Shown: positions 1 to 64,000 of the stretch, one piece after another
Layout of the letters: every line of letters begins with the position of its first letter
How positions within the stretch are numbered: the first letter of the stretch is position 1
Assembly: GCA_016188545.1 (NCBI GenBank)
Contig: JACPHO010000006.1
Span: 693-64,692 of the forward strand
DNA from: Candidatus Shapirobacteria bacterium
Lineage (GTDB): Bacteria > Patescibacteriota > Microgenomatia > UBA12405
Reading direction: 5' to 3'
DNA length: 64,000 bases
Position numbers and translations under genes: made by a program
Notes under the pieces: generated by a model
Told to the model about the DNA's origin: nothing
Seen by the model: the letters and a program-made list of their open reading frames with translations, nothing else
Database searches by the model: none

Positions 1-321
1 AGAAGTTAGAAGTTTTCCATTATAAAGATACATTCCAATCTCTGCTTGCAAACTATCAACTCTCTCCCCATAAGCATTCATCAAATAGCTCATCGACCTT
101 CCACTACTAATGGTAATGTGGAATCTTTTTTTAAGCTTATTTAACTTCTCCAAAAAATCAATCCGGGGCGGATAGCTTTCCAGTACTAGTTGTCCATTTT
201 CAAATAAAAATTCTGTCCCTTTTTGCTTAGTAACCCCATCACCATCAAAACAAATCACTTTAATATTCGCCAAATATTCACTTGTTAGTTGCTCTATTGG
301 CAAATTCAAATTCGTCTGCAT
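1..321 (-). CDS. HAD-superfamily phosphatase, KdsC/YrbI-like (partial, runs off window start)
   Basis: Reverse-strand translation from ATG at 321: MQTNLNLPIEQLTSEYLANIKVICFDGDGVTKQKG... with the HAD DxDG-type motif; the ORF continues past position 1. Confidence 0.5.
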   Translation of the reverse strand, partial: MQTNLNLPIEQLTSEYLANIKVICFDGDGVTKQKGTEFLFENGQLVLESYPPRIDFLEKLNKLKKRFHITISSGRSMSYLMNAYGERVDSLQAEIGMYLYNGKLLTS

Positions 322-330
322 TAACCAATT

Positions 331-705
331 CTACACGTTTACCAACTTTTTCAACACCTCCAGACCCAAATAAGCACATTTTTTCCGGCTTGGAGTCAAT
401 TCTACTCCCATTATTTTTTCAATCTCCGTTCCCGACATTTTTTTTATTTCAGTTAACTTTTTTCCAATTACCATGTCAAGAAGTATATCGGCAGCAGCCA
501 GAGATATCGCACAGCCTCCCCCGGAAAATTTAGCGTCGACTATTTTTCCTTTCTCAACTTTAGCCGTAATCCGCAAACTATCACCACAGCTCATATTCAC
601 TTCACCAGCCTCAATCCCACCTTCAAGTATTCCCTTATGTGTCGGGTATTTGTAATGATCCAAAATTATTTCCTGATATAGATCATCCATTATCTGTCTC
701 CTCAA
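331..705 (-). CDS. sufU: Fe-S cluster assembly scaffold SufU/IscU-like (NifU-like)
   Basis: 124 aa; LYQEIILDHYKYP, CGDSL and GGGCAIS motifs typical of SufU; immediately downstream of sufS in the same operon. The true start may be the internal MDDLYQ. Confidence 0.8.
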   Translation of the reverse strand: MRRQIMDDLYQEIILDHYKYPTHKGILEGGIEAGEVNMSCGDSLRITAKVEKGKIVDAKFSGGGCAISLAAADILLDMVIGKKLTEIKKMSGTEIEKIMGVELTPSRKKCAYLGLEVLKKLVNV

Positions 706-1915
706 AAATTTTCCTTACCTCTATTAGTCCTTCGACAAATGCATCAATATCCTCTTTGGTGCTATAAATACCCAAACTTGCCCTCAGAGTCCCAGATGGC
801 AACCCCATTAGATTATGTAGTGGCATAGCGCAGTGATGTCCAGCTCGGACGCATACGTTAAATTTTGACCCCAAAATTGAGCTCCAGTCGTGGGCAGTTC
901 CCATGTCTTCGTCGTTAAAAACAACTGAAAACACTCCAATCCGGTTATTTTTTTTACCCAAAACCCTTATATTACTGTACTTTTCTAACTTACCAATAGC
1001 ATAGTCAATCAGTTCTTTTTCATGACTAGCCACTGTCTCCATTCCAATTCCCGACAAAAAATCTACAGCAGCACCCAACCCAATTACTTGAGCAATTGGT
1101 GGTGTCCCCGCCTCAAACTTTTCCGGCCCGATCGCCCAACTTGCCCCTTCCTTGTGTACTTCCTTAATCATTCCCCCACCAAAGTTTTCTGGGGACATTT
1201 GTAGTTGGCGAGATGCTTTGGCATACAGCACCCCCACCCCAGTTGGCCCATACATTTTATGAGCCGAAAATGCATAAAAATCAACATTAAGTTCCTGAAT
1301 ATCTACCTTAAAATGTCCCACTGCCTGGGCTCCATCAATCACAATACAAATTTTCGGATTTATTTTTCGGGCTCGCTCAACTATTTCCTCAATTGGATTT
1401 ACAGTTCCCAGCACATTGCTTACCTGGGTCAATGCAATCAGTTTTGTTTTAGGACCAATATAGGTCTCCATGTCTGCCATAACTAGCTGAAAATCCTCCA
1501 CCAACCAATATCTAAGTATTGCCCCTTTACGTTTACACAATTCTTGCCATGGAACCAAGTTTGAATGATGCTCCATCTCACTAATTACCACTTCATCCCC
1601 TTCAAGAATATTATCCTCTCCCCAACCTCTAGACACCAAATTAAGGGAAGCTGTTGTTCCGGAAGTAAAAACAACTTCACTTTCATGCTTAGTATTTATA
1701 AAGGTGGCTACTTTCTTTCGTACGTTTTCGTACTCCATTGTTGCCCTTTCAGACATTGGGTACAGCCCCCTGTGAATATTTGCTGAATACTCGGTGTAAT
1801 ATTCCATAATCTTGTCCAGTACCACTTGTGGTTTTAGAGTTGTCGCTCCACTATCCAAGTAATGTAGATCAGGATTTTTGATTAGTAGTGGAAAAAGTTT
1901 TTTATAATCTGCCAT
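683..1915 (-). CDS. sufS: Cysteine desulfurase SufS (class V aminotransferase)
   Basis: 410 aa; PLP-lysine motif SAHKMYGPTGVGVLY and C-terminal HHCAMPL catalytic Cys region; lies in the suf operon. Confidence 0.9.
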   Translation of the reverse strand: MADYKKLFPLLIKNPDLHYLDSGATTLKPQVVLDKIMEYYTEYSANIHRGLYPMSERATMEYENVRKKVATFINTKHESEVVFTSGTTASLNLVSRGWGEDNILEGDEVVISEMEHHSNLVPWQELCKRKGAILRYWLVEDFQLVMADMETYIGPKTKLIALTQVSNVLGTVNPIEEIVERARKINPKICIVIDGAQAVGHFKVDIQELNVDFYAFSAHKMYGPTGVGVLYAKASRQLQMSPENFGGGMIKEVHKEGASWAIGPEKFEAGTPPIAQVIGLGAAVDFLSGIGMETVASHEKELIDYAIGKLEKYSNIRVLGKKNNRIGVFSVVFNDEDMGTAHDWSSILGSKFNVCVRAGHHCAMPLHNLMGLPSGTLRASLGIYSTKEDIDAFVEGLIEVRKIFEETDNG

Positions 1916-2051
1916 ATTTTATTTTAGTACTATTTTTTATTACGAAACGTTGTTTATATTTTAGTAATTATGAAGTAATAATTTTTTAGTTCGTTGAGCC
2001 CATACTTGGACCTCACTGGAACTAAAAAATTCGTTAACGAATAATTACCAG

Positions 2052-2471
2052 TTAAGATAAAAACGCCTCAATAATCAACTCTTCAGACTCTTTTTTTGAT
2101 AATCCTCGACTCATCAGATAAAATATTTGCTCTTCATCAATTCTCCCTACTGACGCTGCGTGCGAAGCCTTAACCTCATTACATTCAATCTCAAGTTCTG
2201 GGATCGCTTCGGCTCGGGCATTTTCTCCCACAAGTAGTACTTTCTGTCTCAAAAACCCCTCAACCAACTCTGCCCCATTAGCAATAATAATCGTCCCTTT
2301 AAGTTTTAAAAAAGCGTTCTCTCGAACTACAGCCCGAATTTCCACCTCTCCAGTCTGACGTGGTTTGGTATATCTGGATACAGTTGTTAGGTTTACCGTC
2401 TCCCCCGGATTCACCACTAAAATCTTTTTCAGATTCAATCCGTTGTAGTTAATATTTATTACTTTTGTCAT
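2052..2471 (-). CDS. sufD: SufD-like Fe-S assembly protein (short, C-terminal domain only)
   Basis: 139 aa; the C-terminal block (HAASVGRIDEEQIFYLMSRGLSKKESEELIIEAF) parallels the SufB C-terminus ([34 protein letters not shown]); positioned between sufB and sufS. Confidence 0.7.
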   Translation of the reverse strand: MTKVININYNGLNLKKILVVNPGETVNLTTVSRYTKPRQTGEVEIRAVVRENAFLKLKGTIIIANGAELVEGFLRQKVLLVGENARAEAIPELEIECNEVKASHAASVGRIDEEQIFYLMSRGLSKKESEELIIEAFLS

Positions 2472-2513
2472 TATGTTTTTATTTTTTACTTTTGAATTTA
2501 GAATTTGTCGGCA

Positions 2514-3944
2514 TCAGCCGACACTCCCCTCCATTTGCAAATTGATTAATCGGTTTAACTCAAGACTATATTCCATTGGCAATTCTTTGACTATCGGTTC
2601 GATAAAGCCATTAACGATCATTGCCTCAGCTTCATGCTCTTCGAATCCTCGCGACATTAGGTAGAACAATTGCTCTTCCCCTATCTTACTTACAGTTGCT
2701 TCATGCTCTAGGACTACATTATTTTCATCAATTTTATTGACTGGGTACGTGTCGCTACGGCTGGTTTTATCTAAAATTAAGGCGTCGCAAACCACCTTAC
2801 TTCTCGAATTACTGGCCCCCTTGTTCATCCGTATGAGACCACGATAGCTAGCCCGCCCTCCCCGAAGACTAATTGATTTAGAAATAATTCTACTAGTAGT
2901 ATCTGAAGCCAGATGAACACATTTTCCACCAGCATCTTGATGTTGGCCATTTCCAGCTACGGCTACTGACAAAATCTCACCATGAGCTCTTTTACCCACC
3001 AAAAATACTGCCGGGTACTTCATGGTAACTTTGCTTCCCAAGTTACCATCAATCCACTCCATTACTCCATCTTCCTCGACCCTAGCCCTCTTAGTCACCA
3101 AGTTGTACACGTTAGTCGACCAGTTTTGAATAGTGGTATAGCGACACCTGGCATTCTTTTTTACAAAAATTTCCACCACTGCCGAATGTAGCGAGTCTGT
3201 CGTATATATTGGGGCAGTACAGCCTTCAACATAATGGACATAAGCCCCCTCATCGACAATGATCAGTGTCCTTTCAAATTGTCCCATATTTGCCGAATTT
3301 ATCCGAAAATATGCTTGCAGTGGCAGATCAACTTTTACTCCCTTGGGCACATAAATAAATGATCCTCCAGACCAGACCGCACTGTTTAAAGCGGCGAACT
3401 TATTATCAGCACTAGGAATAATTTTTCCAAAATATTCTTTAACCAGTTCCGGATATTTAATAAGTGCCTCATCCATCCCGCAGAAGATTATCCCCATATC
3501 GGACAACCGATTGATCAAGCTTCCATAGACCACTTCCGATTCGTACTGAGCTTTAACACCACCTAAGTATTGCTTTTCTGCCTCAGGGATCCCTAATCTA
3601 TCATAAGTATTTTTAATATCTGCAGGCACATCTTCCCATTTTTTTTCAGTTCTTTCACTGGGTTTGATGTAATAAAAGATATTGTCAAAATCAATTCCCG
3701 ACAAATCAGCTCCAAAATCCGGCATCGGCTTATCCAAGAACAACTTATAAGCATGAAGCCGGTATTCCGCCATCCAAAGTGGCTCCTTTTTCATTGCCGA
3801 TATCATTCGGACTACCTTTTCGTTTAGTCCTCTTTCAGCTTTAAACACATAGTTTTCCGGCATGGAAAAGCCATACTTGTACTCACCAGGAGAATAATTT
3901 GTATCTTCAGGTTTAGTATCTTTAATTGGGGCAAATCTAGTCAT
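2514..3944 (-). CDS. sufB: Fe-S cluster assembly protein SufB
   Basis: 476 aa; conserved SufB core and C-terminal FYLMSRG motif; sits between sufC and sufD. Confidence 0.9.
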
Positions 3945-4702
3945 TAATTTTCGTTTTTGTAACCATCTTTTTCAATCTTCACCGCCAGCTCTCCGGTTCC
4001 CGACCGTACAATCAACCCACCTTTAAGCACAATTACTCTATCAGGGATTAAGTATTTCAAAATTCGGTTGTAGTGAGTAATCACCAGGACACCGATTTTT
4101 CTTTGTTTGGCCACCAGGGCTACCGTTTTGGCAATCCGTTTTAAAGCATCCACATCCAACCCCGAATCGATTTCGTCCAAAATTACTTGTTTTGGGTTAA
4201 AAACAATTAACTGAAGAATCTCTAATTTCTTTTTTTCTCCACCAGAAAATCCGTCATTCAATCCTCTTTTAAGTAAATCTGGATTCAATTCCAATAGTTC
4301 TGCTTGCTTCTCAATCCAGGCTCGAAACTCAATTAATTTCATCCCTTTTCCTTCGGGATTACGCTTTTTATAAAGTTGGTACAGAAAGCTGTTTACAGTT
4401 AGGCCACTTATAGCTACCGGATACTGGTTTGCCAGAAAAAGCCCCTCGTTAGCTCTTTCATCTGGACTCATCTCATCCAACACTTTTCCACCTAGTTCTA
4501 TGTTTTTACTTTTTACTTTTGAATTTTTACTTTTGACTATCTCGTATTTTGGATGACCAGCCAAGGCAAAGGCTAGGGTTGATTTTCCCGATCCATTTGG
4601 ACCCATGACAGCGACCACTTCACCAGGTTTTACCTCAAGACCAACTCCTTTTAGAATTTCTTTTCCGCCAACATTTACCCTCAAATTGGTTATTTTCATC
4701 AT
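3944..4702 (-). CDS. sufC: Fe-S cluster assembly ATPase SufC
   Basis: 252 aa; Walker [13 protein letters not shown] signature FSGGEKKK, Walker [12 protein letters not shown]-loop ITHY; carries the insert [11 protein letters not shown] after the Walker A region. Confidence 0.9.
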
Positions 4703-4772
4703 ACTCCTACTATTTTAGTAGTAGTATGGCCAATTTACAATAGGTAGCTGAAACTGGCTATACTCTATTCTG

Positions 4773-4845
4773 AGCCTGGAAAGGAACTTGAATCCTTGAC
4801 CTTCCCCTTACCAAGGGGATGCTCTACCAACTGAGCTATCCAGGC
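4773..4845 (-). tRNA. tRNA-Thr (anticodon GGT)
   Basis: Reverse complement GCCTGGATAGCTCAGTTGGTAGAGCATCCCCTTGGTAAGGGGAAGGTCAAGGATTCAAGTTCCTTTCCAGGCT folds as a cloverleaf: 7-bp acceptor GCCTGGA/TCCAGGC, anticodon loop TTGGTAA, T-loop TTCAAGT. CCA is not encoded. Confidence 0.85.
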
Positions 4846-4934
4846 GACTCGCTATTGTAACAAAAATTTTACCACTTACTAACCAGAAGATAGGTTCTTT
4901 TGCTATAATTCCTCATCTTAATTAGTAATTATTA

Positions 4935-5019
4935 ATTAATTTCCGGAGAGTGGGCAGGACGGTAATGCGCTAGTCTTGAAAACTAGTGGGAGCAATCCCT
5001 AACAGGTTCGACCCCTGTA
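4935..5019 (+). tRNA. tRNA-Ser (anticodon TGA), long variable arm
   Basis: GGAGAGTGGGCAGGACGGTAATGCGCTAGTCTTGAAAACTAG + long variable arm TGGGAGCAATCCCTAAC + T-arm AGGTTCGACCCCTGT + ACTCTCC G CCA. Acceptor GGAGAGT/ACTCTCC; anticodon loop CTTGAAA; CCA encoded. Confidence 0.85.
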
Positions 5020-5042
5020 CTCTCCGCCAGTTGGGAAAAGCG

Positions 5043-5064
5043 GGCGAATTCAGCAAAATTCGCC
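5043..5064 (+). terminator. Hairpin GGCGAATT-CAGCAA-AATTCGCC directly after tRNA-Ser
   Basis: Perfect 8-bp stem seen in sequence; no strong U-tract follows, so terminator function is uncertain. Confidence 0.3.
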
Positions 5065-5166
5065 AGCCGATATTGCCCTGAAATCCGAAATTTTTATCTT
5101 TTAAAACGAAGTTCAAGCCGATATTTTTTAAGAAACTCCTAAATTCATAAGGATTGTTTTTCCCTA

Positions 5167-6189
5167 TTAATACTCCCTAAGTACCTGCAATATCTTTTCA
5201 GATAAGAAGGCAAACTCTTCTTTTGATTTCTCAATATTCTCTTTAGTTCCAACTTGAATCTCTTCGATTAAACTTGGATCTAGGTCAAAAATAGCAACAC
5301 CAATTTCCTGACATTTAGCCGGTATTCGGCCATAATCTTGAATTACTGCCAGTGGATTTTTCCAACTTTTTTCAACCAAACCATTACGACCATGTTTTTC
5401 TGATAGATACTTCTTAACTTTATTTGGAATTTCTTCAATCCAATGACGATGGTCTTTAATGGGTTTCTTGGCATAGACATTGTATGCATTAACAATATAG
5501 CCAATGAATAGCCCATCACCTGATAATACGAATTTACTCTCAGTACTACCTGACAAAGCCTTACCGGTAACTTTCCAATTTTGTTTCCATTTCTCGAACA
5601 TACTACCCAAGTTTTCAATACCTTGAACCGAAAAAGCGTCAGGCATCATTGGGACAACAAAATAATCTGATCCAAGAAAAATAATTTGATTTAGCAAACT
5701 GAGACTAGGAGAACTGTCAATAATAAAAATATCAACTTCATCGTTTAACCCTTTTTCCCGCAAAAATCTATCAATGGCACTAGTTTGGAAATAGCCTAAT
5801 TGTTGGCCGGCAGCCGCTTGTCCGTAAGCAGTAACTAATATATTTTCATATTGAGATAAGTTGACACTACCTTTTAATAAATACAAATTCTCAACATTGT
5901 TACTTTTAATGAAAGGTACAGTTAAGTCAATATCAGCACCACCTTGGACTATGCCTTTTAAAACATCTGAAATATCTTTGTAGGTTGAAGAGAATAATGT
6001 GTCGGTGTAGTTGTTGTCCCCCAAAACTAAACGCGACAAATTGCATTGAGGATCAAGGTCAACTAAGACAACTTTATACCCCTGCTTGGCTAAAAATACG
6101 CCAACATTATAAGATAACGTAGTTTTACCAACACCACCTTTATTATTTGCAAAAAGGAGTTTTTTGGTACGAGGAAAAATCATGCTCAA
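5167..6189 (-). CDS. ParA/MinD-family P-loop ATPase (orphan, extended C-terminus)
   Basis: 340 aa; deviant Walker A KGGVGKTT near the N-terminus and VVLVDLDPQ; no parB partner is nearby. Confidence 0.7.
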   Translation of the reverse strand: MSMIFPRTKKLLFANNKGGVGKTTLSYNVGVFLAKQGYKVVLVDLDPQCNLSRLVLGDNNYTDTLFSSTYKDISDVLKGIVQGGADIDLTVPFIKSNNVENLYLLKGSVNLSQYENILVTAYGQAAAGQQLGYFQTSAIDRFLREKGLNDEVDIFIIDSSPSLSLLNQIIFLGSDYFVVPMMPDAFSVQGIENLGSMFEKWKQNWKVTGKALSGSTESKFVLSGDGLFIGYIVNAYNVYAKKPIKDHRHWIEEIPNKVKKYLSEKHGRNGLVEKSWKNPLAVIQDYGRIPAKCQEIGVAIFDLDPSLIEEIQVGTKENIEKSKEEFAFLSEKILQVLREY

Positions 6190-6819
6190 ATTAGTTTATC
6201 ATAGAGGTAGCTATTCTTTTATCGGCTTTTAGTGTTCTACTTTCTGCAAAAAGCTTGAAAGATATTTTTCTTTTAACGATCAAAGATACGAGCCCACCTT
6301 TGTATTACTTTTTGCTTCATTTTTGGTTGTTTATTTTATTTCTGCTCTTTGGGTATCAATATTTCACGAGAGATATTTAATACCAATTTTACCGATTTTT
6401 ATTATTTGGATAGTTTATTCTTTATTTAAATTGTCCAACTTAAATAAAACCATTATCATATGTCATTTTTGCTATCAGTATTTCTTATGTTATCTTTCTG
6501 GTTCGAGGTTCTGAAGAAATAGTTAAAAAGACAACTAAACCTGCTATTAATTATGGTGTTTCTCAAGTTCTTTCTCAAATTGGTAGTGACGATGTAATAA
6601 TTCCAGAATCGGAACTTAATTTTTTGGAAATTAAATATTACGTAAAAAAACAGAGGCCAGATATACCTGTATATGTCTATTTACCTAATAGAAATCCCGT
6701 ATTCTATATTGGTTCGGTTTTATTTGAAGAAAGTGAAATTATTGATAAATATCCAGAAAATAAAAAGATTTGGATTATTACAAAAGATGGAAAGGTTCCA
6801 AGCCTCACAACACCGCCAA

Positions 6820-7083
6820 TCAGTCTCTCCCCACCCTTCGCGGTGGATGCAAAACGTGGTCAAAAATCATAAAGTGACCCGTCGACTCTTTAACTTCATG
6901 CAAAAAACCGTCCCCCGCTGCTTCCTGAACATCCAAAAAGTGACCTCTATGTCTTGGAATATCCCAAATAGCAGCTTTGGCAGCAGCCACCCCTTCTTCA
7001 CTCGTCACCGCCAATCGAGTCCCTCCACAAGTTAGACAAAGAATCACTCTTAACCCAGACTTATTTTCCATTTTATTTACCAA
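6820..7083 (-). CDS. Hypothetical small protein (GC-rich relative to flanks)
   Basis: 87-aa ORF (RVILCLTCGGTRLAV...) in a locally GC-enriched patch; no family recognised. Confidence 0.3.
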   Translation of the reverse strand: MVNKMENKSGLRVILCLTCGGTRLAVTSEEGVAAAKAAIWDIPRHRGHFLDVQEAAGDGFLHEVKESTGHFMIFDHVLHPPRRVGRD

Positions 7084-7411
7084 TCATTCTACCCACAGCC
7101 ATTGACAACAAACTCATTACTAATGTCGCTATTAAGGTTGTTTTAAAAGAGTCACTACCTACCCCCGGTACGACCTTCATCGCCAGTTGCAACACAATCG
7201 CGTTAATAACAAAGGTAAATAGTCCTAAAGTAAGGATGTTAATAGGTAACGTCAATAAGAATAATATCGGCTTTACCAACACGTTCAGTAAACTCAACAC
7301 CAACACTAGTACCAGAGCCCCCGTGAATCCAGAGACCATAAAACCAGGAACTAGATATGCGGTAGCCAATATAACCATCGCCCGAAGTACCCAGCTAATT
7401 AGATTATCCAT
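7073..7411 (-). CDS. Small 4-TM membrane protein, DUF360/phage-holin-4-like
   Basis: 112 aa, almost entirely hydrophobic helices (LVLVLVLSLLNVLVKPILFLLTLPINILTLGLFTFVINAIV). Confidence 0.5.
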   Translation of the reverse strand: MDNLISWVLRAMVILATAYLVPGFMVSGFTGALVLVLVLSLLNVLVKPILFLLTLPINILTLGLFTFVINAIVLQLAMKVVPGVGSDSFKTTLIATLVMSLLSMAVGRMIGK

Positions 7412-7450
7412 ATCCTATTATAATACATACGCTTTCTGCTAATCTTAATC

Positions 7451-8905
7451 GTGGACAGTATCAACACCTCAATCAAAAGTCACACCGGACTCATCATTAT
7501 AATAGCTATCGCTGTTAGCTTTGTCTTCCCTGGGTTTGGCTCCCAACTAAAACCTTATCTCAACTCATTTTTAATTGCCATGATGTTCCTTAGCTGTCTT
7601 GACCTTAAGATATCCGAAATCGTTCATAGCCTAAGTGATTTCAAAAACATTTCTTTAATGCTCGTCATTGTTCACATGGTATCCCCCTTAATAATATTTT
7701 TACTTCAAGGCTACTTCTCCCCACCTGTATTTCTCGGGTTGATTATTTCTGCCACGATTCCTGCCGGCCGTAGCGCCGTCTTTTTATCACACATCTATGG
7801 TGGAGTTCCCATTAAAGCCCTAGTGTCTACCTCGGTCAGTAATTTTCTCAGCCCAATTACTGTTCCACTTTTTGTTTGGGTCTTTGCCCATACCGTCATC
7901 AAAATGGATCTTTTCGATATGAGTCGGACAATAGTTTATCTTGTAGCAATCCCTCTAATACTGGCGGTACTATTCGGTAAAACAAAGTATGGCCATAAAC
8001 TAAATGAATACTCACCCAGTATTTCGATAGTCATTTTATTCTTCATCATCTTGGGAATTATTTCGCCACTAAAAAATGTCGTCGTCGAAAATCTTCAACT
8101 ATCACTAATTCTGGGAGTCGTAATTTCTGTTCTGATCGTCGTCGACTTTTGCCTCGGCTACTTTTTAGGCAAAAATCACCCCGAGAAAGTTACCTACGCT
8201 ATCAGTAGTAGTTACAAAAACTACACCTTAGGAACACTTTTAGCCTTGACTGTTTTCACTCCTCTAGTCGCCCTACCATCAGTTATTTATACAGTCGTGT
8301 CTAATCTACTTTTGATTCCACTCCAAATGTTTCTTGCACCAAAAACTAAACCCAAGCCACACCACCATCACAAACGTCACAATGTTTTTCTCTTGGTGTC
8401 AGGGGTGTTTTTCGCCATAGTCCTCGCCTATAGTCCACTTCTCAACACTCTTCTTGAATACTTTTCCCCACACCCCCTCATTACTGCCTTCATTGCTGGT
8501 GTGCTGTTTGCCTCAACTTTTACAGTTGCCACAGGGGGCATACTGCTTATAAAGCTCAGTGAGCATTACTCCCCCCTCCTTCTGATTCTTTCCGCTGGTA
8601 TGGGTGCAGCTTTTTGCGACTATCTAATTTTCTCCCTCGTCAAAGACAAAGCTCCAACTCATGTCGCCCCTGTTTATAAAAACATGTTCAACCATAGTCA
8701 TCTCCATAAGATTCTCCATACCCATTACTTTGCTTGGACTTTACCAGTCATTGGCGCCATTGTTATGGCTTCACCTCTTCCTGATGAAATAGCTGTCAGT
8801 CTTTTGGGGATATCCAAGTTAACTGATACCAAATTTATACTTATAGCCCTAACCTCGCATCTAATCGGTATGGCCATCGTCGTTGCCGGTTCTAGACTAC
8901 TTTGA
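7451..8905 (+). CDS. Polytopic membrane protein; N-terminal bile acid:Na+ symporter (BASS)-like domain plus C-terminal 4-TM domain
   Basis: 484 aa; BASS-like signature ISATIPAGRSAVFLSHIYGGVPIKALVSTSVSNFLSPITVPL; His-rich linker KPKPHHHHKRH; more TM helices follow. Confidence 0.55.
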   Translation: MDSINTSIKSHTGLIIIIAIAVSFVFPGFGSQLKPYLNSFLIAMMFLSCLDLKISEIVHSLSDFKNISLMLVIVHMVSPLIIFLLQGYFSPPVFLGLIISATIPAGRSAVFLSHIYGGVPIKALVSTSVSNFLSPITVPLFVWVFAHTVIKMDLFDMSRTIVYLVAIPLILAVLFGKTKYGHKLNEYSPSISIVILFFIILGIISPLKNVVVENLQLSLILGVVISVLIVVDFCLGYFLGKNHPEKVTYAISSSYKNYTLGTLLALTVFTPLVALPSVIYTVVSNLLLIPLQMFLAPKTKPKPHHHHKRHNVFLLVSGVFFAIVLAYSPLLNTLLEYFSPHPLITAFIAGVLFASTFTVATGGILLIKLSEHYSPLLLILSAGMGAAFCDYLIFSLVKDKAPTHVAPVYKNMFNHSHLHKILHTHYFAWTLPVIGAIVMASPLPDEIAVSLLGISKLTDTKFILIALTSHLIGMAIVVAGSRLL

Positions 8906-8942
8906 CATGGTATTCTTAGTTGTTAATGTTTAATCTCTTCCC

Positions 8943-9260
8943 ATGAATATTCAGATCATTGGTGATAACTTTAACGTCTCTCAAAGCACTAAAGACCTTG
9001 TTGAAGAAAAAGTCGGTAAACGATTAGATAAACTCCTGACTAAGTTTGCCCCGGAAATGAAAATAGTCCTGATGCATATTGAAAAGGATAAATTTGACAA
9101 CCTTCACATCAACTTGGATATGAACCTCCCAGGTAAAGAACACATCTTTGCTAACACCTCACACAAAATTCTTGAGTCAGGACTAATTCACCTCGCTGAA
9201 GAAACAGAAAAACAAATTAAAAAATATAAAGACAAACTCGCTAACTATAGCCTGGGTTAA
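8943..9260 (+). CDS. hpf: Ribosome hibernation promoting factor (HPF/RaiA, short form)
   Basis: 105 aa; MNIQIIGDNFNVSQSTKDLVEEKVGKRLDKL matches the HPF/YfiA N-terminal pattern. Confidence 0.75.
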   Translation: MNIQIIGDNFNVSQSTKDLVEEKVGKRLDKLLTKFAPEMKIVLMHIEKDKFDNLHINLDMNLPGKEHIFANTSHKILESGLIHLAEETEKQIKKYKDKLANYSLG

Positions 9261-9276
9261 CACGATATACTGACTT

Positions 9277-10152
9277 ATGTTCCTAGCACTGCTGGTACTA
9301 TTACTTGTCGTATTTGCGCGGCCTGCTAACGCTCAAATTCCCCTATTCTACCAGCTTCTTGAAGCATATCATCCTGTTTACTATTACAATCCCATCATCA
9401 GTCTTTCTAGTCCAGAAGTTCTTGGTGTCGGAACAAGTGCTACAGCTACGGCCACCCCCACTTCTGCTCCTACTAATATTGGTGGTGGTGACAAAGTAAC
9501 CACCATAGCTCTTTTAGGTGATTCCATGATTGACACCCTTGGCCAATATGTCACTACCCTCGACCAATCCCTTGCTCGCCAGTACCCAAATCGCTCGTTT
9601 AACCTTTTAAATTATGGCGTTGGCAGCCGCGACATCGAATACGGTCTCTATCGTCTAACTAATGGTTATGAATATCAAGGAAAACATATCGACAGTTTAG
9701 TTTCCGCCAACCCCGATATTGTTGTCGTCGAATCATTTGCTTACAACAACTTTGGCAACACCCAGCCAGGTATTGATCGTCACTGGCTAGCCCTTGGAGC
9801 GATCACCACTACTATTAAACACCGACTTCCCAAAGCCAAGATAATTATTGCTGCTACTATCGCCCCCAACTCCATTGTCTACGGCAATGGCATTAAAGAC
9901 CTCCATCTAACTTCACTCGAAAAAATTGAAAAAGCTAACACCACCAAACTCTATCTCCAAAACGCCATCAATTACGCTACTTCTCAAGGGTATCCCTTAG
10001 CCAACGCTTATCAAGCCAGTCTTTCTGGTAACGACGGTCAGCGTCAATATATCAGCTCAACCGACAATCTCCACCCTTCAGCAATGGGTGCTTCACTTTT
10101 TTCTGACTCCATTGCTAAGACTATTGAAAAACACAAGTTACTTGAGAATTAA
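9277..10152 (+). CDS. Secreted SGNH/GDSL-family hydrolase
   Basis: Signal peptide MFLALLVLLLVVFARPANA; block-I motif ALLGDSMID with catalytic Ser. Confidence 0.65.
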   Translation: MFLALLVLLLVVFARPANAQIPLFYQLLEAYHPVYYYNPIISLSSPEVLGVGTSATATATPTSAPTNIGGGDKVTTIALLGDSMIDTLGQYVTTLDQSLARQYPNRSFNLLNYGVGSRDIEYGLYRLTNGYEYQGKHIDSLVSANPDIVVVESFAYNNFGNTQPGIDRHWLALGAITTTIKHRLPKAKIIIAATIAPNSIVYGNGIKDLHLTSLEKIEKANTTKLYLQNAINYATSQGYPLANAYQASLSGNDGQRQYISSTDNLHPSAMGASLFSDSIAKTIEKHKLLEN

Positions 10153-10159
10153 TTCAAAG

Positions 10160-10378
10160 TTAAGCCGAAGCAGGTCCTACTATTCTCACTGTTGGCATTC
10201 CTGAGAAAGCTCTCCTAGATTCCTCTTCTAACTTTTGACGAATTCTCTCTGCTTCTGCGGCTGAAACAGTTTCTTTTGACCACAACGGACGACTTACACC
10301 ATCTTGATGAGTAAACATTCCCGGTACCAATCTCTCAATGATAACTTTCCCTTCAACTGCGGTTGCTGTTACTGCCAT
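10160..10378 (-). CDS. Hypothetical small protein
   Basis: 72-aa ORF, GC-richer than surroundings, immediately downstream of the next small ORF (two-gene module). Confidence 0.3.
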   Translation of the reverse strand: MAVTATAVEGKVIIERLVPGMFTHQDGVSRPLWSKETVSAAEAERIRQKLEEESRRAFSGMPTVRIVGPASA

Positions 10379-10384
10379 ATTTTT

Positions 10385-10636
10385 TTAATAACTTCTAACT
10401 AATAACTCACCACACTCACAGGTTATTTCATTTGGAATACGCCTCAAAAATGCCCCAAAATCTGGGGCATCCGTCAATTTAAATTCTTTTATCTGTAAAA
10501 TCTTGTCATCACTTACTCTAGGAACAGTACATCTCAACCCACCGCACTTATGAACATAATAGGTCAACACTCTACCAGTTACCTCACGACTCACTGCTAT
10601 TGTCGCCATTTGCCAATTGTAGCATACCCGATACAT
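10385..10636 (-). CDS. Hypothetical small Cys-containing protein (possible zinc ribbon)
   Basis: 83-aa ORF; KCGGLRC ... CEC Cys pairs; likely start at the internal MATIAV. Confidence 0.3.
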   Translation of the reverse strand: MYRVCYNWQMATIAVSREVTGRVLTYYVHKCGGLRCTVPRVSDDKILQIKEFKLTDAPDFGAFLRRIPNEITCECGELLVRSY

Positions 10637-10801
10637 ACTCTGTCTACCACTAAAGACTTAAAATTTAGGTACAAAAAGTAAAATGTTTGTGATATATAAA
10701 TATTATGATTTTAAAAATAAACTACGCCAAAAAGACAAGCATGGTCTAGGTAAAAACTTATATCATTGCCATAACTTCGGATTTGTTTTACAATATCAGC
10801 C

Positions 10802-10981
10802 ATGGCCAAAGCAAAAAAAACACCTCGGATTTTGATCGCCCTCAACTGCGCAGTCTGTGGAGCACAAAACTATCTTTCCGAAAAGAATAAAACCAATACT
10901 CCAGACAAACTCAAATTCATCAAGTATTGCAACTGGTGCAAAAAACGTACCGAACACAAAGAATCCACCAAACTAAAGTAA
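10802..10981 (+). CDS. rpmG: 50S ribosomal protein L33
   Basis: Not in the ORF track (59 aa). MAKAKKTPRILIALNCAVCGAQNYLSEKNKTNTPDKLKFIKYCNWCKKRTEHKESTKLK carries the L33 zinc-ribbon pattern C-x2-C ... C-x2-C and NTPD. Confidence 0.85.
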   Translation: MAKAKKTPRILIALNCAVCGAQNYLSEKNKTNTPDKLKFIKYCNWCKKRTEHKESTKLK

Positions 10982-11039
10982 TCCGTAATTCGTAAACCGT
11001 AAACCGTGTTACGTATTACTTTTTACGTATTACGAAATA

Positions 11040-11837
11040 ATGAATAATCTCGAAAACATCTACATCTCCCCTCTCGAACTGTGTAATTTGCGTTGTCTAT
11101 ACTGCTACACTGACAAAACTAAAAGTATTTTGAGTAACGATCAAATACTGAGTTTTATCGATAATTACTCTCATCTTATTCATAAATCATATTTCCTAAA
11201 TCTTAAATCAATTATCTTCTGTGGTGGTGAAGTTTTCACTCTCAAAGACTTTCCGTCTCTTGTCAACACTGTAATATCTAAAGGTATTTTTGTCTCAGTG
11301 ATTACCAACGGTGTTATCGACCGTCTTGATGAAATTAAAGAACCACACAATTGCCAACTCATCGTTTCCTTCGACGGCCCTCAAAAAATCCACGACCATA
11401 ACCGAGGTAAAGGAAACTTCAAAAAATCAAAAGGTTTTGTCAAAAAAGCCCTAAGGTTAGGTTTTCCGATCGAAATATTTTATCTAATCACCAAAGATTC
11501 TTACCCCTACAAAGACACCTTTCCTAAGTTGTTTTATTCATACTTCATACTTCATAAATCATATATCCATTTCACCTATCTTACCGACCGTCTCGGTTCA
11601 CTGACCAAAGACCAGGAAAAAGACATCCGCACTAACTATCCTTGTTATCCACCCAAAGATTTTGGCTGCAATGTCTTCTCTTTACAATCAAATGGTAACT
11701 TTTATGGATGTTGTGAATCAGCCCGATCCATCGGAAATCTAAGCGACCCGCTTATGCCAACAGTCCGCAAATATCTTGATATCATCACCCTCCACCCCAA
11801 GTGCTCCGATCCTGATTATTGGTGTGGGCTAAAATAG
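11040..11837 (+). CDS. Small radical SAM enzyme with C-terminal Cys-rich (SPASM/twitch-like) region
   Basis: 265 aa; CNLRCLYC (CxxxCxxC) at residues 15-22; C-terminal CNVFSLQSNGNFYGCCES and CSDPDYWCG. Confidence 0.65.
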   Translation: MNNLENIYISPLELCNLRCLYCYTDKTKSILSNDQILSFIDNYSHLIHKSYFLNLKSIIFCGGEVFTLKDFPSLVNTVISKGIFVSVITNGVIDRLDEIKEPHNCQLIVSFDGPQKIHDHNRGKGNFKKSKGFVKKALRLGFPIEIFYLITKDSYPYKDTFPKLFYSYFILHKSYIHFTYLTDRLGSLTKDQEKDIRTNYPCYPPKDFGCNVFSLQSNGNFYGCCESARSIGNLSDPLMPTVRKYLDIITLHPKCSDPDYWCGLK

Positions 11838-11887
11838 CCAAACAACCTGGTTATTTGCTCACCATCAAAAAAGCGATAGAATTTACT

Positions 11888-13285
11888 ATGCCAACAACCC
11901 AAGATAAGGCCAAAGAAGTTTTACTTCACAATCTTTATGAAGTTGAACTAAACCACATCCTCTACCGCCGCACTGTACCTTCCCGCGAATTTTATATCCA
12001 TCAATGGAATTGGGATTCCGCCACTCACGCCATGGGGTTAGTTCACATCGATCCAAGTCGTGCCTATGATGAAATAATCTCCTTAATCTCCGGACAATGG
12101 GACAATGGGCTGATTGCTCAAATAACCTTCAACCCCAATGAGTCTAAGTATTTTCCCGGACCTCAATTCTGGAACACCCAGCAATTTTCCCAAGGGGAAA
12201 TATCCACTTCGGGTATAACCCAACCACCACTTTTGGGTTTTAGCATCTGGTATGTTTATCAGAACTCTCCTAATAAGAAGGCTGCCACTGAGTTTTTATC
12301 AAAAACTCTCCCCGCCTTAAAAAAATACCATCATTATCTAAAAACGTTCCGTGACCCAGAAGATTCTGGGTTGTTAACAGTCGTTCACCCTTGGGAAAGT
12401 GGTTTAGATAACAGCCCTCGTTGGGATGACCCACTCAAAAATATTAGCTTAGACTCCATTCCCGATTCAGTAAAAATTTTGGTAAATACTTACAGAAGTG
12501 ACAACAAGATCGGTAATAACACACATCGTCCTGGTCTTGAAGATTACTATCGCTATATGTATTTAGTTTATCTATTCTCGGAGTGGAAATGGGACTATTC
12601 TAAAATAGTTACCGATTCACCATTTGCTGTTAAAGATATCTTGTTTAATTCACTTTGGGCATTGTCAAATGAGGCACTTTCCTCATTATGTTCAACTGTT
12701 AGTGAATCTGAGGATGCAGCTTATTTCCTAAAGCTCGCCAACCAAACCTCACTCGCCATTCAAAAACAGTGGTCGGATTCAGAATCACTTTTCCAAGACG
12801 TTGATGTTAGCCTCGGTCAACACAAAGCAATTACGTCTAATACCATTTCCACCTTCTCCCCATTAATGACTTCCGGTGTCACTCTAGAAATTATCAAGTC
12901 TTTGCACACCCGACTAAATGACCCTTCACAATACGCCACCCCATACCCTCTTCCCACTACCTCACTCAATAATCCTGTCTTTGAAACCAAACGTTACTGG
13001 CGTGGACCCACTTGGCCTATTACCAACTTATTTACCATTCTCGGACTACATCGTTATCGTCAAAACCAAAAATGTCTGCAGCTTAGAGATAATTTAATTA
13101 ATAATACCAAGCAAATGATAGATTCATCGGGGTTTTTCGAATACTTTGATCCCACTCTTGGTTTGGCACGTCCCAACAACCAAAATGCAGCTTACGGTTT
13201 TGGATCCTTTAGTTGGACAGCCGCTATTTACACTATACTTTCGCAACCAAACTTTACAAAACTCAAACTACCTCTAGAAACCTAG
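11888..13285 (+). CDS. Glycoside hydrolase, GH63-like (alpha/alpha)6-barrel (mannosylglycerate/glucosylglycerate hydrolase-like)
   Basis: About 465 aa from ATG 11888 (the ORF-track start 11819 overlaps the upstream gene). Long soluble protein with a W/Y/acidic-rich catalytic-domain pattern (VVHPWESGLDNSPRWDD, YWRGPTWP) typical of GH63/GH15-like enzymes. Confidence 0.5.
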   Translation: MPTTQDKAKEVLLHNLYEVELNHILYRRTVPSREFYIHQWNWDSATHAMGLVHIDPSRAYDEIISLISGQWDNGLIAQITFNPNESKYFPGPQFWNTQQFSQGEISTSGITQPPLLGFSIWYVYQNSPNKKAATEFLSKTLPALKKYHHYLKTFRDPEDSGLLTVVHPWESGLDNSPRWDDPLKNISLDSIPDSVKILVNTYRSDNKIGNNTHRPGLEDYYRYMYLVYLFSEWKWDYSKIVTDSPFAVKDILFNSLWALSNEALSSLCSTVSESEDAAYFLKLANQTSLAIQKQWSDSESLFQDVDVSLGQHKAITSNTISTFSPLMTSGVTLEIIKSLHTRLNDPSQYATPYPLPTTSLNNPVFETKRYWRGPTWPITNLFTILGLHRYRQNQKCLQLRDNLINNTKQMIDSSGFFEYFDPTLGLARPNNQNAAYGFGSFSWTAAIYTILSQPNFTKLKLPLET

Positions 13286-14506
13286 CTGTTTAAGTTTTTC
13301 CTCTACTGCTTCGTGTGAAAAATACTTCCTGGCGATTTCAAAATTAACATCCGTCATCTTTTTTATTTTTTGTTTATCTGCCAGTATTTGCCGAACTAGT
13401 TCCACTGTATTATCAGTAACTTTTCCATTAATTGCTATTGTCTTAAAACCTAATTTCTCCAAGTCAGTCCGATAAACTTTGTACCTATTTATAAATACCG
13501 GCACTCTAAAATAAATTGCTTCGATAAACTGATTTCCAAAACCTTCAACTTCAGAAGGGTAAGTCATCAGGTCACAGTTATGAAAGCAGTCCCATAAAGT
13601 GTAACTCCTTCTACCGTTTATTATCATCCGATTTGCTTCGACCCTATCGCCAATAAAAACAGCTCGAATTTTTTTAGATTCCACCAATTTCCTCAACTCT
13701 CCCTCATAATCACCAGACTCATCTCCATGCCTCCCCGCCAACACCAAGATTACTCGAGGGTCATTCAACTTAGCCACCAGCTCAATCGATAGTTCAATTT
13801 TTTTGCGAGGCACAATCCTGGTAGCCTGCAAAAATACAATGTCGCTTTTACTTATTCCAAAATCCTTCCGCCACTGTTGTGAAAACCCATTTTTATACGC
13901 TTTTAGATTATTAAAATCAAAACAATCTCCGATAACCATCGAATCAACCCCCGCTCGTTTTTTAAGTTCTAGCGCCGAAATGCTATTGATAGTTACGTGC
14001 TTTATCAGCGGACTAACAGGTGGGAAAAATTTTTGAAAAAACTCAAAACAACTGGACCTCAAATATCTTTTCCTCTCCCACCAAAAGTCATGATGTTTGG
14101 CAATTGTCGGAATTTTGAGATCATCAATTACTCTCGATAAGGCTACCGCCAATGGGAAATGGATTGGCAGACTAAAAACATTTGCCACAATTAAAGCGTC
14201 GAATTTATTATTGATAAACTCTTCCCTTAATACACCCTCAATCCTTCCCGCCAATTCATATATCCTTTTTTCTATTTTTCGATACGAAATATGGTTATCT
14301 ACCACCTCCCGGTGAACTTCGTTGACATTCGGACTGGTAAAGTGGAGCTCTGGAATCAGAATACCCCTCCGATCCAATTCTCCCGCTACAAACACCACCT
14401 TGTGCCCCATTTTTTTCAGTATTTTTCGCCACCGCACCGCCTCCAGGCTAACTCCATCATTTCCCGCAATCCTAAATGACAAATATCCGATTTTCACTAA
14501 CCCCAA
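13274..14506 (-). CDS. Glycosyltransferase family 4 (GT-B fold)
   Basis: 410 aa; C-terminal donor-binding EX7E-like region (TYPSEVEGFGNQFIEAI) and GT4/GT1 architecture. Confidence 0.65.
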   Translation of the reverse strand: MGLVKIGYLSFRIAGNDGVSLEAVRWRKILKKMGHKVVFVAGELDRRGILIPELHFTSPNVNEVHREVVDNHISYRKIEKRIYELAGRIEGVLREEFINNKFDALIVANVFSLPIHFPLAVALSRVIDDLKIPTIAKHHDFWWERKRYLRSSCFEFFQKFFPPVSPLIKHVTINSISALELKKRAGVDSMVIGDCFDFNNLKAYKNGFSQQWRKDFGISKSDIVFLQATRIVPRKKIELSIELVAKLNDPRVILVLAGRHGDESGDYEGELRKLVESKKIRAVFIGDRVEANRMIINGRRSYTLWDCFHNCDLMTYPSEVEGFGNQFIEAIYFRVPVFINRYKVYRTDLEKLGFKTIAINGKVTDNTVELVRQILADKQKIKKMTDVNFEIARKYFSHEAVEEKLKQLGF

Positions 14507-14757
14507 TATATTATTAGCTCACCAGTAAATCAACCACCACTTCTAATTTACTTCTACTTAAGTATCCCCATCCTGATTACAGGTGTGGATAAAATAATAA
14601 TTTAAAGAAGTAATCGTTTTTATAGTCTGTTTCCCTGTCCGCCTGTGGCGGAAACCTGCATTGCAGACTTGATTCTCGTCAATAAAAAATGGTTACAAGG
14701 ACTTGATAAGTTTTAGTTATAAAAAATATCAAAAAAGTTTTTAGGTACAATACACTC

Positions 14758-15621
14758 ATGACCCTCTCCGAATTGCTAAAATTCACCCGCCAATACTTCT
14801 GGAATCTAGGATTTGAAGAAGTCGAGGTAAATTATTTAAACGAGTCCCTCCCCCTTGAACCAAATCTCTATTCATTCGAGACAGTTTGGCGCAATCTCGG
14901 GACAAAATACTATCTGCCAACTTCTCCGGAATTTGCCTTAAAAAACTACTTAGCCAACCACAAAATAGACTGTTTTAGTATCAGCCATTGTTTTCGTGAC
15001 CTGGAAAATAGTGGACCTCAGCATCACCCTGAATTTATAATGTTGGAGTGGTATGAGGTACATAAAAGTTTGAATGACATTCGTACCTCTACTGAAAAAT
15101 ATCTAAAAAAACTAATTCCCGAAATTACTTTTACCTCTTTGACCCTTCCCCAAAATCTTCCTGACAACGAACCTGATTTTAACCAGTTTTTCCTCAACAA
15201 GATCGAACCAACCATTCCCAAAGAAGGCGCCGTTTTTATCACTGGTTATCCGTCATTTTTAAGTCCACTTGCGATACGAGAGTCTGGTGAAGTATACAAT
15301 TTTTTAGAGCACAGCGATCGCGACCAAGCTAGAGCGGAGCCCGAAGGTAGCGAGCATCTAAAAAATTCGTATACAAGCCATAGATTCGAGCTCTACATCA
15401 ATGGTATTGAAATTGCCAATGCTTGCGAGGAAAACCGCGACCCAGAACAAATAAAGTCTGCCTTTATAAGTGAACAAAATTTTCGTCAAAAAAAATCCCT
15501 TCCCTCCCATCCATTTTCTGAAAAATTCATCACAGACTCCTCGCAACTCCCTCCTTCGAGTGGCATTGGACTTGGTTTGGAACGTTTGCTAATGTTAATA
15601 AACCACTCCCAAAAGATATGA
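14758..15621 (+). CDS. Class II aaRS catalytic-core paralog, EpmA/PoxA (EF-P lysine ligase)-like
   Basis: 287 aa, no anticodon-binding domain; LysRS class II motifs FRDLENS..HHPEFIMLEWY (motif 2), ELYINGIEIANACEE, GIGLGLERLLML (motif 3). Confidence 0.6.
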   Translation: MTLSELLKFTRQYFWNLGFEEVEVNYLNESLPLEPNLYSFETVWRNLGTKYYLPTSPEFALKNYLANHKIDCFSISHCFRDLENSGPQHHPEFIMLEWYEVHKSLNDIRTSTEKYLKKLIPEITFTSLTLPQNLPDNEPDFNQFFLNKIEPTIPKEGAVFITGYPSFLSPLAIRESGEVYNFLEHSDRDQARAEPEGSEHLKNSYTSHRFELYINGIEIANACEENRDPEQIKSAFISEQNFRQKKSLPSHPFSEKFITDSSQLPPSSGIGLGLERLLMLINHSQKI

Positions 15622-16286
15622 TCGATCAACCCCAAGACCGCCGCGGTAAAGTCATGGCTGACACAACCACTCTTATGCTTCTCAAAAGTATTAAGGAGTT
15701 GGAGAAAAAATCGACCACTGACTCTCTCACTGGGTTACACAATCGGGACTTCTGGGAACAGGAAACCCCCATCCTCGAACAATCTAAGCGTATGGGATAC
15801 ACCATAATTTCCATTGATGTTGACGGGCTAAAAGAAATCAATGATTCAAAAGGACATCTGGCCGGTGATATTTTGATAAAAAATGCCGCCAACATCCTCA
15901 GGCATACGTTTCGCATCGAAGATCATCTAATTCGTCTCGGTGGTGATGAGCTTTGTGTGATTGTTCCATATGATATGGATCAATTCAAAAACGCTTACGA
16001 GGAATATTTAATAAATACCCTCGACCAGGACGAGTCCAAAGTTCCTAGTATGGAGCAGTTCATAGAGAAAATCCTCACAGACCGATTTAATGACAAAATA
16101 GCTGCTTTCAGTAATTCCCCTGAAGCTGGAGAATATCAAGTAGCTCTTTCTTTTGGGATGTGTACTTCCCTACCCAACGACAACCTTACACCACCTCACA
16201 ACCTAACCAAAGCTTTTAATAACGCCGATGCCCGCATGTATCTAATGAAAGAACTTCATCACCAGTCAGTCACAAATAATATATAA
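15618..16286 (+). CDS. GGDEF-domain protein (diguanylate cyclase-like; motif reads GGDEL)
   Basis: 222 aa; SLTGLHNR, IISIDVDGLKEINDSKGHLAGD, RLGGDELCVIV. Confidence 0.7.
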   Translation: MIDQPQDRRGKVMADTTTLMLLKSIKELEKKSTTDSLTGLHNRDFWEQETPILEQSKRMGYTIISIDVDGLKEINDSKGHLAGDILIKNAANILRHTFRIEDHLIRLGGDELCVIVPYDMDQFKNAYEEYLINTLDQDESKVPSMEQFIEKILTDRFNDKIAAFSNSPEAGEYQVALSFGMCTSLPNDNLTPPHNLTKAFNNADARMYLMKELHHQSVTNNI

Positions 16287-16293
16287 TTAGTCT

Positions 16294-16464
16294 ATGGCCC
16301 AACAACAACAAAAAAATACTCGAATTAAAGCACCTCAAAAACCAATGATGACTCTACCTCCCAAACCATTCTCGCAACCATTCAACAAGCCTTTCTTCAA
16401 CAACAAACAGAAAAGTTTTGCCACTGCTTTTCGCACCCAGAGTAAAGGGGGCGGAGGAAAATAA
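16294..16464 (+). CDS. Hypothetical small low-complexity protein (56 aa)
   Basis: ATG...TAA ORF MAQQQQKNTRIKAPQKPMMTLPPKPFSQPFNKPFFNNKQKSFATAFRTQSKGGGGK; not in the ORF track; basic and Pro/Gln-rich. Confidence 0.2.
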   Translation: MAQQQQKNTRIKAPQKPMMTLPPKPFSQPFNKPFFNNKQKSFATAFRTQSKGGGGK

Positions 16465-16551
16465 CCACAAAAATAAACCAAAAACAATGTTACAATAGGT
16501 TACAAGAGTCAGTCTGTACATTTTAGCTTTTTCTTATACTTTTGTCTTCCT

Positions 16552-17031
16552 ATGACCCCTAAAAACACCAATAAAATCGGCAACTATCTGATCGATTCTA
16601 ACCAAGTCTACTCCATCTATAAGATCGAAAACGACCGTCTTTTCTACCGTCCAGCAGTCAGTGGTGGCAACCACCCTTCTGTCACTGGATCTATTCCTGA
16701 GGCCAACATTGCCATGGCTGGTTTTCGTCCACTGTTAAGCGCCGAAGAAATCAAAACCTTCTTTACTCAGTTAATTAAAGTCCGTCCAGCTACTGAGCCA
16801 ATTGACTCCAAGCTTTTCAAAGAACTTCTAATCAACAACAACCCTCTCGAAATTATTCCCTTACTTAAACAGCTTTGGAAAACCAAAAATCTTCCCAATA
16901 CTAACTTTTCCGGCACAAATCGCGATACTTTAGAAGATATCATCTCCCACCTAACTTTGGAATTCTCCCTAGCTACCAAAAAATCCCCCGATTCCATTCG
17001 TAAGAAGATAATGGCTTCTCTGGTCAAATAA
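16552..17031 (+). CDS. CarD/CdnL-family RNA-polymerase-binding regulator-like
   Basis: 159 aa; N-terminal IGNYLIDSNQVYSIYKI..RLFYRP and SIPEANIAMAGFRPLLSAEEIKTFFTQL resemble the CarD_CdnL_TRCF domain. Moderate certainty. Confidence 0.45.
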   Translation: MTPKNTNKIGNYLIDSNQVYSIYKIENDRLFYRPAVSGGNHPSVTGSIPEANIAMAGFRPLLSAEEIKTFFTQLIKVRPATEPIDSKLFKELLINNNPLEIIPLLKQLWKTKNLPNTNFSGTNRDTLEDIISHLTLEFSLATKKSPDSIRKKIMASLVK

Positions 17032-17697
17032 TTATCGTTTTCCAGTTCCAAAAATCAGCGCTGTAGCCGTACCCTTTGTACCTATCCCTACGTAATTCCA
17101 CCGGTTATTCACTTGATTATCATCATGTGGCTTATCACCAGCATAGACCCACTCAATTAGATGTACACCCTCCATCCTATATCCAAAACTAATATTTTCT
17201 CCAACCCAAGTAAATCCTAGCTTGTCATAACCATTATCCTTTTCTAAAAAGTCAACAAACCCCTTGTGCTCATCAGTCGACTTAATACTAAACAAATAAT
17301 CAGCCCTACTTTTGGCATATTTTGCCAAGCCTTCATCCCAGGTTAGTCTTTGTGATCCCCGTCTGACCCGATACTCATTAAGAGCATCAAGTATCTCTTT
17401 GGGTGTTCCCATCCTTTCATCATGTCCTACCTGCATAGTCCAAGTATGTTCGCCCACTTGTCTAGCTACACCCCATTCCCCTGTGGGCACAGCTCGAACG
17501 GGTATCTTAGTCGATATTACTTTAACAATTTTCTGTGTCGGTATCGGAGTCATCGTCAGCGTTGGTTCAACATCTTCTTTTATCTTTTGGATTTTGATTT
17601 TTGGATTTTCTTCGACAACATATCCCACCATTGGATCAATTATTTTGGTTGTAAAAAAACTTAGAACCCAAGCGATCAACATTGAAATAAATTCCAT
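17032..17697 (-). CDS. Membrane-anchored CAP/SCP/PR-1-like domain protein
   Basis: 221 aa; N-terminal TM helix; CAP motifs HTWTMQVGHDE, GENISFGY, HYTQVVW-like WNYVGIG. Confidence 0.55.
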   Translation of the reverse strand: MEFISMLIAWVLSFFTTKIIDPMVGYVVEENPKIKIQKIKEDVEPTLTMTPIPTQKIVKVISTKIPVRAVPTGEWGVARQVGEHTWTMQVGHDERMGTPKEILDALNEYRVRRGSQRLTWDEGLAKYAKSRADYLFSIKSTDEHKGFVDFLEKDNGYDKLGFTWVGENISFGYRMEGVHLIEWVYAGDKPHDDNQVNNRWNYVGIGTKGTATALIFGTGKR

Positions 17698-17710
17698 TCC
17701 CTATTTTACC

Positions 17711-17983
17711 TTACGCCACTATTCTCAACACCACCGGCAAAGCACCTATAAAATCCGCCACACCCATACTTACATCTGAGGGTAAAATTGCTAAGTTCAC
17801 TCTGGCTTCAACTCTAACTCCATTGCCATTAACAAATCCTGCCTCAGGCACCACATCGCCATCATTTAGATGTCTTCTTTCAATTGCGTTTAAGGGAATT
17901 TGTGACTCAACCTTGGCTGTATGCCAATACATAAATGAAGTCGACGCCCCATTCACTCGATACTGCCAGATACCTCCTGCCAT
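17711..17983 (-). CDS. Hypothetical protein
   Basis: 90-aa ORF only; no recognisable motif. Confidence 0.2.
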   Translation of the reverse strand: MAGGIWQYRVNGASTSFMYWHTAKVESQIPLNAIERRHLNDGDVVPEAGFVNGNGVRVEARVNLAILPSDVSMGVADFIGALPVVLRIVA

Positions 17984-18114
17984 ATTACTTATTATACTCC
18001 TTCTCTCTTCCTTCCTAAATTAGGATATTTTTTGTTAAAATCAAAGGCACCTTAGCAAAACAATATCTCATTTCTCAATTGAAAATTGTTTATTGAAAAT
18101 TGAAGATTAATTTT

Positions 18115-18186
18115 AGGCCCATAGTGAAATGGTTATCACTGGGATCTCCAAAATCTCCATTCGAGGTTCGAATCCTCGTGGGCCTG
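18115..18186 (+). tRNA. tRNA-Trp (anticodon CCA)
   Basis: AGGCCCATAGTGAAATGGTTATCACTGGGATCTCCAAAATCTCCATTCGAGGTTCGAATCCTCGTGGGCCTG; acceptor AGGCCCA/TGGGCCT, anticodon loop CTCCAAA, T-loop TTCGAAT. Confidence 0.8.
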
Positions 18187-18206
18187 CATACCTGTCTTTA
18201 TAATTA

Positions 18207-18824
18207 TTAGGCAACAAGCTTCTCAAAGTTTTCGTAAAAATCCAACACTATTTCTCTGGCTTTCTCTACCGAACATATATTATCAATAACATTTATTATC
18301 TCCTCGGCCACTCCAATTGGTAATTTCGTTACCCCAACAAAACTTCTCACAGCCTCATTGCTATTAGTAGACAAAAAATATTTTGACAACATCTCATGCC
18401 ATTTTTTTATCTGAGATTCTTCAATGCCATAATTACGTTCTTCGTCGTATATAGAATTAAAATAGCCTGCCACAACTTCATTGTTTACAAACTTATTTGC
18501 CAAGACTCCATCTTCAAATAATTTCATCGCTTGTGTTTTATATGGTGACTCTATAAAAAAATCATACAACCCTCTCTCAACCACAAACTTCTCCCTTGCA
18601 TGATCGACCAGTGAGTGAAACTTTACTCCAGCTTCAAAAGAATCGCTCAATATTATTTCTGATAAACGAATCTTTCCGAAATGAGTCTTCTCCCGATCAA
18701 TTACTCCCAAATATCGGATGTCAGGGAAACTCGTCCCCACCACAAACTTTCCAATATCCTTACCATTAAAAAACTTATCAAATACTTTCTCTGCTATTAC
18801 CACGTGTGTTGTTGGTGCTGCCAT
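18207..18824 (-). CDS. Hypothetical protein (possible metal-dependent hydrolase-like His/Asp pattern)
   Basis: 205 aa; HVVIAEKV, FPDIRYL and FHSLVDH blocks; no confident family. Confidence 0.35.
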   Translation of the reverse strand: MAAPTTHVVIAEKVFDKFFNGKDIGKFVVGTSFPDIRYLGVIDREKTHFGKIRLSEIILSDSFEAGVKFHSLVDHAREKFVVERGLYDFFIESPYKTQAMKLFEDGVLANKFVNNEVVAGYFNSIYDEERNYGIEESQIKKWHEMLSKYFLSTNSNEAVRSFVGVTKLPIGVAEEIINVIDNICSVEKAREIVLDFYENFEKLVA

Positions 18825-18860
18825 AATCTATTTTATCTTAGTCGCTACCTATCTACATCC

Positions 18861-19202
18861 CTATGTCACTATTGGTAAATTTTCACTCTCCCACTGAGCT
18901 ATACCACCCGTCATATTAAAAACATTTTTGTAACCATGTTTCATCATATATTCCACTGCTGCCTCACTCCTCACCCCACTATGGCAATAAACATAAACCT
19001 TCGAATTTTTGTTAGGAATTATTTTTAGTATGTCACCCTCAAGGTTATCTAAAGGCAAGTTTATCGCTGTTTTAATATACCCCTCGTCAAATTCTTCCTT
19101 AGTCCGGACATCAAGAATTATTATTTCATCACCCTTAGTTATAAATCCATAGACTTCCTTCGGTTTTATTTCTGGAATTTCCATATTCATCATTATACCC
19201 AA
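18861..19202 (-). CDS. Rhodanese-domain sulfurtransferase
   Basis: 113 aa; active-site loop VYCHSGVRS. Confidence 0.8.
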   Translation of the reverse strand: MGIMMNMEIPEIKPKEVYGFITKGDEIIILDVRTKEEFDEGYIKTAINLPLDNLEGDILKIIPNKNSKVYVYCHSGVRSEAAVEYMMKHGYKNVFNMTGGIAQWESENLPIVT

Positions 19203-19229
19203 CTTCTAAAATAATCACCGCTGTCTTTA

Positions 19230-19320
19230 GTGCCCATAGTGCCAGTCTACAGAAGTTATCGATTCAGTGATTGCGGGCAGGTAGTTGGTAGCGCGGTCCG
19301 AAAGCTTTCGGACAGGTCAG
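19230..19320 (+). pseudogene. tRNA-like pseudo-fragment (5' acceptor/D-arm-like + aberrant anticodon-arm palindrome)
   Basis: GCCCATAGTGCCAG ... GGTAGTTGGTAGCGCG GTCCGAAAGCTTTCGGAC AGGTCAG; matches D-loop/D-stem of the downstream tRNA-Ala but does not fold into a canonical tRNA. Confidence 0.4.
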
Positions 19321-19409
19321 AATACAAAGACTCATCACCAATTGTTTTTTATCCTGAAAAATTTTCCATTCCACGTTATAATCGAACACATAGTCGCAAT
19401 ACTATAGCC

Positions 19410-19485
19410 GGGCCCATAGCGTAGTTGGTAGCGCGTCCCCATGGCATGGGGAAGGTCAGGGGTTCGAGTCCCCTTGGGTCCACCA
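19410..19485 (+). tRNA. tRNA-Ala (anticodon GGC)
   Basis: GGGCCCATAGCGTAGTTGGTAGCGCGTCCCCATGGCATGGGGAAGGTCAGGGGTTCGAGTCCCCTTGGGTCCACCA; G3:U70 identity pair present; CCA encoded. Confidence 0.85.
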
Positions 19486-19642
19486 AATGTCCGGAATAGT
19501 TTATATTCTTAGGTCACAAAAGAAACTATCAAAATTGCTAGGCAAATTGAATACAAATTAAAAAGATTAAAAAATAAAAAAATAATTGAAATGATAATAA
19601 CCAAGGGTGAACTATTTATTAACAAAAAAGAAAACATAAACT

Positions 19643-19720
19643 GGTAGCACGGTCCGAAAGCTTTCGGACAGGTCAAGGGGAAGTTTATCCGCCAGTGGCG
19701 GAAGTCCCCTTGGGTCCACA
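19643..19720 (+). pseudogene. tRNA-like pseudo-fragment (D-arm + same palindrome + T-arm with hairpin insertion + acceptor 3' end)
   Basis: TGGTAGCACG GTCCGAAAGCTTTCGGAC AGGTC AAGGGG aagtttatCCGCCagtGGCGGaagt CCCCTTGGGTCCACA; the 3' end is near-identical to tRNA-Ala but lacks CCA and has a 25-nt T-loop insertion. Confidence 0.4.
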
Positions 19721-19724
19721 ATTT

Positions 19725-19973
19725 CTAACAAGACTGTATTTTACGAGCACAGCCACCCACAACTTCTTCCACAGCCTCTACAGTTCCTGAATTAATTTTT
19801 CGGCTGCCCGTTCCGTCTACTTGAGTTACGTTTGATACTCTGACACGAGCCCAACCCCATTGACATCCGGGACATTTAACCATCCCTTTTCCATTCACGA
19901 TACCTGTTATATTTGTTGCTGTGTCGCCAGACGTTAATTCACGAACACAACCTATCCACTCAATGTCAACCAT
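19725..19973 (-). CDS. Hypothetical small Cys-containing protein
   Basis: 82-aa ORF (CPGCQWGW); GC-richer patch; may not be a gene. Confidence 0.2.
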   Translation of the reverse strand: MVDIEWIGCVRELTSGDTATNITGIVNGKGMVKCPGCQWGWARVRVSNVTQVDGTGSRKINSGTVEAVEEVVGGCARKIQSC

Positions 19974-20031
19974 GAATCGTGATTATACTTTATTGACATT
20001 ATTTGATCTAGTAGTATACTATCTTCCAACT

Positions 20032-20631
20032 ATGAAAAAACTATTTTTTGCTTTTATTATTCTTGTTTCTAGTTTCTCGTTTCTAGTTTCACCTGTATTA
20101 GCTGAAGATGAAGTTCGTAAACTAATGTTAGACCTCAAAGTCAAAGGTTTTTCTCAAACTGTTTGGCAAGATAATCTAAGTAGCTCCAATATAATTTTTG
20201 CCCCAGGCGACAAATTCCAAGTCCAAGTAAAAATACGTAACGAAGGCAACCGCAACCAGACCCAAGTCAAGGTTCGCCAAACACTCCCTTCAACCGTCAC
20301 TTCCGACTCTCCCGTCGAATTCACCATTCCTCAGATCTCCGCCGGGCAGGACTATGTCAAAGACATTACTGTTACTGTAAAAAACAAAACCGATGTCTAC
20401 AAAGCGTTGACCAACAACTCACTTCGTTTCACTGCCAAGTCCGAAGTTGGTACCGAGTCCAGTGATTTTGCTGCTTTTTATACCAGCAATGGCACTAAAG
20501 ATATTGCCAAATCAAACACTCCCGTTCTTCCAAAAACAGGTGCTGCTTCAACTCTCATCTTCGGCTCAGCTATAGCTGCTGTCCTAGCTATTGCTGGACT
20601 CAAGCTTCGCCAAGCTGTTCGTGGATACTAA
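20032..20631 (+). CDS. Secreted LPXTG cell-wall-anchored protein (sortase substrate)
   Basis: Start at ATG 20032 (MKKLFFAFIILVSSFSFLVSPVLA signal peptide); C-terminus LPKTG + hydrophobic stretch + KLRQAVRGY positive tail. Confidence 0.7.
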   Translation: MKKLFFAFIILVSSFSFLVSPVLAEDEVRKLMLDLKVKGFSQTVWQDNLSSSNIIFAPGDKFQVQVKIRNEGNRNQTQVKVRQTLPSTVTSDSPVEFTIPQISAGQDYVKDITVTVKNKTDVYKALTNNSLRFTAKSEVGTESSDFAAFYTSNGTKDIAKSNTPVLPKTGAASTLIFGSAIAAVLAIAGLKLRQAVRGY

Positions 20632-20653
20632 AATAAATCATGATGATTTCAAG

Positions 20654-20681
20654 GACCCGCTTCGGCGGGTCTTTTTTTTAA
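20654..20681 (+). terminator. Rho-independent terminator
   Basis: GACCCGC-TTCG-GCGGGTC followed by T8, 20 nt after the LPXTG gene stop. Confidence 0.75.
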
Positions 20682-20851
20682 TATATCAAATACATACATC
20701 TCTAATTGACATTATAGGACTCGTCTGCTACACTATAGGCTAGAAAAATATACCTAGAGATCAGTAGAGAAAAAGGGGTTAGGTGGCTCCTTGTCATTTT
20801 CTTACTCCTTTTCTCTTCTGACCTCTAACCGCACATTTACAATTTGTTAGA

Positions 20852-20880
20852 TTGACAATCTGTCCAATTCTTGATAATAT
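20852..20880 (+). promoter_or_regulatory. Near-consensus sigma70-type promoter TTGACA-N17-TAATAT
   Basis: TTGACA at 20852-20857, 17-nt spacer, TAATAT at 20875-20880 (TG at 20872-20873). Confidence 0.4.
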
Positions 20881-20888
20881 TTTATCAA

Positions 20889-20954
20889 GAAAGAGCTCAG
20901 GGATTAAAGTTCCCGACGTCGACCCGCAGGGCGAGAGAGAGAGCTCTTTTTTTT
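20889..20954. terminator. Large composite hairpin (AAAGAGCTC ... GAGCTCTTT) with T8 on the + strand; bidirectional terminator or small structured RNA
   Basis: Self-complementary GAGCTC arms at 20893-20898 and 20941-20946 enclose GGGATTAAAGTTCCC and CCCGCAGGG sub-hairpins; T8 at 20947-20954. Confidence 0.5.
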
Positions 20955-21354
20955 ATGTCTTTATTTCTCCCAACCAAACACACGACAAAAAATATGGCTT
21001 ACCGCCACCAACTTTTGTCACCACTGTCTTTACCAACACGTTGTCGACCTCCGCTTCAAATGACCAATACTCAACGATTAAGTACTTTTTCTTTCGTTGG
21101 TTATAATCACAATATTTCCTACATTTTTTCAAGACACCGACCACTCGTGGTAAAGCAAAAAATCTGGTAATCAATTCATTTACCGATCGGTCTTTTTCCA
21201 CAAAATGATTCCAACCGCTATGCGTAAAATAAATATGTTTTTTAAGAGCAGGTGAATACACCTTTGTCCCTTGCAATTTGCCAATATAAAAATCTTTTGC
21301 TAGCTTCTCAGCATATTCATAAGTCGTTTTTTGAATATGGTTTAAGTCATCCAC
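20953..21354 (-). CDS. Hypothetical protein (downstream part of a TGA-interrupted reading frame; GTG start)
   Basis: 133-aa ORF; the upstream ORF 21358..21567 is in the same frame, separated by one in-frame TGA. Confidence 0.35.
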   Translation of the reverse strand: MDDLNHIQKTTYEYAEKLAKDFYIGKLQGTKVYSPALKKHIYFTHSGWNHFVEKDRSVNELITRFFALPRVVGVLKKCRKYCDYNQRKKKYLIVEYWSFEAEVDNVLVKTVVTKVGGGKPYFLSCVWLGEIKT

Positions 21355-21357
21355 ATA

Positions 21358-21567
21358 TCAATCTAACACAAAGTTATCAAAGAAGTGATAATTATTACAA
21401 ATAATTACTATTTCTTTGGTAATTCTTGTCAGCCTTTGGCTGATATTACCAAATGGCAAAAACCAAATACTTAGCATCGCGCTAAACAATTTGGAGCTTG
21501 CCAGTCCGAAGCTCGCAAGAGCGTAGGATGGTTCTTTAACAATCTTTTTTCTTGTCCGCCGTAGCAT
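21358..21567 (-). pseudogene. Upstream part of the same TGA-interrupted frame
   Basis: Reverse-strand reading: ...GAT TGA TAT GTG GAT GAC... (D * Y V D D) joins the two ORFs in one frame. Confidence 0.3.
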
Positions 21568-21905
21568 AGTTCTCGCGAAGGCGGATCATATTCGAGCTAA
21601 ATTCTAGTTTGAATATGCTTTCTTTTCAAAAAATGTGTGTATTTTGTGGTGAACTTTGACCGTCATTGCGAGGCAGTTTACCCTGAGCGAAGTCGAAGGG
21701 TGGCAATCTCTTTTTTTAATGGATCCATTTCTGGTGGCAGTATTTTATTCTCAAATTGCTTGAGGCTAAGATACTGTCACTAGAGAAATTTTCTAGAGGT
21801 TGAGTAATACTTCAAAAAGTACAAACAGTTGTACTTTAAACCCAAACATTCGCCACCGGATCCGGCGAAAATTTTTTCAATTGTCACCCTGAAAGGAGAC
21901 AACAA

Positions 21906-22577
21906 ATGAACGACTCTATGAACGTCCCTGCACGACGCAACACAAACTGGCTCGCCATCATTTTGGGCGGCCTCCTGACACTATGCCTCCTCTGCGTACT
22001 TCCAGGAATGGCATACACGTCCTGGAACATCGGCAATTCCCAACCTGCGGCCTCCGTGACCCAGATCCCCGCCGAAGCCCCCGAGCTGCACAAGCCCGCC
22101 GAGTTCCAGACCATCACGGTCAACTCGAAAGAGTACGGAACTGATTTTACCGATCGCCTCACCTTCACCAATGGCGAGATCCTCACGGGTCACGTCGCAC
22201 CTTATGAAGGCACCGAACTCGACAACATCCAGCACACCTGGGTTGACTACAATGTCGAAGTTCCTGAAGGCACGGCCTATGCTGTTGCATTCGGCTACTC
22301 GGTCAAGATCAATGGCAAGGAATACCAGCCCGGCGCTATCATCATGCTTCCAACCGATGGCGGCACCGTCAAAGTCAGCATTCTCGATGGAGAGCTGGTC
22401 TTTTGGCGTGATTTGACTGCCATGCATGATGACATCAGCGATCGCATCAGCACTGAAATTGCCAATGGCAACCTGAGCATTGATGGCCCCCTTGCCTTCT
22501 CGTTCTGCTCTCAGGAGTTCACTGGTTACGTGCCCCGCGAATTGCTCGAAGCCAATAAGGTCCAGATCGTCAAGTAG
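21906..22577 (+). CDS. Secreted/membrane-anchored hypothetical protein in a GC-rich (foreign-looking) segment
   Basis: 223 aa; perfect SD GAAAGGAGA 7 nt before ATG; N-terminal TM/signal (WLAIILGGLLTLCLLCVLPGMA); GC3-rich codons unlike the rest of the window. The long opposite-strand ORFs are typical high-GC artefacts. Confidence 0.6.
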   Translation: MNDSMNVPARRNTNWLAIILGGLLTLCLLCVLPGMAYTSWNIGNSQPAASVTQIPAEAPELHKPAEFQTITVNSKEYGTDFTDRLTFTNGEILTGHVAPYEGTELDNIQHTWVDYNVEVPEGTAYAVAFGYSVKINGKEYQPGAIIMLPTDGGTVKVSILDGELVFWRDLTAMHDDISDRISTEIANGNLSIDGPLAFSFCSQEFTGYVPRELLEANKVQIVK

Positions 22578-22747
22578 GCGCCTTGGCTCAGGCCGCCCCA
22601 CATTTTCAGAGACCCGGCAATAGCCGAGTCTCTGAATCGTGGTGGGGATTCCCCCACCACCCACACACAAAAAAGAAAAGAAAGAAGAAAAAGGTTAGCA
22701 TATTCCGATGTGTATCGGAACTGACGATTCCAAAAGGATGAAATGCT

Positions 22748-23632
22748 ATGTCCAATCTCAAAACAAAATATCCATTAATCAGCGTCATCATGCCGGTGTA
22801 CAATTCCGGAGAATTCCTAGCCCCAGCTATCGTTTCCATCCTCTCACAATCCTACAAAAATTTTGAATTTATCATTGTCGACGATGCCTCAACTGACAAC
22901 TCTTGGAAAACCATCCGTTCTTTTGCCAAAGCTGATAAACGTATCAGAATCTACCGAAACTCCATCAATTTAGGTGTCAGTTTAACTGCCAACATCGCCA
23001 CTTCCCATGCCAAAGGCAGATACTTAGCCCGCATGGATTCTGATGATATCTCCTCCCCTGACCGTCTTCAAAAACAAATAAATTTTTTTAAAAAACACCC
23101 CCAAACAATTCTTATTGGCGGCCAATGCACCATCATTAATGAATTAAACCAAGTTATTGGGTATAAAAACTTCCCTCTCTCCCCTCACGAAGCTCTCATG
23201 GACATGCTCTTTTGGGCGGTCCCTATCCAGCAAGGTTTTATGATGATCAACCTTCAAAAATTACCATCAAATTTTACCTGGTATGAAGCAGGTAAAAAAA
23301 CAGCTGAAGAAATTGACCTGTTTTTCAGGCTCTCCGAATACGGAAAGTTTGCCAATCTTGCTGATAACTTATACTTTTATCGCCAATTGTCAGGCAGTCT
23401 TTCTCACCAAAATCCCAAAAAAACTTTTTATCTCACCCTCCAATCTCGGCTACTCGCCGTCAAGAACGGCTACCAGCCATCAATCAAAGCATGGTTCCTC
23501 AACTTTGCTCAAATATTTTTAGTTGCTATTTTACCAACTTCCGCCATCTACAACATTTGGTATTTAGTTCGTGGCGTCAGCCAGCTAAAGTTAAGACTTG
23601 TCCCCACCTCCCTCTCCAGTACCAAAGCATAA
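22748..23632 (+). CDS. Glycosyltransferase family 2
   Basis: 294 aa; ISVIMPVYNSGEFL, IIVDDASTDNS, DSDD motifs (GT-A fold, DXD). Confidence 0.8.
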   Translation: MSNLKTKYPLISVIMPVYNSGEFLAPAIVSILSQSYKNFEFIIVDDASTDNSWKTIRSFAKADKRIRIYRNSINLGVSLTANIATSHAKGRYLARMDSDDISSPDRLQKQINFFKKHPQTILIGGQCTIINELNQVIGYKNFPLSPHEALMDMLFWAVPIQQGFMMINLQKLPSNFTWYEAGKKTAEEIDLFFRLSEYGKFANLADNLYFYRQLSGSLSHQNPKKTFYLTLQSRLLAVKNGYQPSIKAWFLNFAQIFLVAILPTSAIYNIWYLVRGVSQLKLRLVPTSLSSTKA

Positions 23633-23659
23633 TCAGCCACAATTCAGTATACTATTCCC

Positions 23660-24442
23660 ATGATCAGAGCTACTATTTTTTTCCTCAGAAGTCTTCTCTA
23701 TCACCTTACCTATTCAATATCGTCAAAAACCCCTGACAAAATAATCCTCTGTTATCACTCTGTTGGTGGTCCTAGTTGGGATTACAATGTCAAATTAAAC
23801 GATTTCAAAGATCAAATCGATTACCTTCTAACCCTTTATCAACCAACCACTTTAGACAAAATTATCACCGCGACAGCCCCCTCTTTTGTACTCACCTTTG
23901 ATGACGGCTACAAAAGTATTTTCAAAATTCACGAGTTTTTAAAGACAGAAAATATTTATCCCACCCTATTTCTTCTATCCGACAAGAAAAATCTGAATCA
24001 CCAAGAAATCGATAACAATATAAGTCTACTCAAAAATCATCAAGTCCGAAAACTAATTGCTTCCGGTTGGAAAATCGGTTCCCACGGCAGTCAACATCAA
24101 GATTATTGGCAACTCAAACCAAACGAAATTAGTTCTGAGATTGTCAAATCAAAAAGCGATCTTGAAAAAAGATTTGGAGTACCAATCAGTTGTTTCTCCT
24201 ACCCAAAGGGTAGATACTCACCAGCAATAATTGACGCAGTCAAAAACGCCGGTTACAAGATGGCCGCCACTATGGATGATGGAATCTTGGATAAAACAAC
24301 AAATCTCTATACCATTCCCCGAATCGGTGTCGACAAAACACTTAATATAGATGAGTTTAAAAGAGTATTAGCCATCTCTACAATTACCGCCAGAGGTATT
24401 GTCAAAAAACTCGGTGGCAAATTATTAGCTAAACTAATCTAG
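23660..24442 (+). CDS. Polysaccharide deacetylase (CE4/NodB homology domain)
   Basis: 260 aa; TFDDGY, HGSQH and proline-containing NodB motifs. Confidence 0.7.
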   Translation: MIRATIFFLRSLLYHLTYSISSKTPDKIILCYHSVGGPSWDYNVKLNDFKDQIDYLLTLYQPTTLDKIITATAPSFVLTFDDGYKSIFKIHEFLKTENIYPTLFLLSDKKNLNHQEIDNNISLLKNHQVRKLIASGWKIGSHGSQHQDYWQLKPNEISSEIVKSKSDLEKRFGVPISCFSYPKGRYSPAIIDAVKNAGYKMAATMDDGILDKTTNLYTIPRIGVDKTLNIDEFKRVLAISTITARGIVKKLGGKLLAKLI

Positions 24443-24711
24443 TTCTTGTACACCTCTTCATGTTTTCCAATTGCTACAAAATAAGCAGTATTCTCATCAA
24501 TATAATAAAAAATCATTCTGATACTCTCATTGATAGAAATACTCCACGATTCTTTCATTGATCCTGTTAGTTTATGCAACCTTAATGAAGGTCTTGACTT
24601 GTCCAAACAAAATATTTTTAATTTGCTTGCCACCAGATCATACAGCTTCTTGTTCTTCTTGGCTATTTTGAATAAATCTTTTTCTACTTTTGTGTCAAAT
24701 ATTACTTCCAC
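24439..24711 (-). CDS. Type II toxin, RelE/ParE family
   Basis: 90 aa; LHKLTGSMKESWSISINESIRMIFYYID..AYFVAIGKHEEVY (RelE fold signature). Confidence 0.7.
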   Translation of the reverse strand: MEVIFDTKVEKDLFKIAKKNKKLYDLVASKLKIFCLDKSRPSLRLHKLTGSMKESWSISINESIRMIFYYIDENTAYFVAIGKHEEVYKN

Positions 24712-24982
24712 TCTTCAGTTTAGCAAAATACTCATCGATATTATCAATTTTAATAGATTTGCTTTTTCCTGACAACGAGTCCGCGACTCTCTTCTTTACT
24801 CTATCCGAAGCCTCAAAAGTCGGGTACTCTTCCTCAACTTTGTTGACCATCAAATATTTGATATACGAGGCCAGAGTCATCCCCCACTTATCAGCCCTTT
24901 TCTTGACTTCATTTTTGAGAGCCACAGGCAAACTAATTTTTATCTGGGTAATTGCTTGATTCATACCACTATTATACCCCAA
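24695..24982 (-). CDS. Antitoxin, ribbon-helix-helix type
   Basis: Overlaps the toxin start by 17 nt; QIKISLPVALKNEVKKRADKWGMTLASYIKYLMV is RHH-like; probable start at the internal MNQAIT. Confidence 0.6.
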   Translation of the reverse strand: MGYNSGMNQAITQIKISLPVALKNEVKKRADKWGMTLASYIKYLMVNKVEEEYPTFEASDRVKKRVADSLSGKSKSIKIDNIDEYFAKLKSGSNI

Positions 24983-25064
24983 TAAATGGTCTAATCAAGT
25001 GCCTGTATCATAATTCGACAGATACAGCCAAAATTTCTGGCGTCTTTTAGTATAAAATAATTTA

Positions 25065-27848
25065 GTGCTCAAAAAAATATTTTCCTCACCATTTTTTTAC
25101 CCATCGCTCCTAACTATTGTTTTGTCGTTAATTTGTTTCGCCAATTATGTTCCCAACACCTATCTCACCGGCTGGGACAATCTCATGCCCGAACTCAATA
25201 TTTGGATGAACCTCAAGAGGTCACTTTTTGCTGTCTGGCAAGAATATCAAGGCCTTGGCCTTGTTGGTGGTATGGGCCACGCCACAGATTTGATCCGACA
25301 ACTAATTATTTTACCCTTTACTCTAGTTCTCCCTACCAATCTCATCCGCTATCTCTGGCATTTTGCCATGCTATTTCTTGGAACATTTGGAATCTATTTT
25401 GGTGTCAACAAATTATTCTTAAATCATAAATCATATTTCATAATTCCTTTTTCAAGTGCCCTATTTTATCTTCTCAATTTTGGCACCATCCAGTATTTTT
25501 GGGCTCCCCTCGAAACTTTTTCCACTTTTTGGGGATTTTTCCCTTGGCTTATATTCTTCCTTTTTGACTATCTCGAAACACCAAACAACAAAAACCTCAA
25601 AAAAATATTTTGGATAAACCTGCTCGCCATCCCCTCATTTTATGTTCAGACTCTATTTGTAGTCTATATGTTATGTGTTTCTCTTATCCTTTTTTCTCAC
25701 TTTGTATTCCATTTTAGAAGTTGGAAGTTAGAAGTCGGAAATTCCATCAGAACTATTCTACTGATCTTGCTCATCAATAGTTTCTGGCTCCTGCCTCAAA
25801 TTTACTTCCTAAAAGAAAATCTTCACAGTCCGATTGCCGGGATTGGCAACTTCATGTCCTCCGAAGAAAGCTTTACCCGTAATCAAAACCGTGGCTATCT
25901 TTCCGATTTTCTTATTTTACGGAACTATTACATCGATTTTCCCGACTCCCAAGGACCATTTATGGCACCATGGATTGTCCATTTTTCCAGTCAATATATC
26001 CTTATTTGTGGATATATCATCGGGTCTTTGACTATTTTTGGATTAATATTTCTTCTGTCTGCTCCAAAACAGCTTAGTTTCAAAAAGCTCTCAGTAGTTT
26101 TTATTTTCCTACTTTCTGCCCTCACCTTACTTTCAGCCACACCACCCTTTTCTGGATTCAATACCCTTATTCGTTTTTCAGACTTACTCAACCAAATATT
26201 TCGAGCCCCTTTCACCAAATTTATAGTCCCCACCATTTTTTCTTTTTCCTTGCTTATTGCTTATGGGCTCCATGCTTTAGCTCAATTTTTCACCCAAATT
26301 AAGTATTCCCAAAAAGTATTTACTCCACTATTTTTTATTTTTTACTTTTTACTTTTATTCACTTTCTCCTTTCCTGTCTTTAAAGGCAATCTATTTTCCA
26401 GCAAAATGCGACAAACAATTCTACCTGAATATTTTGAGATGTTCAGACACCTCCAAGCCAAATCTCCAACAGCCCGAATCAGCAACCTCCCTTCTGGTTC
26501 TTTTTGGGGATGGACAAATTATTTGTGGGGCTATCGAGGCTCAGGTTTTATTTGGTACTCTCTCCCCCAGCCAATACTCGACCGTGCCTTTGATGCTTGG
26601 AACCTAACGAATGAACAATACTACTGGGAAATCAATCTAGCTCTCCAAAAAAGAGACCCCATCCTCCTTTCTCAAGTTCTAAAAAAATATTCGATTGAGT
26701 ATATTTTGTTTGACAACAACATCTATTTTCCCGACGAATTTATCTATGCCAAACAAAGCGTAGCTACTCCCAGTTTGTTACTACAAACACCAGGTGTCTT
26801 TCTCGATCAAAGGTTTGGCAATATAAGTCTTTACAGAACTTCAGTTACTACCTCTCCATACCTTCTCACCAACCCTACCAACAGCTCCAACTCAGGTTTC
26901 CTATCTGAAGACAGTATCTACGTCCAACACCAAGACTACATCTCCACCCCATCAACTCAGAGCCTAGATTATCCTTTTGTCAATTTATTTACCAACCGTC
27001 TCCAAAACGAAATCCCCTACCAATTTAAAGTTGACAGTGACACACTTTCTATTTCACGCAAGTCAGACAACTACAAAACAACTATTCCATTAGACAATTC
27101 CATTAATATAACCAAGAATAAATCCAAAAACATCAGTCTTTTATCCAACCGCCACAATTCTCAGCTCCTTGCTTACAACTTTCCTAGCGCCACTTTATCA
27201 AAGTCGTACCTCATTCAGGTCAACTACCAATACCTCACCGGGCTGCCACTAACAATATCTGTCAACAGTGACAACCTACAACAAAAATATCTATACACCA
27301 AACTTGACAAAAAAACTGGGCTTCAGAACGCATGGTTTGTAATCCCAGCTCGGGAAACAGAGAACTATAACCAAGGTATTACAGTGGTTTTCAACAACAC
27401 CTCATTTAGCAAATTTCTAACCCAAAACAAAGTCGTCGACGTGAACATATATCCCATCCCTCTTTTCGATTTAATCCGACAATCAAGTCCCAAATCAAAT
27501 CAAATTTCTAGCAGATCCGACCTAAAATTCAAAAGCGATATCTATCATTACCAAGTTGATGTTGACTCAAATTCAACATCAAATTCCACTCTCGTCCTCC
27601 CTCAGTCCTTCTCTCCTGGCTGGCTCGCCTTCTATTTTAATTGTAAGGGTAATGCTTTATGCTTACCTACTCTCCTATCCAACCATGTCCTCATCAACAA
27701 TTGGGCCAATGGTTGGCTTGTCTCGCCGAAGCCAACCAGCGAAGGCGGAGCATTTACTATCTACATCTTCTTTTGGCCCCAGCTTCTGCAATTTCTTGGC
27801 TTTGGACTACTTATTGGCACCTTTATCTGGATTTTGAAAAAACACTAA
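25065..27848 (+). CDS. YfhO-like GT-C family membrane glycosyltransferase
   Basis: 927 aa; about 14 N-terminal TM helices, a large soluble C-terminal domain and a final C-terminal TM (LQFLGFGLLIGTFIWILKKH): YfhO/GT-C topology. A GT2 gene lies upstream. Confidence 0.55.
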   Translation: MLKKIFSSPFFYPSLLTIVLSLICFANYVPNTYLTGWDNLMPELNIWMNLKRSLFAVWQEYQGLGLVGGMGHATDLIRQLIILPFTLVLPTNLIRYLWHFAMLFLGTFGIYFGVNKLFLNHKSYFIIPFSSALFYLLNFGTIQYFWAPLETFSTFWGFFPWLIFFLFDYLETPNNKNLKKIFWINLLAIPSFYVQTLFVVYMLCVSLILFSHFVFHFRSWKLEVGNSIRTILLILLINSFWLLPQIYFLKENLHSPIAGIGNFMSSEESFTRNQNRGYLSDFLILRNYYIDFPDSQGPFMAPWIVHFSSQYILICGYIIGSLTIFGLIFLLSAPKQLSFKKLSVVFIFLLSALTLLSATPPFSGFNTLIRFSDLLNQIFRAPFTKFIVPTIFSFSLLIAYGLHALAQFFTQIKYSQKVFTPLFFIFYFLLLFTFSFPVFKGNLFSSKMRQTILPEYFEMFRHLQAKSPTARISNLPSGSFWGWTNYLWGYRGSGFIWYSLPQPILDRAFDAWNLTNEQYYWEINLALQKRDPILLSQVLKKYSIEYILFDNNIYFPDEFIYAKQSVATPSLLLQTPGVFLDQRFGNISLYRTSVTTSPYLLTNPTNSSNSGFLSEDSIYVQHQDYISTPSTQSLDYPFVNLFTNRLQNEIPYQFKVDSDTLSISRKSDNYKTTIPLDNSINITKNKSKNISLLSNRHNSQLLAYNFPSATLSKSYLIQVNYQYLTGLPLTISVNSDNLQQKYLYTKLDKKTGLQNAWFVIPARETENYNQGITVVFNNTSFSKFLTQNKVVDVNIYPIPLFDLIRQSSPKSNQISSRSDLKFKSDIYHYQVDVDSNSTSNSTLVLPQSFSPGWLAFYFNCKGNALCLPTLLSNHVLINNWANGWLVSPKPTSEGGAFTIYIFFWPQLLQFLGFGLLIGTFIWILKKH

Positions 27849-28117
27849 TGTTCTCCATAAACTTCTTTGTGAGTACCAATATCCGACAGAACAATTGTGT
27901 CATTTTGAGAATAAAATAATATTCGTAAATCATCATTGATTGAAATACTCCAAAACAAACTCAGATCACCTTCCAATTGATGTAGCCTCAGTCCATCATT
28001 ACTTTCTCCATTCAACAGTTGTTGCACAACATCCTGTATTTCTATACCCAGACTCTTGTTTTTTCTCAATATATTCTTCAACCGTTGGTCAAAATTATCA
28101 GTTGTTCTCAATCTCAC
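27845..28117 (-). CDS. Type II toxin, RelE/ParE family (paralog of 24439..24711)
   Basis: 90 aa; LHQLEGDLSLFWSISINDDLRILFYSQNDTIVLSDIGTHKEVY. Confidence 0.7.
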   Translation of the reverse strand: MRLRTTDNFDQRLKNILRKNKSLGIEIQDVVQQLLNGESNDGLRLHQLEGDLSLFWSISINDDLRILFYSQNDTIVLSDIGTHKEVYGEH

Positions 28118-28377
28118 TTAATCATTTTAGCAAAGAATTCATTTATGTCAGTTATCTCGTGTAATTTTCCATTTTTCTCGTCAATCTTAGCCTGTTTCAA
28201 AGCCTCAATAGATCTTTTCGATAGATGGTAGACTGGAATACCAGACTTCAAATCCATCATCAAAAGATGTTTCATATATCCAGCCAGAGTCAGATCATAT
28301 TCTTCAGCTCTTCTCTTCAGCTTTGCCTTTAATTTTAACGGCAAGTTTATTTTAATCTGTGTTTGTTTCTGGATCAT
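28114..28377 (-). CDS. RHH antitoxin (paralog of 24695..24982)
   Basis: 87 aa; QIKINLPLKLKAKLKRRAEEYDLTLAGYMKHLLM; overlaps the toxin by 4 nt. Confidence 0.6.
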   Translation of the reverse strand: MIQKQTQIKINLPLKLKAKLKRRAEEYDLTLAGYMKHLLMMDLKSGIPVYHLSKRSIEALKQAKIDEKNGKLHEITDINEFFAKMIK

Positions 28378-28505
28378 AAAATAATCATAGCACCAAAATC
28401 AGGACTTTTCAAGTACCACATCTCTAACACTATATTTGTTTTCCCTATCGCGAAGAGATTTCTTCACTACATGTAACTATGACAATGTATATACAATGTC
28501 AATAA

Positions 28506-28539
28506 ATAATATTATGTAATATAAATTACATAATATTAT
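28506..28539. promoter_or_regulatory. Perfect 15-bp inverted repeat ATAATATTATGTAAT-ATAA-ATTACATAATATTAT (operator-like)
   Basis: Verified base by base; lies 40 nt upstream of the ATP-grasp gene start (GTG 28580). Confidence 0.6.
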
Positions 28540-28579
28540 CACATTGATTTATCTCCAAAACGCCCTATATTAAAAGTAC

Positions 28580-29650
28580 GTGAACAATACTATTGTTAAC
28601 CTACCTCATACTCGACAACTTATTGCCAAAAATAATCATAGTTGCCGCAAACTACCACAGAAAGTCGCCATCATCTACACCGACGAAAAAAGGGAATATT
28701 TCTATACAGAGGAAGAATTTTGGACAGTCGAAGGTTCTGAAGATGAAGCTCGCGAATTTCAACCTTACTTTGACCAACTAAATATCCAAACCTGTTATCT
28801 CAAGGGCGATTCAAATCTAGTTAAAAACCTCCGCCATGAAAAACCAGATATGGCTCTTAATCTCGTTACTACTGTCAAAGGATATGACTATCTCGGCGCC
28901 ACTATTCCTGCCACTCTAGAACTACTAGAAATACCTTATACTGGTGCCGCTATATTGGGATTTTCCCTTGGTTGTAATAAATATCTAATATACGCTCTCT
29001 TATCTCAACACGGAATCCCTGTACCTAGATTCCAACTACTTACATCAACCAAATCAACCATTGACCCATCACTCCGTTACCCTTTGATTCTCAAACTAAA
29101 CGAAGAGCATAGTAATGTTGAAATTAAACGGGAATCAATCGCTGAAAATGAGACTCAATTGCGTAAACGACTCCGTTATCTCATTAATAAATACGAACAG
29201 GATGTCCTCGTTTCCGAGTTTATTGACGGTCGAGAATTTGGTGCCTTCGTCTTCCAGTCATATAACAAAAAAGCCTATACAATTGAACGTAAAATTCATC
29301 TTCCCAACAACAACTCCCGACACGAATTTTTGGATTACGATATCGTCTGGGGAAATGATTACGACAACTACAAAAAATATGTCCATTATGAAAAATTCCA
29401 CGATCCTCTCCTCAACGCCTATGTCAAGAAAGCTTTCAACATTATCAAGATGGACGACTATGGAAAATTTGATATCCGGATGGACAGTCTTGGCAATTAT
29501 TACTTTATCGACGCCAATGCCAACTGCCACTTTGCACCTCTCACCGGCAGTTCATCAGAATTATCAATTGCTATGAAAATGTATGGAATTTCCTTCAAAA
29601 CTCTTCTCAAACGTCTACTACAAAACACCATGCGGGAATGGGGCTATTGA
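28580..29650 (+). CDS. ATP-grasp ligase, D-Ala-D-Ala-ligase-like family (paralog 1)
   Basis: 356 aa (GTG start); LNLVTTVKGYDYLGATIPATLELLEIPYTGA, an ATP-grasp core, GKFDIRMD and YFIDANANCHFAP. Confidence 0.65.
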   Translation: MNNTIVNLPHTRQLIAKNNHSCRKLPQKVAIIYTDEKREYFYTEEEFWTVEGSEDEAREFQPYFDQLNIQTCYLKGDSNLVKNLRHEKPDMALNLVTTVKGYDYLGATIPATLELLEIPYTGAAILGFSLGCNKYLIYALLSQHGIPVPRFQLLTSTKSTIDPSLRYPLILKLNEEHSNVEIKRESIAENETQLRKRLRYLINKYEQDVLVSEFIDGREFGAFVFQSYNKKAYTIERKIHLPNNNSRHEFLDYDIVWGNDYDNYKKYVHYEKFHDPLLNAYVKKAFNIIKMDDYGKFDIRMDSLGNYYFIDANANCHFAPLTGSSSELSIAMKMYGISFKTLLKRLLQNTMREWGY

Positions 29651-29683
29651 TAATTACTAATCATCAACTATCATTAACTACAT

Positions 29684-30715
29684 ATGAATTTCAGTGACAA
29701 CTCTGATTCTCAAATAACTCCCAACCAACACCACCTTCCCCAAAAAGTTGCCATCCTTTATTCCGATGTCAAACGCGAGTTCTACGCCACCGAGGAACTC
29801 TTTCTCAGCGAAGCTGATGCCTACATTTATGCCAACGATGTTGCCAAATACGTTGCCAAAATGGGGATTGATGTCATCGCTTTAGCTGGTGACGTTGACA
29901 TGACCGACAAACTTCAAAAATATGACCCTGATATGGTGCTGAATCTCGTCGACTCTGTCAACGGAGAATCACATCTCGGTTCTTCTATCCCCGGAGTCCT
30001 GGAGGTTCTTCAAATCCCCTACACCGGTGCCGGAACACTCGGTTGGGCGCTGGGTTGTAATAAGTTTCTAATGTATCAGATACTTCAAGCCGCTGGGGTA
30101 CCGGTTCCAACTCATCAGCTAGTCAACAGCAGCAGTGACATGATTGACCCCTCCCTCCGTTACCCCCTGTTTCCCAAATTAAACAACGAACACAGTAGCA
30201 TTGGTATCGCCGACGATAGTATTTGTTACAACGAGAAAGAACTCCGAGCCAAATTAAGAGACTTGATTACCACTTACAGACAACCAGTATTGATTGACGA
30301 ATTTATTGCTGGCATCGAAGTCACCGCAGCTATCCTCGAAGGCGTCAACACTAAAGTCTATGCAGTTCAAAGAAAAGTAAAAGGTGGTAAAGAAGATGTA
30401 GTCACTTTTGATAAAAAATGGCGCGACTATCTTGACATGTCCTATACCAAATTCGAAGATCCAGTACTGAAAGGTCATGTCAAAATGGCATTTGATTTAC
30501 TGAAAATGTCTGACTATGGTCGGATTGACGTTCGTGTCGACGCTGCTGGTAGGTTCTACTTTATCGATCCTAACTGCAATCCATTTTTTGGTCCACCCAA
30601 GGAAACCCACGCAACTTACAGTATGATTCTTGACATGTACGGCGTCACTTTTGAAGAAACCCTCAAGCGAATGTTCCAAAATACCCTCGAAGCCGAACAT
30701 AACGGCTGGCATTAA
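29684..30715 (+). CDS. ATP-grasp ligase, D-Ala-D-Ala-ligase-like family (paralog 2)
   Basis: 343 aa; same architecture as paralog 1 (LNLVDSVNGESHLGSSIPGVLEVLQIPYTGA, GRIDVRVD, YFIDPNCNPFFGP). Confidence 0.65.
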   Translation: MNFSDNSDSQITPNQHHLPQKVAILYSDVKREFYATEELFLSEADAYIYANDVAKYVAKMGIDVIALAGDVDMTDKLQKYDPDMVLNLVDSVNGESHLGSSIPGVLEVLQIPYTGAGTLGWALGCNKFLMYQILQAAGVPVPTHQLVNSSSDMIDPSLRYPLFPKLNNEHSSIGIADDSICYNEKELRAKLRDLITTYRQPVLIDEFIAGIEVTAAILEGVNTKVYAVQRKVKGGKEDVVTFDKKWRDYLDMSYTKFEDPVLKGHVKMAFDLLKMSDYGRIDVRVDAAGRFYFIDPNCNPFFGPPKETHATYSMILDMYGVTFEETLKRMFQNTLEAEHNGWH

Positions 30716-30844
30716 TTAGTCCTTTAGTGCTCTAGATCGTAAGAGCTTTAGTTTTCAAATAAGGTAAAAGTTTTAGATTGTCTTTAAATAACTTTTCAAA
30801 ATCTTCACGAGTTATTTATTAATAAAACCAAAGATTTGTTTTTA

Positions 30845-31025
30845 GGGAGGACTTTTCGCAGTCAACCTACTCTACTTATTTAATTGACTTTAAAGTCAGA
30901 CACGTTTCCAGAGTGGAGGTTTCGCAGAAGACCTGTTTTTGGTTCGGAGGTCTTCGAGAATTCAGATAACTGCCGGACGTGCGTATGAGAACAGTAGAGA
31001 CTGCAGATTATCGGTCCATGGAGGA
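30845..31025. repeat. Structured intergenic repeat element, copy A (TTTCGCAG-containing modules)
   Basis: Shares GGAnnTTTCGCAGTCA, ACGTTTCCnnAGTGGAGGTTTCGCAG and CGGnACGTGCG..TGAGA..GATTAyCGGTCC blocks with copy B at 57515..57705; sits in a convergent intergenic region. Confidence 0.55.
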
Positions 31026-31044
31026 AATGTGTTTGAGTTTATGA

Positions 31045-32208
31045 TTATTTTTTAATAATTTGCGCCATCCTCTTCCCCAACTCTTCAAAATCTTTTTCCA
31101 CCCACCCTCTAGTCGTCATTGCCGGAGTCCCAATCCTAAGTCCTGACGGTCTAAACGGACTCCCTTGCTCATTGGGAATAGTATTTTTATTGACGATAAT
31201 GTCGTTTTCCTCGAGTCTCTGCGCCACCTCTTTTCCCATCCCCTCACCCACATCAATTAACATCAAATGATTTTCTGTTCCCAGAACTTTCAACCCCTCT
31301 GATTTTAGCGTCTGCGCCAACACAATAGAATTTTTTACTATTTGTTCTGCATATTTTTTAAACTCTGGTCTCGACGCCTCTTCAAACGCCACTGCCATTG
31401 CTGCTATATTGTTCAAATGTGGCCCACCCTGTAGTCCCGGGAACACCGACTTGTCAATTTTTTTAGCCGCTTCCGGATCTTTGGCTAAGCCGTTTTCAGT
31501 AACTCCAATAATTGCCCCCCTGGGACCACGTAATGTTTTATGAGTCGTTGAAGTAATAATATCGACAAATGGTGCTGGGTCAGGATGAACCCCACCCACA
31601 ATCAATCCAGCAATATGAGACACGTCTGCCACCAACCAAGCATTTACACTCTTAGCCATTCTTGAAAATTTTTCCCATTCCAGTATCCATGGATAAGCCG
31701 TCGCTCCCACAAATATTAATTTTGGTTTTTCCCTCTCTACGTCCTGCGCCATTTTTTCATAATCAATCTTTCCCTCTTCATTCACCCCATACTGCATACT
31801 TTGAAAATATTTTCCTGAAAAGGTCACTCCCGGATGTCCGTGGGTCAGATGACCTCCTGCTGAAAGTTGCATGCCGTAAAATTTGCCACCATGTTCCAAA
31901 AGTCCCACCAATACCGCCATATTTGCTGGACTACCAGAATATGGTTGAACATTTAGGTGAGGCACACCAAATAATTTTTTACCACGATCGATAGCCAGTT
32001 GTTCAATTTCATCAACTATTTTATTCCCTTGATAGTAGCGTTTTCCCGGATAACCTTCGGCATATTTATTTGACAAATCAGATCCCAGTGCTGACTTGAC
32101 CTCTTCTGAAATAAAATTTTCACTGGGAATTAGTTGCACCTGTTTGCGCTGCCTTTCAGTTTCTTGTTTAATCAAATCAAATATTGGATCCATTGAGTAT
32201 TTTATCAC
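31045..32208 (-). CDS. glyA: Serine hydroxymethyltransferase
   Basis: 387 aa; YAEGYPGKRYYQG, TTHKTLRGPRG (PLP Lys), conserved SHMT blocks. Confidence 0.9.
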   Translation of the reverse strand: MIKYSMDPIFDLIKQETERQRKQVQLIPSENFISEEVKSALGSDLSNKYAEGYPGKRYYQGNKIVDEIEQLAIDRGKKLFGVPHLNVQPYSGSPANMAVLVGLLEHGGKFYGMQLSAGGHLTHGHPGVTFSGKYFQSMQYGVNEEGKIDYEKMAQDVEREKPKLIFVGATAYPWILEWEKFSRMAKSVNAWLVADVSHIAGLIVGGVHPDPAPFVDIITSTTHKTLRGPRGAIIGVTENGLAKDPEAAKKIDKSVFPGLQGGPHLNNIAAMAVAFEEASRPEFKKYAEQIVKNSIVLAQTLKSEGLKVLGTENHLMLIDVGEGMGKEVAQRLEENDIIVNKNTIPNEQGSPFRPSGLRIGTPAMTTRGWVEKDFEELGKRMAQIIKK

Positions 32209-32600
32209 TTCTCCATTATTTCTTTTCCCAACTTTGAATTTTTTGAAATGATTCCAAACTCTAGATACTCAAAGTCGTCAGCTACAAAATACTTATCAAA
32301 ATATCTTTTTTTATCTTTTTTTAGAGCCATCAACTCATTTATTCCCATTTGTAATCTAATAAGCTCCTTATCCATACTCTCAATTTCCTGTTCAACCGCC
32401 CAACGAGTTGCCGTAATATATCTCGAAACGTTTGAATTGTCTTGGTCACCCATATCCAATCTCCTAAGTCGTAACTTTTCTGTCAGCTCCCCAACTTTAC
32501 TTCTCAGTTTTTTCACCACCCCATCTATATCCACCATCACCAATTTTAACAAAAAAGCACACCAAGGATTATAATACATCATGATTACCTTTCCCATCAT
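32205..32600 (-). CDS. Hypothetical coiled-coil protein
   Basis: 131-aa ORF; the likely true start is an internal Met; heptad-rich (ELTEKLRLRRLDMG, IRLQMGINELMALKK). Confidence 0.35.
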   Translation of the reverse strand: MMGKVIMMYYNPWCAFLLKLVMVDIDGVVKKLRSKVGELTEKLRLRRLDMGDQDNSNVSRYITATRWAVEQEIESMDKELIRLQMGINELMALKKDKKRYFDKYFVADDFEYLEFGIISKNSKLGKEIMEK

Positions 32601-33327
32601 CGCCTTCTTCTTCGTTGTTTATCTGGTTTTCAAATCCATCATCATCGTCAACCAATATGAACGTGGTATCGTCCTCACCCTCGGTGTCTACTCCTACACT
32701 CTCGGTCCCGGCCTCAAGCTCGTTGTCCCTATTCTCCAAAGAGTTATCAAAGTTGATATTCGTATCAACACTCTCGATATTCCCAAGCAGGAAATCATTA
32801 CTAAGGACAATGTCGCAGTTTCTATTAATGCCGTCGTCTATTTCCAAGTTACCAAAGCCGAAGACGCCGTCCTCAAAGTCAAAGACTTTGGTTATGCCGT
32901 CTCCCAATACGCCCAAACAGCTCTTCGAGATGTTATTGGCGGTGTTGAACTTGACCAACTTCTGACCGACCGTCAGAAAATTAGTGACGAAATCAAAGCT
33001 ATTGTCGATAAAGAAACCATTGACTGGGGTGTCGACGTCACCAGTATTAAGCTTCAAGATATCGCTGTTCCTGACAACATGAAACGGGTCATGGCTAAGC
33101 AGGCTGAAGCTGAGCGCGAGCGCCGTGCCACCATTATCCGTGCCGAAGGTGAGCTTAAAGCTTCCGAAAACCTCAACAAAGCTATGCACGCTCTTCAGGA
33201 GTCAGGAGCCATCTCCCTTCGTTCACTTCAAACTATCGAAAACGCCACCAACGGCCCTAACAACACTGTTATTTTCAGTATGCCAATGGAATTGCTTGAA
33301 GGTTTCAAAAACCTAGTCAAAAAATAA
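32581..33327 (+). CDS. SPFH/band-7 (stomatin/HflK/C-like) membrane protein
   Basis: 248 aa; N-terminal TM, then IVNQYERGIVLTLG and a PHB-domain pattern and coiled-coil C-terminus. Confidence 0.8.
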   Translation: MITFPIIAFFFVVYLVFKSIIIVNQYERGIVLTLGVYSYTLGPGLKLVVPILQRVIKVDIRINTLDIPKQEIITKDNVAVSINAVVYFQVTKAEDAVLKVKDFGYAVSQYAQTALRDVIGGVELDQLLTDRQKISDEIKAIVDKETIDWGVDVTSIKLQDIAVPDNMKRVMAKQAEAERERRATIIRAEGELKASENLNKAMHALQESGAISLRSLQTIENATNGPNNTVIFSMPMELLEGFKNLVKK

Positions 33328-33350
33328 TATTAATAATTAAACACATAATA

Positions 33351-33707
33351 ATGACGAATTCAAAACCAGTAAAAGAACACATTTTTTTTCCCGACAAGCT
33401 AAAGGGTGAGGGAAAGTTGGATGGACGCGAGGAGATAGTCCTTGTTTTTGAAAAAATCTGCAACCAACTTGACGAAGCTAGCCTTAACCCGAGCAAACCA
33501 GATCTAAGTAAATTAGTTGAAACCTGTAATACCAACGTCCATGCAAGGGGTGCCGCACTATCAATTAGAGACCATCTTCACTCAGTACTCGAAGAGTTGG
33601 ACCTCGTAAAAGGACCAGAAGCCAGAGAAGTTGAACAAAAATACGCCTTCGCACTTGGAGCAATCTACATAGCAACTTCACAACCATACAGAAAGTCAAT
33701 ATTGTAA
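33351..33707 (+). CDS. Hypothetical protein
   Basis: 118-aa ORF; no motif. Confidence 0.3.
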   Translation: MTNSKPVKEHIFFPDKLKGEGKLDGREEIVLVFEKICNQLDEASLNPSKPDLSKLVETCNTNVHARGAALSIRDHLHSVLEELDLVKGPEAREVEQKYAFALGAIYIATSQPYRKSIL

Positions 33708-33735
33708 TTTAGTAAAAACTTAATAAACTATTTTT

Positions 33736-34509
33736 ATGAGCCTTCAAGACAAATTAGCAGTAATCAACCAACTAAACGAAACCAAAGGACAAGAGCTGGC
33801 AGTGCTATCTCAACTCCCCGCTTTTCGCGAACAAGCTGAAACCGAACACGATTGGCCCATGGTTGCCCAAAGCTATTGGCAAGAACATTTAGCCCATCAA
33901 CATTTGGTTATGAACGACCAAGATCCAGACGATTCTCACCGTACCGCCATGCTCACTACGGCTCAATCTGCTCATCAAGTTGTTATCGATCATAACTTAT
34001 CCGAACTCCTCGGTAATTCTCATCGCTTCCTCGGCCGGGCTTACACCTACAATGGACGACATGAAGAAGCCAAAACCGAATACCAAACTGCCATTGATCT
34101 TCTCCAAAAAGTTCAGGATCCCCGCTATCTGGAAGTCAGTGGCTTTTTAGCCGAATCTTTGATTCGTACCGGAGAAGTCGAAAAAGGTCTTGCCCTAGCT
34201 TATGAAATTTTCGACAAATACGACACTGATCCTTTAGCTCTAACTCTTCAAAAAGCCGATAATTATGTTTATCTCGTCTGGCGTACTGGGATATTTCCCC
34301 GCCTTCAAATTGCTCTTGATGATGTCCAAGCCGTTTATGACAAGGCTAAACTAAAATCTTATCTGGAAAAATCGCAAGCACTTCTAACTGACACTGACAA
34401 ATTTGCCTATCGACTTACTGAGATATCCAAGTCATTATCGCTAATAGTTTTTTTACTTGCGTACTACCTCCCCCTCATCACCGATCTTGGTCATCACCCC
34501 CGCCTGTAA
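33736..34509 (+). CDS. Hypothetical protein (helical/TPR-like)
   Basis: 257-aa ORF; its 3' end overlaps the convergent TrmB-like gene and may be read-through. Confidence 0.35.
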   Translation: MSLQDKLAVINQLNETKGQELAVLSQLPAFREQAETEHDWPMVAQSYWQEHLAHQHLVMNDQDPDDSHRTAMLTTAQSAHQVVIDHNLSELLGNSHRFLGRAYTYNGRHEEAKTEYQTAIDLLQKVQDPRYLEVSGFLAESLIRTGEVEKGLALAYEIFDKYDTDPLALTLQKADNYVYLVWRTGIFPRLQIALDDVQAVYDKAKLKSYLEKSQALLTDTDKFAYRLTEISKSLSLIVFLLAYYLPLITDLGHHPRL

Positions 34510-35271
34510 CCATAAGTTCTCAAATATTTGTCGATTCATATCTGCCAACGGTTGGTTTTGCATCTCAAAACAAAATACATCCCCTTTTTCCAAGTAGTGA
34601 CAGACCGCGTAAATGTCATTGTAGATAAACACATCCGTTTTAATACTTAGTTTTTTTTCACCCACCCACCTTATGTTCCACCAATTTTTTACCATCGCTT
34701 TAACCTTAGTAAACGGTTCAATTCTTTGTTTATTCGTCAAAGTACGAACCAATATTCTGTTTTCCACTATTCCCTCCCTAAGTTTTTCTGCTTCTTTTTG
34801 GGGCATATAGGCATCAGCTGTCGCCACTTCATAAGAAAGCAATTCCCCTCTAGCTCGCAACACGTTCCAATTCACTCGACTCAGTCCTTCAACTCCTCTG
34901 TAATATAAAATTCTCGATCCTGGCATATCAATTCCCAGCTTTTGACTTAGTAGATCAATTGTTTCTGGTAACTGCTGACTCAAAGACATTAACTCGCTTT
35001 CCCTAACCATCAAAAGTGTCTTCAATTGGCTAGGATCTCCGGCCACAAATTTGAATCCACCACTATCAAGTTTCTGAGTAACCAATCTTTTGTCAATCAA
35101 TCTGTCCAAAATTCGATACACCTTAGTCCGACCAATACCCAACAAGCGGCTAAGTGACAATGCAGTCGATACTCTTTTTTCCAGTAATTCAAGGTAAACT
35201 CTAGCCTCATCTTGATCAAGTCCGTAAGTCATTAATCTAGAAACCATGTTGTCTGTTTGTTCGGACATCAC
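34453..35271 (-). CDS. TrmB-family transcriptional regulator
   Basis: 272 aa; N-terminal wHTH LGLDQDEARVYLELLEKRVSTALSLSRLLGIGRTKVYRILDRL plus a TrmB C-terminal domain. Confidence 0.65.
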   Translation of the reverse strand: MMSEQTDNMVSRLMTYGLDQDEARVYLELLEKRVSTALSLSRLLGIGRTKVYRILDRLIDKRLVTQKLDSGGFKFVAGDPSQLKTLLMVRESELMSLSQQLPETIDLLSQKLGIDMPGSRILYYRGVEGLSRVNWNVLRARGELLSYEVATADAYMPQKEAEKLREGIVENRILVRTLTNKQRIEPFTKVKAMVKNWWNIRWVGEKKLSIKTDVFIYNDIYAVCHYLEKGDVFCFEMQNQPLADMNRQIFENLWLQAGVMTKIGDEGEVVRK

Positions 35272-35327
35272 CTATGACTTTAGTTCACCAAGTGAGAAAC
35301 TGTCAACAGTTAATATTTCATTAACTT

Positions 35328-35570
35328 ATGACTGAAAAAATAACCATACCTGGTACTTTTACTAATAATGAACTTCAGCAAATCGCCCACGCTAGATACA
35401 AACATCTCACTTTTGGAGATGTTGATAGCTTTGCAGATGGTGTTGCTTCTGCCTATCTTGCCTGTCAGGAAGAAAGTCCAGAGGTTATCAAAGAAATCTT
35501 TGGTGATTATCCGTTTGTAGTCGAAGTATCAGATGAGACATATACTGAATTACTAAAGCTATTAAAATAA
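35328..35570 (+). CDS. Hypothetical small protein
   Basis: 80-aa ORF. Confidence 0.25.
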   Translation: MTEKITIPGTFTNNELQQIAHARYKHLTFGDVDSFADGVASAYLACQEESPEVIKEIFGDYPFVVEVSDETYTELLKLLK

Positions 35571-35574
35571 TCCT

Positions 35575-36435
35575 ATGAAACCCACTCGTGGTGCCAGCCT
35601 GATTCTCACTTCTGCTTTCTTTTATGCCACCTATGGCATCTGGTCGAGAATCATGGGGAATGCTTTTGGTGAATTTTCTCAAGCTTGGACCCGAGGACTG
35701 GTGTTACTAATCTTTATTTTAATTTTCAACTTTAAATATAAAATATTTAAACCTCTTCAAAAACGTGACCTGCCCTGGTTGGCCATAATCGGTTTGGCCG
35801 GTGGTATCAACCAAGCTCCATATTATTTTGGCTTTCAACATCTTAGTATCGGCACCGCCACCCTCCTTTTTTATGCCGCATTAGTCGTTGGCGGTTATCT
35901 TCTTGGCAAAATATTTTTTAAAGAACAGATTACCGGTATCAAAATTGTTAGCCTAGTGTTGGCTATTGTAGGCATGGCATCCATCTATCACTTTCAACTC
36001 TTACCATCCCAATTTTTGGCCGCTGGAATGACCATCATTTCTGGATTACTTGGAAGTATCACCGTCATCATTCCTCGAAAACTAGTCGGCAACTACCCAG
36101 AGTTTCAAGTCATGGTTAGTTACTTTTCGCTCCAAATCATCTTCAATGGAGTTCTCTCTATTTTGTTTCACAACTCCATTCCTCATATCTCAAACATTAC
36201 ACCATGGATTGGGCAGCTCGCCTATGCCATCGCCATGCTATTTGCCAACTGGGCAGCTATCGAAGGCTACAAACATTACGACGCCAGTATTGGCAGTCTC
36301 ATTGGCCTTGCTGAGATCATCTTTGGTGTGGCCTTTGGAGTCATCATTTTCCACGAACCACTAACCATAGGCATTACCTTAGGCTCTTTGATTATTATTT
36401 CTGCTGCCGCCCTGCCCCATCTAAAGCTCGGGTAA
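35575..36435 (+). CDS. EamA-like (DMT superfamily) transporter
   Basis: 286 aa; about 10 TM helices in a duplicated EamA-domain pattern. Confidence 0.65.
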   Translation: MKPTRGASLILTSAFFYATYGIWSRIMGNAFGEFSQAWTRGLVLLIFILIFNFKYKIFKPLQKRDLPWLAIIGLAGGINQAPYYFGFQHLSIGTATLLFYAALVVGGYLLGKIFFKEQITGIKIVSLVLAIVGMASIYHFQLLPSQFLAAGMTIISGLLGSITVIIPRKLVGNYPEFQVMVSYFSLQIIFNGVLSILFHNSIPHISNITPWIGQLAYAIAMLFANWAAIEGYKHYDASIGSLIGLAEIIFGVAFGVIIFHEPLTIGITLGSLIIISAAALPHLKLG

Positions 36436-36437
36436 TT

Positions 36438-36839
36438 CTATTTTTTGTAAGTCCTCAGCCCCTCAATCATTTCAAAGTGTTTTAAATTATTAGTCACCAA
36501 TATCAAGTTTTTTTCAATTGCTGTTGCAGCGATAATTAAATCCATAATTGGCCGAGTCATACCTTTTTTGTAATGTTTTGATTGTATCAATGCATATGTT
36601 TTAGCTATTTTTTCGTCAAACGAAATTACGCTCATATTTCCAATTTCAATAAAACTTTTGTACCAAGATTCCTCGCTTCTTCCATACTTTCCACGATAAA
36701 CACCTTGAAAAAATTCTGCCGTTACCACACTACATATTTCACACTCAGGAATTTCGATACCTTTCAATATATTTGCCCTTTCATCCCCTCGGTACAAATC
36801 AATTAATACACCAGTGTCAAGTAAATATTTTTTTACCAT
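36438..36839 (-). CDS. vapC: PIN-domain toxin VapC
   Basis: 133 aa; LLDTGVLIDL with an acidic catalytic residue set; overlaps the upstream antitoxin gene. Confidence 0.75.
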   Translation of the reverse strand: MVKKYLLDTGVLIDLYRGDERANILKGIEIPECEICSVVTAEFFQGVYRGKYGRSEESWYKSFIEIGNMSVISFDEKIAKTYALIQSKHYKKGMTRPIMDLIIAATAIEKNLILVTNNLKHFEMIEGLRTYKK

Positions 36840-37096
36840 AGCCTCCTCTTTGTCTCACCATATTTATCCACCATTTTCTTAGCTTTTAATATATCCCGAG
36901 CCACTTTTTTACTCCCTTTTCCAAAAAAATCATCCCAACTAGGTTTTTTGACTATTTTTTTCTTGGATACTACAAATTCTAATCTAGATTTTTTACTATT
37001 TATATACACTCTTCTTTTACCCGATTCGGCAATTTTAATCAAATTAAAAAAATTTCTTCTGGCCTCTGTGGGAGTTACAATTAAATCAGTCATCAC
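36833..37096 (-). CDS. vapB: Antitoxin (Phd/YefM- or VapB-like)
   Basis: 87 aa; N-terminal VTPTEARRNFFNLIK; 7-nt overlap with vapC. Confidence 0.6.
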   Translation of the reverse strand: MMTDLIVTPTEARRNFFNLIKIAESGKRRVYINSKKSRLEFVVSKKKIVKKPSWDDFFGKGSKKVARDILKAKKMVDKYGETKRRLW

Positions 37097-37138
37097 TAAT
37101 TCTACAAAACATGTACACTTTTGTCAACATGTACATGT

Positions 37139-37714
37139 TTATTCACCCCTAATCTTCTTTTCCCACCTCCACACTGCCGTCCCCTTTTCAGGCACTACTG
37201 TTTCAAAGGTCTCGATATCAATTTCTGCCATTTCTTTCACTTTTCCGAAATGTAGAGCAAAGCCTGTGCAAGCTAAATAAAACTTATCATCGTATTCTTT
37301 GGCCTGTATCATAGTATTATCACCAGCACCTTTTCCATCAATCTTGTCAAACAATTCTGCTGTATCACAAAACAATCTAGCTGAATCAGCATTCAACAAA
37401 GCCTGATCAACATTTCGCTCTGCAGCGTAAGACATGTACAAACAAACCGCCCTGCTAACTCTATCCATTTTATCCAACTCGGTGATAATTGCGTTTGTTT
37501 CAGGAGCTACAACATCGTTATAATAACGAGCCATCAATGGTCTGTCACTGATAATTCTGCTTGCGCGGTCATCAGTCATCTCCCACCCTCGACTTACTTT
37601 ACTTAAAAAAGTAAGAGTGTCGTAGTCAAATTGCCCTTTCACAAAATTCTCCGCCCCTTTACTAATTTCAGTAAACTGAGCCCTGTGTTCGATATTTGTT
37701 GTCTTTTCTGTCAT
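37139..37714 (-). CDS. Hypothetical protein (cluster gene 4)
   Basis: 191 aa; no motif recognised. Confidence 0.4.
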   Translation of the reverse strand: MTEKTTNIEHRAQFTEISKGAENFVKGQFDYDTLTFLSKVSRGWEMTDDRASRIISDRPLMARYYNDVVAPETNAIITELDKMDRVSRAVCLYMSYAAERNVDQALLNADSARLFCDTAELFDKIDGKGAGDNTMIQAKEYDDKFYLACTGFALHFGKVKEMAEIDIETFETVVPEKGTAVWRWEKKIRGE

Positions 37715-37803
37715 AGTTATTTTTAATTTTTAACTACGAAAATTGTATCCTATAACAAAAACTACAGCTTGAGCTTGAAACCCCTTTTTCTGACTGTATA
37801 ATT

Positions 37804-38703
37804 CTATTCCTGACCAAACACAAACCCCTGTCCCTTTACGGTTCTTATCATTCTCTTTTCACCAACATCTCCAATTTTTTTCCTAATTTTAGACATTATT
37901 TGATCAATTGCCCAATCCGAATATTTTTCCTCTGTATCTTTGGACCAAAGTATCTCTGCAATTTGGTTTCGAGTTACCATGGTACTTTTATTTTTGAATA
38001 ATTCGTCCAGCACTTGATACTCTTGAAAACTCAAGTCAGTTTCCAAATCAATGTTTCCATTCAACCATAGTTTTCCATCTTTTGCTTCAATCCTATTCAA
38101 ACACTCCCCCAGTTTATTTCGCAACCACTCCTCAAACAGTGGCGAAAACACTCTTCCGTTATTTACCAACCCAGTCTTAGTTAAATACTCACCAAAGCCT
38201 TTTGGTTTTCCTCGCATTAAATCCATCAGTTGTGTTTGACTAGTTTCACTTAAGCACCCCCACAACATCTCAAACGTCGCTTCCACTACCCCATCCATTT
38301 CTTTTCTGCCCTCAATCGGTCGGTATTTACCATTTATATCAAACCACACTCGGTTTACTTGATAATACAAATAAAAATTTCCCAATAACTCTTTAACTCC
38401 AACCACCTCCTCACAACCTTGACCAAACACAAATTTAATTTTATTGGGATTCTGATGATAAAAAGTAACAAGTTTTCTCCATATCATCATTCTTTTTTCG
38501 TTTGTGATCGAATCAAGTGAATTAACCACCACTGTACCCTCATAATTATCCAAAACCGGTTCTACTTCTGACGGAATGTCCACTACCAACCAATTATTTT
38601 TCTTCCCCAGCTCTCTCATTTGATACGACCGACCGCTTTCAGGTAGCCCAATTACAAACACCACCCCATTATTTTCCAAAACCTTTTTTATTTCATCTTC
38701 CAT
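37804..38703 (-). CDS. P-loop-like NTPase domain fused to C-terminal OmpR/PhoB-type winged-helix DNA-binding domain (cluster gene 3)
   Basis: 299 aa; N-terminal VVFVIGLPESGRSYQM (degenerate Walker A, R in place of K); C-terminal LSFQEYQVLDELFKNKSTMVTRNQIAEILW...IRKKIG...IRTVKGQGFVF matches trans_reg_C. Confidence 0.55.
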   Translation of the reverse strand: MEDEIKKVLENNGVVFVIGLPESGRSYQMRELGKKNNWLVVDIPSEVEPVLDNYEGTVVVNSLDSITNEKRMMIWRKLVTFYHQNPNKIKFVFGQGCEEVVGVKELLGNFYLYYQVNRVWFDINGKYRPIEGRKEMDGVVEATFEMLWGCLSETSQTQLMDLMRGKPKGFGEYLTKTGLVNNGRVFSPLFEEWLRNKLGECLNRIEAKDGKLWLNGNIDLETDLSFQEYQVLDELFKNKSTMVTRNQIAEILWSKDTEEKYSDWAIDQIMSKIRKKIGDVGEKRMIRTVKGQGFVFGQE

Positions 38704-38709
38704 AGCTCA

Positions 38710-39939
38710 TTATACTGTTTTTATTTTCTTTCCACCGGCAAAAGCCACTCCATCCATCGGTCCTGGATTCCAGTGATCAGTAAACTCACTTTTTATCTTG
38801 GTTTTTTGCTTTTCATCTACTCCATCCAATACAGCATCAACAAAATCACCAACCGAGTGAAATGTACCCTCTGCCATCTCTTCATCCAATTGATTAGTCA
38901 TCCTAACAAGTTTTTGCCATTTATCAGGAGAATTGTATGTTTCCAGTAATGCCTCATCAAGATCCCCCGTGTACCAACTCAAAAATCCAAAGTTTATTGC
39001 CACCATTTTAAACCAACCAAAATTACCATTAGCGGCTTTTACCATTCTTTTTGATAAGGTTTTCATTATATCCAGCGACTCGCCTGCCCAACTTGCATTC
39101 TCCACCACCTCATTCCGCCACTTATCCTGCACTTCTGGTGCCATTCTCATTCCGAATTGAGTCATTACTGCCACTTTTCCGACATTGTAAGCCCATTCCC
39201 TCATTACCATATTAGCCAAATTCACTTCACCATTTTCAAATAACTCTTGTGCAACACCAGGAGAAAATATTGATTGTTCGTTTATCTCTATTAAATAAGT
39301 AACCACTTCTCTACCAGATAACATTAATATTTGTGACCCTTGGTTGTTTACCAAAATAGGGTCCATGTCATTTTTTAATAATTTTGCTCGCATATATATT
39401 TCTAGATCAGTGCCAGTGTTCTCGATCCCCAATTTATTATTTATTTCTTTCACCGTGCCCACACTTGTCTTTAGATCAGAAATTGACATCACTTCCACCC
39501 CGTTTTGTATAATATCCACCCGAGGATAATCCGCTAAATTACTCCCCACCACCTCATAACCATCACCTAGCTGGTCTTGCAATATGGTTATCAGCTGATT
39601 AACATTCCCGATATCATCTACCATCAAATCAATATCTGCATTTCGAGTTGAATCAAGTTTTTCAGTTAACAATCCACCCTCAGTAACCATATCCGAACAT
39701 ATCGGCACAGTCGAATCCAAAACTGGTAACACATCATCTCTTTCAATCAACATAGCCATACCCCCATATATTAAGAATTGATCATGGGTTTCTGACAGCA
39801 ACACTTCACTTACTTTTGAAAATGTTTCATTTTCATGCAAAGCTTTATATCTGTTCTCTTGGTTATAAGTCAAACCAGTTGCAATACTTATCTGAGGTTG
39901 CAAAACATCAACAAGTACTACCATTCCATCATTGTACAT
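38710..39939 (-). CDS. Hypothetical protein (cluster gene 2)
   Basis: 409 aa; no motif recognised; 6 nt upstream of gene 3. Confidence 0.45.
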   Translation of the reverse strand: MYNDGMVVLVDVLQPQISIATGLTYNQENRYKALHENETFSKVSEVLLSETHDQFLIYGGMAMLIERDDVLPVLDSTVPICSDMVTEGGLLTEKLDSTRNADIDLMVDDIGNVNQLITILQDQLGDGYEVVGSNLADYPRVDIIQNGVEVMSISDLKTSVGTVKEINNKLGIENTGTDLEIYMRAKLLKNDMDPILVNNQGSQILMLSGREVVTYLIEINEQSIFSPGVAQELFENGEVNLANMVMREWAYNVGKVAVMTQFGMRMAPEVQDKWRNEVVENASWAGESLDIMKTLSKRMVKAANGNFGWFKMVAINFGFLSWYTGDLDEALLETYNSPDKWQKLVRMTNQLDEEMAEGTFHSVGDFVDAVLDGVDEKQKTKIKSEFTDHWNPGPMDGVAFAGGKKIKTV

Positions 39940-40817
39940 TACCCCTTACACTTCGGACATTGTTTTTTCTTTTTAATAAAAAAATTTCCACAGCCATTAC
40001 ACCTCTCCAATCTCGAATCCAAACTTTCACTACTAACTACAGGAGCCATCGAAAACAAACTATTAAATGGTGACATCGTACCCAAAAGTGATGTGTTCGA
40101 TACTCCATGATTTCCTCCCATTATTTGAAAACCATTTCTCGCCATAAACATTTCCAATTGTGCCCCCCACCAAATATCCCCACCTCTTTTGGCGACTTCC
40201 GACTCCGGGCTGTTTCTAAACCTGGCAATCATCTCTTCGGCCAAATGTTTTGTTAACTGATCTTTGCTATTCCTGATCTCTTCCCAAATTTCCGAATTTC
40301 CAAACGCCTTTTCCATCATATCCCAAAGCTCACCTTCACTCTTAACATCGACTGCCAACGCCTGTTCTCTCAAGTCCTCAAGATTTCTAATTTCATCCAT
40401 TACCACTGCACCTTTTTCTTGTAGTTTTCTCACCATTTCCAACAATTCTTCTGGTGATTCATTTTTCAACACGATTCCTCGACATTCCATGGTTACCTCT
40501 TGAAATCTTCCAGTGACTATAGCTACAACTACCCGGCTTCCATCTTTATACACACTCCTTCCTAATTCTGGACTAGCCCAAACGACATAGTTGTGACCCA
40601 TCATTGCCAGCCTTCTCATATTCTGCATCCCCTCATTTTCTGCTCTACCCAAAACGCTATTCTTATCACAAGGAAAATCGGGCTCTCCATTGGCCTTGAA
40701 CCTCAGCATGTACGGGACAATTCTGTCTTTTAGTTCCGCCTTTCTATTCTCTACAAATGCCGCTGCCAATTCATCGTTTGGCGACCTACTCTCAACCAAT
40801 CTTTTTACTCTATCCAT
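39939..40817 (-). CDS. Hypothetical protein with C-terminal zinc ribbon (cluster gene 1)
   Basis: 292 aa; C-terminus CNGCGNFFIKKKKQCPKCKG; stop overlaps the start of gene 2. Confidence 0.45.
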   Translation of the reverse strand: MDRVKRLVESRSPNDELAAAFVENRKAELKDRIVPYMLRFKANGEPDFPCDKNSVLGRAENEGMQNMRRLAMMGHNYVVWASPELGRSVYKDGSRVVVAIVTGRFQEVTMECRGIVLKNESPEELLEMVRKLQEKGAVVMDEIRNLEDLREQALAVDVKSEGELWDMMEKAFGNSEIWEEIRNSKDQLTKHLAEEMIARFRNSPESEVAKRGGDIWWGAQLEMFMARNGFQIMGGNHGVSNTSLLGTMSPFNSLFSMAPVVSSESLDSRLERCNGCGNFFIKKKKQCPKCKG

Positions 40818-40828
40818 ATTTTTCTCTT

Positions 40829-40900
40829 GAACGAAGGCGGCGCTTTACCGTAGCGGCACTGCGAGGGAATTCCTGCCTACCGGCAGGCAGGTCACCCTAC
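40829..40900 (-). ncRNA. GC-rich structured leader/hairpin element upstream of cluster gene 1
   Basis: GAACGAAGGCGGCGCTTTACCGTAGCGGCACTGCGAGGGAATTCCTGCCTACCGGCAGGCAGGTCACC: strong CCTGCC..GGCAGG hairpin and CGCT..AGCG hairpin in otherwise AT-rich DNA; 12 nt from the ATG. Confidence 0.35.
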
Positions 40901-40913
40901 TTCAAAAATAATT

Positions 40914-41366
40914 TTATCCTTCTTCTTTTCGACTTAACATAAATAAATAATCTGACAAACGGTTGATGTAAGCTAGCAATTTTGGGCTGACATCTTCTTT
41001 TTTAGACAAAGCCACCAATCTTCTTTCCGCTCGACGACATACCGTTCTGACCCAATTTATTTTTTTGGCATTTTTATTTTTAAAAATCAAAAAATTTGTA
41101 ATTGGTTTTAATTTCTTTTCAATCTTTTTTATTTCTTTTTCAAATTGTTCTATTCTTAAATCATATTTCATACTTCTTACTTCGTAACCCAACTCTCCCA
41201 TAATTTCATAAATATCTCGCGCCAAATCTTTTTGACCCACAATCATTAATAGCGCCTGTAACTCGTCAAGTGTTCCCACTGTCTCCAAAAGCTCACTATC
41301 TTTAGCCATTACTTTTCCCAAGAATCGGCTCTTCCCATCATCACCAGTTTTCGTTACCACACTCAT
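40914..41366 (-). CDS. ATP:cob(I)alamin adenosyltransferase, PduO-type
   Basis: 150 aa; [10 protein letters not shown]-terminus and [11 protein letters not shown]-terminal motif. Confidence 0.7.
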
Positions 41367-41409
41367 TCTGTCTTATTCATAAATCATAAATCGTATTTCA
41401 TAATTCGGT

Positions 41410-43977
41410 TTACGAACACTTAGAGTATCCACAATAGCCATTGGAACATTTAAAACACCCTTCTTCAGCATAAAGTGGTGAGCCACAGTCGGGACAGGAG
41501 CTGAATTTACTCTCACCCTCGGTCTGCTTGACTCGTAGTTCCGCTAATATTTGCTTACCAGAAGTTGTCGTGACTTGTGTTTGTTCTTTTGGTTTACCCG
41601 TCGTAGCGTCAGCGGAGGCGGGCAGATCTAATTTTAGTTTTTCTTCCGCAAACATGTTCAGTTGTTCACCTCGAGAAATCTCTAAAATAGCCTTGCCAAC
41701 TGCATCAAACATACTCAGAACAGCATTGTTTCCCATCCCTACTTTCTGTCCACATGATACTCCCACCAGTTCGTCTGCCACCTCGTCTAAAGTTGCTCCA
41801 TATTTTAGTGCGAGGGATGCTAGTCGTCCAGTAACCTCAGACGCCCCAGCTAGGTAACCACCTGATTTTCCCAAATTCACAAACACCTCAACCGGTCCAT
41901 CCCCCTCCTCAAAAAATACCGAGGTATATACCTTACCCACATCACAAGTTTTTCGCAATCGTACTCCCCGAGCTGCCTCTGGTGTTTTTTTCTTGGCTTT
42001 TAAGTGCAACACACTTAAGTGCGACTTTCCATTACCCTCAACTGCAACAGTCTTTTCTTTAACAGGAGCAATCACTTCTTTCTCACGACTACCACTACGA
42101 TAGATAGTAATTCCCTTAGTGCCCAGAGCATAAGCCAATCGGTATGCTACCCTCACATCTTCCACAGTAGCTTCCTTAGGAAAGTTAATAGTCTTACTAA
42201 CTGCATTGTCAGTATATTTTTGAAAAACTGCTTGGATTTTGACATGCCATTCTGGGGAAATTTCCATGGCAGTCCGATAGATATTTACAATATCATCAGG
42301 AAGGCCTTCGATTCCGGTTAGTTTTCCTCCATTTTTTACTATTCTGTCCAAAAGTTGCTCATTATAGAGATCCCTTCTTTTTAATTCAGCCACAAATACC
42401 GGATTCATCATATAAAGAGTCTTCCCTTCGACAGTATTTTTTTGGTACCCCAGCGAAAATGCTGGTTCTACTCCCGAAGATGCATCAGCAATCATCGAGA
42501 TGGTTCCGGTTGGCGCTATGGTCGTCAGTGCCATATTTCGAGGACGGTAATCAGTATTAGCAAATACTGACACATCCCATGCTGGGAACACTCCTCGGGT
42601 CTTTGCTAACTCAACAGAAGCAATCTTTGTCTCATCTTGGACAAACTTCATTATTTTTTCAGCCCAAGCAGCACCCTCGTCAGAGTCATAACGAATTCCC
42701 AGTTTGAAAAGCATATCCGCAAAGCCCATCAGTCCCAAACCCACCCGTCGGGTTTTACTAACCATTTCTCGAATTTTGACCACTGGGAATTGATTCACCT
42801 CCACCACATTATCCAAAAAATGAATTGACTCGTGGACCACTCTCTTAAGTTCGTTCCAGTCCAAATCTCCAGTTTCTAGTTTCTGGTTTCTAGTTTCTGT
42901 TTCAAAATTTGATTTTACAAATTTTGAAACATTAATCGAACCCAAATTACAGGCATCATAAGGCAAAAGTGGTTGTTCACCACAAGGATTAGTTGCCTCA
43001 ATACGACCCATTGAAGGTACTGGATTACTGCTTGATTCATTCATCCGATCGATAAAGACTAGACCTGGATCACCATACTGCCATGCCAGTCGTGTTACCA
43101 AATTAAATACTTTATAAGCATTCAATTTTATAGTCACCTCACCCGTTCGGGGATTAATTAAGTTGTATCCTTCACCTTCGTTAGTTGCCTTAGCCCAATC
43201 GTATAGTTTCTTAGTCCACAACTCAATTTCTCGAAGTCGAGCATCCACGTCGCGAGAGGCTTCCGCTATCCTAATTTTTTCAACAATATCTTCTGGAAAG
43301 CTGTCATCAGTCACAAATTTTTTATCACTATCAATCTTCTCCATAAAAACATTTGTCACCGCCAGAGAGATATTAAAATTAGTCAGCGAATACTCATCTA
43401 ACTTCACCACCGAGAAACGTAGTACATCCGGGTGATCTATCGACAGCATGCCCATGTTTGCCCCCCGTCGAACTCCACCCTGTTTAATCTGGGATGTCAC
43501 ATCGTTGTACGCCTGCATGAAGGATACGGGGCCAACTGTAGTGCCGCCAGAAGTGGCAATATAGTCGCCAAAAGGTCGTAGTCGGTTAAAAGAAAATCCT
43601 GTTCCCCCCCCACTTTTATGAATCTTAGCCATATCAGTCATGGTTTCCAAAATCCCGCTCATCGAATCCTCTATAGGTAGCACAAAACAAGCCGATAACT
43701 GCTGATGTTTTTTACCGGCATTTACCAAGCAAGGAGTGTTGGGGAAAAACTTCTGTTCCGCCATCAAGTCATAAAAGACCTGCGCCTGTGCTTCGACATC
43801 CACCTCACCCTTTCCGAAAACTGCATCTCCCTTGGCTAAGTTGTAAGCCACTCTCCAAAAAATATCCTTAACCGATTCAACGAGCTTTCCCGATTCATCC
43901 TTCATTCCATACCGTGTTTGAGTAATGTACTTGGCATTGTCAGACAATAGCGGTTCAATTAGGTTTTGGTTATTCAT
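41410..43977 (-). CDS. nrdJ: Class II (adenosylcobalamin-dependent) ribonucleotide reductase
   Basis: 855 aa; FFPNTPCLVNAG, CGEQPLLPYDACNLGSINVSKF, C-terminal Cys-rich zinc ribbon. Confidence 0.85.
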   Translation of the reverse strand: MNNQNLIEPLLSDNAKYITQTRYGMKDESGKLVESVKDIFWRVAYNLAKGDAVFGKGEVDVEAQAQVFYDLMAEQKFFPNTPCLVNAGKKHQQLSACFVLPIEDSMSGILETMTDMAKIHKSGGGTGFSFNRLRPFGDYIATSGGTTVGPVSFMQAYNDVTSQIKQGGVRRGANMGMLSIDHPDVLRFSVVKLDEYSLTNFNISLAVTNVFMEKIDSDKKFVTDDSFPEDIVEKIRIAEASRDVDARLREIELWTKKLYDWAKATNEGEGYNLINPRTGEVTIKLNAYKVFNLVTRLAWQYGDPGLVFIDRMNESSSNPVPSMGRIEATNPCGEQPLLPYDACNLGSINVSKFVKSNFETETRNQKLETGDLDWNELKRVVHESIHFLDNVVEVNQFPVVKIREMVSKTRRVGLGLMGFADMLFKLGIRYDSDEGAAWAEKIMKFVQDETKIASVELAKTRGVFPAWDVSVFANTDYRPRNMALTTIAPTGTISMIADASSGVEPAFSLGYQKNTVEGKTLYMMNPVFVAELKRRDLYNEQLLDRIVKNGGKLTGIEGLPDDIVNIYRTAMEISPEWHVKIQAVFQKYTDNAVSKTINFPKEATVEDVRVAYRLAYALGTKGITIYRSGSREKEVIAPVKEKTVAVEGNGKSHLSVLHLKAKKKTPEAARGVRLRKTCDVGKVYTSVFFEEGDGPVEVFVNLGKSGGYLAGASEVTGRLASLALKYGATLDEVADELVGVSCGQKVGMGNNAVLSMFDAVGKAILEISRGEQLNMFAEEKLKLDLPASADATTGKPKEQTQVTTTSGKQILAELRVKQTEGESKFSSCPDCGSPLYAEEGCFKCSNGYCGYSKCS

Positions 43978-44441
43978 TTTTTATTTGAAAAATTTTTAAT
44001 AATGTCTTCGAATTCTTTAATTTCAGTTATATTGTTATAGATAGTCGCGAATCTGATATAGGCCACCGGGTCTGTTCGTTTAAGAATATCCATCACTAGT
44101 TTTCCAATTTCACGGCTAGGTATCTCCACGCTTTCCCAGTTCAGTAGCTTCATCTCAATTTCATCGATCAGTTTTTGTCTTTCGTCTTCTTCTATTCGCC
44201 ACAAAGCCTTCTCAAAACACTTTTCTAACTTTTCTCTCCGGTAGTCTTCTATATGTCCATCTTTTTTAATTACTTTCAGCTCAATATTGCCAAGCTTTTC
44301 GTAGGTAGTAAACCGCTTATTACACTTAAGGCACTCTCTTCGCCGTCGGGTTGCTTTTCCTTCAAACGCATCCCGGGATTCCAGGACATTCGATTCATCA
44401 TGATTACAATAAGGACACAACATATAGTGGATGTCATTCAC
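43974..44441 (-). CDS. nrdR: Transcriptional repressor NrdR
   Basis: Zinc ribbon CPYCNHD...CLKCNKRF plus ATP-cone; start probably at the internal MLCPYC; 4-nt overlap with nrdJ. Confidence 0.85.
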   Translation of the reverse strand: MNDIHYMLCPYCNHDESNVLESRDAFEGKATRRRRECLKCNKRFTTYEKLGNIELKVIKKDGHIEDYRREKLEKCFEKALWRIEEDERQKLIDEIEMKLLNWESVEIPSREIGKLVMDILKRTDPVAYIRFATIYNNITEIKEFEDIIKNFSNKK

Positions 44442-44532
44442 TATACATACTACAGACAGTGCCAGTCAACTATTAATTAATAATACAGAGGCAGTCAAAA
44501 TTCTACATTGCGGAGAATATAAAATGAACAAA

Positions 44533-44787
44533 CTACTTATACACTTCTCTTCTATGTCTAATCCTATTTACCACAATTTTGTTACCATCAATGTCAAAAC
44601 AAATTCGATAGTCACCTACTCGATATCTAAAACTACCTTGATCAAAGTTAATTAAACTTTTCGATAGACCAGTCGGATCATTTTTTAGATATATCAACTT
44701 ATTGTAAATATTTTTAACTAAAACCCTATCCAATTTATCAATATCCTGTCTAGCATTTTTCGTAATTAAGATTACGTACTCCACCAT
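44533..44787 (-). CDS. Type II toxin, RelE/ParE family
   Basis: 84 aa; FRYRVGDYRICFDIDGNKIVVNRIRHRREVY. Confidence 0.75.
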   Translation of the reverse strand: MVEYVILITKNARQDIDKLDRVLVKNIYNKLIYLKNDPTGLSKSLINFDQGSFRYRVGDYRICFDIDGNKIVVNRIRHRREVYK

Positions 44788-45032
44788 TAAATATTGCCAA
44801 ATACTTCATCCATTGTATAGTACTCACCTCTTTTGTACTGTGCTCTCGATTCCTTAACAGAAGCTAAAAACTTCTTGTCCCCCAGTTCCAACAAGTCTTC
44901 TAAATCATCAACATCGATTATAGCCTTACTTACTTTACCTTTTTGAGTTATCAGCAAATACTTGCCCCTTTTAACCATTTTCAAAGCATCGGCCAAATTA
45001 TTTCTTAATTTCGTACTGCTAACAATATTCAT
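44787..45032 (-). CDS. Antitoxin, Phd/YefM family
   Basis: 81 aa; N-terminal IVSSTKLRNNLADALKMVKRGKYLLITQKGKVSKAII; stop overlaps the toxin start. Confidence 0.65.
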   Translation of the reverse strand: MNIVSSTKLRNNLADALKMVKRGKYLLITQKGKVSKAIIDVDDLEDLLELGDKKFLASVKESRAQYKRGEYYTMDEVFGNI

Positions 45033-45153
45033 ATGTACATTATAACTGTACAGTTTAAATCTGGCAACAACTAAATAGCATATATTTCAAAATAGACTTA
45101 CCATTTAGAACCCGTCTATAACAAACAAAAGGTAGTGTATAATAAAACGAAAT

Positions 45154-45537
45154 ATGACACAAAGTAGGATCATTCCCGAAGCAAAGATCTGGCCACTTGA
45201 AAAATTCCAACCTGCCTTTCCCAACTTCCCCATCGAAGTCAAAGACGGGCAAGTTGCCATCAACTCCGACTCGGTCATCTGTACCGACATGGTAGTTTGC
45301 GCCACCCATCGGGTTACTTTAGTTCCCGACCTCACCTCCACACTAACGGCTGCCAAACCAATACTTGAGAGAGTCTGTCCAATTCCAGAATGTCAAACTC
45401 GTGCAATAGTTAGGCCAAAGCATTATGTTACCAGTGCTGACACACGACAATCCTGGAACCACATAAAAAAAGAGGTCGCAGCCAGCCATCTCAGAATACA
45501 CGGGCCTGCTGGTAAAACTCACCCACCCAAACCATAG
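45154..45537 (+). CDS. Hypothetical protein (GC-richer patch)
   Basis: 127-aa ORF with an AT-rich -10-like box upstream; the overlapping minus-strand ORFs are considered spurious. Confidence 0.3.
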   Translation: MTQSRIIPEAKIWPLEKFQPAFPNFPIEVKDGQVAINSDSVICTDMVVCATHRVTLVPDLTSTLTAAKPILERVCPIPECQTRAIVRPKHYVTSADTRQSWNHIKKEVAASHLRIHGPAGKTHPPKP

Positions 45538-45549
45538 TATCGCACTTCA

Positions 45550-45840
45550 ATGTATAATACCCTCATGCGTGGCATTATAAAATTCCTCCAGGAAGTCCGT
45601 ACCGAATTTGGCAACATCTCCTGGCCCAAAAAAGATTCTTTATTTCAATTGACTTTTGTGGTAATATCAATCTCCCTCATTATCTCCCTGATTTTGGGTG
45701 GTTTTGATTATTTGTTTACCCAATCGTTTAACCTACTAGGTCAACCTACAGTAGTAGCTCAACCAACCATCACTGCCCCACCGGTTAATCTAGCACCAAC
45801 GATTACCGTTATCAGTCCCACAACCAGTATCAAAAAATAG
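45550..45840 (+). CDS. secE: Preprotein translocase subunit SecE (with Pro/Thr-rich C-terminal extension)
   Basis: 96 aa; single TM LFQLTFVVISISLIISLILGGFDYLF; canonical position before nusG. Confidence 0.75.
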   Translation: MYNTLMRGIIKFLQEVRTEFGNISWPKKDSLFQLTFVVISISLIISLILGGFDYLFTQSFNLLGQPTVVAQPTITAPPVNLAPTITVISPTTSIKK

Positions 45841-45879
45841 CAACTTTACAAACTTTATTAACTTTACAAACTAACTCCC

Positions 45880-46476
45880 ATGCCCAACAACGCCAGTAAG
45901 ACCAAACAAAAAGATTTTTTATTTCAACTCTCTCCTTTAACTCCACCAATTGATGCTGCCTGGTATGTCATTAACACCTATTCTGGTCACGAATACAAAG
46001 TCATCGACGCTCTCAAAATCCGTATCAAAACCATGAGCTTAGAAGGTGAAATCTTTCAAGCCATCATTCCTATCCAGTCAAAAATGGTTATCCGTCGTGG
46101 TACCAAGGTCAAAACTCAAGAAAAAACTTTCCCTGGTTATGTTCTCATCCAAATGGTTCTTACCGACGATTCTTGGGTCACTGTTCGTACCACTCAAGGA
46201 GTAACTGGTTTTATCGGTGTCGATAACAAACCCTCCCCCATTTCTCAAGCCGAAGTTGACCAGATTCTCAAAACCACTATCGAAGACAAGCCAAAATATC
46301 AGGCACCGTTTGGAATTGGCGATGTCGTCAAAGTCACCAACGGCCCATTTACCGACTACATTGGCGCTATTGATAGTATCGATCAGGAACGCGGTAAGAT
46401 TCGTGTCCTTATTTCTTTCTTCGAAAGAGAGACACCTGTTGAGCTTGATTTCTTACAAGTTACCCGTGAGTTATGA
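45880..46476 (+). CDS. nusG: Transcription termination/antitermination factor NusG
   Basis: NGN domain (WYVINTYSGHEYKV) and KOW (FGIGDVVKVTNGPFTDYIGAI). Confidence 0.85.
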   Translation: MPNNASKTKQKDFLFQLSPLTPPIDAAWYVINTYSGHEYKVIDALKIRIKTMSLEGEIFQAIIPIQSKMVIRRGTKVKTQEKTFPGYVLIQMVLTDDSWVTVRTTQGVTGFIGVDNKPSPISQAEVDQILKTTIEDKPKYQAPFGIGDVVKVTNGPFTDYIGAIDSIDQERGKIRVLISFFERETPVELDFLQVTREL

Positions 46477-46570
46477 GAACTATTTTGGGACGCTTCTACC
46501 CAAAATATTAAATTAAATAATATTTATTAAACTAGCGCTCTAGAGCACCAAAGCTCTATCGCTCTAATAT

Positions 46571-46996
46571 ATGGCAAAAAAAATTAAAACAATCGTCAAG
46601 CTAGCTATCCAAGCCGGAATGGCCAACCCCGCTCCTCCAGTTGGTACCGCTCTTGGTCCTCAGGGCATCAAGATCATGGACTTCTGCAATGAGTTCAATG
46701 AAAGAACCAAAGACATGAAGGGATCTCTTATTCCTTCGATCATCACCATCTTTGAAGATCGTTCTTTCACTTTCATCATCAAGAAACCTCCAGTTTCTGA
46801 CATGATTAAAAAAATCACTGGTATTAGTAAAGGTAGTGGCACCACCGGTCGTGAAAAAATCGGTAAAATCACTGCCGCCCAAATCGCCAAAGTCGCTGAA
46901 GATAAATTAGTAGATCTTAATACCAATGATATCGAAGCTGCCAAACGTATGGTCGCCGGCACTGCCAAATCCATGGGGTTTGAAATTGTAGACTAA
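46571..46996 (+). CDS. rplK: 50S ribosomal protein L11
   Basis: 141 aa; PAPPVGTALGPQGIKIMDFCNEFN. Confidence 0.95.
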   Translation: MAKKIKTIVKLAIQAGMANPAPPVGTALGPQGIKIMDFCNEFNERTKDMKGSLIPSIITIFEDRSFTFIIKKPPVSDMIKKITGISKGSGTTGREKIGKITAAQIAKVAEDKLVDLNTNDIEAAKRMVAGTAKSMGFEIVD

Positions 46997-47017
46997 TTTT
47001 TAATAATTTAAACCAAA

Positions 47018-47770
47018 ATGAGCAAAACCTCACAAGAAAACAAGGTCAAAAAGACCAAAAAGCTTGCTGTGGAAGATCAAGTAATTGATCAAAAGGCTCC
47101 AGAAACTGAAGTAACTACTCCAGTCGAGGAAACCACAGACCTGTCCGCCGTGGCGGAATTAAAAACCGCCAGAACTGCTAAAGTTCGTGGCAAAAGATAC
47201 CAAAAAGTCCGTAAGCTCGTCGATGCTAATAAGCTCTACAGTCTTAAGGAAGCCGTCAAACTAGTCAAAGCAACCTCTCTTTCCAAGTTTGATGGTAAAG
47301 TCGAAGCCCATGTCACCATCCTCGACATCGGTAATGCCGGAGAAATTGTTTTCCCCCATCTTGAAGCTAGTAGCAAAAGAATTGTCGTTCTCAATGACAC
47401 TGTTCTCGCCGAGATTAAAGGTGGTAAGGTCAACTTTGACATTCTTATCGCTACTCCCATCACCATGCCCAAACTTCTTCCTTTCGCTAAACTCTTGGGT
47501 CCCAAGGGATTAATGCCCAACCCCAAAAGTGGTACTCTCACCGACAAACCAGAAGATGCTCTCAAAAAACTTTCAGTCGCTAAGACTGTTATTAAAACTG
47601 AGAAAAAAGCTCCTGTCGTTCACATCGTTGTTGGTAAAGTTTCCCAACCTATTGCTGAACTAGAAGCCAATGTAACTGAACTCATGAAGGTCATCAAAGT
47701 CATCAAGATTAAAAAACTTGCTCTTTGTGCTACCATGGGCCCTTCAGTCAAGATTGAGATCGTCAAATAA
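47018..47770 (+). CDS. rplA: 50S ribosomal protein L1 (with about 50-aa N-terminal extension)
   Basis: 250 aa; KRYQKVRKLVD...YSLKEAVKLVK..FDGKVEAHV L1 core follows a Lys/Glu-rich extension. Confidence 0.9.
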   Translation: MSKTSQENKVKKTKKLAVEDQVIDQKAPETEVTTPVEETTDLSAVAELKTARTAKVRGKRYQKVRKLVDANKLYSLKEAVKLVKATSLSKFDGKVEAHVTILDIGNAGEIVFPHLEASSKRIVVLNDTVLAEIKGGKVNFDILIATPITMPKLLPFAKLLGPKGLMPNPKSGTLTDKPEDALKKLSVAKTVIKTEKKAPVVHIVVGKVSQPIAELEANVTELMKVIKVIKIKKLALCATMGPSVKIEIVK

Positions 47771-47780
47771 TTCTATTTGA

Positions 47781-47815
47781 ACCAAAAAAACCCGCTCGTA
47801 AGGGCGGGTTTTTTT
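47781..47815. terminator. Terminator hairpin AAACCCGC-TCGTAAG-GGCGGGTTTTTTT (repeat copy 1)
   Basis: A-tract + GC stem + T7; follows the rplA stop. Confidence 0.75.
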
Positions 47816-47816
47816 A

Positions 47817-48893
47817 TTATCCCAATTCCACTGCCGATACTTTTGTAAGTTCTTGCCATTCTATAGTCTCTGGAGATACTTTTTGAACTGTTCCCTCATA
47901 TAGGTCAAAAACAAATCTATAGTTTTCATCGTTTCCGACAATTAGACAAGCACCCATTCCATAAGAGTCAGATTCTTTTCTTCTACCTAGCCCAACTTCG
48001 GACCAACTAGTTTTGGCCACAATTTCTTCATTATGTATCTGACCACCAGGCAGGTATGCCAATACCACAGGAAACTTTAATTTAAATAAAGTCATCTCAC
48101 TTGTATCAAAAATATTTTCACCTCCCAACATTGTGGTTAAAATAGACTTTATATCTTCACCACCCACTACGGCCTTAACCACCTCTTCTCGTATTTCAAT
48201 CTGTTTTTCCAAGTTAGTTTCACCTTTAAACATAGCCACCAACATTGCTACTGCCTGCAATTCAGTAAACTCCACAAATTTAGAAAATTGCTCTGCTGTG
48301 TCACCATCACCATAAAATTTATTTATAAGCATCATTGACTCATCCGACAACAGACGGTTTTCCCAGAGGCCTTTTGCTTTTTGAAAAACTCCATTCCAAT
48401 CATTCTCCACAGTCGCTTCTTTTTTTATAACTGGAGTTTCCTCCTTAGCTCTAAAACTAGCAACGGCTTTTCTCACCTCAATCATATCCACACTCTGTTC
48501 TCTTTTTTGAACAACCTCCTGCCACCTTACCATAGCAATCCAGTAAATTCTTTCCAAATAATCCTTTCGGACATCACCTTTTAACCCAGAAATGCCATAT
48601 ACATCCTGCCTCGACACTTCAGCCACCATTGCATTTCGCATCTCATCATCATGTTGCAAACGCCAATATGCACTACAAGTTGCTATCGGGTATTTTTCTA
48701 GACTCTGCATCATTGTCAGACTTACTCTAATTACAGTATCATTCACCTTAAACCCCTCTTTGATTTCATCCATAGCTAATAACACCCTTGCCTCAACCTG
48801 ATTTATTGCACCATCACCAATTTTTCGGGGCTGTCTTTCACTTGGCTGGACCATTCCCACCAAAGAATCCAACATATCTCTTCTTGCTGACAT
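47817..48893 (-). CDS. Hypothetical protein bracketed by duplicated terminator hairpins
   Basis: 358 aa from the ATG at 48893; the ORF-track N-terminus (to 48968) reads through the hairpin at 48908..48943 and is rejected. Confidence 0.45.
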   Translation of the reverse strand: MSARRDMLDSLVGMVQPSERQPRKIGDGAINQVEARVLLAMDEIKEGFKVNDTVIRVSLTMMQSLEKYPIATCSAYWRLQHDDEMRNAMVAEVSRQDVYGISGLKGDVRKDYLERIYWIAMVRWQEVVQKREQSVDMIEVRKAVASFRAKEETPVIKKEATVENDWNGVFQKAKGLWENRLLSDESMMLINKFYGDGDTAEQFSKFVEFTELQAVAMLVAMFKGETNLEKQIEIREEVVKAVVGGEDIKSILTTMLGGENIFDTSEMTLFKLKFPVVLAYLPGGQIHNEEIVAKTSWSEVGLGRRKESDSYGMGACLIVGNDENYRFVFDLYEGTVQKVSPETIEWQELTKVSAVELG

Positions 48894-48907
48894 GTAAATA
48901 TTGTAAC

Positions 48908-48943
48908 ACTGAATAAAAACCCGCTCGTCAGGGCGGTTTTTTT
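48908..48943. repeat. Second near-identical copy of the terminator hairpin (AAACCCGCTCGTCAGGGCGGTTTTTTTT)
   Basis: About 30/32 identity with 47781..47815 in the same orientation: direct repeats flanking the 358-aa gene. Confidence 0.6.
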
Positions 48944-48966
48944 TGATTTGACAATCTATACTAGAC

Positions 48967-49515
48967 ATGTTATTCTATACAAAATTGTATATGATAAATA
49001 AACTAGATATTTTATTAAAACAGCCTCAAAAAATATATCACACCAATGATTTACGAATTTTGTGGAACATCACCAAACTTACTACTCTCTACCAAACTAT
49101 ATCCCGGCTTATTAAAAAAGGTGTTTTAATTAAAATACACAAAGGGCTATATTGCACCATTCCCATTACCAATCTTGACCCCATCGAACTTGGATCTCGT
49201 CTTATTAATCGTTTTTGCTACCTCACCACCGAAACCATTCTCGCTCAAAGTGGAACCATCAATCAATCACCAAACAAAATTACGTTCGTTTCCGACATTT
49301 CCAAAAAAATTACTGTCGGCAATAACACTTATTTATACCGGCAGTTAAATGATAAATATTTATACAATAGTATTGGTATTAATCTACAACCAAACGGAGT
49401 ATTAGTTGCTTCAACCGCCAGAGCCGCTGCCGATGTGCTCTATTTTCAACCCAATTACCACTTCGACAACAATAGTATCATTATTCAAAAAGGAGTTTAT
49501 GATAGCCAACCGTAG
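48967..49515 (+). CDS. AbiEi-family antitoxin/transcriptional regulator (type IV TA)
   Basis: 182 aa; N-terminal wHTH with the characteristic ...LIKKGVLIKIHKGLY motif. Confidence 0.6.
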   Translation: MLFYTKLYMINKLDILLKQPQKIYHTNDLRILWNITKLTTLYQTISRLIKKGVLIKIHKGLYCTIPITNLDPIELGSRLINRFCYLTTETILAQSGTINQSPNKITFVSDISKKITVGNNTYLYRQLNDKYLYNSIGINLQPNGVLVASTARAAADVLYFQPNYHFDNNSIIIQKGVYDSQP

Positions 49516-50224
49516 AGTCGATATTATTCATAAAGTTCATTTATTACGAGTCTTAACTAAAATTGTTGATAATCCAATTTTATCTCAGTCACTATATTTT
49601 AAAGGTGGAACTTGCGCATCAATGCAAAATATTTTAGATAGGTTTTCTGTTGATTTAGACTTTGATATTAATCCTAAATCAAACGAAAACACTTTAAGAA
49701 CCGAATTTCACACCATTTTCAAAAAACTAGATTTCACCCTCGATCAAGAAAGTCAAAATGCTTTAGAATTTTTTCTCAAATATAAAAACGATCCAAATCA
49801 GCGTAACACTCTCAAAATCGATGCTCTAAACTTTCAGGTTAAGTCAAATTTATATGCTCCAGTTTTTCTTCCCGAAATCAACCGAATTGTAAATTGTCAA
49901 ACCAAAGAGACAATTTTTGCCAACAAATTGGTTGCCATCAAAGATCGTTTTGACAAACACGAATCAATCGCCTGCCGTGACTTGTATGACATTCATCATT
50001 TTTTCATGATTGGTTTGCAATATCGATCAGAAATCATTGTTGAAAGGACAAACCTTTCTCCTCAAAGATATTTTAAATATTTAATTGATTTCATCAAATC
50101 CAAGATTACACAAACCTTAATCGACCAGGACCTCAACACTTTACTATCACCAGAGTCATTTAATAAAATCCGCAAAATCCTCAAACCTGAAGTGCTCCTC
50201 CTATTGCAAAATCAAGAAAAATAA
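49499..50224 (+). CDS. AbiEii/AbiGii-family nucleotidyltransferase toxin (DUF1814)
   Basis: Start ATG 49499 preceded by AAGGAG; YFKGGTCASMQNILDRFSVDLDFDI matches the GGT...RxSxDxD NTase motif; overlaps AbiEi by 17 nt. Confidence 0.65.
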   Translation: MIANRRVDIIHKVHLLRVLTKIVDNPILSQSLYFKGGTCASMQNILDRFSVDLDFDINPKSNENTLRTEFHTIFKKLDFTLDQESQNALEFFLKYKNDPNQRNTLKIDALNFQVKSNLYAPVFLPEINRIVNCQTKETIFANKLVAIKDRFDKHESIACRDLYDIHHFFMIGLQYRSEIIVERTNLSPQRYFKYLIDFIKSKITQTLIDQDLNTLLSPESFNKIRKILKPEVLLLLQNQEK

Positions 50225-50244
50225 TCTGATATAATCAAAACCTA

Positions 50245-51603
50245 ATGTCTCCCGTTCACTGCGGTCTCGATTTTGGTACCACCAATTCTTCACTGGCGGT
50301 ATTTTCCGGCAATACACCTCAGATTATCCCAATAGATGAGCAAAATAATAATCCATCCGTTTTAAAATCCCTCCTGTACCTCAACCCTCGCCAAGAATCA
50401 GCCGTTGGTGCATCCGCCATCAAAAACTACCTGTCAGATCTCGACACCCTCCCATCTGTCCCCCTAAGACTCGAAGAAACTGGCCGATTGATCAAAACTT
50501 TTGGACCATCAACTGCCAGTGGAGTCGGTCCAGTAGTTTTTGTCCCCGAAATTATTGAAGTTGATGACAGTGGTCGCGGACGACTGCTTCAGTCTCTCAA
50601 GTCCGTATTAACCAACCCCAGTTTCACCGGCACCAACATCTTCGGTAAATTTTACTCTCTTGAAGAACTCCTAGGAATACTCATGCAGGAAATAAAATCA
50701 TCTGCCGAAACACACCTAGGCCACACTCTTGATTCCGTTGTTCTTGGTCGTCCTGTCAAATATGTCGGTACGGGTCAAAATCAAACTGCCATCGACCGCA
50801 TGGTCAGAATTGCCACTTCAGCCGGATTTAAAAACATCGAATTCGAGCTAGAACCAATCGGTGCCGCCCTTAACTACGGAATTAATATCAAAAATAACCA
50901 AAACATCCTTGTTTTTGACTTTGGCGGAGGAACTCTGGATATCTGTGTTATGAAACTCCCTGAGAAAAAAATTCTTTCTGTCTCTGGTCGAGGCATAGGT
51001 GGAGATCTTCTCAATTCTCGTATCGTGCAAGCTAAGATTGCCAAATATTTTGGCGTCTACAGCCAGATTAATCACAAAGTCCCCTTCCCTAGTGACTACC
51101 GCCTGGCTCTAACCTCATGGTATCGCACCTCCCTACTTAAAAACGTCAAAGATTTAGGCATGCTCAAAGATCTATCGATTCGCTCCACTGATCCAGAATA
51201 TGTCCAAAACTTTTGTAATCTAGTCGAACACGATTACGCTTTTGATTTTTTCTCCACCATTGATCGCTTAAAGGTAAGTCTATCAACAACTGACTCTGCT
51301 GATTTTAACTTTCACCGTTCCCATCTCAACCTACAACAAACTATCACCCGAAATGATTTTGAGAACTCGATAATTAATGAACTCGATGAATCAAAACTTT
51401 GTATCAACGAAGCTTTGTCAGCCGCAGGTCTAAAATCCACCGACATCGACCAGGTTATTCTCACCGGCGGTTCTTCCCAAACTCCTGTCTTTAGGCAATT
51501 AGTTGATAGTATATTTACCCCTGACAAAATTATTGCCTCTGACTACTTCACCGCGGTCGCCGCTGGACTCAGTATCCGCGCCCACCAGATATTTGGTTCT
51601 TAG
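50245..51603 (+). CDS. Hsp70-family actin-like ATPase, nucleotide-binding domain only
   Basis: 452 aa; CGLDFGTTNSSLAV (phosphate-1), VFDFGGGTLDICVM (phosphate-2/connect-1), ILTGGSSQTPVF; no substrate-binding domain. Confidence 0.65.
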   Translation: MSPVHCGLDFGTTNSSLAVFSGNTPQIIPIDEQNNNPSVLKSLLYLNPRQESAVGASAIKNYLSDLDTLPSVPLRLEETGRLIKTFGPSTASGVGPVVFVPEIIEVDDSGRGRLLQSLKSVLTNPSFTGTNIFGKFYSLEELLGILMQEIKSSAETHLGHTLDSVVLGRPVKYVGTGQNQTAIDRMVRIATSAGFKNIEFELEPIGAALNYGINIKNNQNILVFDFGGGTLDICVMKLPEKKILSVSGRGIGGDLLNSRIVQAKIAKYFGVYSQINHKVPFPSDYRLALTSWYRTSLLKNVKDLGMLKDLSIRSTDPEYVQNFCNLVEHDYAFDFFSTIDRLKVSLSTTDSADFNFHRSHLNLQQTITRNDFENSIINELDESKLCINEALSAAGLKSTDIDQVILTGGSSQTPVFRQLVDSIFTPDKIIASDYFTAVAAGLSIRAHQIFGS

Positions 51604-51648
51604 CTAAATACCCTCTTCACAAACGGCTGGTATTATTTAGTCCCACAA

Positions 51649-53448
51649 GTGATAAATTTAACTATGCCCTCCCGCTCAAAATCATCTATTAACTACCCCT
51701 TCCTCACTTTTGCAGCCGATATCTGGGAATACACTCGTGGCTATCATCGCCGTTTTCTCACTTGGTACACCCTATTCTTTATCTCCTCACTAATAAGCTT
51801 TTTGGTTCCTGTTTATATGGCCAAGATAATCGACAGTGTCGCCATCAAACAAACCGGCAATATTGTCTATTATATTTTAATAATATTTGCTATTGAGTTT
51901 GGCCGCATCATAGGTCGTAACCGTATCAAGTTAGCTATATACAAGTTGGCTGAAATCTGTCGGTTATCAAGTCGCCAGCGCTGGATTTCCAAAGTACTTA
52001 GTTTCGATCTTAAGTGGCATGATAGTCAAAATTCCGGTAAAAAAATCTCCATCCTGTCTCGCGGTTCAGACCAACTAAAAGGACTAATCCAGTTTATTAC
52101 TAAAGGTGGTGGTGGTATCGACATCTTCGTCAGTATTATCGGTGTCATAGTTATTTTTTTCACTCTGAACTACAAGTACGCCATTCTTTGTTTTGTTAAC
52201 GTCACCTTCTACATGGGTACACTTATTTATCAGACCCGCCGCCTCAACCAAAAACGTCATCAGATCAACCGGACCTCCGACAATGTCATGGGTAAAAACT
52301 TCGACTTTTTTTCCAACATGTCACTTATCAAAAGCCTAGGCATTGGTCAAAATATCAACCAAGCTCTGTTTGTCAAAGAATCACATCTTAAGGAAAAAAC
52401 CATAAAATACACCATTTTGGAGTTCAATAAATGGATCTATATCAACACAGTTTCCCAAGTCTGTCATATCATCGCCATTTTTCTAGTCGTCGATGACATC
52501 CTCAACCAACGAATATCTATCGGTTCTTTTTTTATCTATAACGGTTACATTAACCGGCTTCAAGACGGTTTGGGAGGTCTAGCTGAATGGGTCAACGATC
52601 TTATTGAAAAATACTTAGGCCTCTACAGAATTCATCAACTGTTACATTCCGGAACTACTACCACCTCAAACGGACAACAAGCATTTCCTGATAATCTAGA
52701 ACTTATCAAAATAGACCATCTTTCTTTTGGCTACAACAACTCCCGTTTAATCCTCGACGACGCCAACCTATTACTAAAATCAGGCAACAAATATGGCTTT
52801 GTTGGTATTTCCGGATCAGGTAAGTCGACTCTTAGTAAATTACTTCTAAAACTCTATCTTCCCTCCTCAGGCACTATCTACTTTAATAATCGAAAAATTA
52901 CTCAAATAAATACCGATTCAATTCACCAACACATCAGTGTCGCCCCTCAAGATAACGAAATATTTAACCTGTCTTTCAAGGAAAACATAACAATTGCCTC
53001 CACAAGTAAACGGTTCAATCCCCAATTATATGAGCTAGCTATCAAAACCTCTGAGTGTCGGTCAATCCTCGACAAAATTAAAAATAATCATCAAACAATT
53101 CTCGGAGAAAAAGGTATCAAGTTGTCGGGTGGTGAACGCCAAAGATTAGGTATTGCCCGGGCGATCTACAAAAACACTCCACTTATAATTTTTGACGAAA
53201 GCACTTCTGCTCTCGACTCTAAAACCGAATCAAAAATCCTCGCTAGTCTAGAAAAATACTTTGCTTCCAAAACTATCATCTGGATAGCCCACCGCCTATC
53301 CACCCTTCGTTTTACTGATGAAATTATCGTCTTTGATCAAGGGAAAATAGTTGAACAGGGAAGCTTCAAGTCCTTAATTTCAAAAATGGGACACTTCTAC
53401 GAACTCTGGCAAATCCAAAAAAAGACCAACATAAAACGGCTTTCTTAA
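51649..53448 (+). CDS. ABC transporter, fused permease-ATPase (type I exporter)
   Basis: 599 aa; 6 TM then GISGSGKSTL, LSGGERQRLGIARA, IIFDESTSALD. Confidence 0.85.
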   Translation: MINLTMPSRSKSSINYPFLTFAADIWEYTRGYHRRFLTWYTLFFISSLISFLVPVYMAKIIDSVAIKQTGNIVYYILIIFAIEFGRIIGRNRIKLAIYKLAEICRLSSRQRWISKVLSFDLKWHDSQNSGKKISILSRGSDQLKGLIQFITKGGGGIDIFVSIIGVIVIFFTLNYKYAILCFVNVTFYMGTLIYQTRRLNQKRHQINRTSDNVMGKNFDFFSNMSLIKSLGIGQNINQALFVKESHLKEKTIKYTILEFNKWIYINTVSQVCHIIAIFLVVDDILNQRISIGSFFIYNGYINRLQDGLGGLAEWVNDLIEKYLGLYRIHQLLHSGTTTTSNGQQAFPDNLELIKIDHLSFGYNNSRLILDDANLLLKSGNKYGFVGISGSGKSTLSKLLLKLYLPSSGTIYFNNRKITQINTDSIHQHISVAPQDNEIFNLSFKENITIASTSKRFNPQLYELAIKTSECRSILDKIKNNHQTILGEKGIKLSGGERQRLGIARAIYKNTPLIIFDESTSALDSKTESKILASLEKYFASKTIIWIAHRLSTLRFTDEIIVFDQGKIVEQGSFKSLISKMGHFYELWQIQKKTNIKRLS

Positions 53449-53471
53449 TCTAGCTTTTACTTTTTTTAAAT

Positions 53472-53696
53472 CTACGAGTTAGCCTCAGTGATTGCCTTTT
53501 CCATATTTGCCGCCGCCCAACCAAGTGTTTTTCTCATTACCGGTACCGACACGCCTTCATCTTTAGCTGCTTGTGCTACGCTCAATCCCTTATGAGCCAC
53601 CTCTACGGCTCTCCTGGCTTGAAAGCCTGGCAGGGAAACTTCTAAATCTTCGGGTGATATCCCAGATAAAAAATCAACGGCTCCTTTTGTACTCAT
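53472..53696 (-). CDS. Small HTH protein (GC-rich; possible transposase OrfA-like remnant)
   Basis: 74 aa; HTH segment GLSVAQAAKDEGVSVPVMRKTL; GC content above its flanks. Confidence 0.25.
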   Translation of the reverse strand: MSTKGAVDFLSGISPEDLEVSLPGFQARRAVEVAHKGLSVAQAAKDEGVSVPVMRKTLGWAAANMEKAITEANS

Positions 53697-53736
53697 ACAA
53701 ATATCATACCACTATCAATTTTTTATAACTCACAGT

Positions 53737-54150
53737 TTAGATCAATTCGTCCTTAATTAGCTTCGGAAATAAATTTTGATACATACTTTCCGATACCCCT
53801 ATCTGATTATTAGTATAATCGTCTTTTGAATACCACAACATTTCTCCTATCTCTGCACCTAAAACTATTACTCCAGAAAATTCTTTCACCAAATAACAGT
53901 TAACTCTCTGGTATTGTTCGCCTTCGCCAATCCTAGCCTCATATGAAAAATATTTTTCAATAGTGGTTGGAGATATCGACATTTCCTCACCCAACTCTCT
54001 ATTCATCGCCATTAGGTCATCCTCCCCAGTCTCCACTTTTCCTCCAGGGGTAAAATAAAACTCTTTATAAAACCCCTCATTTCCTTTTACCAGTAAGATC
54101 TTTTTATCCTTAATGATTAAGGCCGATACTCTTGTCCTGACTATCTTCAT
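53737..54150 (-). CDS. NUDIX hydrolase
   Basis: 137 aa; Nudix box GGKVETGEDDLMAMNRELGEEMSI. Confidence 0.8.
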   Translation of the reverse strand: MKIVRTRVSALIIKDKKILLVKGNEGFYKEFYFTPGGKVETGEDDLMAMNRELGEEMSISPTTIEKYFSYEARIGEGEQYQRVNCYLVKEFSGVIVLGAEIGEMLWYSKDDYTNNQIGVSESMYQNLFPKLIKDELI

Positions 54151-54153
54151 TAG

Positions 54154-55020
54154 TTATTCTAATCCCAACTCAATTATTTTATCGAGTAGCTTTGAATACG
54201 ATATTCCAGCTGCCCTCGCCTCTTTTGGCAGTAATGAGTTTTTTGTCATCCCCGGTAAGGTATTGATCTCCAGCACAAATATTTTTCCCTCCCTAACTAT
54301 CATATCGACTCTCGCAAACCCATTCGCTTTAACAGCTTTATAAACTTTCAAAGTTATCGCCTCCACCTTTCTTTGTAATGCTGGCGATATTCTGGCGGGA
54401 CATATTTCATCGGCCATACCATCAACATATTTTGCTTCATAGTCAAAAAATGGATTTTTAGGATGAATTTCAATAATAGGTAACACTACTGGTAAGTCGT
54501 TTCCCAACACCCCACACGACAGTTCCAGTCCCTCAATATATTTTTCCACTATCGCCTCCTTACTATATTCCTTGGCTTCAACAATCGCTTTAGTCAGCTT
54601 GTTTTGTTGTTTGACAATACTCACTCCCACACTAGAACCGCCGTCCACTGGCTTAACCACACAAGGTGTTTCAGTTGTCAGTGGTGCCATTAATATCCCC
54701 TCACTCTCCATTACCTTTCGGAATATCATTTTGTCCATCCCTACCGCCGACGCCATCACTCCGCTCCCGGTGTATTTGATTCCTCTTGTTTCTAAGTATC
54801 CCTGAATCGCCCCATCCTCTCCACTCTTACCATGTAAAACCAGGAATGCGATATCTGGTTTAAATTCTGTCAGCTTATCTATCTCGCTGGGCATGTCCAC
54901 TGACAAAACTTCATATTTCTTTTTAGATAAGTTATAGACTACCTCGCTGCCTGAGTTAAGTGACACCACCCTCTCACTACTGTCTCCACCCATTAATACA
55001 GCTACTTTTAATTTTGTCAT
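54154..55020 (-). CDS. ddl: D-alanine--D-alanine ligase
   Basis: 288 aa; KVAVLMGG, FLVLHGKSGEDGAIQGYLETRGIKYTGSG, ATP-grasp C-terminal blocks. Confidence 0.8.
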   Translation of the reverse strand: MTKLKVAVLMGGDSSERVVSLNSGSEVVYNLSKKKYEVLSVDMPSEIDKLTEFKPDIAFLVLHGKSGEDGAIQGYLETRGIKYTGSGVMASAVGMDKMIFRKVMESEGILMAPLTTETPCVVKPVDGGSSVGVSIVKQQNKLTKAIVEAKEYSKEAIVEKYIEGLELSCGVLGNDLPVVLPIIEIHPKNPFFDYEAKYVDGMADEICPARISPALQRKVEAITLKVYKAVKANGFARVDMIVREGKIFVLEINTLPGMTKNSLLPKEARAAGISYSKLLDKIIELGLE

Positions 55021-55107
55021 AACCGATTATACTACACTATTTACTTTATTAACACTAATATTAAGTTCAAACTTTACTTTTACAACATAAACTGATATAT
55101 TAGAAAC

Positions 55108-56235
55108 ATGGCCGAATACAAAACATTAAATGAAATCACTGTTTGCAGCTCCTCTCTTGTACACAACTACCACTACTATCAAAAGCTATCTCCACATGCT
55201 GTTATTTGTCCCGTCATCAAGGCCAACGCCTACGGTCATGGTTTGCGGGAAGTCGCCAAGATTATTGACGAACACCTGAGTCCACCCTATCTCATGGTCG
55301 ATTCTCTCTATGAAGCCTACGAACTTAGCAAGCTCAAAACCCGCACACCTATCCTTATCATGGGTTTCACCGACCCACAAAACTATGCTGTTTGGAAAAA
55401 GCTCCCCTTTACTTTCACTGTCTACGATCAAAGCTCACTCTTAGCACTTAACCAACACCAAAAAGGCGCTAAGATTCATATCAAACTCGATACTGGCATG
55501 TGCCGTCTAGGAATTCAAAAAAAAGATGTCAAGAGTTTTATAAAAACTCTCCTCGAATGTCGCAATCTTAAAGTTGAAGGTATATACTCCCACCTTTCTC
55601 AAGCTGATGATCCCAAAAAAACCACCTTTACCAACAGCCAGATCAAATCCTTTAAAGAAATGGTCTCTATTTTTGAATCTGCGGGTTTTACCTTCAAATA
55701 CAAACACATTGCTGCATCAGCTGGTGCCAGCACCATCCATGATCCATATTTTAATCTTATTAGACTAGGCCTCGGTTTTTATGGTTATTCCCCATTTGGC
55801 CCCCACACTATCCCTGGTCGTCTTGATCGTCAATCTCTACGTCCCGCCCTCAGTTTTACTTCACGTATAGCTCTCATCAAACAAGTCAGTCCTGGCAATC
55901 AGATCGGCTATAGCGGTTCCTATCGTGTCAAACAGGACGAAACCATAGCCATTCTCACTGCCGGTTATAACGAAGGTATCCCCCGGGAGTTAAGTAACCG
56001 TTTTTCTTTTCTCGTCAAAGGTACTCAGTGCCCAGTTGTTGGTAATATCAGCATGGACATGACCACCATCAAAATCCCCCGCACAATTAATGCTCTTATC
56101 GGTGACACCACCACCATGATCTCTCCGGACATAAATTCACCCTGTTCTATTTATAAGTACGCTATAACCATGGATACGATTCCATACACCATTCTAACTG
56201 GACTACATCCCTCAACTAAAAGGAGGATAATATAA
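55108..56235 (+). CDS. alr: Alanine racemase
   Basis: 375 aa; VIKANAYGHGL (PLP-Lys). Confidence 0.8.
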   Translation: MAEYKTLNEITVCSSSLVHNYHYYQKLSPHAVICPVIKANAYGHGLREVAKIIDEHLSPPYLMVDSLYEAYELSKLKTRTPILIMGFTDPQNYAVWKKLPFTFTVYDQSSLLALNQHQKGAKIHIKLDTGMCRLGIQKKDVKSFIKTLLECRNLKVEGIYSHLSQADDPKKTTFTNSQIKSFKEMVSIFESAGFTFKYKHIAASAGASTIHDPYFNLIRLGLGFYGYSPFGPHTIPGRLDRQSLRPALSFTSRIALIKQVSPGNQIGYSGSYRVKQDETIAILTAGYNEGIPRELSNRFSFLVKGTQCPVVGNISMDMTTIKIPRTINALIGDTTTMISPDINSPCSIYKYAITMDTIPYTILTGLHPSTKRRII

Positions 56236-56240
56236 CACTT

Positions 56241-57509
56241 ATGAAAAATTTCATTAGCTCTTTTGTACTTACTTACCTTCGCCTTCTCGCTCATATCCAA
56301 CTTAGTAAAATCCGACTACTTCAAAAAATTAAAGGTAAAAAATTAACCATTGTCGGCATCACCGGTTCTGCAGGTAAGTCATCTACTATCAATGCCTGTG
56401 AGTCAACCCTACAAGACTATCTAAAAGTCAAAACCACAGCCGGTTCAAACTCCGAATCGGGAATTCCCCTAAACATCCTCGGGATCAAAGTTTCTTCATT
56501 TACCCCTGTAGACTGGCTAAAATACTGCGCCTTGGCACTAAGGAAACTGTTTGCCAACTGGGAAAGCTGTGATATCTACCTAGTCGAAATGGGTATTGAT
56601 AGTCCAACAGAACCCAAGAACATGTCATACCTGCTCAAAATAGTCCATCCTGATATTGGAATTTTTCTCAACGTCAACCTCACCCACTCCCAAGAATTCG
56701 AAAAAACCATATCCAGCCACCTCATAGGAGATCAAAAAACATCAAAAGTAATTGAGCTTATCGGCGCGGAGAAAGCCAAACTCGTCAACTCGCTACCGTC
56801 AACTGGATATGCACTGATTAATACTGCTGACCCGACAGTTCTCAAAACCACTCTCACTCTTAGAGCCAAAAAAATAATTCTCAAACCAGTTCATCTTGAC
56901 TTTCCACACTATGCTCCCCCAACCGATTTTGACATCTCCATCTCCGCCGCGATTAACTTAGCCAAAGTATTTGGGGTTGATGAAAAAACTGCCATAACCG
57001 GCTTGAAACAAAATCTGATTCTTCCTCCTAGTCGGTCCTCTCTATTCTCTGGAATAAACGATTCAACAATCATCGACTCTTCATACAACTCCTCACCTTT
57101 AGCCACCACTGCCATGCTTCAGGTACTCTCAAAACACAATAGCCCTCGTATTGCCATTCTCGGAGACATGCGTGAACTCGGAGATGAATCACCTGTCGCT
57201 CACCAAAAACTCTACCAACAGGCTGTCAAAGTAGCCAACACTATTATTAGTGTTGGACCGGAGACTCAAAAATATTTTGGTGATAAGTCTATAAAGTTCT
57301 TATATTGGTGGCAGGTTGGTGAATACCTACTCTCTCACAAAGAACTGCTAAAAAACGCTACTATTCTTGTCAAAGGATCTCAAAATACGATTTATCTCGA
57401 AGAACTTGTCAAACAACTTTTAGCTGATAAATCAGACGAATCAAAACTCTGCCGCCAATCCTCCTACTGGCTCGATCTCAAAACTAAGTTCCGAAGTTCT
57501 AATACTTAG
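56241..57509 (+). CDS. murF: Mur ligase family, MurF-like (UDP-MurNAc-tripeptide--D-Ala-D-Ala ligase), lacking N-terminal domain
   Basis: 422 aa; IVGITGSAGKSST P-loop, VEMGIDSPTEPKNMSY..IGIFLNVNLTHS; adjacent to ddl/alr. Confidence 0.6.
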   Translation: MKNFISSFVLTYLRLLAHIQLSKIRLLQKIKGKKLTIVGITGSAGKSSTINACESTLQDYLKVKTTAGSNSESGIPLNILGIKVSSFTPVDWLKYCALALRKLFANWESCDIYLVEMGIDSPTEPKNMSYLLKIVHPDIGIFLNVNLTHSQEFEKTISSHLIGDQKTSKVIELIGAEKAKLVNSLPSTGYALINTADPTVLKTTLTLRAKKIILKPVHLDFPHYAPPTDFDISISAAINLAKVFGVDEKTAITGLKQNLILPPSRSSLFSGINDSTIIDSSYNSSPLATTAMLQVLSKHNSPRIAILGDMRELGDESPVAHQKLYQQAVKVANTIISVGPETQKYFGDKSIKFLYWWQVGEYLLSHKELLKNATILVKGSQNTIYLEELVKQLLADKSDESKLCRQSSYWLDLKTKFRSSNT

Positions 57510-57514
57510 GAGTG

Positions 57515-57705
57515 CTTGAGACGTTTCCCAAGTGGAGGTTTCGCAGTAACAACTTTCAAACTATCACCAGATCGCCTATTGTTTTAGGTTGTTTTGAAAG
57601 GAACTTTCGCAGTCAGTCTGCTATTTGGTTGGAGACTGACGAGAATGTAGGTGACGGCGGTACGTGCGCTTGAGATTATGTTAGCCAGCCGATTACCGGT
57701 CCGAC
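57515..57705. repeat. Structured intergenic repeat element, copy B
   Basis: Shares three sequence blocks with copy A (30845..31025), the first two in swapped order; contains a perfect 8-bp hairpin GTCAGTCT..AGACTGAC. Confidence 0.55.
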
Positions 57706-57752
57706 TCAAAACAAGCTAAAACAACAGATATGGTGAAAAAACTTTTCAAGAG

Positions 57753-58388
57753 TTACAACGTCTCGATCTGATCCACAATCGTCACAATCTCTTGTGGCTT
57801 TCTTGCCACCCAGTTTGGAACATATCCCATCAACGCTTCCTCCGAATTATATCCCCAAGTTACCGCAATAATCCTTACTCCAGCCTTATGACTGGCAATC
57901 ACATCTTTAGTCTCATCCCCAACATAAATCAACTGATCTTTGTTTAATTTTCTTTTACGAATAACTTTTTTTAGTTTTCTGGCTTTTCCCCACATCAGTC
58001 CACTCGGAACAATATATTCAAACACTCCCTCCAATCCATTCTCACTAAAAAATCTCTGTATATTTTCTTTTGAATTTGAAGACAAAATTCCCATTTTTAT
58101 CCCCTGTTTTTGTAATTCCCGAAAAACTCCAGGCATTCCCGGAAACATATTGATGGTACTAATATCGTTTTTGAGTTCCTTAATTGCTCTTCTTCCTACT
58201 CTGATAAATTGAAACCAACTCACTCCGAATGCTTTCATGGCTTTTTTTGTCCCCAACCGCTTAAATTCTCTTTGCATTTCTTCAGTTACCGGCTCATAAC
58301 CATACTCCGGAGCCAACCGATTAAGAATTTTTACAGCCGCATCAAATGTGTCAGCAATCGTCCCATCAAAGTCAAAGACAATCTCCAT
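57753..58388 (-). CDS. HAD-superfamily hydrolase (phosphoglycolate-phosphatase-like)
   Basis: 211 aa; MEIVFDFDGTIADT (motif I), YVGDETKD. Confidence 0.75.
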   Translation of the reverse strand: MEIVFDFDGTIADTFDAAVKILNRLAPEYGYEPVTEEMQREFKRLGTKKAMKAFGVSWFQFIRVGRRAIKELKNDISTINMFPGMPGVFRELQKQGIKMGILSSNSKENIQRFFSENGLEGVFEYIVPSGLMWGKARKLKKVIRKRKLNKDQLIYVGDETKDVIASHKAGVRIIAVTWGYNSEEALMGYVPNWVARKPQEIVTIVDQIETL

Positions 58389-58390
58389 TA

Positions 58391-58960
58391 CTATCCATTA
58401 AATTCCTTATTCTTTCTCATTTCTTTTTCAATGAGATTTCGTAAGTAAACCGAGCGAGGTATCATTCTCTTTTGAGCTACCCAATCAAGGTAAGCCAAAA
58501 TCTTGGGACTCACAAAAAAGTTAAATCGCACGTCCGCCGTCTTTTTGGCCTCTTCAACTGCATCTACCAACACCTTCTCCAAATTCTGGTCATTATATTC
58601 TGCCCAAATAATTCTGTCGTCTTTTAGCCCCCTAAACACTGTTGGTTCTGCCCCTGTTCGGTAGAGAACTACTACGGGTTTTGATTTCTCCAACGCCAAT
58701 GTTATTTCATGACCAATATGCAATGTTGATGGAAATGAACCTTCAATCACCGAAAAGTCAGCCTGGTCTATCCACTTAACAATATTTTTGTAGTTTCTCA
58801 CCCTATCCTCATCTCCCATTTCCAAAGCCTTGTCAAGGGGCATCGACAAAGTATCCTCGAGGACCTTATAACCCTCTTTGCGTAACAACTCAACAATCCG
58901 CCTATACGAGTCGAGCAACTTCTCCTTTTGGTACAAAGCACCGGAAAAATATATCTTCAT
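58391..58960 (-). CDS. Nucleoside 2-deoxyribosyltransferase-like Rossmann domain fused to C-terminal RHH-like segment
   Basis: 189 aa; N-terminus MKIYFSGALY..; C-terminus VSPKILAYLDWVAQKRMIPRSVYLRNLIEKEM is CopG/RHH-like. Confidence 0.4.
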   Translation of the reverse strand: MKIYFSGALYQKEKLLDSYRRIVELLRKEGYKVLEDTLSMPLDKALEMGDEDRVRNYKNIVKWIDQADFSVIEGSFPSTLHIGHEITLALEKSKPVVVLYRTGAEPTVFRGLKDDRIIWAEYNDQNLEKVLVDAVEEAKKTADVRFNFFVSPKILAYLDWVAQKRMIPRSVYLRNLIEKEMRKNKEFNG

Positions 58961-58972
58961 CCCGCTATTATC

Positions 58973-59749
58973 TCAACCAACCAGTCCAAAAGTCAATATT
59001 ACCATTCTATCGATCACAACTTCTCTCCCACTCACTCGCTCGTGAAAGTTTTTTTGCCACTTTTTAAACTCAACATTTGTCAGATATGCCAAAACAGAAA
59101 AAGGCCGCGACTGTGTCCACATCTCCAAGGTCGATGGTGTAAACTGCTTTTTAACAGTCAAAATCACCCTATTTATAAGAGAAAAACCACCATCCGTAAA
59201 CGCTCTGACTATCACCGGCTCGTCCGGAGTTCTGGATAATTCTCTTTTCAAAACCTTTTCGAGTGACCGACAATAAGGTAACCCATAAAACTGCTCATGA
59301 TTAGTACTGGCAATAATCATGCTCCCCTTATCGCTAAGTATGGTCTTAACTCTGTTTACTAATCGTGGCAGATCGCCAACAAAGTGAATGCTTTGAAAAA
59401 ATATCACCAGATCAAACTTTATTGAAGACAGCTTCTCCGTCCAACCATTATCAAAGTCAGCTTTAATTACCTCTACATTAGTGAGCCCCTCTCCAACCAC
59501 ATTGTCCCTCAAACTTATCAGCATTTCCTCGGACAGGTCTACCCCCACAAACTTTTTATGTGGATACAGTTTTGCCAGTGGAATCAACAATCTACCCGAA
59601 CCACAGCCCAAATCTAAAATCGTCTCACTTGTCTCAACCTTCAGAGATAACTCTATCAACACCTTGCACAAAGCCCTTCTTCCCAAGGCTCTCTTGTGGC
59701 TAAAGTCTTTGGCCAAAACCGCTAAAATATCTTCCCTGACTAGACTCAT
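58973..59749 (-). CDS. Class I SAM-dependent methyltransferase
   Basis: 258 aa; motif I ILDLGCGSGRLL, acidic motif II VGVDLSEEM. Confidence 0.75.
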   Translation of the reverse strand: MSLVREDILAVLAKDFSHKRALGRRALCKVLIELSLKVETSETILDLGCGSGRLLIPLAKLYPHKKFVGVDLSEEMLISLRDNVVGEGLTNVEVIKADFDNGWTEKLSSIKFDLVIFFQSIHFVGDLPRLVNRVKTILSDKGSMIIASTNHEQFYGLPYCRSLEKVLKRELSRTPDEPVIVRAFTDGGFSLINRVILTVKKQFTPSTLEMWTQSRPFSVLAYLTNVEFKKWQKNFHERVSGREVVIDRMVILTFGLVG

Positions 59750-59795
59750 AAACTTGGAGATTATATCTTAAAAAAGTTGAATAATCCACAACTTA

Positions 59796-60809
59796 TCACC
59801 ATTCACTGTCATACCAACTGACAGCTTTGACCACTGCTTCCTCCCACCCACTCCCAACAGGTCCTTTTAAATTGTGATCCGCTCCTTTGTAAATCACCAA
59901 TTCAATATTTTTTCCAATCCCTTTGAGATTTGTTACCACAGTGTTTTGCCACTCTACTTTCACCCACTCATCCTGGGTTCCTTGCTGAATCATGATTGGA
60001 GAATTTATCCATTGATAATAATTGTCAAATGCATAACGTCTGGCATCGTAATGTCTTTGAAACTCATCAATCACATCTTTTACTGGACTCCCCTCATCTA
60101 TTGTTGACAACACACTTTCCGGAAATGGTTGGGTCATCGGTGCCCACATTACTGTGGGGTATTGCCCCCCAGTTACCTCCAGTACCGACATTACTATCTG
60201 TCCACCATTGCTATGCGCCCAAAAGCCGATTCGACTTTTATCTACCCAAGGAATCCTTTTTACCGATTCAAGTAAATCCAGTACTTCTACCACCTTATGA
60301 AACCGTGCCTCCAGCATATCAGTCGACTCCACATCACTATTGGCATAACCCAAAAAATCCAGACTGATTGTTACGTATCCTTGTTTTGCCAATTCATCCG
60401 CCATCTTCCAACTCCCCGACCCGGGATAATACCCTATCTTTTCGGCGTATCCCCGAACCATGATGATTACTGGACTTAAACTACTCCGCTCCGGCATATA
60501 GCTCATCATCCCACTAATCCATTTACCGTCGCTCTTAAATCTTACTTCTCTAGTTTCAAATTCGTTTTGACTTTTTACTTTTGAATTTTGAATTTTTCTC
60601 CTATCCTCCACTTCTTTTATCGGACCTAAGATTTCTATTTCTGAAGCTATTGGTATTCGTTTTCGTAAGCTGTCAAAATCATATTTTTCTAGACTCAATT
60701 CAATAATCTCCCTAGCAGATCCTTTTGGATTAATAGTTTCTCGTGGCCAAAAATAATATCCTAAAATAATTGAAATAATACAAAATATTACAATAATTGC
60801 CTTTTTCAT
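59796..60809 (-). CDS. Membrane-anchored alpha/beta-hydrolase (S9/dienelactone-hydrolase-like)
   Basis: 337 aa; N-terminal TM; nucleophile elbow GFWAHSNGG; low-complexity insert KIQNSKVKSQNEFE. Confidence 0.65.
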   Translation of the reverse strand: MKKAIIVIFCIISIILGYYFWPRETINPKGSAREIIELSLEKYDFDSLRKRIPIASEIEILGPIKEVEDRRKIQNSKVKSQNEFETREVRFKSDGKWISGMMSYMPERSSLSPVIIMVRGYAEKIGYYPGSGSWKMADELAKQGYVTISLDFLGYANSDVESTDMLEARFHKVVEVLDLLESVKRIPWVDKSRIGFWAHSNGGQIVMSVLEVTGGQYPTVMWAPMTQPFPESVLSTIDEGSPVKDVIDEFQRHYDARRYAFDNYYQWINSPIMIQQGTQDEWVKVEWQNTVVTNLKGIGKNIELVIYKGADHNLKGPVGSGWEEAVVKAVSWYDSEW

Positions 60810-61945
60810 AACTCCAATATCTTCTCCACCGCATTCCTGCTATTTATCATCTCAAATCTGTGTTCTAGTGGGAAAATATCCGCTGCCTTTTTCTCTATCC
60901 ATTTTATCTCCCAGCTAAAGTATTCTTTTTTATAACTCTCCACTACCAAATCTACCTCTCTGCCCCCATATTCCCTGTAAAAATATTGTTTCCACAATTT
61001 ATCGCAATTTCGCCTAACTTTTTCCACTTCCACAACCACCCAGTTTTCAAAAAGTCCCCCAAGATCAGGTCTTTTATCCAATTCTCTAAAATCCGACACC
61101 AATGCGTTTCGTATTCCCAAATCCATAAAATAAATCTTCCTTGCCTCTGATACTGACTTTCTGGTATTTAATTTAAACGATGGCAATTCTACCAAAATAT
61201 AATTTCTACAAAAAATATCCAGATAGTTGGCAATTGTTGCCGGACTAGATTGCAAGCTACTGGCAATTTCCCGATATGATACCTCCTGACCCAGTTGCAA
61301 TGCCACCATCATCAATACTTTTTTTGCCAATTCAGCACTCTGTAAATCATAAAAATTAACAATGTCCTTAAGTACATATGCTTCAACCAAATTCTCTAAT
61401 TTTTTTACTTTCTCTGTTTCGCCAGTAGTTTCCATTACCTCCGGATACCAACCAAAAGACAATGTCTTGGCCAACTGTTCCCTTGACCACTCTTGTATAT
61501 TAATTTCTTTGGGATTATCATTTTCTTTTGTTTCCCCCAAGGATAGGGGTAAACAATAATATTCTTCAAATCTTCCTGCCAACGTGTCAAAGTCCTTACC
61601 TGCCTTTTTCCGCAGTTCACTGCTACCAGTAGCAATAATCTTTATTTTCAGAACATCATGAATAATTTTTAGTATTTTTGTCGACTCCGGATAGTTTTGA
61701 ACTTCGTCAATCAAAATTACCTTCAAGTCCCCCACTATTTTTTTTAGCCAGTCCACATCATTTTTAAATTTTTCCCGGTCAGTTGAGATATCAAAATTAA
61801 ACACCGGTAAATCCATCTTTTTACCGTAATATTCCAAAATTGTAGTCTTCCCCGATCGTCTCGGCCCCCAAATAAACAATATATTCGTATTGTCTCTGTC
61901 TTCAATATATTTATCTATCTTTTCCTCGATCATTCTTCTAATCAT
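60806..61945 (-). CDS. AAA+ ATPase with DUF4143-like C-terminal domain
   Basis: 379 aa; Walker A GPRRSGKTT, Walker B ILIDEVQ. Confidence 0.65.
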   Translation of the reverse strand: MIRRMIEEKIDKYIEDRDNTNILFIWGPRRSGKTTILEYYGKKMDLPVFNFDISTDREKFKNDVDWLKKIVGDLKVILIDEVQNYPESTKILKIIHDVLKIKIIATGSSELRKKAGKDFDTLAGRFEEYYCLPLSLGETKENDNPKEINIQEWSREQLAKTLSFGWYPEVMETTGETEKVKKLENLVEAYVLKDIVNFYDLQSAELAKKVLMMVALQLGQEVSYREIASSLQSSPATIANYLDIFCRNYILVELPSFKLNTRKSVSEARKIYFMDLGIRNALVSDFRELDKRPDLGGLFENWVVVEVEKVRRNCDKLWKQYFYREYGGREVDLVVESYKKEYFSWEIKWIEKKAADIFPLEHRFEMINSRNAVEKILEL

Positions 61946-62064
61946 ACTCTAACTTAACAAATTAATACCAATTTGTAAAGTCACACTTTCCACTTTACCC
62001 TAAATTTGCCAACTTTACCCCATAATACTTGACAATCTAATAAGAGAGAGATAATGCCTATAAT

Positions 62065-62337
62065 ATGAAAAACTTACCAGAAAATTTAGTCATCCCAGTA
62101 GAACCAACCGCAGAAGAAATGGTCGCAATGCAAAAAAAATTTGACGGCATCTTTCGAAAAGTACTAGTTGCCTGTGACAATATCACCTTTGGTACACCTG
62201 TTTCTGAAAAAAAATTCGCCAAATACCTAGGTGGCCGAGATCAAGTTGAAATATACTACCAAATGAGATCACAACTTCCAGATCTTAAAATAAAGACTGG
62301 TGCGCAACTAGGCATTCGAACGAGACTGAATGGTTGA
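62065..62337 (+). CDS. Hypothetical small protein
   Basis: 90-aa ORF preceded by the conserved motif CTTTACCCCATAATACTTGACAATC and GAGAGAGA. Confidence 0.35.
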   Translation: MKNLPENLVIPVEPTAEEMVAMQKKFDGIFRKVLVACDNITFGTPVSEKKFAKYLGGRDQVEIYYQMRSQLPDLKIKTGAQLGIRTRLNG

Positions 62338-62389
62338 TCTTTTAACCCATAATACTTGACTTATTCATTAGTGAGAGAGAAAATACCTT

Positions 62390-62770
62390 ATGCCAAGAAG
62401 GATTCTTACAGCTGAACAAGGCCTACCCACTGGTCCAATAATGGATGCCGGCATAGTTGAATTAAAAGTAAAACAACTATTAGAAAAGGAGGCTGGTCAA
62501 AAACCTGTTATTCTGGATAATATGGCCATATTAAACCCACGAAATAGAGGGGCTGATCCAGCTTGGCACGGTGGCCATAAAGCAATTCAATTAGTATATC
62601 TTCCCCTAAATGACATACTCGCGGTTCACCGGGCAACAGAAAACGAAGCAGAAGCTGATCGTACTGACATCTACGTAATTCCACTCGATGAAGCCAGACG
62701 TTTCTTTACTGGAACCATAGAAAGCATAACTCATCCAGAGTGGCCAAAAGCAACCAGGATTGGAAGTTAA
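62390..62770 (+). CDS. Hypothetical small protein
   Basis: 126-aa ORF preceded by a second copy of the same upstream motif (TTTAACCCATAATACTTGAC) and GAGAGAGA. Confidence 0.35.
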   Translation: MPRRILTAEQGLPTGPIMDAGIVELKVKQLLEKEAGQKPVILDNMAILNPRNRGADPAWHGGHKAIQLVYLPLNDILAVHRATENEAEADRTDIYVIPLDEARRFFTGTIESITHPEWPKATRIGS

Positions 62771-62799
62771 ACACAATCCCTTTTCTTTTCCATGAACTC

Positions 62800-62990
62800 T
62801 GTTATACTATCCCTTGTTCTACCGAAGACAGCAGGCTTGGCTCGCCAAAACGAAAGTGAAGGCGGCTTATAAGAGATTCATCTCCCCCGCCGAGGCCAAA
62901 TTAGACTTTCTAATTGCGTCCCGAATTCGGGACCTTTTTAGTTTTTAACTAAATTACTAGAGCACTATAGCTCTAAAGCACTAAATCAAT
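62800..62990 (+). promoter_or_regulatory. Candidate ribosomal protein L10 (rplJ) leader with attenuator hairpin
   Basis: GC-rich structured segment (GGCTCGCCAAAACGAAAGTGAAGGCGGC, CCCCCGCCGAGGCC) and GTCCCGAATTCGGGAC + T5 at 62927..62947, directly upstream of rplJ. Confidence 0.45.
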
Positions 62991-63506
62991 ATGTCAAAAG
63001 CCAAAATCAACAAAATCGCGCAAGTCGAGCAAGTCGTCGTTAAGCTTAACAGCGCCAAGTCCGCTGCCCTAGTCCAATACCAAGGTTTAAACGCTGCCGG
63101 TGTCGTCGCACTTCGCGACAAGGTACGTGAGAATGGTGGAGCCCTCGAGGTCACCAAAAATTCCCTTATCTTCCGTGCTCTTCTTAAGATGGGTATCGCC
63201 CTACCTGAGGAATTAGTCGGACCAACCGCCATTGCCTATAGCAATGATGACGAAATCGCTCCTCTAAAAGAAATTGATGCCGTCAACAAAAGTTCTGAAA
63301 AAACTTTCTTCAAATACGGTATCTACCAAGGTAAACTTCTATCTGTTGATGATCTCAAAAAATTCATTTCTCTTCCTTCAAAATCCACACTACTCTCTCA
63401 ACTAGTTGGTGGACTTAGAAATCCTCTCGAAAGAATGGTTTACGCTATGCGCTACAACCAAACTCAATTAGTTATGACCATCAAGGCTATAGCTGATAAA
63501 AAATAA
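62991..63506 (+). CDS. rplJ: 50S ribosomal protein L10
   Basis: 171 aa; canonical L10 N-terminus (KINKIAQVEQVVVKLNSAKSAALVQYQGLNAAGV..LR). Confidence 0.9.
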   Translation: MSKAKINKIAQVEQVVVKLNSAKSAALVQYQGLNAAGVVALRDKVRENGGALEVTKNSLIFRALLKMGIALPEELVGPTAIAYSNDDEIAPLKEIDAVNKSSEKTFFKYGIYQGKLLSVDDLKKFISLPSKSTLLSQLVGGLRNPLERMVYAMRYNQTQLVMTIKAIADKK

Positions 63507-63541
63507 TTTGTTGTTAATAATTTATTAATTAATTAAAAAAA

Positions 63542-63922
63542 ATGGACGCAAAATTAACCAAAATTCTCGACCAAATTGCTGAACTTTCAGTAATGGAATT
63601 ATCCGAACTGGTCAAAGCTTTAGAAGAAAAATTCGACGTTAAGGCTGTGGCCGTGGCAGCCGCCTCGCCCGCCGGAGCGCCAGCGCAGGCAGGTCCTGCT
63701 GCTGAAGAGAAGACCGAATTCGATGTTGTTATTACCAACGCTGGTACTAATAAAATCGCTGTTATCAAAGTAGTCCGTGAATTCAAACCAGAGCTAGGAC
63801 TCAAAGAAGCTAAAGATATGGTCGATGCTGCTCCCGCAGACCTCGGAACCATGAAGAAAGACGCTGCTACCGATGCTAAGACCAAACTCGAAGCTGCTGG
63901 CGCAACTGTCGAACTCAAATAA
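63542..63922 (+). CDS. rplL: 50S ribosomal protein L7/L12
   Basis: 126 aa; Ala-rich hinge [22 protein letters not shown] and C-terminal domain [18 protein letters not shown]...AGATVELK. Confidence 0.95.
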
Positions 63923-63943
63923 TTCTATTTGTTTCAAACTTTA

Positions 63944-63975
63944 ATACCCGCCGCAAGGCGGGTATTTTTATTAAA
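63944..63975 (+). terminator. Rho-independent terminator after rplL
   Basis: ACCCGCC-GCAA-GGCGGGT followed by ATTTTTATT. Confidence 0.7.
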
Positions 63976-64000
63976 TCACTTTCAACACGTGTCCTCTCCC

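Follow-up and report, generated by a model that had tools for sequence, protein, structure and literature searches.

The ribosomal protein gene cluster is split between rplA and rplJ in the 64,000-nucleotide stretch of Candidatus Shapirobacteria DNA analyzed here (the window; Table 1), and the arrangement probably has two layers: an ancient split and, at either end of the interposed block, accessory cassettes stacked by recombination. As stated by the initial annotation, about 15 kb of unrelated genes part rplK-rplA from rplJ-rplL; the Pfam coordinates agreed, with ~15.2 kb of other genes between rplA and rplJ. The further reading of that annotation, an insertion by recombination with duplication of the rplA terminator, held in essence for the gene bracketed by two hairpins and failed for the 15-kb block. 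The finding is one of ordinary genome flux, i.e. small accessory additions at a variable spot in an anciently split cluster.

Table 1. Features of the secE-to-rplL region (positions in the window)
Feature	Position	Strand	Basis or remarks
secE-nusG-rplK-rplA (conserved left half of cluster)	45550-47770	+	Pfam matches; order kept in ~30 relatives
SecE	45550-45840		Pfam
NusG	45880-46476		Pfam
L11 (rplK)	46571-46996		Pfam
L1 (rplA)	47018-47770		Pfam
Hairpin 1	47784-47815	both	AAAAAAACCCGCTCGTAAGGGCGGGTTTTTTT; 7-bp GC stem, GTAA tetraloop, A-tract, T-tract
Orphan gene (358 aa)	47817-48893	-	Convergent with rplA; helical N-terminal part, small beta-rich C terminus
Hairpin 2	48915-48944	.	AAAAACCCGCTCGTCAGGGCGGTTTTTTTT; GTCA loop; 21 nt upstream of orphan start codon
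AbiE module	48948-50224	+	Pfam and PADLOC matches; promoter scan
AbiE promoter-like site	48948-48976	+	TTGACA, 17 nt, TG-TATTCT
AbiEi ORF	48967-49515	+	Likely start 48991
AbiEii ORF	49406-50224	+	
Right junction (retained ancestral -10/5'UTR of Hsp70-like gene)	50226-50256	+	TGATATAATCAAAAC...TCTCCCGTT
Hsp70/actin-fold ATPase	50245-51603	+	Pfam; resembles NCBIfam "molecular chaperone" model PRK11678, below cutoff
MsbA-like ABC exporter	51649-53448	+	Pfam and NCBIfam; 3' of Hsp70-like gene
Conserved interposed core	53472-60809	mixed	Pfam; orf74 (-), Nudix (-), ddl (-), alr (+), murF-like (+), HAD (-), NDT-like (-), SAM methyltransferase (-, sporadic), alpha/beta hydrolase (-)
orf74	53472-53696	-	Intact 74-aa gene, conserved in relatives
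Second genome-specific accretion	60806-62770	.	AAA_14/DUF4143 ATPase (-), orf90, orf126; just upstream of rplJ leader
L10 leader	62804-62948	+	Promoter precedes it; terminator-like hairpin 62918-62933
L10 (rplJ)	62991-63506	+	Pfam
L7/L12 (rplL)	63542-63922	+	Pfam
rplJ-rplL and terminator (right half of cluster)	62991-63966	+	Terminator 63943-63966 by terminator scan

Probable additions at the ends of the interposed block

In the closest relatives (L1 79-87% identical), rplA is followed by a terminator and then by the Hsp70-like gene. L001, L035, L036, and L038 carried the window-type hairpin once, with the Hsp70-like gene directly after it, and L042 had the same empty layout with a different terminator. 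Compared with close relatives, the window contained 2.4 kb of extra DNA (47815 to ~50225) comprising the orphan gene, hairpin 2, and AbiEi/AbiEii. The ancestral left flank was retained at hairpin 1 and was homologous to that of L001 (1 of 2000 shuffles). On the right, the ancestral -10 region of the Hsp70-like gene was homologous to TGTTACACTCAAAC...TCTCCCGTT of L001 (26 of 2000 shuffles), and the blastn boundaries agreed.

Other loci carried other DNA at this junction. An 80-aa minus-strand gene lay exactly between the terminator T-run and the promoter of the Hsp70-like gene in L041. L017 harbored the same AbiE module at the same locus, alone and abutting the rplA stop codon on its 3' side. 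The order in L032 was rplA, terminator, a homologue of the orphan gene convergent with rplA, and the Hsp70-like gene transcribed away; its one terminator was unrelated in sequence. The insert of L003 brought a new rplA 3' end with an L032-type terminator stem, and the old 57-nt rplA tail and old hairpin were left downstream of it. Thus, the hairpin-bracketed insertion is supported by the empty site in the closest relatives, by 2.4 kb of extra DNA exactly there, by the weakened state of hairpin 2, and by the other insertions at the same junction in L041, L017, L032, and L003. Judged from these sequences, the site 3' of the rplA terminator has been used repeatedly by different cargo; we infer which way the change went, where the added DNA came from, and how it recombined.

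The orphan protein is identical to NCBI hypothetical protein HYV64_05045. It had no match in Pfam, PADLOC, NCBIfam, or the PDB and no recognizable catalytic domain, and Foldseek searches with AlphaFold models of pLDDT 41 and 54 gave no match. Among clusters representing ~15 billion proteins, only two real relatives were found. The only full-length homologue, P0002 (42% identity), occupied the same position and orientation in L032, and its alignment backed the start codon of the orphan gene. With this homologue at the same position, the orphan gene does not appear to be a random newcomer.

The AbiE defence genes reported earlier for the interposed block were recovered as AbiEi and AbiEii by Pfam and PADLOC. 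Between the window and L017, they were 82 and 76% identical at the amino acid level and 79 and 75% at the DNA level, respectively, and thereby better conserved than the flanking rplA (69.5%) and Hsp70-like gene (59%). In the second accretion, at the rplJ end, the ATPase matched PADLOC PDC-S01, and orf90 lay between the two copies (62014-62054 and 62341-62381) of a promoter-like direct repeat of 41 nt. The ATPase, orf90, and orf126 had no match in any of 31 relatives. Most of the variable genes had a GC content or GC3 below that of the core genes.

The paired hairpins and the proposed history

The two near-identical direct hairpins described around a single gene of unknown function were both present. 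The loops are asymmetric and read GTAA and GTCA on one and the same strand, showing the direct orientation. The aligned copies agreed at 28 of 30 core positions (34 of 41, or 83%, with flanks) and had the same length and the same G-T wobble position. On the plus strand, hairpin 1 folded with -20.6 kcal/mol (z -5.7) and hairpin 2 with -11.8 kcal/mol (z -2.3); the minus-strand values were -16.6 and -7.8, respectively, the latter not significant. Hairpin 1 was orthologous to the terminator of L001, L036, L035, and L038, whose loop is GCAA, and ended 2 nt from the orphan stop codon. We infer that it is the ancestral intrinsic terminator, predicted to act bidirectionally for rplA on the plus strand and the orphan gene on the minus strand.

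Hairpin 2 is situated directly before the AbiE promoter. The ORF list held no co-directional gene ending upstream of it, and L032 and L017 had nothing equivalent. Its flanks showed no significant similarity to the ancestral spacer in the shuffle test, and it is therefore not assignable to donor or recipient. By prediction, it is a degraded, decaying copy of the rplA terminator in direct orientation. Some damping of plus-strand read-through into AbiE may persist, and within the 5' UTR of the orphan gene the hairpin would have to be read through.

Recent accretion at both ends of the ancestral block would have placed the orphan gene and the AbiE toxin-antitoxin/abortive infection module 3' of the rplA terminator, with hairpin 2 probably a terminator copy that stayed behind when the two cassettes were joined by recombination. 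By one route, homologous recombination would be one-sided and the second joint illegitimate, so that an "rplA-terminator-orphan" allele is stacked on top of a "terminator-AbiE-Hsp70L" allele. By another, a circularized fragment would integrate in a single crossover via the ~35-nt hairpin homology. Precedents exist for one-sided homologous recombination and for single-crossover integration of circularized DNA (PMC3240628), as well as for orphan 3' ends that remain after successive displacement (PMC5361080). No donor or intermediate (hairpin and AbiE without the orphan gene, or window-type hairpin, orphan gene, and Hsp70L without AbiE) was found among the genomes compared, and no identity gradient marking a recombination tract was found in rplA.

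Could the polarity be the opposite, with the orphan gene (and perhaps both hairpins) long resident at the locus and lost from the "empty" relatives, e.g. via recombination between the direct hairpins? The L032 homologue, from a genome with just 73% L1 identity, is explained equally well by a gene of long residence that several lineages have lost, and direct repeats of 30-40 nt are able to mediate deletion. With the window as sister to the L001 group, a single loss would also cost no more steps than a single gain. However, a hairpin-hairpin deletion leaves AbiE behind, yet L001, L035, L036, L038, L041, and L042 are without it. The terminator of L032 lacks a second copy, no remnants of the orphan gene were detected in 32 loci, and the clade would have had to lose the gene many times independently. 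We consider this polarity unlikely, though it is the best placed of the alternatives.

A dedicated mobile cassette, whether moved by hairpin-recognizing transposition of the IS200/IS605 type, integron-like, MITE-like, or inserted by an integrase at an att site within the 3' end of rplA or its terminator, would match the recurrence of different cargo at one site, the direct repeats around the cargo, and the duplicated target-gene 3' end of L003, as att-site integration produces. It is nevertheless quite improbable: Pfam and PADLOC revealed no transposase, integrase, or IntI among ORFs of at least 60 aa across 43974-63922, and the orphan protein, with no recognizable catalytic domain, belongs to a family without relatives on viral contigs, phages, or plasmids. 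Moreover, the hairpin motif occurred only twice in the window and was absent from the first set of loci compared, and the cargo of L041, L017, and L032 had no flanking repeat.

The source is a metagenome-assembled genome, and strain variants with different cargo at the locus clearly occur in nature; two of them might have been joined chimerically at a common hairpin into a tandem arrangement present in no single cell. Such an artefact is given little credence. The hairpins have two differences, and their longest uninterrupted match is at most ~14 bases, below usual assembly k-mers, and the adjacency of rplA, terminator, and orphan gene was seen independently in L032. Homology to L017 begins just after hairpin 2, and composition and GC skew were continuous across the junctions.

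The GC stem, tetraloop, and U-tract of a terminator are all selected, and two independent terminators might converge on one sequence. A 24-nt hairpin consensus with up to three mismatches matched only these two sites in 64 kb, with 0 expected (100 shuffles). Scanned for the exact pattern, 241 million metagenome records gave six matches. Three were the orthologous rplA terminator of close relatives; the other three, with a GAAA loop, lay on unrelated contigs (L033/L037 and L034; two identical around the hairpin). These almost identical hairpins of unrelated organisms, together with the similar style of the window's rplL terminator in the terminator scan, speak for convergence. They amount, however, to just two distinct look-alike sequences, and the orthologous rplA terminators of more distant relatives differ completely. 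Owing to this rarity and divergence, chance convergence within 1.1 kb is very unlikely; the shared length, wobble, and bases and the lack of a gene for hairpin 2 to terminate leave independent origin with almost no standing. Duplication of the rplA terminator thus stays the preferred origin of hairpin 2.

Age of the rplA/rplJ split

The distance from rplA to rplJ was 2.2-8.9 kb (median 5.0 kb) in 18 of 18 species-level relatives reaching rplJ, and ddl, alr, murF, an NDT-like gene, and an alpha/beta hydrolase formed the gap core common to them. Additional loci that stopped short of rplJ had the same genes 3' of rplA, and most relatives have ddl, murF, NDT, and hydrolase in the interval from rplA to rplJ. 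The outgroup L031 showed the canonical adjacency. In the window, rplJ is preceded by a conserved promoter and L10 leader of its own. The latter matched Rfam RF00557 over its full length at E 0.036, the 33.5 bits falling short of the gathering score of 44, and the motifs ACCGAAGACAG ... CCGCCGAGG ... hairpin plus T-run were kept upstream of rplJ across the sampled relatives.

The shared split, the same core genes, and the conserved rplJ promoter and leader indicate that the break is an old, stable rearrangement common to all examinable Shapirobacteria relatives and not a recent insertion. The initial annotation had named one split arrangement shared by all relatives, with no repeat, as the outcome speaking against its reading, and at large scale the synteny comparison found the shared split in every examinable relative. 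A recent insertion of the whole block into an intact rplKAJL, its left end marked by the duplicated terminator, can draw on the hairpins at that edge and on the widest gap of the genomes compared (15.2 versus at most 8.9 kb), but it is practically dismissed by the 18 split relatives with their core genes, by hairpins enclosing just 1.1 kb, by the clade-wide rplJ leader, and by blastn collinearity with L001, which apart from discrete insertions covered L001's extent, to ~58.5 kb.

In an ancestor of the Shapirobacteria sampled here, a small group of genes for cell-wall and nucleotide metabolism (ddl, alr, murF, NDT-like protein, alpha/beta hydrolase, often an Hsp70-like ATPase) would have come between rplA and rplJ. 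The split would be tolerable because the halves are separate transcription units: rplKA would close at a strong terminator, and rplJL would have its own promoter and L10 autoregulatory leader.

The cell-wall genes ddl, alr, and murF listed previously were found by Pfam and NCBIfam, murF as a murF-like ligase. The Hsp70-like/ABC pair was likewise confirmed, the match to PRK11678 being below cutoff. The Hsp70-like gene followed rplA in L001, L003, L008, L017, L020, L028, L032, L035, L036, L041, and L042; the ABC gene was present in L036, L041, and L042 and absent in L001. What had been called a GC-rich HTH fragment is probably orf74, which is no fragment, and the "repeat element" is a structured noncoding motif (~57518-57740) with a second copy near 30897.

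Comparison with known systems

As in homology-facilitated illegitimate recombination and single-crossover integration (PMC3240628) and in Rhs/T6SS orphan arrays (PMC5361080), cargo was added beside a conserved anchor (here rplA and its terminator), the old junction was kept downstream as a direct repeat (hairpin 2; in L003 the 57-nt rplA tail and hairpin), and no dedicated recombinase gene is present. Natural transformation is assumed for this lineage. In contrast to the Rhs/T6SS arrays (PMC5361080), the anchor is the terminator of a ribosomal protein gene instead of a toxin gene, and a single duplication takes the place of an array.

Flexible genomic islets and defence hotspots also vary in content between fixed flanks among relatives, here rplA and the Hsp70-like gene or ddl on one side, and the hydrolase and rplJ leader on the other. 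Their cargo is similarly rich in toxin-antitoxin or defence-type genes (AbiE, PDC-S01 ATPase) and orphans, most of lower GC or GC3. The present additions are, however, very small (0.25-2.4 kb, one to three genes) and located inside the normally most conserved ribosomal protein gene cluster. With its A-tract, GC stem, GNRA loop, T-tract, and stability on both strands, hairpin 1 resembles bidirectional intrinsic terminators between convergent genes; unlike these, it has a second, weakened copy where no transcript end is expected.

In the E. coli-type rplKAJL-rpoBC cluster, the L11 and L10 operons have separate promoters and are separately autoregulated by L1 and by L10-L12. The halves are predicted to be independent regulatory units here as well, with a terminator after rplA and a promoter and L10 leader before rplJ; rpoB lies beyond the end of the window. 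Unlike in the E. coli-type cluster, the halves stand 2-15 kb apart throughout this lineage, with unrelated genes of both strands between them.

Gene order and age of the rplA-rplJ split

The window belongs to a metagenome-assembled genome of Candidatus Shapirobacteria (Microgenomates, candidate phyla radiation). It was scanned with Pfam, NCBIfam, and PADLOC, and the gene order given in the initial annotation was confirmed (see table). The genes secE-nusG-rplK-rplA are contiguous, as are rplJ-rplL, and the canonical adjacency of rplA and rplJ is absent, the gap amounting to 15,221 nt. All window proteins were compared by tblastn with 31 loci of relatives (L numbers) that were found via the L1 protein, one genome per GTDB species. 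In every relative whose locus extends far enough, other genes were present between rplA and rplJ; the distance was 2.2-8.9 kb with a median of 5.0 kb in the 18 loci containing both genes. The intervening core consists of ddl, alr, murF-like, NDT-like, and alpha/beta hydrolase genes in varying combinations, often accompanied by HAD and the Hsp70-like gene. Contigs L032, L036, L041, and L042 agree with the split arrangement, and canonical adjacency was seen solely in L031, a distant outgroup with an L1 identity of 30%. The initial annotation had taken the whole 15-kb block for a recent insertion and had named a split shared by relatives as the observation that would speak against it. As the relatives do share the split, this reading was abandoned.

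Upstream of rplJ, inspection by eye of 18 relatives revealed a promoter and the leader motifs ACCGAAGACAG ... CCGCCGAGG ... followed by a hairpin and T-run. A putative structured leader is conserved between promoter and rplJ across the relatives. The leader of the window matched Rfam RF00557 (L10_leader) over its full length (model positions 1-138), with a score of 33.5 bits that lies under the gathering score of 44 (E 0.036). From the split shared by the relatives, the core genes, and the conserved rplJ leader, it is concluded that the cluster broke once, early in this Shapirobacteria lineage, between two separately regulated units. The open-access literature searched contained no description of the split for genomes of the candidate phyla radiation. 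The "universal" order L11-L1-L10-L7/L12 is not a strict requirement; an entire lineage of the candidate phyla radiation has retained its peptidoglycan D-Ala-D-Ala genes between the two halves. The retained split fits the view of the halves as independent regulatory units, should be borne in mind when annotation or binning relies on synteny, and may serve as a lineage marker.

Several further features of the window were recorded. An 8-nt-period repeat (CTCTAAAGCACTAA-like, ~4.8 copies) separates the terminator of the L10 leader from the rplJ start codon; L012 has a similar one upstream of rplJ. In the L1 protein, matches to the Pfam and NCBIfam models of L1 begin only around residue 127-131; the N-terminal half is divergent. 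The corresponding part of the L003 protein is K/E/T-rich and looks low-complexity, and the extension is common to the relatives, whose L1 proteins comprise 241-288 aa. GC skew stayed below zero in all 1-kb steps of positions 1-64000 (-0.01 to -0.46), regardless of which strand the genes were on. C exceeds G on the given strand throughout, and the entire window, ribosomal genes of the plus strand included, appears to belong to a single replication arm.

Features of the window and of the relatives' rplA loci
Locus	Feature	Position	Remarks
Window	tRNA-like fragments	19276-19319; 19637-19720	on either side of tRNA-Ala(GGC), 19410-19485
Window	structured motif	30842-31019	core 30897-31019
Window	nrdR(-), parE/phd(-), orf127		upstream of secE; Pfam, NCBIfam, PADLOC
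Window	secE, nusG, rplK, rplA	rplA 47018-47770	left half of cluster; Pfam, NCBIfam, PADLOC
Window	hairpin 1	47784-47815	directly after rplA; plus strand -20.6 kcal/mol, z -5.7; minus strand -16.6 kcal/mol
Window	orphan gene (-), 358 aa	47817-48893	between hairpins 1 and 2
Window	hairpin 2	48915-48944	plus strand -11.8 kcal/mol, z -2.3; minus strand -7.8 kcal/mol, z -1.25, not significant
Window	AbiEi, AbiEii		after hairpin 2
Window	Hsp70/actin-fold ATPase (Hsp70-like gene), then MsbA-like ABC exporter	Hsp70-like gene 50245-51603	after AbiEii; Pfam, NCBIfam, PADLOC
Window	orf74(-), Nudix(-), ddl(-), alr, murF-like ligase	orf74 53472-53696	conserved middle, first part
Window	structured motif	57518-57740	core 57596-57704; after murF
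Window	HAD(-), NDT-like(-), SAM methyltransferase(-), alpha/beta hydrolase(-)		conserved middle, second part
Window	AAA_14/DUF4143 ATPase(-), orf90, orf126, leader region	ATPase 60806-61945	before rplJ
Window	41-nt direct repeat	62014-62054; 62341-62381	78% identity
Window	8-nt-period repeat	62948-62985	
Window	rplJ, rplL	rplJ from 62991	right half of cluster
Window	insertion relative to L001	47815 to ~50225	orphan gene, hairpin 2, AbiE
Window	insertion relative to L001	51588-53468	ABC exporter
Window	ancestral Hsp70-like -10 / 5'UTR	50226-50256	26/2000 shuffles
L001	~460 extra nt	8991-9554	between nusG and rplK
L003	~0.5-kb insert	10763-11331	with new rplA 3' end
L017	AbiEi/AbiEii		from 9 nt after rplA stop; no hairpin
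L032	only full-length orphan homologue		convergent with rplA, before Hsp70-like gene
L041	80-aa minus-strand gene		exactly between terminator T-run and conserved promoter of Hsp70-like gene
L042	structured motif	16930-17046	same position after murF

Variable genes between the two halves

The nearest genome to the window in GTDB is L001, a Shapirobacteria metagenome-assembled genome. Over the L001-covered part, up to ~58.5 kb, the two are collinear (DNA identity ~80-90%) except for two insertions downstream of rplA; further upstream, around nusG-rplK, they differ by small indels. The ABC exporter forming the second of these was probably lost in L001, because the gene was found in L036, L041, and L042. 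AAA_14/DUF4143, orf90, and orf126 had no counterpart in any relative (tblastn, 31 loci), and in several relatives the hydrolase gene is directly followed by rplJ. GC or GC3 of most variable genes is below that of the core.

Among the genes after hairpin 2, those for the AbiEi antitoxin and the AbiEii nucleotidyltransferase toxin are adjacent and co-directional. PADLOC recognized AbiEi (5e-26) and AbiEii (3e-20); in Pfam, PF08843 scored above its cutoff (6.5e-16) and PF13338, with 23.3 bits, just under the cutoff of 25. The module is predicted to be an AbiE system, i.e. of the type IV toxin-antitoxin / abortive infection kind. The AAA_14/DUF4143 ATPase, encoded in the genome-specific insertion that adjoins the rplJ leader, matched the PADLOC candidate defence family PDC-S01 (5.9e-87). 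The 41-nt direct repeat is promoter-like (CCCATAATACTTGAC ... AGAGAGA), brackets orf90, and precedes orf126, making orf90 a second gene of the block flanked by duplicated regulatory sequence; orf90 and orf126 are genome-specific, not paralogues, and without family matches.

A supposed HTH fragment, probably orf74, is no fragment. This small gene (74 aa, GC-rich with 48%) had no family match and is conserved intact in L001, L003, L032, and L042. The repeat element noted earlier between murF and HAD does recur within the window, and it proved to be a strongly structured non-coding motif, for which no Rfam match was obtained. Its layout is GACGUUUCC ... GGAGnUUUCGCAG, a hairpin, and then CGAGAAU ... 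GGACGUG ... GAUUAYCGGUCC. The copy that follows murF lies inside an inverted repeat of 22 nt, and positions 57560-57740 fold at -67.6 kcal/mol (z -6.4). RNAalifold analysis of the three copies yielded 27 pairs, 10 of which showed compensatory changes. The motif may represent either a novel small RNA or a small structured element that is mobile. Elsewhere in the window, the tRNA-like fragments (GTAGTTGGTAGCGCGGTCCGAAAGCTTTCGGACAGGTCA), the downstream one of which ends in a T-arm/acceptor-like CCCCTTGGGTCCAC, were called neither by ARAGORN nor by Rfam; they may represent either pseudogenes of tRNAs or att-type relics left by an integration at the tRNA.

The duplicated hairpin and the orphan gene

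Hairpin 1 begins 14 nt past the rplA stop codon and, on the minus strand, 2 nt past that of the orphan gene. Its stem of 7 GC-rich bp is lengthened to 14 by A-U pairs and followed by 7 T's. It has the features of an intrinsic terminator and is predicted to be a strong bidirectional one. Hairpin 2 has 8 T's, but its stem is down to 6 bp, one G-C pair and the GNRA loop having been lost. It is situated 21 nt upstream of the orphan start codon and directly precedes a good promoter-like AbiE site (TTGACA, 17 nt, TG-TATTCT). With a minus-strand gene upstream and plus-strand genes downstream, hairpin 2 is not at the 3' end of any co-directional unit. The hairpins are identical at 28 of 30 core positions (83% over 41 nt), and their asymmetric loops are on the same strand, i.e. 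the repeat is direct.

The 24-nt hairpin consensus occurs at two sites in the window, with none expected, and in none of the 31 relative loci. An exact-pattern scan of 241 million metagenome records returned only six matches: three represented the orthologous rplA terminator of close relatives, and the other three had a GAAA loop and came from unrelated contigs, of which two were identical around the hairpin. In more distantly related genomes, the sequence of the rplA terminator is completely different. Because of the uniqueness within the window, the few metagenome matches, and the differing distant terminators, the two copies are judged to be homologous and not convergent.

The closest relatives, L001, L035, L036, and L038 (L1 84-87% identical), carry rplA, one hairpin with a GCAA loop, and the Hsp70-like gene; they thus represent the empty site with a single repeat copy. 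L042 has the same layout with a different terminator. Flank homology was judged by shuffle-controlled local alignments. The ancestral left flank was placed at hairpin 1 (1/2000 shuffles), which is contiguous with it, so that the direct repeat has the form of a junction duplication. The flanks of hairpin 2 had no significant similarity to the ancestral spacer in these alignments, nor did the shuffle tests support its right flank as the ancestral promoter of the Hsp70-like gene. To the left of both copies, the TGAA motif alone is shared, which is not significant. The initial annotation stands as far as the hairpin-bracketed gene is taken to mark a small, probably recent, recombination-mediated accretion beside the rplA terminator, but not with respect to the split, which is an old lineage trait.

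The orphan protein is identical to NCBI HYV64_05045. Among clusters representing ~15 billion proteins it had only two real relatives, P0002 (334 aa, 42% identical) and P0003 (186 aa, N-terminal domain only, from an organism with 47.5% GC). Exhaustive HMMER comparison with 1.8 billion representatives yielded P0002, partial P0003, and one weak repeat match; a word-indexed search retrieved the orphan protein itself only, and a profile search added none. P0002 is encoded in L032, and the P0003 contigs are short with uninformative context. Its conservation over the full length at 42% identity marks the orphan as a real coding gene. The protein had no Pfam, PADLOC, or NCBIfam match and no PDB match in a profile search, and no family members were found on viral contigs, phages, or plasmids. 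AlphaFold models reached a pLDDT of 41 (single sequence) and 54 (three sequences), and Foldseek comparison of the model with the PDB gave nothing at E < 0.86. These weak models hint at an N-terminal part made of helices and a small C terminus rich in beta structure. As the sole functional hint is its location in an islet rich in toxin-antitoxin and defence genes, a defence or addiction-type accessory role is tentatively considered most likely.

Reuse of the rplA junction and possible routes of acquisition

The junction downstream of rplA carries different genes in relatives (see table). Between the window and L017, DNA identity is 79% and 75% for the two AbiE genes, 69.5% for rplA, and 59% for the Hsp70-like gene. 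Because AbiE is more similar than rplA or the Hsp70-like gene, these values hint at its exchange between lineages. With the L003 insert came a replacement 3' end of rplA and a terminator stem of the L032 type (GTAGAGACGCC / GGCGTCTCTAC), and the old 57-nt rplA tail (LCATMGPSVKVEVIK*) was left stranded downstream of the insert together with the old hairpin, which is related to that of the window. The insert contains a ~107-codon open frame without canonical start codon and no recombinase-sized ORF, and its similarity to L032 is limited to rplA and the terminator stem. L003 provides a second, independent case of a junction-duplicating insertion. Tiny streamlined genomes still keep small flexible spots at which toxin-antitoxin, defence, and orphan genes are swapped. 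Each swap can be traced afterwards from the short regulatory sequences that it leaves in duplicate.

Spacers within secE-nusG-rplK-rplA also take up extra DNA in relatives, as seen between nusG and rplK in L001. On the JGI contig of P0010, both the nusG-rplK and the rplK-rplA spacer contain small ORFs, and in L035 and L038 a GC-rich element of 60 nt separates the rplA stop codon from the terminator.

The orphan gene might instead be an old resident lost by several lineages. The homologue in L032 is compatible with this explanation, to which we assign a rather small probability; remnants of the orphan gene were not found in the relatives. In L032, a single bidirectional terminator is present that is unrelated to that of the window, and the second hairpin is absent. 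An assembly error is unlikely, because the hairpin copies differ at two positions with only short identical runs and the adjacency of rplA and the orphan gene is independently present in L032. Look-ups of the exact L1, orphan, and Hsp70-like proteins for an independent assembly gave no match.

Among ORFs of at least 60 aa at 43974-63922, neither a transposase nor an integrase nor any other mobility gene was detected, the hairpin is not a dispersed repeat, and other cargo-bearing relatives have no flanking repeats. These findings argue against a dedicated mobile element. An IS element, transposon, or MITE was rejected since no transposase domain was found in these ORFs and the repeats are direct, ~30-40 nt long, and present only twice in the window. 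An integron gene cassette was dismissed, as the scanned ORFs include no integrase, hairpins are absent downstream of AbiE and of the later genes, and the orphan gene is oriented opposite to AbiE. For an integrase-mediated 3'-end element, a recombinase is missing among the scanned ORFs and duplicated rplA coding sequence is missing from the window; the 57-nt duplication of the rplA 3' end occurs only in L003.

Accretion by recombination beside the terminator could have followed two routes. On one route, rplA or its terminator, or else the Hsp70-like gene, would have provided a homologous anchor, and the second joint would have been illegitimate; on the other, a circularised fragment would have been integrated by a single crossover through the ~35-nt hairpin homology. 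In one economical scenario, which we infer, the window would stack two alternative islet alleles, "rplA-terminator-orphan" as in L032 and "terminator-AbiE-Hsp70-like gene" (compare L017), each of which would have brought its own terminator copy. No donor or intermediate was found among the three members of the orphan family or in the hairpin scan, and sliding identity to L001 revealed no clear recombination tract in rplK-rplA.

A far bolder idea, to which we attach very little credence, is that the Shapirobacteria rplA 3' end with its terminator is a dedicated docking site for single-gene cassettes, served by a so far unrecognised hairpin-directed recombination activity. If so, this activity could be encoded by the host or the orphan family itself, and a new function carried on cassettes and linked to the L11-L1 operon, be it defence or self-propagation, would be embodied by the 358-aa protein together with its two relatives.

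Acquisition by a homologous anchor with an illegitimate second joint and single-crossover integration of a circularised fragment are both documented (PMC3240628). A like explanation has been given for the orphaned 3' ends at Rhs/T6SS loci, with which the duplicated junctions at rplA may be compared (PMC5361080). The arrangement adds a further example of known processes and leaves current concepts unchanged.

What the first reader, a model, noticed from the sequence alone, without database searches (positions are those of the whole stretch)
48967..53448. AbiEi/AbiEii abortive-infection pair followed co-directionally by an NBD-only Hsp70 homolog and an ABC exporter
AbiEi (wHTH) and the AbiEii DUF1814 nucleotidyltransferase overlap by 17 nt, as in a classic type IV TA/Abi module. 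Twenty nt downstream starts a 452-aa Hsp70-family ATPase lacking a substrate-binding domain, and 45 nt further on a half-ABC exporter. All four are on the same strand with short gaps, so they may be co-transcribed. An Hsp70-NBD + exporter pairing next to an Abi module could be an unrecognised accessory or effector part of the defence locus, or merely juxtaposed.
Basis: partly seen in the sequence, partly recalled or inferred. Interest (0 to 1): 0.55.

Follow-up and report, generated by a model that had tools for sequence, protein, structure and literature searches.

The report
Ordinary AbiE toxin-antitoxin beside housekeeping genes
A self-contained two-gene AbiE toxin-antitoxin (phage-defence) cassette has landed next to a conserved Hsp70-like ATPase gene and an ABC exporter gene in a Shapirobacteria genome, and the neighbours are core genes with their own promoters, not parts of the defence system.

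Summary
All four genes exist, co-directional, in a Candidatus Shapirobacteria (CPR) genome. Two starts probably need correcting: abiEi at ATG 48991 and the ABC gene at ATG 51664.

abiEi/abiEii is a complete AbiE module. It has a 17-nt overlap, all four nucleotidyltransferase motifs, its own promoter and a palindrome.

The 452-aa protein is a YegD-like Hsp70 consisting of the nucleotide-binding domain only (AF2 pLDDT 91).

- The closest relative (Hsp70-like 89% identical) has rplA→Hsp70-like→ABC in the same synteny, with 103 bp where the window has 2.49 kb (orphan ORF plus AbiE).
- A 61%-identical relative also has Hsp70-like→ABC without AbiE.
- Only 1 of 8 contexts found through the Hsp70-like gene carries AbiE.
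- None of 80 metagenomic AbiE loci (48–70% identity) has the Hsp70-like gene, rplA or a directly adjoining ABC gene nearby.

The Hsp70-like and ABC genes each keep a conserved −10 box 5–9 nt before the ATG, whatever lies upstream. This genome is largely leaderless, so co-transcription is unlikely.

One residual curiosity: the ≥79%-identity AbiE subclade sits directly upstream of the Hsp70-like gene in 5 of 6 genomes. This is best read as one insertion allele spread by recombination.

Verdict: juxtaposition; low interest.

The parts
47786..47816 (.). Terminator hairpin after rplA, copy 1 (A-run / GC stem / T-run, so bidirectional). It also ends the minus-strand orphan ORF.
   Evidence: Terminator scan; direct repeat family D1 and inverted repeat I14.
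47817..48893 (-). Orphan ORF of 358 aa (start M26 of the 383-aa ORF). It is part of the 2.49-kb segment absent from the closest relative but is not part of AbiE. Function unknown.
   Evidence: ORF. No Pfam, PADLOC, NCBIfam or PHROG hit. The only relatives are itself, one at 42% and one at 30% among 1.84 billion representatives. AF2 single-sequence model pLDDT 41. Absent in L001.
48915..48945 (.). Second copy of the rplA terminator hairpin (83% identical over 41 nt). It abuts the abiE promoter as the rplA terminator does in L163 and L166.
   Evidence: the repeat finder D1; junction comparison.
48948..48976 (+). abiE promoter, TTGACA-17 nt-TATTCT. The TTGACA marks the left edge of the conserved cassette.
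   Evidence: Promoter scan. TTGACA and the downstream block are invariant in six cassettes, while sequence to the left is unrelated.
48976..48991 (.). Palindrome TATACA-N4-TGTATA between the -10 and the start codon: candidate AbiEi operator (inferred).
   Evidence: Sequence; conserved in 6 cassettes. AbiEi is known to bind promoter inverted repeats (PMC3985639).
48991..49515 (+). abiEi, antitoxin / wHTH autorepressor, 174 aa.
   Evidence: PADLOC AbiEi 5e-26; Pfam AbiEi_4 7e-5; NCBIfam TAA_AbiEi 1.3e-11, below cut-off; alignment with homologs.
49499..50224 (+). abiEii, DUF1814 nucleotidyltransferase toxin, 241 aa. It overlaps abiEi by 17 nt, and a GGAG lies 4 nt before its ATG.
   Evidence: Pfam PF08843 6.5e-16; PADLOC 3e-20. 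Motif residues G36 G37, R48, D52, D54, K143, A146, R150, R160, D161 and D164 are invariant in 18 homologs. SD-like GGAG.
50227..50235 (+). TGaTATAAT extended -10, 9 nt before the Hsp70-like ATG. This is the gene's own promoter (inferred), not part of the cassette.
   Evidence: Sequence. The TATAATCAAAAYCT block is invariant at five AbiE junctions, and a homologous block is present in AbiE-free L171.
50245..51603 (+). YegD-like Hsp70 protein consisting of the nucleotide-binding domain only, 452 aa. It is a core syntenic gene of Shapirobacteria.
   Evidence: Pfam HSP70 5.8e-31. Best NCBIfam hit is PRK11678 at 1e-49, below cut-off. AF2 pLDDT 91; Foldseek matches Hsp70 NBDs. More than 100 homologs of about 450 aa.
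51650..51658 (+). TGaTAAATT extended -10, 5 nt before the ABC gene's ATG: its own conserved promoter (inferred).
   Evidence: Sequence. Conserved in W, L001, L173 and L003, although the upstream gene differs in L003.
51664..53448 (+). Half-size ABC exporter (transmembrane domain + ATPase), MsbA/NdvA-like, 594 aa.
   Evidence: Pfam ABC_membrane + ABC_tran. The best NCBIfam hits are all far below their cut-offs. Orthologs in L001 (91%), L003 (67%) and L173.

Best explanation
The region holds three independent units that are merely adjacent.

(1) abiEi-abiEii is a complete, self-contained AbiE toxin-antitoxin / abortive-infection cassette. It has one sigma-70-type promoter and a palindromic candidate operator for the wHTH antitoxin. 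The downstream toxin gene is translationally coupled: it has a 17-nt overlap and one of the few Shine-Dalgarno-like sites in this genome. By homology, AbiEii is a DUF1814 nucleotidyltransferase that blocks growth, in characterised relatives by modifying tRNA. AbiEi both represses the operon and neutralises the toxin.

(2) The 452-aa gene is a YegD-like Hsp70 with the nucleotide-binding domain only. It is a core Shapirobacteria gene, fixed between the rplKA and rplJL operons among peptidoglycan-precursor genes, and is transcribed from its own -10 box as a near-leaderless mRNA.

(3) The ABC half-exporter is another host gene with its own conserved -10 box. It is present next to the Hsp70-like gene in only some genomes.

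The AbiE cassette has no mobility genes. It occupies a variable slot between rplA and the Hsp70-like gene. The window's lineage most likely acquired it by homologous recombination with another, lower-GC Shapirobacteria lineage that already carried the insertion allele. The right-hand crossover lies within the first about 5 codons of the Hsp70-like gene.

Shown: gene identities, presence/absence across genomes, junction conservation. Inferred: promoter function, operator function, recombination route, toxin mechanism.
For: Identities.

Insertion relative to the closest relative:
- blastn shows window 47772-50259 (2.49 kb) corresponds to 103 bp in L001. Synteny continues on both sides: secE-nusG-rplK-rplA | Hsp70-like-ABC-74aa-NUDIX-ddl.

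Hsp70-like gene without AbiE:
- L001, L002, L170, L171, L172, L173 and the P0015 context.
- 79 of the 80 species-representative genome loci returned by the scan (mostly Chloroflexota) lack AbiE.
- Hsp70-like followed by ABC without AbiE occurs in L001 and L173.

AbiE without the Hsp70-like gene:
- 80 metagenome loci at 48-70% identity always have abiEi upstream. None has an Hsp70-like gene, rplA, ddl or a Mur ligase nearby; 61 of them have at least 500 bp downstream.
- L164 carries a 79%-identical cassette in a different place.

No co-evolution:
- The window's Hsp70-like protein is 88% identical to that of AbiE-free L001 but only 58-59% identical to those of AbiE-linked L003, L163 and L166.
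- AbiEii is 78-86% identical between all carriers.

Foreign composition:
- abiEi/abiEii GC is 0.35/0.32, against 0.43-0.44 for rplA and the Hsp70-like gene in the window.
- The cassette's GC is similar (0.30-0.36) in every carrier examined and close to the overall GC of the low-GC loci L003 and L163.

Separate promoters:
- The TATAATCAAAAYCT block before the Hsp70-like gene is conserved at five AbiE junctions and is recognisable in AbiE-free L171.
- TGnTAAATT lies 5 nt before the ABC ATG in four genomes, whatever is upstream.
- 28 of 58 long ORFs in the window have TAnnnT ending 4-10 nt before the ATG, and only 4 of 58 have an SD-like site.
- No terminator-like site was found between the genes, but none is needed for this argument.

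Crossover:
- The window shares ATGTCNCCC (MSPxH/Y) and the upstream block with L003 and L169.
- From codon 6 onward it matches L001.
Against: - The AbiE subclade at 79% identity or above lies immediately upstream of the Hsp70-like gene (gaps of 10-22 nt, same strand, no terminator) in 5 of 6 genomes examined: window, L003, L163, L166 and L169. A 69% relative (L167) is in the same rplA|Hsp70-like slot. That is more recurrence than random juxtaposition predicts.
- Synonymous sites are near saturation for AbiE as for the flanking genes (4-fold identity 38-55% versus 33-49%). Recent transfer therefore cannot be demonstrated by sequence distance.
- Promoter and operator assignments rest on sequence conservation only. 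No transcript data exist.
- The contexts examined are few: 8 ascertained through the Hsp70-like gene and 6 cassettes of the close AbiE subclade, the window included.
Confidence: 0.85

Rival explanations
1. abiEi-abiEii plus the Hsp70-like ATPase (with or without the ABC exporter) is an unrecognised three- or four-gene defence operon. In it the ATPase acts as sensor, chaperone or regulator of the toxin, and the exporter as effector.
For: Tight co-directional linkage of AbiE and the Hsp70-like gene in five Shapirobacteria genomes, with a conserved junction. No terminator-like site lies between the genes.
Against: - The same Hsp70-like ortholog sits at the same syntenic place without AbiE in 7 of 8 contexts ascertained through it.
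- AbiE-linked and unlinked Hsp70-like proteins are not separate clades (88% versus 58%).
- None of 80 AbiE relatives has it, and L164 lacks it.
- There is no PADLOC hit for the Hsp70-like protein. The ABC hits (mad3/mad8) cover only the generic ATPase region.
- The ABC gene is absent from L163, L166, L169 and L167, and lies on the other side of AbiE in L003.
- The -10 block before the Hsp70-like gene predates the insertion (L171).
- No paper in the searched library links AbiE with Hsp70.
Confidence: 0.06
2. Same functional reading, different history. AbiE was already upstream of the Hsp70-like gene in the Shapirobacteria ancestor, was inherited vertically under strong purifying selection, and was lost repeatedly (for example in the L001 and L002 lineages) rather than gained by the window's lineage.
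For: - All five junctions are homologous, so one insertion event suffices.
- Synonymous sites in AbiE are about as saturated as in the flanks, so the divergence is old.
- AbiEii identity could plateau near 80% if only a minority of sites are free to vary.
Against: - L001 and L002 share one AbiE-free junction (gWTACACT...CTCAGTTTYTCCCGAT-ATG) and form a clade with the window by Hsp70-like identity (73-88%). Two independent precise losses that restored the same junction are less parsimonious than one gain.
- Cassette GC is about 10 points below its flanks in the window, but close to the overall GC of the low-GC carriers L003 and L163.
- AbiE pairwise identities are star-like and incongruent with the Hsp70-like protein and RplA. 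For example, L163-L166 are 86% in AbiEii but 64% in the Hsp70-like protein.
- One cassette (L164) is at an unrelated locus.
Confidence: 0.15
3. The AbiE pair is a decaying, non-functional remnant, so nothing here is an active defence or TA module.
For: - The Pfam AbiEi_4 hit (23.3 bits) is just under the 25-bit cut-off, and NCBIfam TAA_AbiEi is far below its cut-off.
- abiEi has a longer C-terminal tail than most close homologs.
Against: - Both ORFs are full length.
- All catalytic motif residues of AbiEii are intact and invariant among 18 homologs.
- The AbiEi tail resembles that of L167, so it is a natural variant.
- 75-86% protein identity is kept although synonymous sites are saturated, which implies purifying selection.
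- The promoter and palindrome are conserved.
Confidence: 0.04

Closest known systems
AbiE (AbiEi/AbiEii) of Lactococcus lactis and Streptococcus agalactiae, and the related MenA/MenT (DUF1814-COG5340) pairs of Mycobacterium tuberculosis
   Same: - Bicistronic, overlapping genes.
- A wHTH antitoxin upstream of a DUF1814 nucleotidyltransferase.
- Motifs I-IV are present: GG, R..DxD, KLxAxxxR and RDxxD.
- A palindrome lies in the promoter.
- The module has no partner genes (PMC3985639; bioRxiv 10.64898/2026.01.19.700257).
   Different: - Both proteins are shorter (174 and 241 aa) and divergent. NCBIfam equivalog cut-offs are not reached.
- The candidate operator is a single 6+6 bp palindrome rather than two 23-bp inverted repeats.
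- The host is an uncultivated CPR bacterium.
- Toxicity, nucleotide preference, phosphorylation-based neutralisation and phage protection are all untested.
Escherichia coli YegD (Hsp70 family protein made of the nucleotide-binding domain only)
   Same: About 450 aa. The Hsp70/actin-fold nucleotide-binding domain has no linker, basket or lid. The best NCBIfam model is PRK11678 (1e-49). The family is described as NBD-only in PMC13580251.
   Different: - It scores 169.6 bits against a 331-bit equivalog cut-off, and only residues 139-450 align.
- The N-terminal lobe carries about 30 extra residues.
- It is fixed in a ddl / alr / Mur-ligase neighbourhood in Shapirobacteria.
- The function of YegD itself is unknown.
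MsbA / NdvA(ChvA)-type half-size ABC exporters
   Same: Fused six-helix transmembrane domain plus C-terminal ATPase, about 590 aa. The best NCBIfam hits are the glucan exporter and MsbA models.
   Different: All scores are far below the equivalog cut-offs, so the substrate cannot be named. There is no N-terminal peptidase domain of the bacteriocin-exporter type.

Membership tests
AbiE toxin-antitoxin / abortive infection (AbiEi-AbiEii) | Two-gene operon with the antitoxin gene first and the genes overlapping or abutting | tested here: met
   abiEi 48991-49515 and abiEii 49499-50224 overlap by 17 nt. abiEi lies upstream in every one of the 80 relatives where enough sequence is present.
AbiE toxin-antitoxin / abortive infection (AbiEi-AbiEii) | AbiEi: N-terminal winged helix-turn-helix plus COG5340-type C-terminal domain | tested here: met
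   The PADLOC AbiEi model scores 5e-26 over residues 13-172. Pfam AbiEi_4 scores 7e-5 (23.3 bits, just below the 25-bit cut-off). NCBIfam TAA_AbiEi scores 1.3e-11 but is far below its equivalog cut-off.
AbiE toxin-antitoxin / abortive infection (AbiEi-AbiEii) | AbiEii: DUF1814 nucleotidyltransferase with motifs I-II (hGG..R..DhD), III (KLxAxxxR) and IV (+DxxD) | tested here: met
   Pfam PF08843 scores 6.5e-16, above its cut-off. G36 G37, R48, D52-L-D54, K143-L-V-A146-..R150 and R160-D161-L-Y-D164 are present and invariant in 18 homologs. Motif definitions are from PMC3985639.
AbiE toxin-antitoxin / abortive infection (AbiEi-AbiEii) | Negative autoregulation by AbiEi binding to inverted repeats in the promoter | tested here: inconclusive
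   A conserved TATACA-N4-TGTATA palindrome lies between the -10 and the ATG. It is shorter than and unlike the 23-bp repeats of S. agalactiae. Binding cannot be tested here.
AbiE toxin-antitoxin / abortive infection (AbiEi-AbiEii) | Toxin arrests growth, antitoxin neutralises it, and the pair protects against phage | not testable with these tools
   This needs expression and phage assays.
YegD-type Hsp70 (nucleotide-binding domain only) | Hsp70/actin-fold nucleotide-binding domain | tested here: met
   Pfam HSP70 scores 5.8e-31. The AF2 model has pLDDT 91 and pTM 0.86. Foldseek to DnaK/Hsc70/BiP NBDs gives E about 1e-24 and TM 0.70-0.75 normalised to the target.
YegD-type Hsp70 (nucleotide-binding domain only) | No interdomain linker and no substrate-binding basket or lid | tested here: met
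   The protein ends at residue 452, aligned to HscA model position 384 of 621 and to PRK11678 position 449 of 450. The model has no extra C-terminal domain.
YegD-type Hsp70 (nucleotide-binding domain only) | Equivalog of E. coli YegD (NCBIfam NF008673, cut-off 331 bits) | tested here: not met
   169.6 bits, and only residues 139-450 align. It is therefore YegD-like, not a demonstrated ortholog.
Known multi-gene anti-phage systems containing an Hsp70-like or ABC component | Match of the Hsp70-like or ABC protein to a defence-system model, and conserved co-occurrence with the other components | tested here: not met
   There is no PADLOC hit for the Hsp70-like protein. The ABC protein hits mad3/mad8 only through the generic ATPase region. 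Co-occurrence fails.
Half-size ABC exporter (type I exporter fold) | ABC_membrane transmembrane domain fused to a C-terminal ABC ATPase | tested here: met
   Pfam PF00664 (4.8e-14) plus PF00005 (2.1e-29). No NCBIfam equivalog cut-off is reached.

The most novel reading that the evidence does not exclude
In a subclade of Shapirobacteria, the AbiE cassette and the YegD-like Hsp70 ATPase have become a functional three-gene unit. For example, the ATPase might buffer or sense the state of the toxin-antitoxin complex. This would explain why this AbiE subclade is kept directly in front of that gene in five diverged genomes, with protein identity as high as that of ribosomal proteins.
Probability: 0.06. 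Interest if true: 0.55.

Novelty: new member of a known kind. Interest (0 to 1): 0.15.

Why it matters
It matters little. The work removes a candidate 'new defence system' from the list and shows a plain AbiE module in a CPR genome.

Two small points may be useful to others:
- A mobility-gene-free TA cassette can persist as a recombining insertion allele at one fixed slot (rplA | yegD-like) across diverged Shapirobacteria.
- In this largely leaderless genome, short intergenic gaps on one strand do not imply an operon. That is a caution for operon-based guilt by association in CPR bacteria.

Tried and rejected
- **Defence-model and phage-family scans.** PADLOC and PHROG scans of the Hsp70-like protein, the ABC protein and the flanking small ORFs gave nothing defence-specific.
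- **Literature.** A search for AbiEii + Hsp70 found no relevant link.
- **Dating the transfer.** I tried third-position and four-fold-site identity. All genes are near saturation, so this is inconclusive.
- **The orphan ORF.** I tried to identify the 358-aa ORF upstream of AbiE with a word-indexed search (itself only), a full HMMER search of 1.84 billion representatives (two weak relatives) and a single-sequence AF2 model (pLDDT 41, unusable).
- **Other unknown neighbours.** The 470-aa ORF of L167 and the 428-aa ORF of L164 are not related to the orphan ORF or to the Hsp70-like protein.
- **Outward promoter in the cassette.** I first read the TATAAT block at the abiEii stop as an outward promoter carried by the cassette. 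I rejected this after finding the homologous block in front of the Hsp70-like gene in AbiE-free L171, and not after abiEii in L164.
- **Neighbour census.** A census of 80 species-representative genome loci found no AbiE. It found only a Chloroflexota-specific upstream partner and loose ABC proximity.

Full report
**What is there**

The window comes from a Candidatus Shapirobacteria (CPR, Microgenomates) genome. The 452-aa protein is 100% identical to an NCBI Shapirobacteria entry.

Four co-directional ORFs are present as described.
- The first two are a bona fide AbiE pair.
  - AbiEi matches a PADLOC AbiEi model at 5e-26 over almost its full length, and Pfam AbiEi_4 weakly.
  - AbiEii matches Pfam PF08843 at 6.5e-16 and PADLOC AbiEii at 3e-20.
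- The residues that define DUF1814 toxins in the founding paper are present and invariant among 18 homologs. These are motif I GG, motif II R..DxD, motif III KLxAxxxR and motif IV +DxxD (PMC3985639).
- The 17-nt overlap is real.
- The abiEi start should move to ATG 48991.
  - All five close homologs begin MINKL.
  - In L003 the upstream ATG is followed by a stop.
- A conserved palindrome, TATACA-N4-TGTATA (48976-48991), sits between the −10 and the ATG. By analogy with AbiEi autoregulation it is a candidate operator. This is inference.

The third gene encodes an Hsp70-family protein that consists of the nucleotide-binding domain only.
- Pfam HSP70 scores 5.8e-31.
- The C-terminus aligns to the end of the nucleotide-binding domain in the HscA model and to the last residue of the YegD-type model PRK11678. 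That model is the best NCBIfam hit but scores far below its cut-off.
- An AlphaFold model built on 18 homologs has pLDDT 91.
- The model matches isolated Hsp70 nucleotide-binding domains over their whole length.
- YegD is the known NBD-only Hsp70 of E. coli (PMC13580251). This protein is YegD-like, not a demonstrated ortholog.

The fourth gene is a half-size ABC exporter of the MsbA/NdvA type, with no equivalog-level match. Its likely start is ATG 51664, giving 594 aa as in its orthologs.

**Are the four genes one system?**

The closest relative found is L001, whose Hsp70-like protein is 89% identical.
- L001 has secE-nusG-rplK-rplA, then directly the Hsp70-like gene, the ABC gene, the 74-aa ORF, NUDIX and ddl.
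- blastn shows that window 47772-50259 (2.49 kb: a 358-aa orphan ORF plus abiEi-abiEii) corresponds to only 103 bp in L001. Collinear similarity continues on both sides.

A more distant genome, L173 (61% identical), also has rplA, the Hsp70-like gene and the ABC gene without AbiE.

Other contexts reached through the Hsp70-like protein lack AbiE, and mostly lack the ABC gene too. These are L002, L170, L171, L172 and the P0015 context.

In total, 1 of 8 such contexts has AbiE and 3 of 8 have the ABC gene next to the Hsp70-like gene.

Among 80 species-representative genome loci with more distant homologs (mostly Chloroflexota, 30-35% identity), only the Shapirobacteria one (L003) has AbiE. Those genomes have a different conserved upstream partner.

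The converse also holds.
- A metagenome scan with an AbiEii alignment returned 80 loci at 48-70% identity.
- abiEi is always upstream where sequence allows.
- None has an Hsp70-like gene, rplA, rplK, nusG, ddl, a Mur-ligase or a NUDIX gene nearby, and none has an ABC gene directly adjoining AbiE (four have one 0.8-5 kb away).
- 61 of these loci have at least 500 bp downstream, and 35 have at least 1.5 kb.

**A recurrence that needed explaining**

The AbiE subclade at 79% identity or above lies directly upstream of the Hsp70-like gene, with gaps of 10-22 nt, in L003, L163, L166 and L169 as well as in the window. One member (L164) is elsewhere, before an unknown 428-aa gene, Fic and Rho. A 69% relative (L167) lies in the same rplA|Hsp70-like interval but is separated from the Hsp70-like gene by a minus-strand ORF.

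Three observations argue that this is shared ancestry of one insertion allele rather than function.
1. **The Hsp70-like proteins do not sort by linkage.** The window's protein is 88% identical to that of AbiE-free L001 and 58-59% identical to the AbiE-linked ones. AbiEii is 78-86% identical among all carriers, in a star-like pattern that does not track the Hsp70-like protein or RplA.
2. **The cassette edges are sharp.**
   - On the left, conservation starts exactly at the TTGACA box. Different sequence lies upstream in each genome: an rplA terminator, the end of the ABC gene, or another gene.
   - On the right, the cassette ends at the abiEii stop codon.
   - The invariant TATAATCAAAAYCT block that follows or overlaps that stop is recognisable in front of the Hsp70-like gene in AbiE-free L171. 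It is absent after abiEii in L164. It is therefore the Hsp70-like gene's own −10 region.
3. **L001 and L002 share a different, mutually homologous AbiE-free junction**. The window has the L003/L169-type junction and first five codons (MSPxH), and matches L001 from codon 6 onward.

Cassette GC is 0.32-0.35, against 0.43-0.44 for the flanking genes in the window. Together these points favour gain by homologous recombination from a lower-GC Shapirobacteria lineage. Synonymous sites are saturated, so timing cannot be shown. An ancient vertical origin with losses remains a weaker alternative.

**Transcription**

No terminator-like hairpin separates the genes, but this genome does not look operon-driven.
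- 28 of 58 long ORFs have a TAnnnT element ending 4-10 nt before the first ATG, with a peak at 5 nt.
- Only 4 of 58 have a Shine-Dalgarno-like site.
- The Hsp70-like gene has TGaTATAAT 9 nt before its ATG.
- The ABC gene has TGaTAAATT 5 nt before its ATG.
- The ABC element is conserved in four genomes, including L003, where the upstream neighbour is rplA and a terminator.
- abiEii, the one true internal cistron, has GGAG 4 nt before its ATG.

The most likely arrangement is three transcription units. This is inferred from sequence only.

**The rest of the inserted segment**

The 358-aa minus-strand ORF (47817-48893) is bracketed by two copies of the rplA terminator hairpin. The second copy abuts the abiE promoter as the rplA terminator does in L163 and L166. 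This suggests a second, separate insertion.

The ORF has no family hit and only two weak relatives in 1.84 billion representatives. Its single-sequence model is unusable.

**Mechanism**

The mechanism is taken from established knowledge of the family; nothing was tested here. AbiEi represses the operon through its wHTH domain and neutralises AbiEii. AbiEii is a nucleotidyltransferase toxin that arrests growth. Recent work on the S. agalactiae protein reports tRNA modification with UTP, and neutralisation through antitoxin-induced auto-phosphorylation (bioRxiv 10.64898/2026.01.19.700257). AbiE modules also stabilise the DNA they sit on (PMC3985639), which may help this cassette persist.

**Verdict**

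This is an ordinary, intact AbiE module in a CPR genome, lying next to two host genes that are not part of it. The components belong to known families. The only mild novelty is the conserved insertion allele at the rplA | yegD-like slot. Interest 0.15.

Noticed in passing
whole window; e.g. 44787-45032, 53472-53696, 54154-55020, 51664: Leaderless-type gene starts dominate. 28 of 58 long ORFs have a TAnnnT box ending 4-10 nt before the first ATG (peak at 5 nt), and only 4 of 58 have a Shine-Dalgarno-like site.
   Followed up: partly
47817-48893 (-), with hairpin copies at 47786-47826 and 48915-48955: A 358-aa near-orphan ORF is bracketed by two copies of the rplA terminator hairpin. It is absent from the closest relative. 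It has no family hit, only two weak relatives (42% and 30% identity) in 1.84 billion representatives, and an unusable structure model.
   Followed up: partly
44533-45032 (-): A ParE-toxin / Phd-YefM-antitoxin pair lies between nrdR and secE. This stretch has no counterpart in the closest relative L001, which has an unrelated 181-aa ORF there.
   Followed up: partly
50245-57509 and loci L001, L002, L163, L167, L169-L173: In most of the Shapirobacteria contexts seen, the YegD-like Hsp70 gene lies among peptidoglycan-precursor genes: D-Ala-D-Ala ligase, alanine racemase, a Mur-ligase-like gene, FemAB and an LD-carboxypeptidase. This hints at a cell-envelope role.
   Followed up: no
L065:527-1795 and 14 other Chloroflexota loci: Distant homologs of the Hsp70-like gene in Chloroflexota have a conserved, roughly 390-aa gene with a coiled-coil start immediately upstream (median gap 12 nt, same strand) in 15 loci. 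It was not identified.
   Followed up: no
55108-56235 (+): Alanine racemase is present here but not at the corresponding place in the closest relative L001. This is another indel in this variable interval between the rplKA and rplJL operons.
   Followed up: no
1-64000: GC skew is strongly negative on the + strand in all 64 one-kilobase windows, reaching a cumulative value of -16.
   Followed up: no
L163:3043-3580, L166:3518-4648, L167:15648-16732, L171:986-1201: Other small TA-type or defence-type genes (BrnT/CopG, PIN/Phd, AAA_14-DUF4143) are scattered in the same rplKA-rplJL interval in related genomes. The interval appears to collect such cassettes.
   Followed up: no
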